Of a stretch of DNA of 34,516 nucleotides, positions 1 to 34,516 are shown one piece after another. How positions within the stretch are numbered: the first letter of the stretch is position 1; each line of letters begins with the position of its first letter. This DNA is from Aulosira sp. ZfuVER01 (GTDB taxonomy: Bacteria > Cyanobacteriota > Cyanobacteriia > Cyanobacteriales > Nostocaceae): the NCBI GenBank assembly GCA_034530615.2, contig JAVRCV020000035.1, forward strand, positions 1-34,516, given 5' to 3'. The notes beneath the pieces are model-generated. The model ran no database searches. It was not told the origin of the DNA and saw nothing but the letters and a program-made list of their open reading frames with translations. The position numbers and the translations under genes are program-made.

Positions 1-194
1 CCAGTTGAATTTCTGACTATTTTTCTTTCCCTGAAGTAACAAAAGAGGGATAAGTAATTATTGCTTCCGGTTACATTAGAATAAAATCGCCTTCTGTTTG
101 AGAGGCTTCCGCTAACTCGCAGTGTCTCGCAGAGAAGACGCAAAGAACGCCGAGAAGAAATAAAGAAAGTAAAATCTTTAAAATACTCATTGGA

Positions 195-896
195 ATGAAG
201 ATTATGAAATTGGTGATGTTTGACATTGACGGTACTCTAACTGAGTCGAATCACCTGGATGATGAATCATATTTACAGGCTTTGCATGAAGTATTCGGAT
301 TTTCAAAAGTATCAACTGACTGGGCATCATACACTCATGTAACAGATGCTTGTATTTTAAAAGAAGTTTTTCAAAATCAACGCGATCGCTTTCCTTCATT
401 TAGGGAAATCGAGACATTTCAAAAGCGTTTTCTAGAATTACTCATTGATGGTGCAACAGCACACGGAGGAGTAAAGCCAATATCCGGTTCATCATATATT
501 TTGAAAAAGCTACTTGCATCTCCCGACTATCAAGTAGCTTATGCTGGAGGAGGTTGGGGAGCATCAGCAATATTCAAGCTCAAATCTGCTCGTCTTCCTA
601 TTGAGAATATTCCTTATGCTTTCTCGGATGATGATGAGTCGCGTGAAGGAATAATGGCAATTGCACATTCTAGAGCCGAGACATATTACAGTCAGCTTTT
701 GTCTGACGTTGTTTACATTGGCGATGGAGTTTGGGATATTCGTTCGGCTAAAAAGTTAGGATATTCATTCATTGGTATTGCCTCAGGCGACGAAGCTAAA
801 GCACTATTCAAAGAGGGAGCTACTTATATTTTTCCCAACTACGATGACTACGAGAGTTTTTTGGTAGCGCTAACAAAGCTACCTGAAAACTATTGA
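195..896 (+). CDS. HAD-superfamily hydrolase
   Basis: Motif I FDIDGTLT at N-terminus, motif IV YIGDGVWD; true start may be Met4. Confidence 0.85.
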   Translation: MKIMKLVMFDIDGTLTESNHLDDESYLQALHEVFGFSKVSTDWASYTHVTDACILKEVFQNQRDRFPSFREIETFQKRFLELLIDGATAHGGVKPISGSSYILKKLLASPDYQVAYAGGGWGASAIFKLKSARLPIENIPYAFSDDDESREGIMAIAHSRAETYYSQLLSDVVYIGDGVWDIRSAKKLGYSFIGIASGDEAKALFKEGATYIFPNYDDYESFLVALTKLPENY

Positions 897-927
897 AGGT
901 GTGTTATTGAGCAAAGAAAATTTAATA

Positions 928-1989
928 TCATCGCTGGCTAATAAGAGAAGGAGGTGTAATCGCCGCATATTGTTCAGGAGTCAGCAATGTTTCTTGAATA
1001 TCGAGAGGTTTGGGTAACAAGCCATTTTTGTAAAAATAATCGATGACTCGTTGTTGATCCTTGATGCGTCCAGCATCCATTGGACTTAATTGAAAGGTGC
1101 GCCGACGAACTACTGCTTCTTGAATATCCAAAGCAAGTTTTGTTTCTGGTGCAAGCAGTTTTGCTGTCTCTTTAGGGTTATCTTCTGCCCACTTACCAAT
1201 TTTGTGCATTTCTTCAATGACTATTCGCAATAAGTCTGGATTTTCTGTGGCAAACTTACGTCCAGCAACATAATATCCACCTGGAGAATCTAAGCCTTCT
1301 CCTGTGCGGAGAACACGAACTCTACCTTGTTTTTCGGCAATAGCTAGGTGTGGATCGCCAAAGACGATGACAGGAATCTGTCCTTGAAGAAACGCATCAC
1401 GAGCTTCGATACTAGGCATACTGATAACTTGAATATCTTCGTATTTCAGCCCTATTTCATCTAATGCACGCAGGATAAAGTAGTGGGAAGCCGACCCTTT
1501 TTGGAAGTTTACTTTCTGTCCTTTGATGTCCTTCAACTCTTTAAGTGGTGATTCAGGAGGAACTGCTATCGCACTTCCTTTCCCTGATGAAGGACTCCGG
1601 CCTACAACATAAACAATTTTGGCTCCGGCTGCTTGGGCAAATATAGGTGGAGTATCACCCACAGATCCTAAATCGATTTGTCCGACATTCATTCCTTCCA
1701 TCAGTTGCGGCCCTTGGGCAAATTGCCGCCATTCTACTTTCACACCCAAGGGTTCCAGACGTTTTTCTAAAACACCAGATACTCTAACTAAATCACCTGC
1801 TTGTTGATAGCCCATCCGCAAGACATTGGTTTTAATCGCATTAGCAGAAACATTTGTAGTCGCGGCAGATGTTTCTGCTTTTTGAGTATTTGTATTGCAA
1901 CTACTAAGGGCAAAGGAACTGGATAAACCTAATAAGCCTGCTGTACCAAGTTTGATAAAACGGCGACGAGTATTAAATAATTTAGTCAT
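928..1989 (-). CDS. ssuA: Aliphatic sulfonate ABC transporter substrate-binding lipoprotein (SsuA family)
   Basis: TRRRFIK twin-arginine-like signal, lipobox LSSC, SsuA motifs F.QGPQLMEGMNVG.IDLGSVGDTPPIFAQAAG and QKGSASHY. Confidence 0.85.
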   Translation of the reverse strand: MTKLFNTRRRFIKLGTAGLLGLSSSFALSSCNTNTQKAETSAATTNVSANAIKTNVLRMGYQQAGDLVRVSGVLEKRLEPLGVKVEWRQFAQGPQLMEGMNVGQIDLGSVGDTPPIFAQAAGAKIVYVVGRSPSSGKGSAIAVPPESPLKELKDIKGQKVNFQKGSASHYFILRALDEIGLKYEDIQVISMPSIEARDAFLQGQIPVIVFGDPHLAIAEKQGRVRVLRTGEGLDSPGGYYVAGRKFATENPDLLRIVIEEMHKIGKWAEDNPKETAKLLAPETKLALDIQEAVVRRRTFQLSPMDAGRIKDQQRVIDYFYKNGLLPKPLDIQETLLTPEQYAAITPPSLISQR

Positions 1990-2079
1990 ACTTGCAAAAG
2001 AAGTAAAATTACTGAGGAGATGCTTGAAAATAGGTGCGATCCGATGTCACCGAATGTAAATGTTTTGAATTTTAAATTG

Positions 2080-3954
2080 TTAACCTGTGTGGAGTTCGGA
2101 TGTATCCCGATTGTTAGCTTCTACAGGTAAGAATCCACCTGCTTGCATTTTCCATAATCTGTAGTAAGCACCACGCTGTGCCAACAATTGAGAGTGATTA
2201 CCATCTTCGACTATGCGACCTTGGTCAAATACTAAAATCCGGTCTAGATGAGCGATGGTAGATAATCGATGCGCCACTACAATGACTGTTTTTTCATCCA
2301 TCACCAAGTCTAGAGTGTCTTGGATCGCTTTTTCGGTGATTGAATCGAGGCTGGATGTGGCTTCATCTAGAATCAGGATCGGTGCATCTTTGAGGATCAC
2401 CCGCGCGATCGCAATCCGCTGTCTTTGTCCTCCAGATAGTTTGACACCACGTTCACCTACCAAAGAATCGTAACCTTCTTCGATCTGGGTAATAAAATCG
2501 TGAGCATAAGCTTGACGTGCTGCTTTCACAACTTCCTCATCAGTAGCATCTATTCGCCCGTAACGAATATTTTCTATCAATGTCCGATGGAAGAGAGACG
2601 GATCTTGAGGAATCAAGCTGATTTGAGCGTGTAAAGCATCTTGCGTCATGTCTTGAATATCCACCCCATCTATGAGAATCTGTCCCGATTGGGGATCGAA
2701 TAGACGCAAAATTAGATTGACGAAAGTAGATTTTCCAGAGCCAGAAAAGCCTACCAATCCGACACGCTGGCCTGGTTCGATGGTAATGGAGAGGTTATCG
2801 AATACTTTTTTCTCAGCCGAGTAACTGAAATTGATTTGCCGAAACTCAATTTTTCCTTGAGTGATGGGGTGAGCGATCGCATTATCTTTATCAATCAGCT
2901 CGTGGGGCTGAATAATGGTGTAAACTCCATTGGCAATATTACCGATATGTTCAAATATATCTAGAAAGCGTCTACTTAAATTGCGAGCATCACTGATAAT
3001 TAACAGCGATAAACTAGTTGCTACTACAAAATCAGCAGATGCAATCTTTCCTTGATTCCACAGTAAGAGCGAGTAAAACAAAGTGGCAATTTTCAAGATA
3101 GCTGCGGAAATAAACTGAAACCAGCGAATGCGCTCCGAGTACCAGTTCGACTCTCTCACGAAGACGAGTTCTTTTTTTAAGCGCTCATTCAAATAGCGAC
3201 GTTCAAAACCCAGACGCGCAAACAATCGGCTACTGGTGAGATTTGTTACTGTATCTACAATAATACCTGCGGTTTCGCTTCTTGCAGCTGCGGCTCTGCG
3301 GGAATAAATTCGGCAACGAGTAGCCAACCAAAACGAAATACTGATGAATAGAACTGCCCACACTCCCACAAGTAAAGCCAGAGGCGGATAGGCGCGATAG
3401 AGTAAAATTACAGCGACGATATACGCAATGATTAGTGATAAAAATTCAGAAATCAGCATTTGCATCGTCTGGGTGACACCCAAAGCCGTTTCGCTGATGC
3501 GCTGTGCCAAAGCCCCAGCAAAACTACTGCTCAGGTAACGATGAGAATGTTGCTGTAAGTAGGCATAAAGAGAGCGAATGATGTGTTGTCGGTGAATGGG
3601 ATGGAGAATAGTTAGCAACAGCCCCGACGATCGCCCACATACCACTTCACCCACACTCAAGGCAGTAAACAGTATTAAGGGTTGGCTCATGGCATCAAGA
3701 GTGAGCTTGCTGTTACCCGTTGATTGCGTCACACTCCGAATGATTTCGCCAATGGCATAGGGTAACATAATGCCACAAGTTGCGTTGATCGCTTCCAGAA
3801 TTACTATTGCTATATACCACCAGCGAAACTGGTTAACGAAATAGCAAATGAACCTAAAGGTCGTATTTGGCAAGGGTGGTGCATCAGCAGCACGTTGAAA
3901 AGATTGAGATGAACGAGGAATTTTGATTGAAGAACGGCGATTGCGGCGTATCAC
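2080..3954 (-). CDS. ABC exporter, fused permease + ATPase (MsbA/MdlB-like half transporter)
   Basis: N-terminal TM helices; Walker A GFSGSGKST, signature LSGGQRQR, Walker B ILILDEATS, AHRLST; GTG start. Confidence 0.9.
   Translation of the reverse strand: MIRRNRRSSIKIPRSSQSFQRAADAPPLPNTTFRFICYFVNQFRWWYIAIVILEAINATCGIMLPYAIGEIIRSVTQSTGNSKLTLDAMSQPLILFTALSVGEVVCGRSSGLLLTILHPIHRQHIIRSLYAYLQQHSHRYLSSSFAGALAQRISETALGVTQTMQMLISEFLSLIIAYIVAVILLYRAYPPLALLVGVWAVLFISISFWLATRCRIYSRRAAAARSETAGIIVDTVTNLTSSRLFARLGFERRYLNERLKKELVFVRESNWYSERIRWFQFISAAILKIATLFYSLLLWNQGKIASADFVVATSLSLLIISDARNLSRRFLDIFEHIGNIANGVYTIIQPHELIDKDNAIAHPITQGKIEFRQINFSYSAEKKVFDNLSITIEPGQRVGLVGFSGSGKSTFVNLILRLFDPQSGQILIDGVDIQDMTQDALHAQISLIPQDPSLFHRTLIENIRYGRIDATDEEVVKAARQAYAHDFITQIEEGYDSLVGERGVKLSGGQRQRIAIARVILKDAPILILDEATSSLDSITEKAIQDTLDLVMDEKTVIVVAHRLSTIAHLDRILVFDQGRIVEDGNHSQLLAQRGAYYRLWKMQAGGFLPVEANNRDTSELHTG
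2405..2412. repeat. HIP1 octamer GCGATCGC (example of many copies)
   Basis: Also at 11341, 15068, 15104 and many other positions; cyanobacterial hallmark. Confidence 0.9.
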
Positions 3955-3955
3955 T

Positions 3956-4399
3956 TCAGCTTCTCCCTAACATTATTACAGTTGGCAACCGACGCATGAG
4001 AATCACTTTCATTCCTCTAGAAATGTAGTTATTAAATCGCTCACGCAATAAGTCTGGAGCCTCGATCGGTGAAACTTCTTGAAACCCTACTTGTTGATAG
4101 AACAATTTTAAATGCTGCCACGGAATGCAGTAACAAACTCGCTCGGCAAGTGGCTCGATACAAGCTTGAAGTAGTTGCGTACCAAAACCCTGATGCTGAA
4201 ACGGAGCTAAAACCTGCATTCCCCTAAGCACAAAGAATCCAGTGTTGGGACATAAACGCACTGCACCAATAATTCTCTCCTCGAATTGGGCAATGAATGT
4301 TAAGGCTTCCTTACTCAGATCGCCTCCGTAACCACACTGTTTGTAAAAAGCTTTAATATTTTCAGAATCATGCAATTCTGCTTGGCTAATTTTTAGCAT
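3956..4399 (-). CDS. GNAT family N-acetyltransferase
   Basis: Acetyl-CoA motif V...FQHQGFGTQLL and LFYQQVGF; ATG at 4399 chosen because it lies just past the upstream gene's stop (track ORF extends to 4438). Confidence 0.8.
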   Translation of the reverse strand: MLKISQAELHDSENIKAFYKQCGYGGDLSKEALTFIAQFEERIIGAVRLCPNTGFFVLRGMQVLAPFQHQGFGTQLLQACIEPLAERVCYCIPWQHLKLFYQQVGFQEVSPIEAPDLLRERFNNYISRGMKVILMRRLPTVIMLGRS

Positions 4400-4406
4400 A
4401 TCGCTC

Positions 4407-5405
4407 TTAGCGCACAGCATCTCCCCGACGATATTCAACAGTAATGTCGTCTAGTTTTTGTTTCAAACTGTCATCAAGTTTTAGTTCTACAGCCTTGAGG
4501 GTGTCTGCCAATTGTTCTGGACGGCTAGCACCAATAATCGGGGCAGTAATCACCGGATTAGCTAACACCCAAGCCAGTGCTAAGGTAGTCAGAGACACTC
4601 CAGCTAAATCTGCCACTGTACGTAATTCTTCAACAGTATTGAACTCGCGATCGCGCCAATATCTTTCTTGATAGCGTTCCGCCGCCGTACCCAAGGTAAA
4701 ACGAGTGCCTGCGGTGGGGCCTTGAGCAAGATTGTGTTTGCCAGTGAGTAAACCACCCGCCAAGGGATTGTAAGGAATTACACCCAATCCTTCTTCTTGC
4801 GCTAGGGGTAAAAGTTCTCGTTCAATTTCGCGGAATAAGAGATTGTAGCGAGGTTGAATCGAAACAAAGCGAGTCAAATTTCGCACATCGGCACGACCTA
4901 GAGCACGTGCAAGTCTGTATGCTAAGAAGTTAGAAACCCCGATATAACGTGCTTTACCTGTACGCACTACTGTATCTAATGCTTCTAGGGTTTCATCCAG
5001 AGGCGTTGAGGCATCGTCAGAATGCAATTGGTATAGGTCAACATAATCAGTTCCCAGTCGTCTGAGGGAAGCATCGATCGCATCAAGAATATGTTTGCGT
5101 GAAGCGCCTTGATCCCAAGGTGCCGGGCCAACCTTGCCTACAGCCTTGGTAGCTAAAATAAAATGTTCGCGTTTACCTTTGAGCCAGCGTCCCACAATTT
5201 CTTCAGTACGTCCAACTGTAGACAAGCCACCGCCAAGAGGATAAACGTCAGCTGTATCGAGAAAATTGATACCAGCATCGGCAGCAGTGTCGAGAATTTG
5301 CCTAGAAATTTCCTCGTCTGTCTGCAATCCGAAAGTCATTGTGCCAAGAGCAAGGCGCGAAACAGTCAATCCGGTTTGACCGAGTTTAGTTGTTGGTAAG
5401 CTCAT
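4407..5405 (-). CDS. Aldo/keto reductase
   Basis: LGTMTFG, GINFLDTADVY, ILATK, SLRRLGTDYVDLYQLH, YNPLAGGLLTGK, PIIGAS. Confidence 0.93.
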   Translation of the reverse strand: MSLPTTKLGQTGLTVSRLALGTMTFGLQTDEEISRQILDTAADAGINFLDTADVYPLGGGLSTVGRTEEIVGRWLKGKREHFILATKAVGKVGPAPWDQGASRKHILDAIDASLRRLGTDYVDLYQLHSDDASTPLDETLEALDTVVRTGKARYIGVSNFLAYRLARALGRADVRNLTRFVSIQPRYNLLFREIERELLPLAQEEGLGVIPYNPLAGGLLTGKHNLAQGPTAGTRFTLGTAAERYQERYWRDREFNTVEELRTVADLAGVSLTTLALAWVLANPVITAPIIGASRPEQLADTLKAVELKLDDSLKQKLDDITVEYRRGDAVR

Positions 5406-5455
5406 AGAGATGTTTCTTATATTCTGTACTTTATGTCATTAGTTGTGAGGGATTT

Positions 5456-5488
5456 AGATTCCCGAATTTTCTAAAAAGTTGGGAATCT
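5456..5488. repeat. Intergenic inverted repeat (stem-loop)
   Basis: AGATTCCCGAATTTT-CTA-AAAAGTTGGGAATCT imperfect palindrome between co-oriented genes. Confidence 0.55.
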
Positions 5489-5503
5489 TGCAGCCTAGTA
5501 TCC

Positions 5504-6154
5504 TCAGACAGCTACAGAAGTGCGGCGACTCTGTGAAATCAGCCATTGTTGCAATTTTGGGTCGCTGTATACTTCATCAGCAATAAAGTGATCGCCTTCG
5601 GGTATTAAAGTAAAATCTACTGTTCCCCCCAATCGGTGCAAGGTGTCCACAATTTGCTGTGTATCTTCAACAGAAAGCTTTTCATCCTTTCCACCTTGGA
5701 AGATTTGGATGGGAATTTCTTTGAGTGCAGCTAGTTGGCTTTCTTCTAATGTATTGGGAACACGACCTGACACCGCTACCAAACCAGCGAAGCGATCGCG
5801 ATGGGACGCAGCAATATGCCAAGCCCCAGCCGTACCTAAGCTGAATCCAGATATGATGACGCGGGACGGATCTATAGACCGGGAGGCGATAAAATTATCC
5901 AACAAAGCAATTACATCTGATTCTCGCTCTACCCAAGTCTGCCCTTCCGGAAGTTGAGGTGCTAAAAAGAAGTAAGGTAAGGCGCTTGATTCATTCACAA
6001 AACGTGGTAAACCCCATTTCAACAGCACATTTAAATCATTGCCGCGATCGCGTGCCCCATGCAAAAACAAAACTAGAGGAGCAGGTTTGTTACCATCTTC
6101 CCACACAGCCGAGAACAGATAAGGTAATAAACCAGAGCGCTTTTCGATAGGCAT
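5504..6154 (-). CDS. Alpha/beta hydrolase (phospholipase/carboxylesterase-like)
   Basis: LFLHGA oxyanion region, nucleophile elbow GFSLG, GGKD acid, GDH histidine. Confidence 0.85.
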   Translation of the reverse strand: MPIEKRSGLLPYLFSAVWEDGNKPAPLVLFLHGARDRGNDLNVLLKWGLPRFVNESSALPYFFLAPQLPEGQTWVERESDVIALLDNFIASRSIDPSRVIISGFSLGTAGAWHIAASHRDRFAGLVAVSGRVPNTLEESQLAALKEIPIQIFQGGKDEKLSVEDTQQIVDTLHRLGGTVDFTLIPEGDHFIADEVYSDPKLQQWLISQSRRTSVAV

Positions 6155-6282
6155 AGTTTTAATTCCTGTAATTACTGAAGCGTGTATTTGATTTAGGAAT
6201 TGGGGACTAGAAATTATCTAATCCCCATGTATGGCAAACGTCTCTAGATTTTGACCCGATTCCTTCAGACCTCTTTAGTGAT

Positions 6283-7821
6283 TTAAGCCACTACGAGGCT
6301 CTTATCTACTTGTGGAGATTCGATATTACCTATCTTAGATTCAATCGCCGTACCCTTGAAGAAGTCGGGGTGAGCTTGGGTGTAGAACTTGTAGGGATTA
6401 CCAAAGACATAAGCTTTAAAGTCAGCTTCGGAAATCACGCCTTCTTGCACCAGATCCCAGCTTTCTGCTAGAGGATCTGTCAGGTCGGGTACATCCCAAT
6501 GACCAACATCTGAGGAATAGATGGCGTTGATTTTCACACCCAAGGGATTGGCTTTGTCGTTAAATGCTGCGCCGATGGTGCGATCGTCGGACTCAGAGCC
6601 AAAGAAGAAACTATTCACCCAGCGATCGCGGATGTCTTCAATGGTTTCAATCCCAGCAGCAGCAAAGTCTTCTAGTTCGCTACCAACGGGCGAGCGACTA
6701 TGACGGTTGAAGGAAGAACCGAGTACAGATTTTGTGAGTTCTTCTTTAGTGAGTGGATGCGCTTTGAGGAATTCACTACCGAAACGCTCAAACAGCACAA
6801 ACAACTCATCCGGATTAGCGTTATCTGGATTGTAGTTTTGCAGTCCCTTGAGATTGCGCTTGGAGAAACGGTCTACCAAATGAATGTAGACGTGAGCGCC
6901 CCAATCTGCGCCACCTTCCAGCATAGCTACACGCAACTGTGGGAAACGCTTGGTAACACCACCAAAGAACAACGCCTTAGCGAATGCTTGGGAACCATCG
7001 GCAAAGTGACCGATGTGGTTGTTCATGTAGTTACTGATCGAGGAGCGTCCAGTCCAACCTTGGCTACCATAGTGGGTAGTAATGGGTACGCCTAATTCAA
7101 CAGCTTTCGCCCAGAATGGATCGTAGTCGTATTCACTATCCAATCCGTAAAAGTCAATGTAGGAAGCATACTTGGCGATTTCGGGGAATTGGTCTGCTGG
7201 ATACTTATCTGCGATCGCCTTAATTGGCCGTTTTACACCACCAGGAATATTTGCTACTTTTAATCCTAGTGTTTTTACAGCAAACTCTAGCTCCTCAATG
7301 GCTTCTTGAGGATTACCCATCGGGATACCAGCTACCACTGTCAGGCGATCGCTATATTTGCGATACAAGTCAGCATGATAGTGATTTACCGCCCGTTGCA
7401 GTGCTTGACGGTTCTCTTTACTTGCTCCTGCTGGTGCAAGAACATTGTTAGGAAACAGCACCGAATAATCAGATCCCTGCTCCGCCTGACGTTCATAGAA
7501 CAATTCTGGCAAAGTATAAGTTGCGAGATCCAATGTATTACGGGTTACTCTAGCCCACCAAGGGGAGCGAATTGTCCGGTTGTATTGGCGTTCTTCAGGA
7601 GTTTGTTGATACCAGTCTTTACCATTGCTCTTGGAGTTAAGACGAGAAGCTTCCGCCTTCCGCAATTCGTCTACGAGTTTGGAGCCACCGTAATTAGCAA
7701 TGTAATCCTCCAGCGCCGGAGTGAAATCATTGGTATGAACATCAGTATCAATGATTGGATAATCCAGAGTGGCTTTGATTGCAGCCGAACGAGAACTTTT
7801 CAATCTGCTATATTCAGTCAT
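6283..7821 (-). CDS. Amidohydrolase family protein (Amidohydro_2-like), paralog A
   Basis: IIDTDVH metal motif, YDPFWAK, TTH, LEGG, SSDVGHWD; ATG at 7821 preceded by AAGGA RBS (track ORF starts at TTG 7836). Confidence 0.85.
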   Translation of the reverse strand: MTEYSRLKSSRSAAIKATLDYPIIDTDVHTNDFTPALEDYIANYGGSKLVDELRKAEASRLNSKSNGKDWYQQTPEERQYNRTIRSPWWARVTRNTLDLATYTLPELFYERQAEQGSDYSVLFPNNVLAPAGASKENRQALQRAVNHYHADLYRKYSDRLTVVAGIPMGNPQEAIEELEFAVKTLGLKVANIPGGVKRPIKAIADKYPADQFPEIAKYASYIDFYGLDSEYDYDPFWAKAVELGVPITTHYGSQGWTGRSSISNYMNNHIGHFADGSQAFAKALFFGGVTKRFPQLRVAMLEGGADWGAHVYIHLVDRFSKRNLKGLQNYNPDNANPDELFVLFERFGSEFLKAHPLTKEELTKSVLGSSFNRHSRSPVGSELEDFAAAGIETIEDIRDRWVNSFFFGSESDDRTIGAAFNDKANPLGVKINAIYSSDVGHWDVPDLTDPLAESWDLVQEGVISEADFKAYVFGNPYKFYTQAHPDFFKGTAIESKIGNIESPQVDKSLVVA

Positions 7822-7937
7822 GTTTTTTTCCTTCAAAAGTTACAACCTAGTTTCACTGTCATGGAAATGGGCATAGGCCATTTGTCTAAAGTTATTACTT
7901 ATTTCTTTCTCCCCCTGCTCCCTGCCCCTCTGCCTCC

Positions 7938-9302
7938 TTAAGCCAACACCAATCTCTCATCCTCTTGTTTGACAGCGAATTGATTACCCGGACGACGCAG
8001 CCCCAGGTTTTCCCGCAAGGTAGTACCTTCATATTCAGTCCGGAACAAACCTCGCTTTTGGAGGATGGGAACGACTAGATTAACGAAGTCATCCAATCCT
8101 GTAGGCAAGATGGGTGGCATGATATTGAAACCATCTGCTGCACCGTTGTTAAACCATTCTTCTAGTTGATCGGCAATACTTTCGGGAGTACCAAGTATGG
8201 TGCGATGACCCCGTGCAGTAGCCAGAGACAGATACAACTGACGCAATGTGAGATTACCGCGAGTAGCTAGATCCTTAACCAGTTTCAGACGACTTTTGTT
8301 ATTGTTAGTATCGCTGGGTAATTCCGGAGCCAAATCATCTAGAGAGTATTTCGACAGATCCACACCTTTGTAATAGTTCCGCAAAATACCCCAAGCCACA
8401 TCGGGATGAATCAATGATTGGAGAAATTCATATTTCTCTTGAGCTTCTTCCTCTGTACGGCCAATAATTGGGAAAGCTCCAGGCATGATTTTCAAATCAT
8501 CTGGCGATCGCCCATATTGCGCTAGTCTACCTTTGATGTCAGCATAAAATTCTTGAGCATCGGCTAGGGTTTGATTGGCAGTGAAGATTACCTCAGCAGT
8601 ACGCGCAGCTAAATCTCGTCCAGCTTCCGAGGCTCCAGCTTGCACAATCACCGGGTAGCCTTGAGGCGGACGACCGACGTTCAAGGGGCCTTTGACGGAA
8701 AAATGCTTACCTTTGTGGTTGAGTATATGCAGTTTTTCCGGCTCGAAATAGACACCAGATTCTCTGTCACGGATGAAGGCATCGTCTTCCCAACTATCCC
8801 ACAGACCTTTTACAACTTCCACAAACTCTTCCGCGCGTTCATAACGCTGGCTGTGTTCTGGATGATGTTCAAGACCAAAATTAGCTGCGGCGTTTTCATT
8901 ACCTGTGGTGACTACATTCCACCCTGCGCGGCCTTTACTTAAGTGATCCAAAGAAGCAAACTTACGAGCCAAGGTATAGGGTTCTTCGTATGTAGTCGAG
9001 GCGGTGGCAATAAAGCCGATGTTTTTGGTGACAGAAGACAAAGCAGAAAAGAGTGTAACTGGCTCAAAATGGACAAGTTTACCATTGCGTTTTTGAGTCT
9101 CTGGTGCGCCACCCCAAACTCCTGGACTGTCAGCCAGAAACACTGCATCGAACAAACCACGTTCGGCAGTTTGGGTAATTTCTTTGTAATGTTCAAAATT
9201 GAACCCAGCGTCTATTTGTGCGTCTGGGTGTCGCCATGCAGAAACGTGATGTCCAGTAGCTTGAATAAATGCACCTAAACGAAACTGGCGTTTTTTGCTC
9301 AT
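7938..9302 (-). CDS. LLM-class FMNH2-dependent monooxygenase, NtaA/DmoA/SnaA family
   Basis: AWRHP, AERGLFDAVFLAD, STTYEEPY.LARKFASLDHLSKGRAGWNVVT, QAGAS..GR.LAA, GAADGFNIMP, TLRENLGL. Confidence 0.93.
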   Translation of the reverse strand: MSKKRQFRLGAFIQATGHHVSAWRHPDAQIDAGFNFEHYKEITQTAERGLFDAVFLADSPGVWGGAPETQKRNGKLVHFEPVTLFSALSSVTKNIGFIATASTTYEEPYTLARKFASLDHLSKGRAGWNVVTTGNENAAANFGLEHHPEHSQRYERAEEFVEVVKGLWDSWEDDAFIRDRESGVYFEPEKLHILNHKGKHFSVKGPLNVGRPPQGYPVIVQAGASEAGRDLAARTAEVIFTANQTLADAQEFYADIKGRLAQYGRSPDDLKIMPGAFPIIGRTEEEAQEKYEFLQSLIHPDVAWGILRNYYKGVDLSKYSLDDLAPELPSDTNNNKSRLKLVKDLATRGNLTLRQLYLSLATARGHRTILGTPESIADQLEEWFNNGAADGFNIMPPILPTGLDDFVNLVVPILQKRGLFRTEYEGTTLRENLGLRRPGNQFAVKQEDERLVLA

Positions 9303-9399
9303 CTACTTTTTTCTCTTTTCTTTCGCTCAATTTAGTTAACTGTTGAAATATCACACCAGAGAAAGAGCAAGTAAATAACTCTCTTTCACTCTCTGCGTT

Positions 9400-10221
9400 T
9401 TAATGTTTCCAAACTACTTGAATTGTGGCTTTGAGTTCTTCTTTAAACTCTCCAGAAGGCTCAACTGCTAGTAACGCTTCTTTGATATCTGCTTCAAATT
9501 CTTCGGCTTTGTCGCCATAGAAAATTTTCAGAGAGAAGGCTGTGGTATATAAGTAGCCAAGGTAGCTGGAGACTGTCCAGGATTTTTCAAATGGCACTTC
9601 ATATACTTCTTGGCGGGCAAATTTTGAATTGGCAATTACAAATTCATGAGGAGGATCGACTGGTTTACGAACAGCTTGTCCTCGTTGTCCAGTTCTTCGT
9701 TCTTCACCTAACCATTTTTTCACTACTCCAATAGCAGCTTGTTTCCAGGGTAAAAAACTTTTCCAAGGATCGTCGCCTGTATTAAGCAGTGCGATCGCAC
9801 CATCATCTGCAAGCAATTCATAAAGGCGTTCAAGTACAAGTTCGCGTTCCATCCAATGGAAGGCTCTGCCAATGGTAGCTAGTTTGAATACCCCTAAACT
9901 AGGGTTAATCAGTTCTGCGCCTTGTTCTAGCCAAGTTATATTATTTGCTCCTACGGCTGCTGCTTGGCGTTGTGCTTCTTTGAGCATCTCCGGATCGGGA
10001 TCTACCGCCACTACTTGCTGAAATTTGGTTCTAAGAGCAATAGCAATTAAACCTGGCCCAGTACCCAAATCCAGCAGTCGTCCCTGACCATTAAGATTAA
10101 ATATTTCGGTTAGTTTGTCAAATACGGTAGGTGGATATTTAGTTCTGTATTGAGCGTAGACTTCAGCTGCACCCTCAAATAATGTTGGGTCATAAGTTGG
10201 GAGTGTTTTTAGTTGGGTCAT
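9400..10221 (-). CDS. Class I SAM-dependent methyltransferase
   Basis: Motif I LLDLGTGPG, VVAVDPDPEML, AFHWM. Confidence 0.9.
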   Translation of the reverse strand: MTQLKTLPTYDPTLFEGAAEVYAQYRTKYPPTVFDKLTEIFNLNGQGRLLDLGTGPGLIAIALRTKFQQVVAVDPDPEMLKEAQRQAAAVGANNITWLEQGAELINPSLGVFKLATIGRAFHWMERELVLERLYELLADDGAIALLNTGDDPWKSFLPWKQAAIGVVKKWLGEERRTGQRGQAVRKPVDPPHEFVIANSKFARQEVYEVPFEKSWTVSSYLGYLYTTAFSLKIFYGDKAEEFEADIKEALLAVEPSGEFKEELKATIQVVWKH

Positions 10222-10529
10222 AATTTGATTTTGTCGAGTCTCTAAAAATCACTAGCGATCGCTGATGATTAACAACCCAGTTAGCAATATCGCGGAATAT
10301 CAGTAAAAAGTTGTCGCTGCTTAATCTAGGCGTGAAATTCCAACTCTTATTCTCTGTATTTGTTCGCCTTAGGAATGCTTTTGTTCTCTGTCACAACTGT
10401 TCGTACAGCGTTCTCTAAGAGTAGGCGCTTTCTTAAGACCATTAGCTCCAAACTGAAGACACAGGTTCTGGTTTGCGTCCTCTTTGGTCAGCGAGCGAGT
10501 GCAATGCTGTGATGTATTTTCTCTCAAAA

Positions 10530-10555
10530 TACTATAACTTGATTGATTTACCGTA
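10530..10555 (-). promoter_or_regulatory. Putative operator TAC-N20-GTA, copy 1
   Basis: Minus strand TACGGTAAATCAATCAAGTTATAGTA, upstream of the methyltransferase-monooxygenase operon. Confidence 0.75.
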
Positions 10556-10703
10556 TTTTGTTCTTAACAAAGCTTTTCACACTTACAAACAAAATGCAAG
10601 TCCTGCTTAACACAAGTTTGCCAAGAGATTTTTCATCAAAATCTATTTTAAGAGGGTTGTGTTTTTGCCTAAATTATGCAAATATCCAGAATTAAGAGTT
10701 AAC

Positions 10704-10729
10704 TACTAAAAACCGATAAAGTTTTAGGA
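10704..10729 (+). promoter_or_regulatory. Degenerate operator copy 2, upstream of porin
   Basis: TACTAAAAACCGATAAAGTTTTAGGA (TAC-N20-GGA) flanked by TTAAC...GTTAA. Confidence 0.45.
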
Positions 10730-10986
10730 GTTAATGACTGGCAGTCAATAATTAGGCTAATTCAAGTTCTTAAAAGAGCATTATGCTATGTTGCACCTCT
10801 GTTATCTTGTGCATAATCTTTTAATACGATTTAGCCGTTGCAAAAGCTGTTTGTCAAAAACCTCTATAAGGCAGTTTATCTGAGAAATATTTGTCTTCAA
10901 AACTAAGTGCGATCGGGACGTAAAAATCCTGTGGGGTGTTAGCAATTTCAAGATTTGTTGATTTTCAGTGCATAACTCGATAACCA

Positions 10987-12762
10987 ATGTTTAAAGTTTT
11001 GTGGAATTCAGGGCTAGTTAGTCCAGCCCTTTTTAATGTATTTTTTATCCTGTCTTCAGCCGCACTTGCTGAAGCATCGGACTTACCCAGGCTAAAATCA
11101 GGGATTGAGGAAATTTCCCCAATTATTACAACTCAGCCTAAATCGAATCAAACTGCCAACCCAGAAGTAACCGAAACGCCAGACTATTTACGATCCCCAG
11201 AAGGAAGTCTACTTTCCGAGGAGACTTTAACAGATGAAGATAACTCCCTAGATCAAGTTAATTCGGTTTCGCAATTATCTGATGTTCAGCCTACAGATTG
11301 GGCATTTCAAGCATTGCAATCTTTAGTGGAACGCTATGGTGCGATCGCGGGTTATAAAGATGGTACATTCAAAGGGAATCGCGCTCTTACGCGCTATGAA
11401 TTTGCGGCTGGCTTAAATACTGCTTTAGACCGAATCAATCAAATAATCGCCAGTTCTACAGCAGACTTAGTTAAAAAAGAAGACTTAGACACAATTAACA
11501 AGCTAAGAGAGGAATTTTCCACAGAATTAGCTGCACTACGAGGAAGAGTTGATGCAGCAGACGCAAAACTGGGAGTCATTGAAGCACAACAATTTTCGAC
11601 TACAGTTAAACTCACAGGTCGAGTCCAGATTGTCCTAGGTTCACTTCTAGCCGGTAATAATGTTCTCACTGGGAAGCCAGCACCCCGCGTAACCACACTC
11701 CAAGATTCAGTCTCCTTGCGATTGAATGCCAGCTTTACAGGTAAAGATTCACTAGGCATCTCAATGGGAGGTGGAAGTATTCAATCATTGGGACAAACAA
11801 GAGCTGGATTATTGGGTACTTTTGATGGCAGAACTGCTGATAACGCCAATGTTACAAGACCAGCCAATGATTGGTCTATTACTGGTCTGCGTTATCGGTT
11901 TCCATTAGGTTCAAATACCCAAGTCAACATTTACGCCTTATCTGATGGAGCTAATGAACTAGGTTTTACAGTACCAATTAATCCATACTTTGAAAGTACT
12001 CTAACAGGCGGTGCTAATGGGATTTCCCGATTCTCACGACGAGCTTTAGTCTATCAATATGGAGATACTGGTGGTGGAATAGCGGTACTCCACAAATTAA
12101 ATGACCAGTTTCAAATAGGATTAGCTTACAGCGCACCTAATGCTAATAACCCTGGACAGAATAATGGCTTCTTAGAAGGCAGATATTTAGCTTTAGGTCA
12201 GATACTATATACCAGTCCTAAGAAGAATTTTCGCGCGGCTCTAGCTTACGTCAATACTTACAGTCCACCAAACGCCCAAGGTCTAAGTGGTACCAACTTT
12301 GGGCCAGCCGCCGGCAGCAACTTGGTTAATAGCACCGTGGCTGGAACCGGAACGGTAGCTAATCTTTATGGTTTACAAGCTTTTTATCAATTTAGTCCCA
12401 GGTTTGCTATCAATGGTTGGGTAAGTTATGGTGCACACCGCTATTTAGGACGTGGCGATGGCAGCGCTATGGATTGGGCGGTAGGACTTGCTTTCCCAGA
12501 TCTTGGAAAGAAAGGAAGTTTAGGAGGATTGTTTGTGGGTATGTCACCAAAACTTACCCGTCTCAGCCAGGGTGTAAATTTAGGAGCGGGCTTAGGACAA
12601 GCAGACAAAGATACCTCCTTGCATATTGAAGGATTCTATCAATATAGAATCACCGATAAGATTGACATTACGCCGGGTTTTATCTGGGTGACTGCACCAG
12701 ATTCAAACGCCAACAACCCTGATAGCTTATTTGCATGGATTCGTACTGTCTATAGGTTTTAG
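10987..12762 (+). CDS. Cyanobacterial outer-membrane porin, SLH + OprB-type barrel (SomA/'iron uptake porin' family)
   Basis: SVSQLSDVQPTDWAFQALQSLVERYG SLH region, QFSTT.KL.G, HIEGFYQYRI.D.I.ITPG, C-terminal Phe. Confidence 0.93.
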   Translation: MFKVLWNSGLVSPALFNVFFILSSAALAEASDLPRLKSGIEEISPIITTQPKSNQTANPEVTETPDYLRSPEGSLLSEETLTDEDNSLDQVNSVSQLSDVQPTDWAFQALQSLVERYGAIAGYKDGTFKGNRALTRYEFAAGLNTALDRINQIIASSTADLVKKEDLDTINKLREEFSTELAALRGRVDAADAKLGVIEAQQFSTTVKLTGRVQIVLGSLLAGNNVLTGKPAPRVTTLQDSVSLRLNASFTGKDSLGISMGGGSIQSLGQTRAGLLGTFDGRTADNANVTRPANDWSITGLRYRFPLGSNTQVNIYALSDGANELGFTVPINPYFESTLTGGANGISRFSRRALVYQYGDTGGGIAVLHKLNDQFQIGLAYSAPNANNPGQNNGFLEGRYLALGQILYTSPKKNFRAALAYVNTYSPPNAQGLSGTNFGPAAGSNLVNSTVAGTGTVANLYGLQAFYQFSPRFAINGWVSYGAHRYLGRGDGSAMDWAVGLAFPDLGKKGSLGGLFVGMSPKLTRLSQGVNLGAGLGQADKDTSLHIEGFYQYRITDKIDITPGFIWVTAPDSNANNPDSLFAWIRTVYRF

Positions 12763-12811
12763 GGACGATCTCGATAGATATGGAGTGAGATTCTCTGTCG
12801 TTAACCTACCA

Positions 12812-12877
12812 GGTGTTGCTGAATGATAGGACGATTTCGCCCAATTTGAAACGAATTCCCCGCATTTATGCAACGCC
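12812..12877. repeat. Small element with terminal inverted repeats (MITE/REP-like)
   Basis: GGTGTTGC...GCAACGCC ends in the intergenic region after the porin. Confidence 0.45.
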
Positions 12878-13000
12878 ACGCACCATTATTTCAGGACTGA
12901 TAGTGCTTCATGGACTATCGTCCTAACGTGTCCTGCAAATTGGAAATTTTTTGAATAGCCTGCTTTTATCACCCAAGACTGCACTGCTTGACCTCCTGCC

Positions 13001-13086
13001 ACGCCACTTGCTACCCTGCGGGAAGCCGCTGGCATCTACAAGCCGGGAAACCCTTCCTGTGCAACTATCCTCCGCAACGCAGGGCT
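13001..13086. repeat. Nested small dispersed repeat
   Basis: ACGCCACTTGCTAC[CCTGCGGGAAGCCGCTGGCATCTAC]AAGCCGGGAAACCC...CAACGCAG; the insert is bounded by a CTAC direct repeat and its core recurs inverted at 30380-30392. Confidence 0.55.
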
Positions 13087-13141
13087 GCTTCTGCCTTATT
13101 TTCCACTTAGCTAAAGCTTCTTAAATCTCTATATTTAGGGG

Positions 13142-13169
13142 TTGATTTTTACCTAATTTCGTGTAAAAT
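13142..13169 (+). promoter_or_regulatory. Putative sigma70-type promoter for ssuCB
   Basis: TTGATT-16 nt-TAAAAT, 13 nt before operator copy 3. Confidence 0.45.
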
Positions 13170-13182
13170 CTTGATCGTAAAC

Positions 13183-13208
13183 TACGGTAAGTTGATCGAT
13201 TTACAGTA
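13183..13208 (+). promoter_or_regulatory. Putative operator copy 3 (best palindrome)
   Basis: TACGGTAAGTTGATCGATTTACAGTA, 150 nt upstream of ssuC. Confidence 0.8.
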
Positions 13209-13358
13209 TTTTATAGAAGAGTACGCCAAACAATGATGTAACTTCTTTAGTTTATTCCTATGTATACCCGCGTAAAACTAAGATAAATCTCACATATTGA
13301 GTCCTATTGGCGAAATTACCGTCAATGAGAACTTTATAAAACAACTAACGAGTACCTC

Positions 13359-14180
13359 ATGACTACTACTCTCAATAGAATCAACAGCAATATATTTCCG
13401 AAAGCGTTACTACAAAGCCAACTAATTCAGAAGATAGTTCCTTGGATTGTACCTTTTACAGTAGTGGTACTATGGGAAATTGCTTCAAGAACAGGTTTAC
13501 TTTCAACCAGAATTTTACCTGCGCCAAGTAGCGTGGTTTTTACAGCATTTAGATTAGCCTCTACAGGAGAACTTTTTCAACATATAGGGATTAGTGCTGG
13601 ACGTGCATTATCCGGTTTTATAGTTGGTGGTAGTATTGGTTTTGCCTTGGGATTACTTAATGGTTTTTCCCCAGTCGCCGAAAAATTATTAGATAGTTCC
13701 TTACAAATGCTCCGTACAATCCCCAATTTGGCATTGATTCCTCTAGTAATTTTATGGTTTGGGATTGGCGATCAAGCTAGATTATTTCTAGTATCAATGG
13801 GGGTATTTTTTCCCATATACCTCAATACATTTCATGGGATTCGCAGCGTAGATCCTGGATTAATTGAAATGGGAAGAGTGTATGGTTTAAAAACTACAGA
13901 GCTTTTGTGGCAAATCATCTTCCCTGGCGCATTATCTTCGATTTTAGTTGGTGTGCGTTTTTCTTTGGGAATTATGTGGCTCACACTAATTGTGGCAGAA
14001 ACAATTGCTGCCGATTCAGGACTAGGTTACATGGCAATGAATGCCCGTGAGTTTATGCAAACTGACGTGGTAGTTTTAAGCATTTTTATCTATGCTTTGT
14101 TGGGTAAATTAGCAGATGCTACCGCTAGGGCTTTAGAAGCCAAATGTCTGGCGTGGCATCCTAATTATCAAAGTGCTTGA
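13359..14180 (+). CDS. ssuC: Aliphatic sulfonate ABC transporter permease
   Basis: RILPAPS, QMLRTIPNLALIPLVILWFGIG, LTLIVAETIAADSGLGYMAMNAREFMQTDVVV match SsuC. Confidence 0.93.
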   Translation: MTTTLNRINSNIFPKALLQSQLIQKIVPWIVPFTVVVLWEIASRTGLLSTRILPAPSSVVFTAFRLASTGELFQHIGISAGRALSGFIVGGSIGFALGLLNGFSPVAEKLLDSSLQMLRTIPNLALIPLVILWFGIGDQARLFLVSMGVFFPIYLNTFHGIRSVDPGLIEMGRVYGLKTTELLWQIIFPGALSSILVGVRFSLGIMWLTLIVAETIAADSGLGYMAMNAREFMQTDVVVLSIFIYALLGKLADATARALEAKCLAWHPNYQSA

Positions 14181-14227
14181 AGAAGGTAGAAAAAAATAAT
14201 CTTTACTTGAACTAGGAGAATATCTTA

Positions 14228-14998
14228 ATGATTGCTACGGAAAGAGGTACACATCTCAATATTTTGGATCTGACTAAGGCTTTTAATGGTAACAATGTTT
14301 TGAAGTCAGTCAATTTAGAAATAGCACCAGGGGAATTTGTCGCCATTGTGGGACGTAGTGGTTGCGGTAAAAGCACTTTACTACGTCTTGTTTCTGGGTT
14401 GGATAGACCAACTGCGGGGGGAATATTACTAGATGGAGAACCACTACGTAAACTGAGCCGTTCTGTAAGGGTGATGTTTCAAGATCCCCGATTGCTTGCA
14501 TGGAAGCGAGTGATTCAGAATGTGGGCTTGGGTTTGCAAAACAATTGGCGTGAAAGAGCGCAGTGGGCACTGGAACAAGTGGGATTGAAGGATAGAGCCA
14601 ATGAGTGGCCATCTATACTTTCTGGTGGACAAAGACAACGGGTGTCTCTAGCCAGAGCATTAGTAAGCCAACCACGTTTATTGCTGCTTGATGAACCTCT
14701 GGGCGCTTTGGATGCTTTAACTCGCATAGATATGCAGGGATTGATTGAACGGTTATGGCAAGAACAGGGTTTTACTTCCCTGTTGGTAACTCATGATGTG
14801 GAAGAAGCTGTAGCGTTAGCAGACAGAGTAATTTTGATTGAAGAGGGTAGGATTGCTCTTGATGTACGTGTAGATCTTCCTCGTCCACGCGATCGCGCTA
14901 GTGAAGTCTTTGTTAATATCCGGGAAACTGTTCTTGAGCGCGTTATGCATCGTGAAGTTGCTCACTCCAGTCATCAGTTATTGGAATTACATCGTTGA
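14228..14998 (+). CDS. ssuB: Aliphatic sulfonate ABC transporter ATP-binding protein
   Basis: [58 protein letters not shown]; follows ssuC. Confidence 0.92.
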
Positions 14999-15062
14999 TT
15001 CTCGTCACAAACCCGCTTCTATCAGCCAAGTCAGAGAAAATCAAAAAGAATTATATTGGTGC

Positions 15063-15116
15063 GAAGTGCGATCGCAGGTAGGATCAATGTCAGAGTATGA
15101 TTTGCGATCGCACTTC
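15063..15116. terminator. Perfect 14-bp inverted repeat built on two HIP1 sites between convergent genes
   Basis: GAAGTGCGATCGCA (15063-15076) ... TGCGATCGCACTTC (15103-15116). Confidence 0.45.
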
Positions 15117-15150
15117 CTCTTTTAGGGATTAAACAACTAATTGCTCAAGA

Positions 15151-15438
15151 TTAAGAATTAAAAAGTTCAGTAAATGAAACTAAATTTTCTTGAATTGCCC
15201 TAGCTAAATAATTTTTGATCGCATCAATAGTTTCTAAAGTAAAATTACCTCCCATGATGGCAAAAGACAAGCTAGCTACACCGATAAATAAGGCTAATAA
15301 TCTGCCGAAACAACCTGGATTAATTTCAATAAATCCTAGTTTTGACTGTCCTAAAACAGCAATGAAAATAAACACAATACCTAATATTAAAAGGATATTT
15401 GTCGAAGGTAAATTAGTCATAATAAATAATTGAGTCAA
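15151..15438 (-). CDS. Small hypothetical membrane protein (2 TM)
   Basis: Two hydrophobic stretches; start may be the ATG at 15420. Confidence 0.6.
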   Translation of the reverse strand: MTQLFIMTNLPSTNILLILGIVFIFIAVLGQSKLGFIEINPGCFGRLLALFIGVASLSFAIMGGNFTLETIDAIKNYLARAIQENLVSFTELFNS

Positions 15439-15480
15439 ATATTATTAATCCAAGTATTTTTATTATAGCAAATATACCAG

Positions 15481-15586
15481 GCGATTAGAAATCGCGGCTA
15501 TACAAACGAAGTCCGCCTACGCGGACTCTAAGAATTTGAAACCCACGGAGGTGGGTTTTGTCTGTATAGCCGCGAATTCCATTCGC
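15481..15586. repeat. REP/REPIN-like inverted doublet
   Basis: Two ~47-nt arms in inverted orientation sharing TCGCGGCTATACA, each with two internal hairpins. Confidence 0.75.
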
Positions 15587-15644
15587 TAGAGCAAACGTGT
15601 TTTTACTGCCATCAAGTGGTATTAGAGGAAAAAACCCAACATCC

Positions 15645-16373
15645 TCAACTTTGAATACTACTATTATTAACGTAAGCATTTTCAGTTAATAACGGTACAC
15701 AATCGCTGATATTAAAAGCTGCGGCTAATTCAACATCAAATTCAAAATCTTTGGCAATTAATTCTTTTCCAGAACTGCATTGTTTTAAGTGTGTTAGTAA
15801 CGTTTTCTGACAAGCCTGAAATGCTGCTACAGCAGTTTCCGCTTCTGGAGATAAATTACCATCCAAGTAACTCAAGATTGCCCCAGCGCCAATTAAATCT
15901 TCAAAAGATGGGCGCAATGTACCATCTTCCCACTTTTCGCCAGCAGGAATTACTGCAATTTTAGATCCATATTTTTGAGCGAATTTTGCAACTGCTTCAC
16001 AGTTTCGCAAGCAACCAGCGATAGTAGGAGTTTTACCTGTCAACAATGTTAGAGAGGAACCATTTGGAGATGGTACAACCAGCTTAGTTCCCGCCGAAAT
16101 TTTACTTAGAGATGCTGGAGAAAGTGAATAACCATCTTGAGACAAACGACTTTTGCATAATTCTGCTTGTACAGAGTTGGCATAATCTAGTGCAGAATCA
16201 TCCCGCCATTGATATGGGTAAATAATTGCACCATTATTTGTCGCAATCTCTGTTGCAGTCGAGAAAGATAAAACATCGACTATAACAACAACATCACTAA
16301 TTGGTGCAAGTTGAGAAACACCTTTTGCACCCCATTCACAGCGTAGATTAAATTCTGCTTGGTCATAAATCAT
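15645..16373 (-). CDS. 2-phosphosulfolactate phosphatase family protein (ComB-like)
   Basis: VVIVDVLSFST, SLSP, SPNGS, GCLRN, IPAGE, EDLIGAGAI. Confidence 0.85.
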   Translation of the reverse strand: MIYDQAEFNLRCEWGAKGVSQLAPISDVVVIVDVLSFSTATEIATNNGAIIYPYQWRDDSALDYANSVQAELCKSRLSQDGYSLSPASLSKISAGTKLVVPSPNGSSLTLLTGKTPTIAGCLRNCEAVAKFAQKYGSKIAVIPAGEKWEDGTLRPSFEDLIGAGAILSYLDGNLSPEAETAVAAFQACQKTLLTHLKQCSSGKELIAKDFEFDVELAAAFNISDCVPLLTENAYVNNSSIQS

Positions 16374-16377
16374 ATCT

Positions 16378-17697
16378 TCAGTTTTTGTTTGGCTGAGGAA
16401 TTAAACCCATTTCTACATATATTGGAGATACTATCTTTCTTATTTCTGGCAGTTTTTTTATAAAAGCGAAAGCGCCTATTAAACAAAAGATACCGCCAAA
16501 TAATAAAGCATTATTCACTCCTAGCTGACTAGCCAATCCTCCAAAAAATAAATTACCAAATGGTAATATTCCTAAAAAGCCTGTTGTAAATATACTTGTC
16601 ACTCTACCTCGTTTATTTTCATCTACAAGAATTAATTGGACAAAATTACTAATAGCTGCCAAAGTAAGAGTATTCGTCATCCCGACAATAAAAATTAATA
16701 CTAGACAAATCTCTAGATTATGAGCGCGAGAAAAAAGTATTAAACCTAAGCCGAGAATTGAAGCAGAATACGCTATGAGTTTTACTAATCCTGTGACTTC
16801 TTCCCTCAACATCAGATAAAGTCCAGCAATTATAGAACCAAACGCGGAGGCTGTCATTAAAAAGCCCAGAGTTTCGGCATTACCATTTAAGATTTCTCCT
16901 ACAAAAATAGGTATGAGATTTACATGGGTCATTACCATAAAACAAATCAAAATTTGTAAATATAATACATACCTGATGGGGATAAAATCATATGCAAAAC
17001 CAAAACCTTCTTTTAAATTTTGCAATATGTTTGTTTTTTGTAGTGATGATTTATTCGGAACAGGTCTAAATTGAGTAGTTAATATTGCAGAAACAAAGGG
17101 TACATAACTGATGCTATCTACCAAAAAACATGAAGCTGCCCCAAATCTAGCAAGTAGTACGCCTCCAATCATGGGGCTGACAAACTTAGCTGTATTAATT
17201 AAGAATGAGTGAATAGCAATAGCACTATAAGTATCTGCTTTATTCTCCACAAGTCTAGGAACACTTACTAGACGTGCTGGCAGATCGAAAGCTTTGACAG
17301 TGCCTTGCATAATACCGATGATAATAATCCAAGTAACTGTGATGCGATCGTTAATAGTAAGAAAGGTAAGAGTACCAGATAAAAAAATAGATACTAACTG
17401 AGTAGTTAGTAATACGTAACGTATATTCCAGCGATCGAGTAATACACCGACCAATGGTGTAATAATCAACCCCATAAATTGATTGGTAAATCCGACTACA
17501 CCAACTAGCATGGCTGAATTAGTGATTTGATAAACCATCCATACTAGGGCGATTTGAGTCATCCAAGAACCAAAAAAAGATACGCTCTCTCCAATCACAA
17601 AACAACAAACATTGGGAGATTTAAGAGCAGGTGGAAGATGCAAAGAAGTAAACAAGAGGTTGCTTGCTTCAGAGCTTTTTTTATGACTTGGTTGCAT
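16378..17697 (-). CDS. MFS transporter
   Basis: ~12 hydrophobic segments, SFFGSWMTQIALVWMVY, GVLLDRWN motif A, KRGRVTS. Confidence 0.9.
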   Translation of the reverse strand: MQPSHKKSSEASNLLFTSLHLPPALKSPNVCCFVIGESVSFFGSWMTQIALVWMVYQITNSAMLVGVVGFTNQFMGLIITPLVGVLLDRWNIRYVLLTTQLVSIFLSGTLTFLTINDRITVTWIIIIGIMQGTVKAFDLPARLVSVPRLVENKADTYSAIAIHSFLINTAKFVSPMIGGVLLARFGAASCFLVDSISYVPFVSAILTTQFRPVPNKSSLQKTNILQNLKEGFGFAYDFIPIRYVLYLQILICFMVMTHVNLIPIFVGEILNGNAETLGFLMTASAFGSIIAGLYLMLREEVTGLVKLIAYSASILGLGLILFSRAHNLEICLVLIFIVGMTNTLTLAAISNFVQLILVDENKRGRVTSIFTTGFLGILPFGNLFFGGLASQLGVNNALLFGGIFCLIGAFAFIKKLPEIRKIVSPIYVEMGLIPQPNKN

Positions 17698-17966
17698 CAG
17701 TATTTTATGTGAAGGGACTTGAGCTAACTTTGGAACAAAAAGTTCACAGATTTTGCTACTTTCCCAGCAAATTATTGAAACAGTATTAGAAAGACTTAAA
17801 TTTAGATGAACATAAAGTTAGCATACTTAACATAGTCTGACAAGGATACCAAGGTTATAGATTTGGGGCTTTGTTCAGAATGCACCTTATAAACCGGGGT
17901 TTGGGAAGGTGCGTTAGCGCAGCTTAACGAAGTTATCGCTCTCCAACAATTCACAAGTAATTATTT

Positions 17967-18644
17967 ATGACAATCAAAGCAGTTCTGTTTGATTTAGATG
18001 GTACTCTCCTAGATCGCGAGACTTCACTCCAGCAATTTATTGCGGCTCAATACGATCGCTTTACCCCAGCACTGGAAAGCATTCCTAAACAAGACTATAT
18101 TTCTAGATTCATTGAACTGGATTGTCGCGGTTACGTGTGGAAGGATAAAGTCTACCAAAGCTTACTGTCTGAGTTTTGCTGTGAAAAGCTGAGTTGGCAA
18201 GAGTTACTCCAAGATTATGAAAATCAATTTATATATTCCTGTGTTCCCTTTCCTCACCTGCAAACCACTCTGGAAACCCTGAAGACAGCAGGATATTTGT
18301 TAGGGATCATTACCAATGGTCGTGAAACCTTTCAGCAGCGAACAATTCAAGGATTAAAGATTGAAAATTATTTTGATGTTATCTTGATTTCTGAAACAGA
18401 GGGAGTGAGAAAACCAGAAGCAGAAATTTTCTCTAGGGCGCTGCAAAAGCTAGGAGTCCAAGCGCAAGAGAGTGTCTTTATCGGCGATCGCCCTACAGCT
18501 GATGTGTTGGGAGCCAAGAATATCGGCATGAAAGCAATCTGGAAACGCGATCGCTTTTGGCCAGAGCCAGTTGAAGCCGATGCAATTATTGATGATTTAA
18601 GTATCCTTCCTTCAATCATCCAGCACTTGCAACCATATATTTAG
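17967..18644 (+). CDS. HAD-superfamily hydrolase (subfamily IA)
   Basis: FDLDGTL, IITNG, KPEAEIF, FIGDRPTADVLGA. Confidence 0.9.
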   Translation: MTIKAVLFDLDGTLLDRETSLQQFIAAQYDRFTPALESIPKQDYISRFIELDCRGYVWKDKVYQSLLSEFCCEKLSWQELLQDYENQFIYSCVPFPHLQTTLETLKTAGYLLGIITNGRETFQQRTIQGLKIENYFDVILISETEGVRKPEAEIFSRALQKLGVQAQESVFIGDRPTADVLGAKNIGMKAIWKRDRFWPEPVEADAIIDDLSILPSIIQHLQPYI

Positions 18645-18745
18645 TTTATCTAAGTTTTAGATATTCTTAAATTTATAAATACATATATTTTGTTTGCTAA
18701 GTGCTTGTGCTGTAACTAGGGCTGTGTAATAATACTAAATTAATC

Positions 18746-18771
18746 TACGATAACTTGGTAGACAAATAGTA
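18746..18771 (+). promoter_or_regulatory. Putative operator copy 4
   Basis: TACGATAACTTGGTAGACAAATAGTA, just downstream of TTGTGC-17 nt-AATAAT (18705-18733). Confidence 0.7.
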
Positions 18772-18936
18772 TTTTTAGCAAAAGTACTGCATAGACAGAG
18801 CAATCAGTTGAGATTAGCAACGCGAATACAGTAATAACACTCTGGTTGATATCGGGTTTTGAGTCTTGATTTTTGCTTGGTCGTCGTTGACGACTTGTAA
18901 AAATCAACGAGTCATATTAGCTATGGAGACGTAATC

Positions 18937-20424
18937 ATGACAATTGCAATTGAACGTCCTACGAAAAAGTCTCGTTCTGCACAGATTCGGGAGCAACTAG
19001 GTTATCCCATCATTGATACCGATGTGCATACCCAGGAATTTGAACCAGCTTTTCTGGACTATTTAGCTGAAGTAGGCGGCGCTAAACTTGCAGATAGTTT
19101 CCGAGATCATTTGCCTGGTGCTGGGCGATATCGTTGGTTCCAGCAAACACCGGAAGAACGTCATACTTACCGCACAGCTCGTCCTCCCTTTTGGGGTCGT
19201 CCCACAAAAGATACTCTAAACCTTGCTACTGTTAGCTTACCGAAGCTACTGCATGAACGTTTGCAAGAAGCTGGGACAGATTTTGCTGTACTGTATCCCA
19301 ACTTAGCAACCCTAGCACCGCAAATTAAAAACGAAGAAATGCGTCGGGCGGTTTGTCGTGCAGCCAACCTCTACCATGCAGATATATTCAGGCCATACTC
19401 AGATCGGCTAACTCCCATAGCTACTATTCCTCTGCACACACCAGAAGAAGGAATAGAAGAATTGGAATATGCAGTCAAAGAATTAGGATTGAAAGCAATT
19501 CAAATTCCTGGTTATGTGACTCGTGTGATTCCTGGCTTCGAGAAATATCCCGAAGAAGTGCAACGAGAAGCTACTTGGATTGATAACTTTGCTTTAGATA
19601 GTGCCTACGATTACGATCCTTTCTGGGCGAAGTGCGTAGAACTCAAAGTTGTCCCCACCACCCACGCTTCTGGTATGGGTTGGACATCGCGTCGTTCGAT
19701 TTCCAACTACCAATATAATCACATTGGACACTTTGCCTCGGCTGCGGAAGCTTTCTGTAAAGCACTATTCTTTGGTGGTGTTACTTATCGTTTCCCGACT
19801 CTAAGATTTGCTTTTCTAGAGGGTGGTTCGGCTTGGGGTGCTAGCCTCTATACAGATCTGATTTGGCATTGGGAAACTCGTAACCCAGAGATTTTACAGA
19901 ACAATCATCCTGGTAATGTGAATCGGGAAGAATTGCGGGAATTATTTGTGCGTTATGGTGGTAAAGAATTCCGCGATCGCTTTGATGAAATTGGTAGTGG
20001 CTTAGGTTTCCACGGCAAATACTTTGCACCTGAAGATCCTGGTGAATTGAACGAATTTGCGGCGGCGGGAATTACTAAAGCAGAAGATGTGCGCGATCGC
20101 TTCCTCAATCATTTCTACTTTGGTACAGAATCAGACGATCTCCGTGTGGCTTATGCCTTCCATCAAAAAGCCAATCCTTATGGAGACAGAGTAAAAGCCT
20201 TCTTGGGTTCTGATTCTGGTCACTGGGATGTACCTGACATTACAGCTGTTACCTCCAACGCTTACAGCATGGTAGAACGCGGTATTCTCAGCGAAGAAGA
20301 CTTGCGATATTTCCTCTCAATTCATCCTTTGGAATTGTATACAAGCCTGAATCGGGACTTCTTTAAAGGTACAGCAATTGAAAAAGAAGCAGAAGAGTAT
20401 TTAGCAAGCAATACTCGCGCTTAA
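18937..20424 (+). CDS. Amidohydrolase family protein, paralog B
   Basis: GYPIIDTDVHT, YDYDPFWAK, LEGG, GSDSGHWDVPD; collinear with 6283-7821; GGAGA RBS. Confidence 0.88.
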   Translation: MTIAIERPTKKSRSAQIREQLGYPIIDTDVHTQEFEPAFLDYLAEVGGAKLADSFRDHLPGAGRYRWFQQTPEERHTYRTARPPFWGRPTKDTLNLATVSLPKLLHERLQEAGTDFAVLYPNLATLAPQIKNEEMRRAVCRAANLYHADIFRPYSDRLTPIATIPLHTPEEGIEELEYAVKELGLKAIQIPGYVTRVIPGFEKYPEEVQREATWIDNFALDSAYDYDPFWAKCVELKVVPTTHASGMGWTSRRSISNYQYNHIGHFASAAEAFCKALFFGGVTYRFPTLRFAFLEGGSAWGASLYTDLIWHWETRNPEILQNNHPGNVNREELRELFVRYGGKEFRDRFDEIGSGLGFHGKYFAPEDPGELNEFAAAGITKAEDVRDRFLNHFYFGTESDDLRVAYAFHQKANPYGDRVKAFLGSDSGHWDVPDITAVTSNAYSMVERGILSEEDLRYFLSIHPLELYTSLNRDFFKGTAIEKEAEEYLASNTRA

Positions 20425-20554
20425 TTCAGTAGCTCGGCGTAATTGAGGATAACTAGTGGGGTTGTTATTTGTCCTTTGTCATTTGAATTTTTTTTCGCCT
20501 ATTTACTGAGAATAAGTTTGTGTACCTGATGTAATTAACCCGCTAATCTACTCC

Positions 20555-20582
20555 GAAGGTGGGCAATGTCCACCTTCTTTTC
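20555..20582 (+). terminator. Stem-loop + U tract (possible intrinsic terminator or REP-like hairpin)
   Basis: GAAGGTGGGCA-A-TGTCCACCTTC followed by TTTTT. Confidence 0.5.
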
Positions 20583-20672
20583 TAGAGCAAGAAATTCAGT
20601 AGTTTTTTGTGCTTCTTTACTTTGCACTTTGCACCTTTGTAGTTCACTTAACTGAGAGCAAATATAACTTTC

Positions 20673-21722
20673 ATGAACATTGGATTTAAACAAACAAAAA
20701 TTAATATATTCCAGAAATTTTCATTCTTGCTTTTACCTGGATTATTAGCTATTTCGACAACGTTAATTAGCTGCTCAGTTGACACACCAACTACAGAAAA
20801 TAAATCAAAAAGCTTTACAGCAAAAACTATCCGTTTGGGATATCAAAGTGCTGGAGACCTAGTTAAACTAAGAGGAGGCATAGAAAAGCGTCTGCAACCC
20901 TTAGGTGTTTCCGTTGAATGGGCACAATTTGCAGCAGGCCCACAATTAATGGAAGCGATGAATGTAGGTAGAGTTGATATTGGCTCTGTTGGCGAAACTC
21001 CTCCTATATTTGCTCAAGCCGCTGGGACATCTTTAGTTTATATTGCTAGTAGACAACCGGGGACAGGCGAAAGTAGCGGTATTGTAGTTCAACAAAATTC
21101 ACCAATTAAAACTTTGGCTGACCTTAAGGGTAAAAAGATAGTTTTTCAAAAAGGTTCAGCTTCCCATTACTTATTAGTTAAAGCTTTAGAAGAAGCAGGT
21201 TTGAAATATAATGATATTCAAGCTCTAAGTATGCCCCCATCCGAAGCGCGTGGTGCTTTTATTCAAGGGCGAATTGATGCTTGGGTAACGTGGGACCCTC
21301 ATTTAGCTTTAGCACAGAAAGCAGCCAATGCTAGAGTCTTGAGAAATGCTAGTGGTATCGCTACGCAAGGTGGATATTACATGGCTTCACGTCAGTTTGC
21401 TATAGAAAATCCAGAATTGGTGCGATTAGTGCTGGAAGAGGTAGATAAGGTAGAGAAATGGGCTGAACAAAACCAATCTGAAGTTGTCAAAATAACCACT
21501 CCTCAACTCAAAATTGATGAAGATATCGTCAAAGAAATGATTAAAAGACGAAGCTACGGCTTAAGAGCAATTACTCCAGAAATTATGGCAGGACAACAAC
21601 AAATAGCAGATTTATTCGCCCAGGAAAAAGTAATTCCTAAACCAATTGATGTAAAAGAAGCAATGCTGACTACTGAGCAATATGCAGCTATTACACCTAA
21701 AACCATAATTAGCCAGAAATAA
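20673..21722 (+). CDS. ssuA: Aliphatic sulfonate ABC transporter substrate-binding lipoprotein (SsuA family), second copy
   Basis: Lipobox LISC; FAAGPQLMEAMNVG, GETPPIFAQAAG, QKGSASHYLL, DAWVTWDP. Confidence 0.87.
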   Translation: MNIGFKQTKINIFQKFSFLLLPGLLAISTTLISCSVDTPTTENKSKSFTAKTIRLGYQSAGDLVKLRGGIEKRLQPLGVSVEWAQFAAGPQLMEAMNVGRVDIGSVGETPPIFAQAAGTSLVYIASRQPGTGESSGIVVQQNSPIKTLADLKGKKIVFQKGSASHYLLVKALEEAGLKYNDIQALSMPPSEARGAFIQGRIDAWVTWDPHLALAQKAANARVLRNASGIATQGGYYMASRQFAIENPELVRLVLEEVDKVEKWAEQNQSEVVKITTPQLKIDEDIVKEMIKRRSYGLRAITPEIMAGQQQIADLFAQEKVIPKPIDVKEAMLTTEQYAAITPKTIISQK

Positions 21723-21828
21723 TAAATTTCTGTTAATAGCCAACGCTCAATAGTTTTGGTACTTCAGACTATGGACTTTGCATTATTGACTTTGTAACCT
21801 TTTTTGAACAATTCAAGGATTTTTATTT

Positions 21829-22437
21829 ATGGTCAAAACTTATTCAACAATGCTGCCTCTTGGTACTTTAGCACCTGATTTTCAGTTACCAGATGTAGTT
21901 TCAGGTAAAAGTGTTTCACTCTCAGATTTTGCTAACAAAAAAGCTTTGTTAGTTATATTTCTGAGTCGTCATTGTCCCTTTGTACAACACATCAAATTTG
22001 AGTTAGCAAAACTGGGTCAGGACTATACACAAAGTACAAATGGTAGTCTGGGGATTGTGGCAATTAGTGCTAATGATGTCACTACCCATGCTGACGATTC
22101 ACCGGAATCTTTAAAAGCTTTTGCACAAGAGTTAGATTTAGCTTATCCTTTGCTTTTTGACGAAACTCAGAAAACAGCGGAGAACTTTTTTGCTGCTTGT
22201 ACTCCTGACTTTTTTCTATTTGATGCTAGCAGAAGACTTGTTTATCGGGGACAACTAGACGATAGCCGTCCGCAAAGCGGAATACCTGTAACTGGAAAAG
22301 ACTTGCGGGCTGCAATTAATACTGTATTGATAGGTCAGGCTGTGACTTGGCAACAAAAACCTAGTATTGGTTGTAATATCAAGTGGAAGCCAGGTAATGA
22401 ACCTGTTTATTTCAAAAATCCAGCGATCGCAGTTTGA
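21829..22437 (+). CDS. Thioredoxin-fold AhpC/TSA (PRX-like) protein
   Basis: APDFQLPD, HCPFV, AISAND, ACTPDFF, YRGQLDDSRP, SIGCNIKW. Confidence 0.88.
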   Translation: MVKTYSTMLPLGTLAPDFQLPDVVSGKSVSLSDFANKKALLVIFLSRHCPFVQHIKFELAKLGQDYTQSTNGSLGIVAISANDVTTHADDSPESLKAFAQELDLAYPLLFDETQKTAENFFAACTPDFFLFDASRRLVYRGQLDDSRPQSGIPVTGKDLRAAINTVLIGQAVTWQQKPSIGCNIKWKPGNEPVYFKNPAIAV

Positions 22438-22598
22438 TTAGTATAGTTTCTTAATCAAAAGACTGCTGTAATTTAAGCCATTTTCAATTACTATGAAGAG
22501 TGCTGAGATAAAAGCTCATCTACAAAAGGTAAGTAGCTCTGACTTCACTCAGCACAGGCTAAAGCAAGAAAATTCAGCAATCATTTGAGGGAATTACT

Positions 22599-23402
22599 AT
22601 GCCCGTTCCCGAACCACAAAGAGGCTTTTTAGAGCAGATTATTTCTCAGTTAAAAAGAGATGATCGCTTGCTTGGTGTAGCCATTGGTGGTTCATATTTG
22701 AGTGGGCAAATGGATGAGTATTCCGACCTCGATTTAATTATTGTTGTAGCTGATGCTCATTATCAACAGGTATTGCATGAGCGAAAGCTGTTTGCTAATC
22801 AATTGGGTTCATTGCTAGCGGCTTTTACAGGCGAACACGTTGGTGAACCCCGATTATTAATTTGTTTATATGAAAATCCACTTTTACACGTTGATTTTAA
22901 ATTTTTGGTTTTAGAAGATTTTAAAATAGACCGGATAGAAAATCCTATTGTTCTATGGGAGCAAAATAATTTATTAACCTTAGCTATAAAAGAAAACCCA
23001 CGAACTTATCCACCTTTAGATTTACAGTGGATTGAAGACCGCTTTTGGGTTTGGGTACACTACGGCGCAACCAAATTAGGCAGAGGCGAACTCTTTGAAG
23101 CTATTGATTTTCTATCTTTTATTCGTGGACAAGTTCTCGCCCCATTAGCCAAAATTCAAGCTGGACTACTCCCTCGCGGTGTGAGGAATTTGGAAACAGA
23201 ACTTCCTCATTTGTTAGCAGATTTTCGTCAGACTATTCCGATGAAACACGATCGCCTTGAGATTGCCAAAGCGTTGCAACACAGCATTTATTTATATCGT
23301 CAGTTTCGAGAAGCGTCAAATAAACCAGAGTTGGTTGTAGATTCTTCAGCAGAAATGGCTTCTATGCAATATCTGCAAACAGTTATAGATGGTTTGAAAT
23401 AG
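22599..23402 (+). CDS. Nucleotidyltransferase-domain protein (Pol-beta superfamily)
   Basis: GGSY...MDEYSDLD catalytic motif and LHVD third carboxylate. Confidence 0.7.
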   Translation: MPVPEPQRGFLEQIISQLKRDDRLLGVAIGGSYLSGQMDEYSDLDLIIVVADAHYQQVLHERKLFANQLGSLLAAFTGEHVGEPRLLICLYENPLLHVDFKFLVLEDFKIDRIENPIVLWEQNNLLTLAIKENPRTYPPLDLQWIEDRFWVWVHYGATKLGRGELFEAIDFLSFIRGQVLAPLAKIQAGLLPRGVRNLETELPHLLADFRQTIPMKHDRLEIAKALQHSIYLYRQFREASNKPELVVDSSAEMASMQYLQTVIDGLK

Positions 23403-23432
23403 TCATGAGACTAGTAGAAAAAGGATAAATTT

Positions 23433-24182
23433 ATGCCAGGGAAATTAGAAGAAAAAGTAGCGATTATTACGGGAGCATCTTCGGGAATTGGTGAAGCTAC
23501 GGCTATAGCACTAGCCGCAGAAGGGGCAAAAGTAGTAATTGCAGCCAGAAGAGGCGATCGCCTGGAAGCATTAGCAAAACGTATCGAATCCAGTGGTGGT
23601 AAGGCATTACCCATTGTTACTGATATCACCGACGAAACCCAAGCCAACAATTTGATCCACAAAGCCAACGCAGAGTTAGGGCGAGTGGATATTTTAGTTA
23701 ATAACGCAGGTGTAGCGCTGACAGGTAATATTGATGGCGGCAACACTTCAGACTGGCGGCGAATGTTTGATGTCAATGTCTTTGGATTGCTTTATACTAC
23801 TCATGCCGTCCTACCAATTTTCAAAGCCCAAGGTGTCGGACATATAGTTAATATCTCATCAGTAGCAGGTCGCATAGCGCGTGCAGGTATTGGTATATAC
23901 AACGCAACTAAATGGGGTGTAAACGCTATTTCCGAATCTTTACGGCAAGAAGTTTTAAAAGATAACATCCGCGTCACCATCATCGAACCTGGTTTGGTAG
24001 AGACAGAAATTAATAATCATACTACCGACCCTGTAGCAAAAAAAATTAGTGAAGAACGAATAAGAGCGATCGCACCACTGCAAAGTGAGGATATTGCCAG
24101 GGCGATCGCTTATGCTGTAACTCAGCCACCCCATGTTAATGTGAATGAAATTCTGATTCGACCAACCCAGCAAGAACGGTAA
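23433..24182 (+). CDS. SDR family oxidoreductase
   Basis: TGASSGIG, ARRGDRL, LVNNAG, NISS, YNATK. Confidence 0.93.
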   Translation: MPGKLEEKVAIITGASSGIGEATAIALAAEGAKVVIAARRGDRLEALAKRIESSGGKALPIVTDITDETQANNLIHKANAELGRVDILVNNAGVALTGNIDGGNTSDWRRMFDVNVFGLLYTTHAVLPIFKAQGVGHIVNISSVAGRIARAGIGIYNATKWGVNAISESLRQEVLKDNIRVTIIEPGLVETEINNHTTDPVAKKISEERIRAIAPLQSEDIARAIAYAVTQPPHVNVNEILIRPTQQER

Positions 24183-24541
24183 TGAAAGAAAATAGCATCA
24201 TCACTGGTTTTCATGCTCATATCTACTACGATACCGAAACTCGTGACATTGCTGGCCGTATCCGCGAAGGATTAGAAGCTAGATTTGAAGTACGGCTGGG
24301 ACGCTGGCACGATCAGTCCATTGGCCCCCATCCAAAATCTATGTATCAAGTTGCCTTTGCGCCAAACCAATTTACGCAAGTCGTCCCTTGGTTAATGCTC
24401 AACCGTGAGGGATTAGATATTCTCGTCCATCCAGAAACAGGCGATGATGTCACAGACCATACAGCATACGCTCTGTGGCTAGGAAATAAGCTAGATTTAA
24501 ACATCGGTTTCCTACAACGAATCAGACCTAACGCTTCCTAA
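24182..24541 (+). CDS. DOPA 4,5-dioxygenase family protein
   Basis: FHAHIYY, IGPHP, LVHPETG...DHT..ALWLG; start overlaps the SDR stop (TAATG). Confidence 0.88.
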   Translation: MKENSIITGFHAHIYYDTETRDIAGRIREGLEARFEVRLGRWHDQSIGPHPKSMYQVAFAPNQFTQVVPWLMLNREGLDILVHPETGDDVTDHTAYALWLGNKLDLNIGFLQRIRPNAS

Positions 24542-25206
24542 TTACGCTTGCGTGCTAAAGTCAGTCCATCTGCGATCGCAATCAAACTCAAGTCTATGCG
24601 ATCGTCTTGAGATAGCTTACTGTTGAACTCACGAATAGCTAAAGTAGAGGAGTCTTCTATTTCCGGCTGAATCACTCTTCCAGACCACAGCACATTATCA
24701 ATAGCAATCAAACCACCAGGTCGCACCAACTTTAATGCCAGTTCGTAATAACGATAATAGTTTTCCTTATCAGCATCAATAAAAGCAAAGTCAAAAGTTT
24801 CTGCATGACCTTGTGTTAAAAGATACTCTAAAGTCTCTGTTCCTGGAGCCAGCCGCAAGTCAATTTTATCAGCCACACCTGCTTTCTCCCAGTAGCGACG
24901 AGCAACAGATGTAAACTCTTCACTCACATCACAGGCAATAATCTGACCATCAGGCGGTAATGCTAAAGCAACACTCAAAGAACTATAACCAGTGAAAACG
25001 CCTACTTCCAAAGTTTTCTTTGCACCAATTAGCTTGATCAAGAGTGCCAAAAACTGTCCTTGTTCCGGCGCAATTTGCATATTTGCGCGAGGATGGTGAG
25101 CAGTTTCTTGTCGTAACTGCAAAAGTACTTCTGGCTCGCGTAGTGATACAGACAAAAGATACTCGTACAAATTAGTTGTCAGATTTAGTGTTTTCCCAGT
25201 AGACAT
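24538..25206 (-). CDS. O-methyltransferase (caffeoyl-CoA OMT-like)
   Basis: LEVGVFTGYS, FDFAFIDADKENY, IDNVLWSG, DGLTLA. Confidence 0.93.
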   Translation of the reverse strand: MSTGKTLNLTTNLYEYLLSVSLREPEVLLQLRQETAHHPRANMQIAPEQGQFLALLIKLIGAKKTLEVGVFTGYSSLSVALALPPDGQIIACDVSEEFTSVARRYWEKAGVADKIDLRLAPGTETLEYLLTQGHAETFDFAFIDADKENYYRYYELALKLVRPGGLIAIDNVLWSGRVIQPEIEDSSTLAIREFNSKLSQDDRIDLSLIAIADGLTLARKRN

Positions 25207-25234
25207 ACTTTTTCAGCTCTTGTATTTGCGGCTT

Positions 25235-25315
25235 ATACCATTTTGGATTGTGAAAGATCTATTTAGATAAGCGTTTCAGATTTCCATCTGTCGCAATCAT
25301 TTTTCAAATTGGTAT
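25235..25315. repeat. Degenerate small inverted-repeat element
   Basis: ATACCATTTTG-GATTGTGAAAGAT ... ATCTGTCGCAATCATTTTTCAAATTGGTAT; left arm partly deleted. Confidence 0.45.
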
Positions 25316-25340
25316 TACCTATATGAATATTCTAACAAAA

Positions 25341-25366
25341 TACGGTAAATTGCCCGACTTTATGTA
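25341..25366. promoter_or_regulatory. Putative operator copy 5
   Basis: TACGGTAAATTGCCCGACTTTATGTA in the divergent OMT/GST region. Confidence 0.7.
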
Positions 25367-25607
25367 GTATTGCTTTTACTTATAGCTTGAATCTCAGTAT
25401 GTTAACCAAGTATTACCTATCCGATTTATATAGATTGTGTTGTTCATCTTGAGATTTGTTAAGGTTTCTGGCATCTTCATCTAGAATCAGGCTTTGAGTA
25501 CATTATGGGATCTCTTTGTTGACAAGCCTAATTCTGTCTAGATATTTATTTAGTTATGCTAATAGTTAGGTATACATATTTTCAGAAAGACTGTATGATA
25601 TCTAAAC

Positions 25608-25633
25608 TACGTTAAATCGACCGATAAAGCGTA
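25608..25633 (+). promoter_or_regulatory. Putative operator copy 6
   Basis: TACGTTAAATCGACCGATAAAGCGTA, 8 nt after -10-like TATGAT (25594-25599), upstream of the GST operon. Confidence 0.72.
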
Positions 25634-25779
25634 ATATATCATCTAACAGACGTAGATACTTACTAGTCAAATTATTTAACTGCACTAATCAACACATCTT
25701 GCCTCTGCCTTATTTCTCTGGTTTGAGTTGTGCAATCTCAAATAGTCTGCATTCACGATAATTCCAAGGAAAGGATTTT

Positions 25780-26451
25780 ATGAGCAACATACAACTGTAC
25801 TTTGCCAAAGCTTCTACCTTCTCTCAACGTACTCGTGTAGTTTTGCTAGAAAAAGGTATTGACTTTACCCCAATAGAAATTGATTTACAGAACAAACCAG
25901 ATGGGTACACACAGATTTCCCACTATGGCAAAGTTCCGGCTATTCAACATGGGGATGCGATCGTCTATGAATCTGCCATTATTAATGAATATCTAGAAGA
26001 AGTGTTCCCCGAACCGGCGTTATTACCCCGCGATCCGGCAAAAAAAGCGATCGCTCGCATTTGGATAGACTACGCCAATACTCGCTTTGTCCCAGCTTTT
26101 AACAAATTTCTCCGTGGTAAAGATAGCGAAGAACAAGAACAGGGAAGAAAAGAGTTCACAGAAGCACTTCTATATATTGAACAAGAAGGATTAGGCAAAG
26201 GTGATTACTTGTTAGGAGATCGGTTTAGCCTAGTTGATATCAGCTTCTATCCCTGGTTTGAACGTTTACCACTATTAGAACACTTCCGTAAATTCGCACT
26301 ACCAACAGAAACACCTCGTTTGCAGACATGGTGGAATTTGGTAAGCGATCGCTCCTCAATTCAGACAGTAGCAAATCCTGTGGACTTCTATTTACAAAGA
26401 TTCGCCAAAATTCTTGGTGAACCGATTCCCGTTGGTGCAGCGCAAAAATAA
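25780..26451 (+). CDS. Glutathione S-transferase family protein
   Basis: [28 protein letters not shown]-capping box. Confidence 0.92.
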
Positions 26452-26536
26452 GACACAAGGGTGTGGTGATGGGAGTGAATCATTAACTGTTGAGTATTGA
26501 CCAACAATTAACCAAAATCCAAAATGGGATGTTTTT

Positions 26537-27409
26537 ATGAGCTTAAATAACCAAGTTCTAGACAGACCGATTTCGCAAGAACTGCCATACGTAAAGGCTA
26601 ACCTCAGTTACCTAATTCCAATGGCAGAAAAACCAGTTAACTATACCTACGAACCACCCACCGGGATTCCTTGCACAAATGGAACTTATCAGACGCATAA
26701 ACTCCCCATCTACAACGCTCGTTCTATCTCAGAGAACATCTCGTTGGATAAAGAAGGTTTTGCGTTTACTGAACATCGCACCAGCGTCCGCAACTTTTAT
26801 GACGAAGACGAAGTACGCCGTGTTTATTACCCAGAAGCCGAGCAATTATTAAAAGAGGTGACAGGCGGAACTAAGGTAGTAATCTTCGACCATACCCTAC
26901 GTAACGCTGCTCAATCAAAGCCGGGTGAGAATAACATTAAAGAACCTGCCAAGCGCGTACACAACGACTTTACTGCCAAATCTGGCTATACTCGCGCCCG
27001 TTTGGAACTAACAGCACGAGGGATAGATGATAACGAAATTGAGTCACTATTACAACAACGGTTTGCCATAGTTAATGTTTGGCGCGCGATCGCTCAACCA
27101 ATCCAAGAGTCACCATTAGCATTGTGTGACGCGCAAAGTATTGCATCAACAGACCTTGTATCAGGCGATCTTGTGTACCGCGATCGCGTCGGTGAGACAT
27201 ACGCAGTCACGTATAACCCCGAACATAAATGGTTCTACTTCCCACAAATGCACCCAGACGAGGCACTATTTATCAAATGCTTCGACTCCGCAGAAGATGG
27301 ACGCGCCCGTTTTGCAGCCCATACAGCCTTTGAAGACCCCACTAGCCCAGCCGATGCTCCCCCACGAGAAAGCATTGAACTCAGGACATTCGTCTTTTAC
27401 CCCGCATAG
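26537..27409 (+). CDS. CmcJ/NvfI/AsaB-family putative Fe(II)/2-oxoglutarate oxygenase
   Basis: FDHTLR, VHND (HxD), NVWR, PLALCD, HTAF, RESIELR. Confidence 0.8.
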   Translation: MSLNNQVLDRPISQELPYVKANLSYLIPMAEKPVNYTYEPPTGIPCTNGTYQTHKLPIYNARSISENISLDKEGFAFTEHRTSVRNFYDEDEVRRVYYPEAEQLLKEVTGGTKVVIFDHTLRNAAQSKPGENNIKEPAKRVHNDFTAKSGYTRARLELTARGIDDNEIESLLQQRFAIVNVWRAIAQPIQESPLALCDAQSIASTDLVSGDLVYRDRVGETYAVTYNPEHKWFYFPQMHPDEALFIKCFDSAEDGRARFAAHTAFEDPTSPADAPPRESIELRTFVFYPA

Positions 27410-27477
27410 ATTTCTCCATCTCTCACTCTTTGCGCCTCTGCGTGAGAAAAATCCACATTTAACCTAGAGTAAACCCC

Positions 27478-28392
27478 ATGACTTCCCAACATTTTGATAT
27501 CAAACCAATAGCCGGACGTATCGGTGCAAAAATCATCGGTCTTAACCTAAACAGTAACCTCAGCGACGAAATCATCAGCGATATCCGTAAAGCTCTAGTT
27601 AAATACAAAGTCATCTTCTTCCGGGAGCAGAACCTTGATGCTCAAGGACAAGTAGCCTTCGCCCGTCGCTTCGGAGAAGTCACCACAGCTCATCCCACCG
27701 TCCCATCACTTCCAGACAACCCAGAAATTCTGGATCTAGATTACGGCAAGACTGTCAGCCGCGCTAACAACTGGCACACCGATGTCACATTTGTAGATCG
27801 TCCCCCGCTTGGTTCGATTTTGCGGGCACTTGTCATCCCACCATCAGGAGGTGACACTATTTGGGCAAACTCGGTGACTGCATACGAAGATTTACCAGAG
27901 CCTCTACGTAATCTCGCAGACCAACTTTGGGCAATACACAGCAACGCCTATGATTATGCAGCAGCGGCAATTGACTTACCACAAGAAGTTTTAGCACATC
28001 GGGCTGTTTTCACCTCGACTTTATACGAAACTCTGCATCCAGTTGTCCGCATCCATCCTGAATCTGGTGAACGAGGATTATTTATTGGTGGTTTTGTGCG
28101 GCGTCTGCGTGGATTATCACAAAATGAATCCGATGAAATCATCAAATTGTTGCAGGCTTACATAACTCGTCCCGAAAATACAGTCCGGTGGCGTTGGAAA
28201 GTTGGCGATGTAGCTTTCTGGGATAATCGCGCTACTCAACATTATGCGATCGCAGACTACGGAAACCAACCTCGTCATGTTCAGAGAGTGACTATTGTTG
28301 GCGATATTCCCGTTGGTATTGATGGTAAACAAAGTGAAGCCATCAAGGGAGATTCTTCTGCATATAACCGACGTGAACCTGCTTTAGTTTAG
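27478..28392 (+). CDS. tauD: TauD/TfdA family dioxygenase (taurine dioxygenase or alkylsulfatase AtsK-like)
   Basis: WHTDVTF, GGDTIWA, HPVVRIHPESGE, WDNRATQHYA. Confidence 0.88.
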   Translation: MTSQHFDIKPIAGRIGAKIIGLNLNSNLSDEIISDIRKALVKYKVIFFREQNLDAQGQVAFARRFGEVTTAHPTVPSLPDNPEILDLDYGKTVSRANNWHTDVTFVDRPPLGSILRALVIPPSGGDTIWANSVTAYEDLPEPLRNLADQLWAIHSNAYDYAAAAIDLPQEVLAHRAVFTSTLYETLHPVVRIHPESGERGLFIGGFVRRLRGLSQNESDEIIKLLQAYITRPENTVRWRWKVGDVAFWDNRATQHYAIADYGNQPRHVQRVTIVGDIPVGIDGKQSEAIKGDSSAYNRREPALV

Positions 28393-28410
28393 AAAAAGGT
28401 TTTTATCTTA

Positions 28411-29484
28411 GTGTCTTTGTGGTTACAGATTTTTGACCACAAAGACACTAAGCATTTACCAGACAGCAGAAAAAACAGTGGTTTTAGCAATACAATCGGG
28501 TTGTCCTTTAGAAACCTTTTTAGCAAGTTGGGCATTCTGACGGTTCTTCTATCCGCTTTTGTCTTATCATTTCACAACGTTACTGTGCGAGTTTTGTTTT
28601 CAGAACATCTCGTACTGGGTTTATTTTTACTTGGTGGATACGTTAAACCGGATTTGCAAAATTCATTATTGCTGATGTTCATGCGAATGCTACTGGTGGT
28701 TCCACTTATGGCATCTCTAGCATTCAAGTTATATCCATCTGCTGGAAAAGAATTACGAGATTTGTTCAGGCGGGAACGCACTGATGTTTTGCTCCAAGCA
28801 TTGTGCTGTGGAGTATTGATGTTTGTGTATATTGCGTTACTCTACATTGCTCTTGGCTTAATTCCTACAGGAATTGCCATGACTCTATTTTTTACCTATC
28901 CCGTGTTTACGACGCTGCTTGCTTGGAAGTTTTTTGGCGAACGTCCAACACTCTTCCGTTGGCTGGTGATGGCGATTATTCTGGGGGGTGGGGTACTCAC
29001 AATTCCTCAATCTTCTGCTGCTTACAGTAGTGATACCATTACTAATGGCATTTTCGCCAGCGTTGGATCTGGAGTTGTTTACGCCTTTTATAAGGTCATG
29101 GCCCAAAAATGTTTGGAAAAATTCCATCCAGTTCCTTTCACCTGGATTAGTTTTACCTGCACCTTAGTGTTTTCTGGTATTTGCTTACTGTTCTGGCCAC
29201 CTTCCAGTACCCAACTTGATTGGACACCTCTGTGGATTGGCAGTATTTTTTCTGGTTTAGTGAGTTTCATAGGGCACGCTTTCAATAATGTAGGAATTCG
29301 CATGATTGGCGCAACTAAGGCCTCAATCGTTGGTGCTAGCAGTCCAGCATTAACAGTATTAGTCGCATGGGTCACAATTAGCGAAACTTTAAACTTGATT
29401 CAATGCTTGGGAATTGGAATTGTCACATTAGGAATTGCAATGTTAAGTGGAGAAGGCTTTGTGCGTAGACGTAGCCATTCATAG
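28411..29484 (+). CDS. EamA/DMT family transporter
   Basis: ~10 TM helices, duplicated EamA pattern (IPTGIAMTLFFTYP; IGATKASIV...PALT); start uncertain. Confidence 0.85.
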   Translation: MSLWLQIFDHKDTKHLPDSRKNSGFSNTIGLSFRNLFSKLGILTVLLSAFVLSFHNVTVRVLFSEHLVLGLFLLGGYVKPDLQNSLLLMFMRMLLVVPLMASLAFKLYPSAGKELRDLFRRERTDVLLQALCCGVLMFVYIALLYIALGLIPTGIAMTLFFTYPVFTTLLAWKFFGERPTLFRWLVMAIILGGGVLTIPQSSAAYSSDTITNGIFASVGSGVVYAFYKVMAQKCLEKFHPVPFTWISFTCTLVFSGICLLFWPPSSTQLDWTPLWIGSIFSGLVSFIGHAFNNVGIRMIGATKASIVGASSPALTVLVAWVTISETLNLIQCLGIGIVTLGIAMLSGEGFVRRRSHS

Positions 29485-29506
29485 AAATGACATTTGGCTT
29501 TTCTAA

Positions 29507-29578
29507 TTTTGAATTTTGCGAAAAGTTGCGTGCGGGGGTTCCCCCCGTTGAGCAAACTTTTCAAGACGAATTTTGAAT
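29507..29578. repeat. GC-rich hairpin element inserted in TTTTGAA heptamer repeats
   Basis: TTTTGAATTTTGC-GAAAAGTTGCGTGCGGGGGTTCCCCCCGTTGAGCAAACTTTTC-AAGACGAATTTTGAA. Confidence 0.6.
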
Positions 29579-29585
29579 TGTTATT

Positions 29586-30240
29586 ATGTCTATCTCCACT
29601 ATTTTGTTTGATCTAGATGGAACCTTGACAGATCCCAAGCTTGGCATTACTCGCTGTATTCAGTTTGCTTTATTGGAACTCGGTTATAAACCACCGGATG
29701 CCGATGAATTACATTGGTGTATTGGCCCTCCAATCAAAAACAGTTTTTCGCTATTACTGAAGACTTCAGATGACACAGTTTTAGAACAAGCAATTTCACT
29801 TTATCGCAGTCGCTTTGCCACGATAGATAGGATTATTTGAAAACTCGCTTTATCCCAAGATTTTAGAAACCTTAGAAGCTATTCGTTTTGCTGGTTATAA
29901 AACTTTTGTTGCGACTTCTAAACCACATATTTATGCTACGCAGATTGTTGAGCATTTTGGCTTGTCGTCGCTTTTCGATGGTGTTTACGGGAGTGAACTT
30001 GACGGCACGCGGAGTGTAAAAGCTGACTTGATTTCTCACATTTTGCTCACAGAAAAGCTTTTACCTTCTCATGCGGTTATGGTAGGCGATCGCTCTCACG
30101 ATATCATTGGAGCTAAACACAATAGCGTTACCGCCATTGGTGTTACCTACGGCTACGGAACTGAGGAAGAGTTAAAGACTCACAGTGCTGATTTGATTGC
30201 TCATACTCCAGATGAAATTCCCAAATTGCTTGTTCATTGA
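29586..30240 (+). pseudogene. Frameshifted HAD hydrolase (5'-nucleotidase/phosphoglycolate phosphatase-like)
   Basis: 5' part has FDLDGTLTD; 3' part in another frame has VATSKP and MVGDRSHDIIGA; removing the ATAG duplication at 29823-29830 restores a 216-aa ORF. Confidence 0.85.
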
Positions 30241-30338
30241 AGGAAAGCAGATAGCAGGAAGGAGGATATAGAAATTAGTTCCTTCCGTTGCCAATAAGTT
30301 ATCGAACCGCCTTTCATTTATGGCAGTTAGTAAACGCA

Positions 30339-30393
30339 GTCGTTCGACGTTCGACGAAGTCGTTCTCGAAGAGTAGTCGTTCCCGCAGGGTAC
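30339..30393. repeat. Cluster of small dispersed repeats between convergent genes
   Basis: CGTTCGA heptamer twice, then two 17-nt units GTCGTTCTCGAAGAGTA / GTCGTTCCCGCAGGGTA. Confidence 0.6.
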
Positions 30394-30411
30394 CACTCCT
30401 GTATCTTTTAT

Positions 30412-30906
30412 TTAGACAGATACAGCTACCTTGGCGTGCTTATTTACATAGTCTACAAACAAGGTTTTCAATCGCTGACTAACACTAGGATGTTCAAAAA
30501 CAGCAAAGCCTAAATTTCGCGCTTTTACTAGGGTTTGTTCTGGTGTCAATCCTTCTTCAATAGCAATACTTAATAATGCAATTCCTGTGGAACGCATAGC
30601 AGCTGCACAATGTATCACAGCGGGTTTAGGAAGTTCTTCTAATGTCTTGAGAATTTTGCTAATTAACTCTTCACTCAAATTTTCTAGCTTTAAAGGCACA
30701 TTGACGTAATTTAGTCCTAATGATTCAGCCACCTCTTGCTCATCATGGCGAAATCCTAGTTCATCAGGGGAACGCAAATTTAAAACTGACTTAAATCCTT
30801 CTTGAATGGCTTGCTCAAGTTGTTTTGGTATAACTTGTCCTGTTGTCGTTAAATTTTCGTTAATCCGAATACTGTTGATCACTTTTACTCCTTTAGACTT
30901 AAGCAC
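30412..30906 (-). CDS. DUF442/BLH-type phosphatase-fold protein (possible sulfurtransferase)
   Basis: GFKSVLNLRSPDE, GLNYVNVP, PAVIHCAAAMR (CX4R); start uncertain. Confidence 0.8.
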   Translation of the reverse strand: MLKSKGVKVINSIRINENLTTTGQVIPKQLEQAIQEGFKSVLNLRSPDELGFRHDEQEVAESLGLNYVNVPLKLENLSEELISKILKTLEELPKPAVIHCAAAMRSTGIALLSIAIEEGLTPEQTLVKARNLGFAVFEHPSVSQRLKTLFVDYVNKHAKVAVSV

Positions 30907-31052
30907 CAGGCTTGATAAACGCTTGTTTTAGCAAGCTTTGTCTAGCTATCTAAAATTTGCATGGCAAAATTTGCCAAACAAAAGCAGATATCCTGTGATT
31001 ACCTTTAAATTTGCTGGACAAAGCCATTTATTTGTTTGCTGTTTTTATAATA

Positions 31053-31078
31053 TACGGTTTATCTATAGACTTAGTGTA
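31053..31078. promoter_or_regulatory. Putative operator copy 7
   Basis: TACGGTTTATCTATAGACTTAGTGTA. Confidence 0.68.
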
Positions 31079-31093
31079 GTTAAGAGATATTTA

Positions 31094-31119
31094 TACATTT
31101 TTTCGATATGATTACCGTA
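31094..31119. promoter_or_regulatory. Putative operator copy 8 (tandem with copy 7)
   Basis: Minus strand TACGGTAATCATATCGAAAAAATGTA. Confidence 0.65.
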
Positions 31120-31524
31120 GTTTATATTTATTTAATAATCTCGATCGCATTAAAGATGGGGGTGTAACATCTGGAATAGATTGCGGATTAGCGATCGCTT
31201 TTGTAAATAGCTTAGAAGCAATGTCTTACCTTTCAATGGTGCAATAATCAACCAGCAGTCTTTGAGAAGCTGGGTATCTGAGCCTTAATTTACATCTTGC
31301 ACCAGACATGAGAATTGCCTGGTGCTTTTAAATTTTTTATTCAATAAATTTATTTTATCATTTTAACAAAAAAGAGTATTTGCTCTTATCTGAACCAAAC
31401 CATAGTATTAAGTTCATAAGCTAATCAGCTTAGCTGTTGAAGAACAAAATTGCATCTGTAATTAATTGCGATCGCTGCAATCATCTTCGGAAAGAATTTT
31501 GCTGAATCCTGGCGGAGAAAGACT

Positions 31525-32196
31525 ATGAGTTGGTTAATTGGTACAGTATTTATTGGTGCATCTGTGGCTTTTGCTACGACATTTGATGACAATTTATATT
31601 TGACGGCTTTTTTTGGCAAAGTAAATCATGTCTTTCATCCCAAACATATTATTATTGGCGAATTTGTGGGATTCACTACATTAGTAATGGCTAGTCTCCC
31701 TGGTTTTTTCGGTGGTTTAGTTCTTCCAGAAGCATGGGTTGGATTGTTAGGAATTCTCCCAATTATCATTGGTATCAGCCATCTAATGAGTCGAGAAGAA
31801 GAAGATACTGTACAAGCTGTATCAGTTAATTTTGGTCACTCAGTCAAACCTAAGCGCCATAAAAAATCATTAATAGAAACACTCAAAGATCCTCAAACTT
31901 ATCGTGTTTCTGCGGTAACTATTGCCAATGGCGGTAACAATATTGGGATCTATGTTCCGTTATTTGCTACTAGTAACCTTCCCAGCCTAGCAGTAATTGT
32001 GTGTGTTTGCTATTCAGCAATTGGAATGTGGTGCTTTCTTTCTTATAACCTAACTCGCAATCCTGTCATGGCTTCTGTGATGACTCGCTATGGTCGGAAA
32101 GTTTTTCCCTTTGTATTAATATACTTGGGGTTATCCATCATGCTTAAAAGCGGAACTTATCAACTTTTTCCTAATCTAGCAATGCTTTTTAAATAG
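31525..32196 (+). CDS. Cadmium resistance transporter family protein (CadD-like, LysE superfamily)
   Basis: FATTFDD, GLLGILPI.IG, VTIANGGNNIGIYVPLFA, VLIYLGL. Confidence 0.85.
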   Translation: MSWLIGTVFIGASVAFATTFDDNLYLTAFFGKVNHVFHPKHIIIGEFVGFTTLVMASLPGFFGGLVLPEAWVGLLGILPIIIGISHLMSREEEDTVQAVSVNFGHSVKPKRHKKSLIETLKDPQTYRVSAVTIANGGNNIGIYVPLFATSNLPSLAVIVCVCYSAIGMWCFLSYNLTRNPVMASVMTRYGRKVFPFVLIYLGLSIMLKSGTYQLFPNLAMLFK

Positions 32197-32231
32197 ATTA
32201 ATTATCGTGTATAAAAGCTGAACTTACACAC

Positions 32232-32546
32232 ATGAAAATTCTCAAAATCGCTTTAATGGTTTTAATCTTGTTTATCAATTTAGTAATTGCTGCCCCCTCT
32301 TGGGCAGATGAAACACCTCACTTAAGCTCAAATTCTGACTATTTCGTAGGACAAAAAGTTGTTTGGCTTTATAAAGCTCGGGCTGACTCTGATAATATCC
32401 AAAAAATTCCTGTAGAAGTCGTTAAATTAGGTTCTAAGCAAGTACAAGTTAAAGTGCATAAAAATCATAATGAGTTCGTTAATCGTTGGGTAAATCGAGA
32501 TAGATTGGAGGTTGATAAGAGTGATAATTATCGTCAAAATTTCTAA
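32232..32546 (+). CDS. Hypothetical secreted protein
   Basis: Sec signal peptide ending PSWA, short beta-rich domain. Confidence 0.7.
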   Translation: MKILKIALMVLILFINLVIAAPSWADETPHLSSNSDYFVGQKVVWLYKARADSDNIQKIPVEVVKLGSKQVQVKVHKNHNEFVNRWVNRDRLEVDKSDNYRQNF

Positions 32547-32751
32547 ATATATTTCAAACTCAATAGATTAATGGTTAGAAAAGCCTAACTACAGCTTTGC
32601 CGTTGAGATGAATAGCTAAAAATAAATCATCAATTTTATTTATGCACATACAAAAGAATAGTATTTGATTTTGGAGGCTGATGGGCATTAAGGTAGAAAC
32701 AAAGTTAATTGAAATTCAACAAAAAATACCGAATTCGAGAGGAATAAACTA

Positions 32752-33369
32752 ATGAACAAACCAAACTCAAAAAAAGTAACTTCTTGGCTTTTAACTGCTG
32801 TATTTATGGGATTTCTGACAATATTTACTCTGTTTGATCAGCCATTTGCTTTGGCTCAATCAGAAATCCTACCAGTACCTACAGCATCTACACCTGCTCC
32901 AATAGTATCTTCGGCTCCTGTTATACCTCCAACAACATGGCCTGTAGATAGCGTAGCTGCAAATGTTCAACGTCTATTAACAACCAATGAATGCGTTGGA
33001 TGCAACTTAGTTGAAGCACACCTGGAAAGAGCAAATCTGCAATCAGCTAATTTGGCGGGTGCAAACCTGCAAAAAGCAGAGTTAGAAAAGGCGAATCTCC
33101 AAGGAACCAACCTAGCATCAGCAAATTTGCAGGGAGTAGATTTAAGCAAAGCAAATATAGCCGGAGCAAATCTGCAAGGGGCAAACTTATATGATGCAGA
33201 TTTAGAAGCAGCAAACCTGTTAGGGGCTGATTTGCAAGGAGCCAATTTACAAAAGGCAGATTTACAAAAAACAAATCTCATGAATGCCAACATCCAAGGT
33301 GCAAACTTGCTAGGGGCTGATTTGGAAGATGCAATAGTACCACCAGGATTAATGAATCCCTATCAGTAA
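32752..33369 (+). CDS. Pentapeptide repeat protein with signal peptide
   Basis: LL.TNECVGCNL followed by many A(N/D)LxG repeats; GAGG RBS. Confidence 0.93.
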   Translation: MNKPNSKKVTSWLLTAVFMGFLTIFTLFDQPFALAQSEILPVPTASTPAPIVSSAPVIPPTTWPVDSVAANVQRLLTTNECVGCNLVEAHLERANLQSANLAGANLQKAELEKANLQGTNLASANLQGVDLSKANIAGANLQGANLYDADLEAANLLGADLQGANLQKADLQKTNLMNANIQGANLLGADLEDAIVPPGLMNPYQ

Positions 33370-33402
33370 TTCTCAGCATTTAGCTACGTGAATAGATATC
33401 TC

Positions 33403-33429
33403 AGCTAGGGAGCAATCCCTAGCTTATTT
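33403..33429 (+). terminator. Probable intrinsic terminator
   Basis: AGCTAGGGA-GCAA-TCCCTAGCT then TATTT, 33 nt after the stop codon. Confidence 0.6.
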
Positions 33430-33593
33430 AATAGCAAATGATTGTTCAGACGCTAATTGCTAATTTTATTAATCACAAATAGTTAGAATAGCTAAATATA
33501 ATATTACCTTGGTTTATACTTAACGTAAGTTGACAAAACTTAAAAATATCCAAAAAACTAAAACTAAACCCCAATATTTCAAGGTAAAAGAAG

Positions 33594-34424
33594 ATGACAG
33601 AGATCACCCGCCGCAAATTTATCGCCACTGCTACCCTAGCCACCGGTTTTGCCGTAGCAGTACAACCTATTTCGGCTCAAGTCATTACTACTGATGCTAA
33701 AGAATTAATCGCTGGTGCTGTGAAAATTCCTGTTCAAGATGGTGAAATTCCAGCTTATAGGGCGTTACCCGCGACTGGTGAGAATTTTCCGGTTGTGTTG
33801 GTGATTCAGGAAATTTTTGGCGTACACGAACACATTCAGGATGTCTGCCGTCGCTTTGCCAAGTTGGGTTATTTAGCGATCGCACCAGAATTATTCGCAC
33901 GTCAAGGCGATGTCTCGAAATTAAGTAACATCGATGAAATTCGTAAGGTGGTAGCAAAAGTACCAGACGCCCAGGTGTTATCTGACCTGGATGCTACTGT
34001 TAATTGGGCTGTTAAGTCTGCTAAAGGTAATGCTGATAGACTAGCGATTACAGGCTTTTGCTGGGGTGGTCGGATTACTTGGTTGTACTCAGCGCACAAT
34101 CCCAAAGTTAAGGCTGGTGTAGCATGGTATGGACGTCTGGTAGGGTATTCTACGGAATTAACACCGAAGCATCCTATCGATATTGCCCCTAATTTGAAAG
34201 TTCCAGTGCTGGGACTGTATGGAGGAAAGGATACAGGGATTCCTTTAGAGACAGTAGAGCAAATGCGCGATCGCTTAAAGTCCAGCAGCAGTAAATCTGA
34301 AATCGTCGTCTACCCTGATGCACCCCACGCCTTTTTTGCCGATTATCGTCCATCTTACAGAGAGAAAGAAGCGAAAGATGGCTGGAAACGCCTGCAAACA
34401 TGGTTTAAGCAGCATGGCGTTTAG
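33594..34424 (+). CDS. Dienelactone hydrolase family protein with Tat signal
   Basis: TRRKFI signal, [16 protein letters not shown] nucleophile, [11 protein letters not shown]. Confidence 0.92.
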
Positions 34425-34516
34425 TCTGTATTTGCATTAGACCGTGTGTCGAAGTATTAGCTTATATCATGTTCGTATAATCACTTATGATAAAAGTAGG
34501 TAGTAAAATTATAAAA

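Follow-up and report, generated by a model that had tools for sequence, protein, structure and literature searches.

Gene content of the locus

The window, that is the whole 34,516-nt stretch of Aulosira sp. ZfuVER01 DNA that was analysed, carries two SsuA-family lipoproteins, ssuC with an ssuB-like ATPase gene, and a series of oxygenases, hydrolases and other enzymes, among which copies of a 34-bp palindromic site are distributed (Table 1). Five adjacent genes on the reverse strand, encoding the aldo-keto reductase (AKR), esterase, amidohydrolase A, LLM monooxygenase and methyltransferase, make up an operon-like block (4407–10221).

Table 1. Genes and palindromic sites of the window (Cx/My, Cys count/internal Met count per protein)
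Feature	Position	Strand	Cx/My	Remarks
SsuA-family sulfonate-binding lipoprotein 1	928..1989	-	C1/M6	TIGR01728 over cut-off
ABC exporter, 624 aa	2080..3954	-	C4/M7	not depleted
GNAT acetyltransferase	3956..4399	-	C5/M4	predicted operon member; sporadic passenger (5/80 related loci), counter-example
AKR, 332 aa	4407..5405	-	C0/M1	distant representatives: median 10 Cys+Met
Alpha/beta hydrolase (esterase-like), 216 aa	5504..6154	-	C0/M0	homologues C0/M0 in 104/119
Amidohydro_2 protein A (amidohydrolase A), 512 aa	6283..7821	-	C0/M3	cyanobacterial orthologues Cys-free 80/80
NtaA/DmoA-family FMN monooxygenase (LLM), 454 aa	7938..9302	-	C0/M2	TIGR03860, 625 bits (cut-off 280)
Class I SAM methyltransferase, 273 aa	9400..10221	-	C0/M2	orthologues in 21/80 loci, 20/21 Cys-free
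Site ahead of five-gene operon	10526..10559	.		34.9 bits; 1 of 7 seed sites; core TAC-N20-GTA 10530-10555
Second site, closer to divergent porin gene	10700..10733	.		24.6 bits; from scan, non-seed
SLH/OprB porin, 591 aa	10987..12762	+	C0/M3	site-less paralogues: 2-4 Cys in 9/9
Site before ssuC-ssuB	13179..13212	.		41.3 bits, genome's top score; sigma70-like -35/-10 ends 9 nt upstream
ssuC + ssuB-like ATPase	13359..14998	+	C1/M7, C1/M3	not depleted
ComB-family phosphatase	15645..16373	-	C7/M0	without site, outside regulon
Site before amidohydrolase B	18742..18775	.		30.0 bits
Amidohydrolase B, 495 aa	18937..20424	+	C3/M3	50% identity to A
SsuA-family lipoprotein 2	20673..21722	+	C1/M7	
SDR, 249 aa	23433..24182	+	C0/M1	no site directly upstream in window; orthologue behind site in two other genomes (loci L239, L242)
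O-methyltransferase	24538..25206	-	C1/M1	73%-identical site-less paralogue C2/M3
Site before O-methyltransferase	25337..25370	.		28.7 bits
Site before GST-CmcJ-TauD	25604..25637	.		29.1 bits
GST-fold protein, 223 aa	25780..26451	+	C0/M0	
CmcJ/NvfI-family oxidoreductase	26537..27409	+	C3/M2	NF041278; mildly low
TauD-family dioxygenase, 304 aa	27478..28392	+	C0/M0	
Two more sites, cores 31053 and 31094	31049..31123	.		29.1 and 21.5 bits; between BLH-phosphatase-like and CadD-family genes

Sulfur content of the five-gene block and its neighbours

In the set of 6,274 genes obtained with our own simple gene caller, from which the gene starts are also taken, the proteome-wide frequencies are 0.93% Cys and 1.49% internal Met. 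At these frequencies the 1,787 residues of the block would be expected to include 16.5 Cys and 26.5 internal Met. The recount agrees with the sequence-only reading in finding none and eight, respectively (binomial p = 6e-8 and 2e-5, for a block chosen post hoc). Among 4,475 overlapping runs of five genes across the whole genome the block ranks first for low sulfur, and four such runs are Cys-free; in the span 4407–28392, 10 of the 22 genes are Cys-free. The porin, also Cys-free, had been overlooked.

The earlier counts for the esterase, GST and TauD protein (no Cys or internal Met) and for the SDR (one Met, no Cys) were likewise reproduced, as was the undepleted state of the ComB-family phosphatase. 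Both SsuA proteins do retain a single Cys, the lipobox residue to which that reading had drawn attention, but with 6 and 7 Met they are not sulfur-poor overall. GNAT, cited as an undepleted neighbour, does have five Cys, but it lies inside the predicted operon, 8 bp past the AKR stop codon on the same strand. SsuC, amidohydrolase B, the CmcJ-like protein and the MFS protein have ordinary or just mildly low sulfur contents. Two motifs proposed as substitutions for sulfur-containing forms hold up in comparison: DLGTG in the methyltransferase, since among 37 non-regulon matches SAM motif I carries Cys 19 times and Thr 4 times; and LALGTM in the AKR, found in 5 of 150 distant representatives, among which LCLGTM is the commonest form (25). 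In the esterase, APQL/APQI (115/119 homologues) and GFSLG (118/119) are the norm.

A palindromic site shared with sulfur-assimilation genes

The palindrome has the form AAAcTACgGTAA-n-TCGATCGA-n-TTACcGTAgTTT. A matrix refined on the same sites that it counts gives 57 intergenic sites that reach 14 bits or more genome-wide, against 1–2 in two Markov controls, and a single intragenic call, which precedes a CRP gene whose start is probably mis-called. The bare TAC-N20-GTA motif, with which a genome-wide correlation had been suggested, is not enriched (364 intergenic occurrences, against 281–405 for other spacings); the full 34-bp matrix is needed. Its targets include three sbp genes, cysT/W, two cysA genes, cysE, rrf2-cysK, ssuD, TauD genes, the gene island of the window, a DszC/SfnB-like oxidoreductase and sulfatases. 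The cpc3-like operon of the genome, for sulfur-free phycocyanin, has no palindrome site.

More widely, of 29 cyanobacterial loci, 23 have the site ahead of sbp, in many cases lying between the promoter and the ribosome site. On plasmid pANL of S. elongatus, four of the five best matrix matches (8.6–16 bits; best matches in 50 shuffles, mean 3.0, maximum 10.7) precede sulfur-region genes, namely rrf2, a carbonic anhydrase-catalase operon, an ABC operon and cysK-cysE-srpI-cyd; SrpI is described in an excerpt of PMC8049743 as induced by sulfate starvation. In 25 of 80 loci related to the operon of the window, a promoter element of another kind stands in place of the palindrome.

Depletion across the regulon

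Low sulfur content and the palindrome go together across this genome and its relatives. The 75 soluble proteins of the palindrome-defined regulon have 0.68% Cys (background 0.97%) and 0.96% Met (1.44%), about 30% lower in each case, and none of 5,000 length-matched resamples was as low, so that the suggested comparison places them below both the proteome and a length-matched background. The effect is specific to sulfur (Cys 0.70x and Met 0.67x, the other 18 residues 0.93–1.16x), holds without the contig of the window (p = 3.8e-4), and is found in cytoplasmic-like regulon proteins alone (Cys+Met 1.79% vs 2.62%, p = 5e-6), whereas the 19 regulon membrane proteins are not lower (2.61% vs 2.47%). 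In four other genomes, which are kin and hence not independent, 39 site-preceded proteins have 0.52% Cys and 1.16% Met against 0.97% and 1.60% in 29 controls (p = 0.019).

The contention that sulfur-sparing extends across the regulon was thus borne out in that depletion tracks the palindrome genome-wide, but it was overstated: roughly half of the regulon is normal, including SsuD (C1/M6), several flavoproteins rich in Cys and Met, and the membrane proteins. Similarly, composition does mark putative starvation proteins to the extent that the bias is confined to Cys and Met and linked to the palindrome, but alone it predicts membership poorly, regulon members making up 16 of the 97 low-sulfur proteins (at least 200 aa, at most 0.4% sulfur residues).

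Sulfur content relative to protein families

Sulfur content is below that of homologues outside sulfur contexts for the AKR, SDR, GST, O-methyltransferase and porin. Site-less paralogues are richer in sulfur (AKR, 0.6% vs 2.5%; likewise O-methyltransferase, GST and SDR), and none of 107 near-full-length distant AKRs has one Cys+Met or fewer (median 10). Set against its families, depletion exceeds the background for the AKR, SDR, GST and O-methyltransferase. Relatives of amidohydrolase A outside cyanobacteria are as depleted as the protein itself (81/83 Cys-free). The in-genome paralogues of TauD (4/4) and of NtaA-type proteins (3/3) are also all Cys-free and provide no control; for amidohydrolase A, the esterase, TauD and the LLM protein, no control from a non-sulfur context was found among the in-genome paralogues and relatives examined.

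Substitution to Met is rare among homologues of the operon proteins, at 0.44% of distinct substitutions where the controls have 1.96%; for L/I/V/F to Met the counts are 10/557 and 95/1,670. Substitution to Cys in the five-gene set is not clearly suppressed (0.64% vs 0.73%), and AKR orthologues have regained Cys in 38 of 64 cases. Operon orthologues are equally depleted with a site within 1.5 kb (32 loci) and without one (45 loci, a few of which have a remoter site).

A candidate binding protein

On balance, sequence features point to an Rrf2 protein as the likeliest binder of the palindrome, the CRP-family regulator CysR being the rival candidate. The genome has three Rrf2 paralogues, assigned to the family by PF02082 and by TIGR00738 over cut-off. 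The proteins have a single Cys and lack the Cys triad of the IscR Fe-S cluster, and their genes adjoin cysK. At all 30 Rrf2 loci read the protein ends in MYYI, which aligns with the MFYI end of the CymR-like structure 3lwf, and 25 of these loci have a cysK-like match; the second-best solved match is B. subtilis CymR. With 92.9 bits against the NF047409 equivalog (cut-off 195), the protein was filed as CymR-like rather than as CymR. No description of a CymR-like repressor in cyanobacteria was found in the literature searched.

Type-A rrf2 loci have the site in 15 of 17 cases, type-B rrf2-cysK loci in none of 13. Of 23 sbp promoters, 10 show a -35/-10 pair that ends 6–22 nt upstream of the site, against a mean of 1.3 and a maximum of 5 in shuffles and 1 on the reverse strand. 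In 16 of the 23, a figure without control, a word resembling a ribosome site stands within the next 13 nt. At the genome's own sites this repressor geometry is not significant (6/55, shuffle mean 4.8). The inner part of the palindrome, (G/T)GTAA-N10-TTAC(C/A), resembles the Rrf2 core TGTAA-N9-TTACA given in an excerpt of PMC9218516.

Alternative explanations

It is conceivable, if rather unlikely, that the sparing is real but that CysR (C49:263406 here) binds the palindrome, the rrf2 genes being mere targets. Excerpts of PMC12016511 and PMC11420160 describe CysR as the regulator of S. elongatus genes for sulfate transport, and PMC11420160 names the sulfate permease genes and srpA. Of the 22 CysR-clade loci, 20 contain the site, which in two genomes (G000, G089) immediately precedes the gene. 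The clade includes a gene in the cluster cysA / sbp-cysT-NIL-CRP-cysW of genome G053, which we take to be the gene order of S. elongatus cysR. Against this, two genomes (G104, G002) keep sites before sbp or cysA and carry rrf2-cysK, and no CysR-clade match was found there (best matches 33–39% identity). Conversely, G150 has a CysR gene, an unrelated Rrf2 only, and no site in the surrounding 17 kb, though this stretch stops inside sbp with the promoter beyond. In sbp promoters the site tends to lie downstream of the -10 element, and activator spacing (a -10 ending 34–70 nt after the site start) occurs in 1 of 23, the shuffle level. The conserved C and G of the palindrome are 21 bp apart, wider than in a CRP box, where the spacing is 16 bp; and the inner palindrome has the Rrf2-like core noted above.

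Two further proposals concern the depletion itself. That it is a family trait of horizontally acquired enzymes, inherited rather than kept by sulfur economy here, would accord with the Cys-free amidohydrolase A relatives, the uniformly Cys-free TauD and NtaA-type paralogues, and the equal depletion with or without the palindrome. It is nonetheless improbable, given the suppressed substitution to Met among present-day homologues and the 2.5% Cys+Met in AKR relatives of at least 60% identity. Moreover, in the one such context read, a Variovorax amidohydrolase belongs to a sulfur-poor ABC-TauD operon (upstream neighbours 1.2–3.2%), and the G053 methyltransferase has an SsuC-like permease on one side and a DszC-like gene on the other, which links the families in question to sulfur scavenging. 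Avoidance of oxidative damage near the peroxide, sulfite and aldehydes of monooxygenase chemistry, rather than economy, is very improbable: Cys and Met are both open to oxidation, and oxygenases are among the most depleted members, but other oxidation-prone residues are not lowered (W 1.13x, Y 1.08x, H 1.16x, F 1.10x), the stripping extends equally to the porin and to the Sbp proteins of the periplasm, and several regulon flavoproteins retain many Cys and Met.

Relation to known systems

The best solved relative of the LLM monooxygenase is B. subtilis YtnJ (E 3e-124), which we take to be CmoJ; DszA is also a relative. With the B. subtilis S-alkyl-cysteine salvage operon, given in excerpts of PMC10863075 and PMC10221552 as snaA-tcyJKLMN-cmoOIJ-ribR-sndA, the operon of the window shares a YtnJ-like monooxygenase, hydrolases and an aldehyde reductase-type enzyme, but GNAT is sporadic among its relatives. 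No CmoO, glutaredoxin, cystine transporter or M20 deacetylase is annotated in it, and with the partners CmoO, CmoI, SnaA and SndA not among the annotated families of the window, it was not assigned to the Cmo pathway.

The CymR-CysK system of B. subtilis and Staphylococcus aureus, as described in an excerpt of PMC2940859, likewise has an Rrf2 protein without the Fe-S Cys triad, an M-Y-Y-I tail, a gene adjoining cysK, and a long palindrome ahead of organosulfur genes and those for cysteine synthesis; it differs from the present case in the sub-threshold equivalog score, the three paralogues, and an operator that is here a candidate at the sequence level. The CysR regulon or iModulon of S. elongatus PCC 7942 overlaps in its targets (sbp, cysA/T/W, the pANL sulfur region), and the palindrome occurs at the cysA-sbp promoter of the genome with that gene order as well as on pANL. 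The excerpts of PMC11420160 and PMC12016511 describe that regulon as undefined and give no motif, whereas the palindrome is also present where CysR was not found, and in a putative repressor position.

The phenomenon itself is elemental sparing, already known from the cpc3 phycocyanin of Calothrix/Fremyella (Mazel and Marliere 1989), from Baudouin-Cornu 2001 and Fauchon 2002, and from Rhodococcus IGTS8 (PMC4357790, PMC2940859, PMC8557817), as far as excerpts of these sources go. Common to both are sulfur-scavenging proteins depleted in Cys and Met, and this genome too has a cpc3-like operon; the differences are that sparing is measured here over a motif-defined regulon, from sequence alone, that it reaches accessory enzymes, and that it is bimodal and confined to soluble proteins.

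Proposed role of the island

The best joint explanation, to which we assign a probability of roughly 0.7, is that the locus is an organosulfur-scavenging island whose soluble enzymes are depleted in sulfur and whose palindrome, shared with sulfate-uptake and cysteine-synthesis genes, is likely a CymR-like operator. The CymR-like Rrf2 repressor is predicted to sense cysteine through CysK: when cysteine is plentiful it would sit between promoter and ribosome site, and when cysteine is scarce it would let go, allowing expression. In a regulon of the CymR type, CysK would be expected to stabilise the DNA-bound repressor and O-acetylserine to release it. As a tentative lead only, the operon may act in C-S bond cleavage, in which the monooxygenase would cut the C-S bond of an imported organosulfur compound, the AKR would reduce the aldehyde so released, and the hydrolases would remove an acyl group. 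The island enzymes are very probably induced by lack of sulfur, and sulfur economy is quite probably the selective cause of their depletion: enzymes almost without sulfur residues, under a palindrome common to sulfate-uptake genes, are likely to be cheaply built sulfur-starvation proteins.

Sulfur content of the island enzymes

The window is contig C35 of an 8.0-Mb genome, and the closest named relatives of the window genes belong to the Nostocales. Family scans identified two SsuA-type binding proteins, ssuC, an ssuB-like ATPase, a TauD-family dioxygenase, an NtaA/DmoA-family monooxygenase, two Amidohydro_2 proteins, an esterase, AKR, SDR and GST proteins, two methyltransferases and a porin, and by these families the window appears to be an organosulfur-scavenging island. 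We propose, with a probability of about 0.7, that its Cys- and Met-poor soluble enzymes are sulfur-spared starvation proteins and that the palindrome shared by its genes is the operator of a CymR-like Rrf2 regulator.

Residues were counted per protein on a whole-genome set of 6,274 genes from a simple hexamer-trained caller, whose start positions are uncertain. The sequence-only reading had reported almost no sulfur residues in the proteins of five consecutive genes, and its count holds: 1,787 amino acids contain no Cys and 8 internal Met, where 16.5 Cys and 26.5 Met are expected, and none of the other 4,475 overlapping five-gene windows counted in the genome is poorer in sulfur. The GST, TauD and esterase, with neither Cys nor internal Met, and the SDR, with no Cys and one internal Met, were also as first counted, and the Cys-free porin can be added to them. 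The SsuA proteins do not belong in that company, each retaining 6-7 Met; nor does the GNAT gene, put forward as an undepleted outside neighbour, lie outside, for it begins 8 bp past the AKR gene within the predicted operon, and was dropped as a control. It is found in 5 of 80 related loci.

Features of the window and of other contigs (own genome unless another is named)
Feature	Contig	Position	Observation
Five-gene operon, (-) strand	C35	4407-10221	Methyltransferase, monooxygenase, amidohydrolase A, esterase, AKR
Span of the first reading	C35	4407-28392	10 of 22 genes encode Cys-free proteins
Hydrophobic C-termini	C35	5504-9302	Esterase SVAV, amidohydrolase A LVVA, monooxygenase LVLA; such tails in 3/67 regulon proteins, 23/3,973 others
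HAD-family hydrolase	C35	29586-30240	Seemingly split into two short frames
Similar HAD gene	C27	22599-23276	Intact, adjoining an EamA gene
ssuA start with site	C55; C27	102270; 5992	Identical on both contigs; either a recent duplication or an assembly repeat
GTP cyclohydrolase I gene	C27	12097-12735	Preceded by site
Half of second promoter element	C27	50430	Upstream half only, once in the genome, before a flavoprotein gene
Third cpcBA operon, with linkers	C36	175776-179681	Subunits without internal Met, only 2 and 1 Cys (other copies 3 Cys/6 Met and 2 Cys/1-2 Met); by its sequence a cpc3-like sulfur-starvation phycocyanin
NIL-domain genes	C49	114308-116374	Preceded by site; with a selenium-binding/methanethiol-oxidase-like gene
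CysR-like CRP protein (L067)	C49	263406-264125	Terminal W-x-Y-x-I
Site, sbp, then phosphate-transporter-like operon (L008)	C54	26607-31615	
LysR regulator gene	C56	53291-54226	Preceded by site
CysR-like remnant (L220)	C1 of genome G086	5287252-5287392	Last 47 codons all that is left; suggests loss of the gene in this genus

The palindrome, a probable operator

The motif TAC-N20-GTA had been proposed for a genome-wide correlation with composition. This bare pattern is not enriched and was abandoned as a predictor; the matrix of a full 34-bp palindrome, seeded with seven intergenic instances from the window and converging on AAAcTACgGTAA-n-TCGATCGA-n-TTACcGTAgTTT, serves the purpose. At a score of 14 bits or higher it detects 57 sites in the intergenic DNA of the genome, against 1-2 in Markov controls, a count obtained with the matrix refined on those very sites. 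Behind the sites lie three sbp genes, cysT/W, two cysA genes, cysE, rrf2-cysK and ssuD, as well as genes for a DszC/SfnB-like enzyme, sulfatases, TauD, TauE and NIL proteins. The cpc3-like operon has no palindrome above 3 bits within 11 kb.

Of 17 same-family genomes, eight gave 9-22 matches to a pattern version of the motif, with 0-1 for the reversed-pattern control in those eight, and the other nine gave 2-6 matches, some of them not above control. Across the class the matrix places a site ahead of sbp in 23 of 29 loci, which include our own locus and the short loci L192 and L197 and omit L196, where upstream DNA is incomplete. The site is also present in the cysA-sbp promoter of genome G053, whose gene order is that of S. 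elongatus. Of the five top-scoring matrix matches on plasmid pANL, four precede sulfur-region operons, one of which encodes SrpI, a protein whose level increases under sulfate starvation (PMC8049743).

Sulfur depletion and its possible causes

With the regulon defined by position only (a site scoring 18 bits or more no farther than 500 bp away, and gaps of at most 150 bp within an operon), the expected depletion against the proteome was borne out: soluble members (n=75) contain 0.68% Cys and 0.96% Met, against 0.97% and 1.44%, and none of 5,000 length-matched resamples was as low. Four parameter sets agreed, and the remaining residues stand at 0.93-1.16 times their usual frequency. Membrane members (n=19) show no Cys or Met depletion. 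Cytoplasmic-like proteins taken alone give 1.79% Cys+Met in the regulon against 2.62%, and with contig C35 left out the depletion has p=3.8e-4. In four other genomes, 39 site-preceded proteins contain 0.52% Cys and 1.16% Met, against 0.97% and 1.60% in 29 controls (p=0.019), and in two of the four the orthologue of the window SDR comes immediately after a site. The regulon is bimodal, about half of its members being ordinary in Cys and Met. Composition as a marker of membership by itself had to be given up, as only 16 of 97 low-sulfur proteins (200 aa or longer, Cys+Met no more than 0.4%) are in the regulon. Taken with the 13-fold low-sulfur enrichment of the regulon among cytoplasmic-like proteins, this means that composition backs membership and cannot alone identify it.

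High expression was rejected as the cause: the 300 proteins with the top coding score per codon still contain 2.19% Cys+Met, and by this crude expression proxy regulon genes do not stand apart from the others (0.339 against 0.322). Depletion shared by whole families would be a further explanation, and here the outcome differs between enzymes. For the AKR, SDR, GST, O-methyltransferase and porin the depletion goes beyond family background. The two AKR genes with a site encode proteins with 0.6% Cys+Met, against 2.5% for the 12 without, and site-less paralogues of the other four are likewise richer in sulfur; for TauD and LLM the genome has no such paralogue as a control. Among 150 representatives of distant AKR proteins, none of 107 near-full alignments has one or fewer Cys+Met (median 10), and at positions 19, 157 and 202, where the family has Cys, the window AKR has Ala, Val and Ala. 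Esterase homologues at 62-96% identity lack both residues in 104 of 119 cases. Among homologues of the five genes, 0.44% of distinct substitutions are to Met, against 1.96% for 90 control genes; for substitutions to Cys (0.64% against 0.73%) there was no clear effect. Amidohydrolase A lacks Cys in 34 of its 36 close relatives and in 81 of 83 distant ones. In the one distant context read, that of Variovorax, it belongs to an ABC-TauD operon in which sulfur residues make up 0-0.2% of the soluble enzymes and binding proteins, and on this basis the family as a whole seems to be linked to sulfur scavenging. Solved structures gave it only weak matches (E 2e-5 or worse).

Sulfur sparing is textbook knowledge. 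It is described for Calothrix/Fremyella phycocyanin, sulfur-assimilation enzymes, yeast and Rhodococcus (PMC4357790, PMC2940859, PMC8557817), and the depletion found here is a strong further case of it.

Conservation and chemistry of the operon

The core of the operon is kept in 80 related loci (monooxygenase in 76, amidohydrolase in 80, esterase in 62, AKR in 66), 50 of which contain a site at some position; loci with and without a nearby site show the same depletion. T. variabilis ATCC 29413 has an orthologue of the esterase (P0408). A second conserved element, found in 35 of the 80 (L125-L176, upstream of the monooxygenase gene), consists of an AT-rich LysR-like box, then TGTG-N8-(C/T)ACA and, after about 22 nt, TAnnnT, a layout that we take to be of CRP/NtcA type. 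The operon promoters carry the palindrome only in 38 loci, the other element only in 25, both in 10 and neither in 7. A sigma70 scan of window positions 10200-13400 gave 7 matches against 7.2 expected.

The best solved relative of the monooxygenase is B. subtilis YtnJ, which we take to be CmoJ, and DszA is also close. The operon AKR and two hydrolases fit Cmo-type chemistry, although the other Cmo partners are absent from the operon; by analogy, Cmo-like C-S chemistry is a lead for the operon. CmoJ cleaves the C-S bond of a sulfoxide, with a sulfenic acid and an aldehyde as products (PMC10863075), as part of the described B. subtilis Cmo operon (PMC10221552).

Candidate regulators

Two candidates have genes that themselves carry the site: the type-A Rrf2 encoded beside cysK and cysE (15 of 17 loci) and the CysR-like CRP protein (20 of 22). 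The Rrf2 proteins are similar to CymR, carry MYYI at the C-terminus and are without the IscR Cys triad; they fall below the CymR model cut-off, and are therefore labelled CymR-like. Type-B rrf2-cysK loci have no site (0 of 13), and type-A Rrf2 as sole binder was rejected because sites are present in genomes with type B only. Genomes G104 and G002 have sites ahead of sbp or cysA and have rrf2-cysK, and the search gave no CysR-clade match in them; G150 has a CysR gene, its only Rrf2 is an unrelated one, and the 17 kb read contain no site. These cases were counted in favour of an Rrf2 binder. In 10 of 23 sbp promoters the site comes 6-22 nt after the end of a -35/-10 pair (shuffle mean 1.3), and in 16 of 23 it is followed by a ribosome-site-like word, a placement that appears to be that of a repressor. 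Sites of our own genome show no excess of such pairs upstream.

In favour of CysR is its role in S. elongatus, in which it regulates sulfate transport genes (PMC12016511, PMC11420160); a 2024 paper describes the CysR regulon of cyanobacteria as still undefined in its structure (PMC11420160). The terminal W-x-Y-x-I of the CysR-like protein is invariant in 26 of 26 aligned sequences, which gave rise to the idea that it docks on CysK; the homologues in G053 and G110 are without it. Nine proteins of the genome have such a tail, four of them being the CysR-like protein and three Rrf2 proteins. A predicted CysR-CysK complex, made with its own alignments, gave a contact score of 0.47 (best control 0.00); with scores of 0.60 or under, only 18 of 157 solved complexes reached the mark, as did both of the mismatches, out of 215, that passed. 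Its runs share 69% or more of their contacts, with a partner pLDDT of at least 73. The solved structures of CysK-peptide complexes may explain the score. The model lends weak support to docking of the CysR tail.

In Firmicutes, CymR works with CysK as cysteine sensor (PMC2940859, PMC6522883). It is tempting to suggest, though we rate it somewhat below even odds, a class-wide and apparently undescribed cyanobacterial sulfur master switch, in which a CymR-like Rrf2 repressor would act on the 34-bp palindrome and CysK would sense cysteine by docking the terminal-Ile tails of Rrf2 (MYYI) and of CRP-type CysR (W-x-Y-x-I).

Significance

Neither the palindrome nor a cyanobacterial CymR-like regulon was found in the titles and abstract openings covered by the literature search; subscription journals and regulon databases (RegPrecise) lay outside its scope, and older papers may describe the motif. 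Composition alone is a clear example and no discovery, the added value being its link to an operator that can be defined. With the palindrome, a list of its targets and two candidate regulators, the question of the CysR regulon becomes directly testable. Operator and composition together suggest that the conserved operon, which at least 80 cyanobacterial loci contain, is likely to encode an organosulfur-scavenging pathway of freshwater and soil cyanobacteria. If the master switch is real, they would assign dozens of orphan enzymes to uncharacterised organosulfur-scavenging pathways, among them the amidohydrolase A family common to cyanobacteria and Proteobacteria.

Follow-up and report, generated by a model that had tools for sequence, protein, structure and literature searches.

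The 34,516-nt stretch of Aulosira sp. ZfuVER01 DNA analysed here (the window) repeats one short palindromic sequence eight times ahead of its genes, which raises the question of whether these copies are operators of a common regulon and, if so, which protein reads them. The original prediction described a 26-bp operator, TAC-N20-GTA, of a sulfur-starvation regulon. All eight sites were recovered at the positions and on the strands predicted, but an ungapped alignment showed the 26 bp to be the inner core of a 34-bp palindrome with the consensus AAACTACGGTAAaTcGATCgAtTTACCGTAGTTT (Table 1). The exact TAC-N20-GTA pattern is present in seven of the eight sites; the site at 10704, previously considered degenerate, does end in GGA, but its score (26.7 bits) is that of a normal member. 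Shuffled sequences contained the bare pattern 5.27 times on average (sd 2.39), and 2 of 100 reached the 12 occurrences counted in the window. This count is weak evidence by itself; the sites share far more than TAC and GTA. Scoring with a symmetric weight matrix (PWM) over the 34-bp palindrome gave 24.3 to 42.4 bits for the eight copies and no additional site above 18 bits in the window. In the 8.03-Mb genome, the PWM identified 53 sites above 20 bits and 42 above 25 bits, versus 3 and 0, respectively, in the reversed genome, and 49 of the 53 fell outside called ORFs, which account for 82% of the 15 contigs concerned. The information per position peaks at the extremes of the palindrome and is low at its centre. 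The eight sites are genuine copies of a conserved palindromic operator heading about 50 sulfur-scavenging operons of this genome, and no published description of the motif was found in the literature searched, in keeping with its initial presentation as uncharacterised.

Pfam agreed with the genes first named around these copies: the monooxygenase operon, OprB porin, ssuC/ssuB, amidohydrolase-SsuA, O-methyltransferase/GST-TauD and DUF442 genes. Paralogues of the CadD-family transporter in other clusters also carry operator sites.

Table 1. Operator copies, promoter-like pairs and likely target genes in the window
Feature	Position (strand)	Core	Score (bits)	Adjoining gene or content
Operator copy	10526..10559	10530-10555	37.7	Divergent region: methyltransferase/monooxygenase operon (-) and OprB porin gene (+)
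Operator copy	10700..10733	10704-10729	26.7	OprB porin ORF 254 bp downstream
Operator copy	13179..13212	13183-13208	42.4 (genome's top score)	ssuC ORF start 147 bp downstream
Operator copy	18742..18775	18746-18771	31.6	Amidohydrolase-SsuA-peroxiredoxin operon 162 bp downstream
Operator copy	25337..25370	25341-25366	29.5	131 bp to O-methyltransferase gene (-)
Operator copy	25604..25637	25608-25633	29.9	GST-unknown-TauD-EamA operon 143 bp downstream
Operator copy	31049..31082	31053-31078	30.6	143 bp to DUF442/BLH-phosphatase-like gene (-)
Operator copy	31090..31123	31094-31119	24.3	CadD-like transporter gene (+) 402 bp downstream
Promoter-like pair TTGATT-16-TAAAAT	13142-13169			Ends 9 nt upstream of the 13179 copy
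Promoter-like pair TATACA-17-TATGAT	25571-25599			Ends 4 nt upstream of the 25604 copy
Likely target string, putative operon	928..10221 (-)			Methyltransferase, luciferase-like monooxygenase, amidohydrolase_2, hydrolase, aldo-keto reductase, GNAT, ABC exporter, SsuA-like binding protein
Likely target	10987..12762 (+)			OprB-family porin with SLH domain
Likely target	13359..14998 (+)			ssuC-like permease and ssuB-like ATPase
Likely target string	18937..24541 (+)			Amidohydrolase_2, SsuA-like protein, AhpC/TSA peroxiredoxin, nucleotidyltransferase, SDR, DOPA-dioxygenase-like protein
Likely target	24538..25206 (-)			Class I O-methyltransferase (Methyltransf_3)
Likely target string	25780..29484 (+)			GST, unknown 290-aa protein, TauD-family dioxygenase, EamA transporter
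Likely target	30412..30906 (-)			DUF442/BLH-phosphatase-like protein (sulfur-transferase-type domain)
Likely target	31525..32196 (+)			CadD-family transporter

Genome-wide, the genes behind the sites include sbpA/cysTWA, cysA, many ssuA genes, ssuD/ssuE and tauD, together with a sulfatase and FGE, TauE, NIL-domain genes, cysK, a cysE-like gene, GSTs and DUF442 genes. The motif thus marks sulfate, sulfonate, taurine, sulfatase, cysteine and thiol genes, as the sulfur regulon originally proposed implies, and the sites anticipated at sbp/cysTWA, cysK, ssuD and tauD were all present. Around 80 Nostocales loci (920 kb), 234 sites above 18 bits were detected, versus one in the reversed sequence. A sequence-only model yielded 99 matches in this genome, 9–40 in roughly 18 of the 60 other Cyanobacteriales genomes and 0–6 in most of the others. 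An sbpA upstream site of 19.9–33.7 bits was found in 23 of the 34 genomes tested. These comparisons indicate that the motif is conserved across Cyanobacteriales, including upstream of orthologues in other families, as had been expected.

The position of the sites bears on how they may act. Three window sites had been placed just downstream of −10-like hexamers; a −35/−10 pair does lie directly upstream of two of the eight, but a consensus promoter scan of the window gave no more such pairs than were found in shuffled sequences. At sbpA, the layout in about 24 genomes consists of a −10 box, 10–16 nt, the operator, and then the Shine-Dalgarno sequence and ATG within about 18 nt. Such a location is consistent with repression, and with the dimeric repressor initially suggested. 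The element, at sbpA and other genes, would also be transcribed just ahead of the ribosome site, as would fit a palindrome that acts in the 5' leader by folding into a hairpin of RNA or DNA (an attenuator, a riboregulator or a site for an RNA-binding protein). However, 65.6% of the positions in the operator arms pair, versus 65.8% after shuffling, with a covariation score of 0.173, versus 0.171. The two arms therefore vary independently, pointing to a protein site rather than a hairpin. Both site orientations are seen in divergent promoter regions, and the sites are associated with one functional gene class over many families, which argues against a hairpin and against a dispersed repeat devoid of regulatory meaning. 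We consider either highly improbable.

No regulator gene was found among the window genes, consistent with the suggestion that the regulator is encoded elsewhere, an Rrf2/CymR-like protein having been named as one candidate. We consider a dimeric CymR-like Rrf2 repressor to be the likely reader of the operator, with a probability of roughly 0.65. This genome has a conserved oprB-rrf2-cysK locus on contig C80 and two further Rrf2 paralogues, on C73 and C56, with a recognition helix almost that of the C80 protein. The candidate matches the Rrf2 family in Pfam and lacks the 3-Cys Fe-S cluster motif; CymR is its best specific NCBIfam model, although its score of 92.9 bits, under the equivalog cut-off of 195, counts against the assignment. 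A C-terminal MYYI is present in 49 of 53 Rrf2 homologues and in all 80 Nostocales orthologues, and a cysK-like gene follows rrf2 in 4/4 conserved loci and in 72 of 80 Nostocales loci. The corresponding tail of Staphylococcus aureus CymR (...YMFYI) is reported to enter the CysK active site with a KD of 25 nM (bioRxiv 10.1101/2024.09.19.614015).

The distribution of this protein, counted as present at E≤1e-30 to P0001, follows that of the motif. It was found in 23/23 genomes with an sbpA site, and none of the eight genomes without it has such a site. Model matches with E below 0.002 were obtained in 19 of 38 Rrf2-bearing genomes, versus none, even with E below 0.02, in 22 Rrf2-less genomes; in five Rrf2-less genomes, 5/7 top matches lay inside ORFs. 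Within this set of genome sequences, the CymR-like Rrf2 is the only candidate present in all the motif-bearing genomes examined. Its DNA-binding domain is almost invariant over 38 genomes, which would match a motif that barely changes between families. In solved Rrf2-DNA complexes, the operators span 23–39 bp, the wings of the protein touch the ends and no bases are contacted in the middle (PMC9338935); the information profile of the present operator is likewise high at the ends and low in the middle. The operator is found at a fixed position (centre −15) before the C56-type rrf2 paralogue in 74 of 80 loci, and divergent Rrf2 paralogues in G019, G020, G036 and G046 are likewise preceded by sites.

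Several observations count against this assignment. The conserved rrf2-cysK operon had no operator within 1.5 kb in the approximately 26 genomes inspected, and the main candidate is therefore not visibly autoregulated. Twelve genomes with the same Rrf2 DNA-binding domain gave only 0–6 model matches, and sbpA has no site in two of these twelve, G003 and G040. Furthermore, the Rrf2 tree did not resolve, and the relatedness of the genomes means that the counts exaggerate their independence. The lack of an autoregulatory site and the exceptions in both profile tests, in a comparison that covered regulators adjoining sites, would also fit a different DNA-binding protein, encoded away from the sites, as the reader, with the genes for Rrf2, Crp and LysR being mere targets. 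We regard this as unlikely, as the CymR-like Rrf2 would account for the distribution, geometry and sulfur logic with no extra assumption, and 16 small or family-less proteins adjoining sites contained no DNA-binding domain in Pfam searches at lenient E-values of up to 0.5.

The operator could also be read by P0003, a Crp/Fnr-family relative of CysR (contig C49; true length 196 aa), repressing or activating the regulon and its own gene. A site lies about 22–36 nt before its likely start codon in G000, G006, G036, G015, G051, G021 and G056, and within 150 nt of the gene in G025, G013 and G049; in G078 and G256, a P0003-type gene sits in the middle of a site-rich cluster of sulfate, cysK and encapsulin genes. 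Proteins of the P0003 clade share the C-terminal tail xW(H/Y)Y(E/Q)I, with the isoleucine last. The presence of P0003 also follows regulon size better than that of the Rrf2 does, with model matches (E below 0.002) in 16 of 17 genomes with a homologue at E≤1e-54, versus 3 of 43 without. However, it was not found in the motif-bearing G014 (100% complete; best match 1e-19) and G038 (99%; 1e-15), which carry 21–34-bit sites before sbpA, cysK, NIL, TauE and GGACT genes. G003, G005 and G047 had no match at 1e-30, though their sulfur genes have sites, and only paralogue-level E-values were obtained in G043, G009, G054 and G017, the matches stopping at query residues 222–231 of 239, before the tail. 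Motif-poor genomes with Rrf2 but no P0003-like Crp protein still show sites at sulfur genes, a rescue of the Rrf2 assignment amounting to five sites in four genomes and including gamma-glutamyl cyclotransferase (G047, 29.8 bits; G011, 17.3 bits), sulfite reductase (G003, 18.3 bits) and peroxiredoxin (G005, 23.0 bits) genes. Crp-family sites are 14–22 bp long, unlike a 26–34-bp palindrome with its strongest positions 11–16 bp from the centre, and activation of a gene from a site directly ahead of its ribosome site is not possible. Finally, the CysR-context gene of G065 fell outside the P0003 group (95/94 support). P0003 is thus quite unlikely to be the reader.

A third regulator adjoining a site, the LysR-type P0002 (C56:53291-54265), was considered as a CysB/Cbl-like activator, in line with the control of the ssu and tau genes of Escherichia coli by the LysR proteins CysB and Cbl. 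A site is 12 nt from its start, and the orthologues in G021 and G056 have one 32–66 nt upstream. Nevertheless, orthologues (E below 1e-100) were detected in only 12 of 60 other genomes, and not in the motif-rich G006, G051, G004, G013, G015, G053 and G017, a distribution that nearly refutes P0002 as the operator reader in these sequence comparisons. The operator lacks the T-N11-A architecture and lies downstream of the −10 box; binding by P0002 is hardly credible. P0003 and P0002, each missing from some motif-bearing genomes, look like members of the regulon. Overall, the genome comparisons support the original interpretation.

If the CymR-like Rrf2 is the reader, the protein of the conserved oprB-rrf2-cysK locus (C80) would be the common denominator of control, and the regulon would also contain second-tier regulators: an operator-bearing rrf2-cysK pair, the Crp/Fnr protein and the LysR protein. 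In sulfur-replete cells, the Rrf2 dimer would occupy the operator and block transcription; it would need CysK as a partner, as CymR of Bacillus and Staphylococcus does, its MYYI tail being held in the CysK active site. On sulfide shortage, O-acetylserine would build up and displace the tail from CysK, freeing the repressor and switching on the transporters, oxygenases, sulfatases and cysteine genes. To our knowledge, sulfur sensing by a CymR-type repressor via cysteine synthase has to date been described only in Gram-positive bacteria; such control would, if this model is correct, extend to cyanobacteria.

Among known systems, CysB/Cbl of E. coli governs the same kinds of target (ssuABC/D/E, tauD and a sulfate ABC transporter), genes that are switched on in sulfur limitation. 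However, both of these proteins act as activators from long sites that are loosely conserved and precede the promoter, whereas the cyanobacterial element is a sharply defined palindrome lying after the −10 box, and the LysR gene of its regulon is missing from many motif-bearing genomes. The NtcA box, GTA-N8-TAC, also has GTA/TAC triplets in a palindrome, and P0003, a member of the NtcA protein family, is matched by the NCBIfam NtcA model (E 3.6e-14). Nevertheless, the operator differs in spacing (N12 for the inner or N20 for the outer triplets), in length (34 bp) and in its position, after the −10 box instead of at −41.5, and the exclusion of NtcA in the original prediction holds.

CysR of Synechococcus elongatus PCC 7942, a Crp/Fnr-family protein of the cys operon, is also a cyanobacterial sulfur regulator, and P0003, a relative that shares 41% identity with the cys-operon gene of G065, appears to belong to the regulon. 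The pANL sulfur genes are reported to depend on CysR (PMC11420160), and the weak motif-like matches on pANL (12–17 bits; null maximum 8) are confined to intergenic stretches of its sulfur region. However, P0003 is only a putative orthologue and went undetected in several motif-bearing genomes, the Nostoc-trained model performs weakly on G065 (best E 0.056), and both the site and the regulon of CysR are undefined in print, the regulon being one that 'remains undefined' (PMC11420160). IscR, NsrR and RsrR resemble the predicted system in that a dimer occupies a 23–39-bp operator, its wings placed at the outer ends and the middle making no base contacts (PMC9338935), but have Fe-S clusters and different operator sequences. 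An IscR-type palindrome does occur in this genome, before a ThrC-like/ThiS-like operon, and is unrelated to the sulfur operator.

CymR-CysK of Bacillus subtilis and S. aureus, in which CymR is reported to repress as a complex with CysK (PMC2869319), belongs to another phylum, and the cyanobacterial candidate remains below the CymR equivalog cut-off. It is also one of three paralogues, one of which lies inside a far larger regulon devoted mostly to organosulfur scavenging, and its predicted operator is a 34-bp palindrome. The two systems nevertheless have in common an Rrf2 fold lacking Fe-S cysteines, an M-(F/Y)-Y-I sequence at the C terminus (MFYI in S. aureus CymR, MYYI in the cyanobacterial candidate), an adjacent cysK gene, a palindromic operator over sulfur-acquisition promoters and O-acetylserine sensing, which is predicted for the cyanobacterial protein.

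All eight TAC-N20-GTA sites of the original prediction were found in their places in the window, and the bare pattern was only mildly enriched there, with 12 matches against 5.27 expected and 12 reached by 2 of 100 shuffles. Gapless alignment of the sites gave a 34-bp palindrome, AAACTACGGTAAaTcGATCgAtTTACCGTAGTTT, with information peaks at AA (positions 2–3), TAC (5–7) and TAA (10–12) and low information at the centre. Simple IUPAC patterns separated real from reversed sequence poorly and were replaced by a position weight matrix (PWM) and a sequence-only covariance model. The symmetric PWM was refined on the Aulosira genome (8.03 Mb in 83 contigs, 41% G+C, of which the window makes up contig C35 in full), the closest named relatives of which are Nostoc species, according to one protein search. 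It detected 53 sites above 20 bits and 42 above 25 bits, versus 3 and 0, respectively, in the reversed genome used as the null. The PWM sites in the window were exactly the eight predicted (24.3–42.4 bits). Genome-wide, 49 of the 53 sites fell outside the ORF calls, which make up 82% of the contigs concerned; contigs C56 and C27 carried 15 sites above 20 bits each, C54 five, and C55, C47, C3 and C49 two each. The operator was also correctly distinguished from that of NtcA, since the consensus displays GTA-N12-TAC within TAC-N20-GTA rather than GTA-N8-TAC.

The arms of the palindrome paired no better within a site (65.6%) than when taken from different sites (65.8%), and covariation was similarly indistinguishable (0.173 versus 0.171). 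Each half-site is therefore selected for its own sequence rather than for hairpin formation, and the element behaves as a putative binding site for a dimeric DNA-binding protein. The layout upstream of sbpA was alike in about 24 genomes: a sigma-70-like −35/−10 promoter was followed, after 10–16 nt, by the 34-bp element, with the Shine-Dalgarno sequence and start codon no more than about 18 nt past it. The elements before sbpA (C54), cysA (C75) and several other Aulosira genes also adjoin the start codon. Activation of the following gene is impossible from an operator between the −10 box and the start codon, and an operator so placed is predicted to block transcription at initiation or early in elongation. 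Within the window, −10-like hexamers had been noted just upstream of three sites; a consensus scan placed a promoter directly upstream of two of the eight, but its counts equalled those of shuffled sequences, so the window by itself would not reveal a repressor geometry.

Judged by the content of the genes that follow the operators (see the table), the candidate regulon is one of sulfur acquisition. The clusters on C27, C56 and C54 also include members with no obvious role in sulfur metabolism, namely a FosX-like hydrolase, a GTP cyclohydrolase I, several CadD-like transporters, PAP2 phosphatases, standalone NIL-domain proteins and an SBP56 selenium-binding-protein homologue.

Operator target genes and other features, with coordinates where available (Aulosira genome unless another source is named)
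Feature	Location	Remark
Methyltransferase / luciferase-like monooxygenase / amidohydrolase string	window	target
OprB porin	window 10987-12762	target
ssuC-ssuB	window	target
Amidohydrolase-SsuA-peroxiredoxin string	window	target
O-methyltransferase	window	target
GST-unknown-TauD-EamA	window	target
DUF442-type gene	window	target
CadD-like transporter	window	target
Sulfate ABC transporters (sbpA/cysTWA, cysA)	beyond window	target
Many SsuA paralogues, SsuD/SsuE-like genes, TauD, NtaA/DmoA monooxygenases	beyond window	target
Sulfatase and its maturase	beyond window	target
TauE exporters, NIL-domain proteins, GSTs	beyond window	target
cysK / cysE-like pair	beyond window	target
HAD-family hydrolase in two ORFs	window 29586-29840 and 29962-30240	ORF 1 covers HAD_2 (Pfam) positions 1-73, ORF 2 positions 119-178; probably a frameshifted or decayed gene
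Identical 34-mers	C27:5988 and C55:102266	both 571 bp from an SsuA-like gene; a recent duplication or overlapping contig ends
TauE exporter gene	C47:3059-3796 (L009)	broken into two ORFs
oprB-rrf2-cysK	C80:1312-4844 (L260)	conserved Rrf2 paralogue
ThrC-like (434 aa) and ThiS-like (91 aa) operon	C29:21390-23300	a 25-bp IscR-type palindrome lies upstream and overlaps a TTGACA-like box
P0003 (Crp/Fnr) gene	C49:263535-264125 (L013:4536-5126)	C-terminal tail also in orthologues
SrpI-type encapsulin and cysteine desulfurase cargo	genome G078, C22 (L210:12244-16187)	clustered with cysK, a cysE-like gene and a Crp gene; several operator-like sites
Rrf2 gene in sulfur region	pANL, NC_004073 (L201) 31582-32081	C-terminus MFYI, like S. 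aureus CymR

Conservation upstream of orthologues, which had been proposed as a check, extends to other families. In the 800 bp upstream of sbpA orthologues from 34 genomes, a site of 19.9–33.7 bits was present in 23, one genome had a marginal match (14.6 bits) and the remaining 10 scored below 3 bits. The covariance model, built from 51 sites and run on both strands of 61 genomes sampled from the order (E<=1), gave 99 matches in the Aulosira genome, 9–40 in about 18 further genomes belonging to many families, and 0–6 in most of the rest. The compared genomes are mutually related, so all these counts overstate independence. In 80 Nostocales loci (920 kb) carrying orthologues of the C56 Rrf2 gene, 234 sites exceeded 18 bits, versus one in the reversed sequence. 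With several operator-like sites in its cluster (see the table), the encapsulin system of the G078 lineage would join the same regulon.

As predicted, regulator genes are missing from the window. Three regulator genes elsewhere in the genome have the element upstream: an Rrf2 protein (P0001) and a LysR protein (P0002), both on C56, and a Crp/Fnr protein (P0003) on C49. No DNA-binding domain was found in the small proteins without family assignment encoded beside sites. Control of the CysB/Cbl type by the LysR protein is very unlikely, since P0002 is not present wherever the motif is: only 12 of 60 other genomes have an orthologue, and at least seven that are rich in the motif have none.

P0001 belongs to the Rrf2 superfamily (Pfam PF02082, 110.9 bits, cut-off 30; TIGR00738, 107.4 bits, cut-off 73.3), as do its paralogues on C80 and C73 (118.6 and 121.3 bits with the Rrf2 models). 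Its gene is followed by cysK, with a cysE-like gene divergent. An Rrf2 member was found in all 23 genomes with an sbpA site, and none of the eight genomes lacking Rrf2 had such a site. No covariance-model match with E <0.02 was obtained in any of 22 Rrf2-less genomes; in five of these genomes, five of the seven top matches lay inside ORFs and the other two had no adjoining gene. In the genomes examined, the CymR-like Rrf2 family thus passes the test of necessity, being present wherever the operator occurs. The member common to all motif genomes is not P0001 but the slowly evolving paralogue of the oprB-rrf2-cysK gene string, an order kept at the four loci inspected (C80 and genomes G014, G038 and G043). 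The first 72 residues of this Rrf2 are nearly invariant in 38 genomes, which fits an operator that hardly changes between families, and the recognition helix and wing of P0001 and the C73 paralogue are nearly identical to its own. An OprB porin adjoins rrf2-cysK at all four loci and the window porin carries an operator; the porin seems to belong to sulfur control.

However, operators are scarce in twelve genomes that share this Rrf2 DNA-binding domain. None was found at sbpA in two of them (G003 and G040), and four of the twelve have sites, albeit few, at other sulfur genes. At the loci inspected, no operator of its own was found at the conserved rrf2-cysK operon. The 25-bp IscR-type palindrome on C29 was considered as a possible alternative operator for the conserved Rrf2; it has only about two or three related copies in the Aulosira genome, none of them at rrf2 genes. 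The Rrf2 tree (105 columns) is largely unresolved, with the motif-linked paralogues on long branches, and identity to the C80 protein followed motif status only as a trend confounded with relatedness.

Reading of the operator by the Crp/Fnr protein P0003 is less likely. P0003 (true length 196 aa) has a Crp-type helix-turn-helix (PF13545 and PF00325), and PF00027 is listed for many of its homologues of 195–196 aa. Strong covariance-model matches were present in 16 of the 17 genomes with a close P0003 homologue, as against 3 of 43 without one; a site lies about 22–36 nt before the start of P0003-type genes in seven genomes from several families, and the P0003-type Crp follows regulon size better than Rrf2 does. 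This reading, the one first drawn from the profiles, was abandoned in view of the sbpA test and the Crp-less genomes. P0003 was not found in the motif-bearing genomes G014, G038, G003, G005 and G047, so it cannot be the reader of the site there. The best P0003 matches in G014 (100% complete) and G038 (99%) reached only 1e-19 and 1e-15, yet these genomes carry sites of 21–34 bits before sbpA, cysK, NIL, TauE and gamma-glutamyl cyclotransferase genes, and in G003, G005 and G047 sites precede sulfite reductase, peroxiredoxin and gamma-glutamyl cyclotransferase genes. P0003 may instead be a second CysK-linked regulator within the regulon. The C-termini of its clade are conserved as xW(H/Y)Y(E/Q)I, a tail that ends in isoleucine like CysK-docking tails and that is missing from the aligned stretch of the P0003 paralogues (C7 and C8) and of a Crp gene in the cys operon of genome G065. 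The P0003 gene itself precedes cytochrome b561 and Mo-oxidoreductase genes.

In G065 the gene order is cysA / sbpA-cysT-NIL(81 aa)-crp-cysW, the setting given for Synechococcus elongatus cysR, which PMC12016511 names 'cysR of the cys operon'. This Crp is 41% identical to P0003, but P0003 and its paralogues form a group that excludes it (95/94 support), so orthology of P0003 with S. elongatus CysR was not found in this comparison. According to PMC11420160, CysR is the sole named cyanobacterial sulfur regulator, and its site and regulon are undefined (the regulon 'remains undefined'). In G065 a single match of 21 bits lies between cysA and sbpA, but the best covariance-model E-value in that genome is 0.056, and the S. 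elongatus plasmid pANL has only motif-like matches of 12–17 bits. The link of S. elongatus to the operator is suggestive only. One of the pANL matches (16.6 bits, null maximum 8.0) lies about 30 nt upstream of the Rrf2 gene, ending 31 nt before its annotated start.

Returning to the Rrf2 family, we infer, beyond the existence of the operator and its leader position, a switch of the CymR-CysK type released by O-acetylserine. An Rrf2 dimer would sit on the 34-bp operator, with the cysteine synthase CysK holding it there, and O-acetylserine would free Rrf2 from the DNA. Complex prediction for the C80 Rrf2 and its CysK (single sequences, 1:1) gave a median score of 0.32 against a mark of 0.34, which weighs neither for nor against such a complex. 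We tentatively assign a probability of about 0.35 to the full reading, an undescribed cyanobacterial master switch of this type in which a near-invariant Rrf2, held on the operator by cysteine synthase and freed by O-acetylserine, would control anything between a few operons and about fifty and gate a second tier of regulators, including a Crp/Fnr protein with an isoleucine-ending xWHYEI tail. If so, two unrelated regulator families would share the CysK active site as a sulfur sensor. The operator also draws attention to a Crp-family protein whose tail may dock in CysK.

Sulfur control in cyanobacteria is poorly understood, and an operator this sharp allows the sulfur-starvation regulon to be read directly off any cyanobacterial genome; in Aulosira it comprises about fifty operons, many of them devoted to organosulfur scavenging and many without a known function. 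It could also serve in engineering as a tight sulfate-repressible promoter and operator. A full-text literature search, the scope of which lay outside most subscription journals and RegPrecise, returned no cyanobacterial CymR, no cyanobacterial Rrf2 sulfur regulator and no such motif. The circuit would be of the CymR-CysK type in a phylum new to it, equipped with an operator of its own and a very large regulon for organosulfur compounds.

CymR is the best specific NCBIfam model of P0001, ahead of IscR (69.0 bits), although the score of 92.9 bits lies below the equivalog cut-off of 195 (NF047409). As in CymR, the three-cysteine Fe-S set is absent: P0001 has a single cysteine and its homologues have 0–5, with no conserved triad. 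The CymR-like Rrf2 genes also have cysK directly after them. PMC2869319 describes a CymR and CysK complex that represses cysteine-pathway genes, and, as stated in a preprint on S. aureus (bioRxiv 10.1101/2024.09.19.614015), the CymR tail YMFYI binds in the active site of CysK at nanomolar affinity, in competition with O-acetylserine. The cyanobacterial Rrf2 proteins end in MYYI (49 of the 53 homologues from the sampled order and all 80 orthologues from Nostocales), where S. aureus CymR has ...YMFYI. Docking of this tail is predicted here, and the operator would point to a sensor mechanism so far described only in Firmicutes, in which the tail of Rrf2 sits in the active site of CysK and is released by O-acetylserine.
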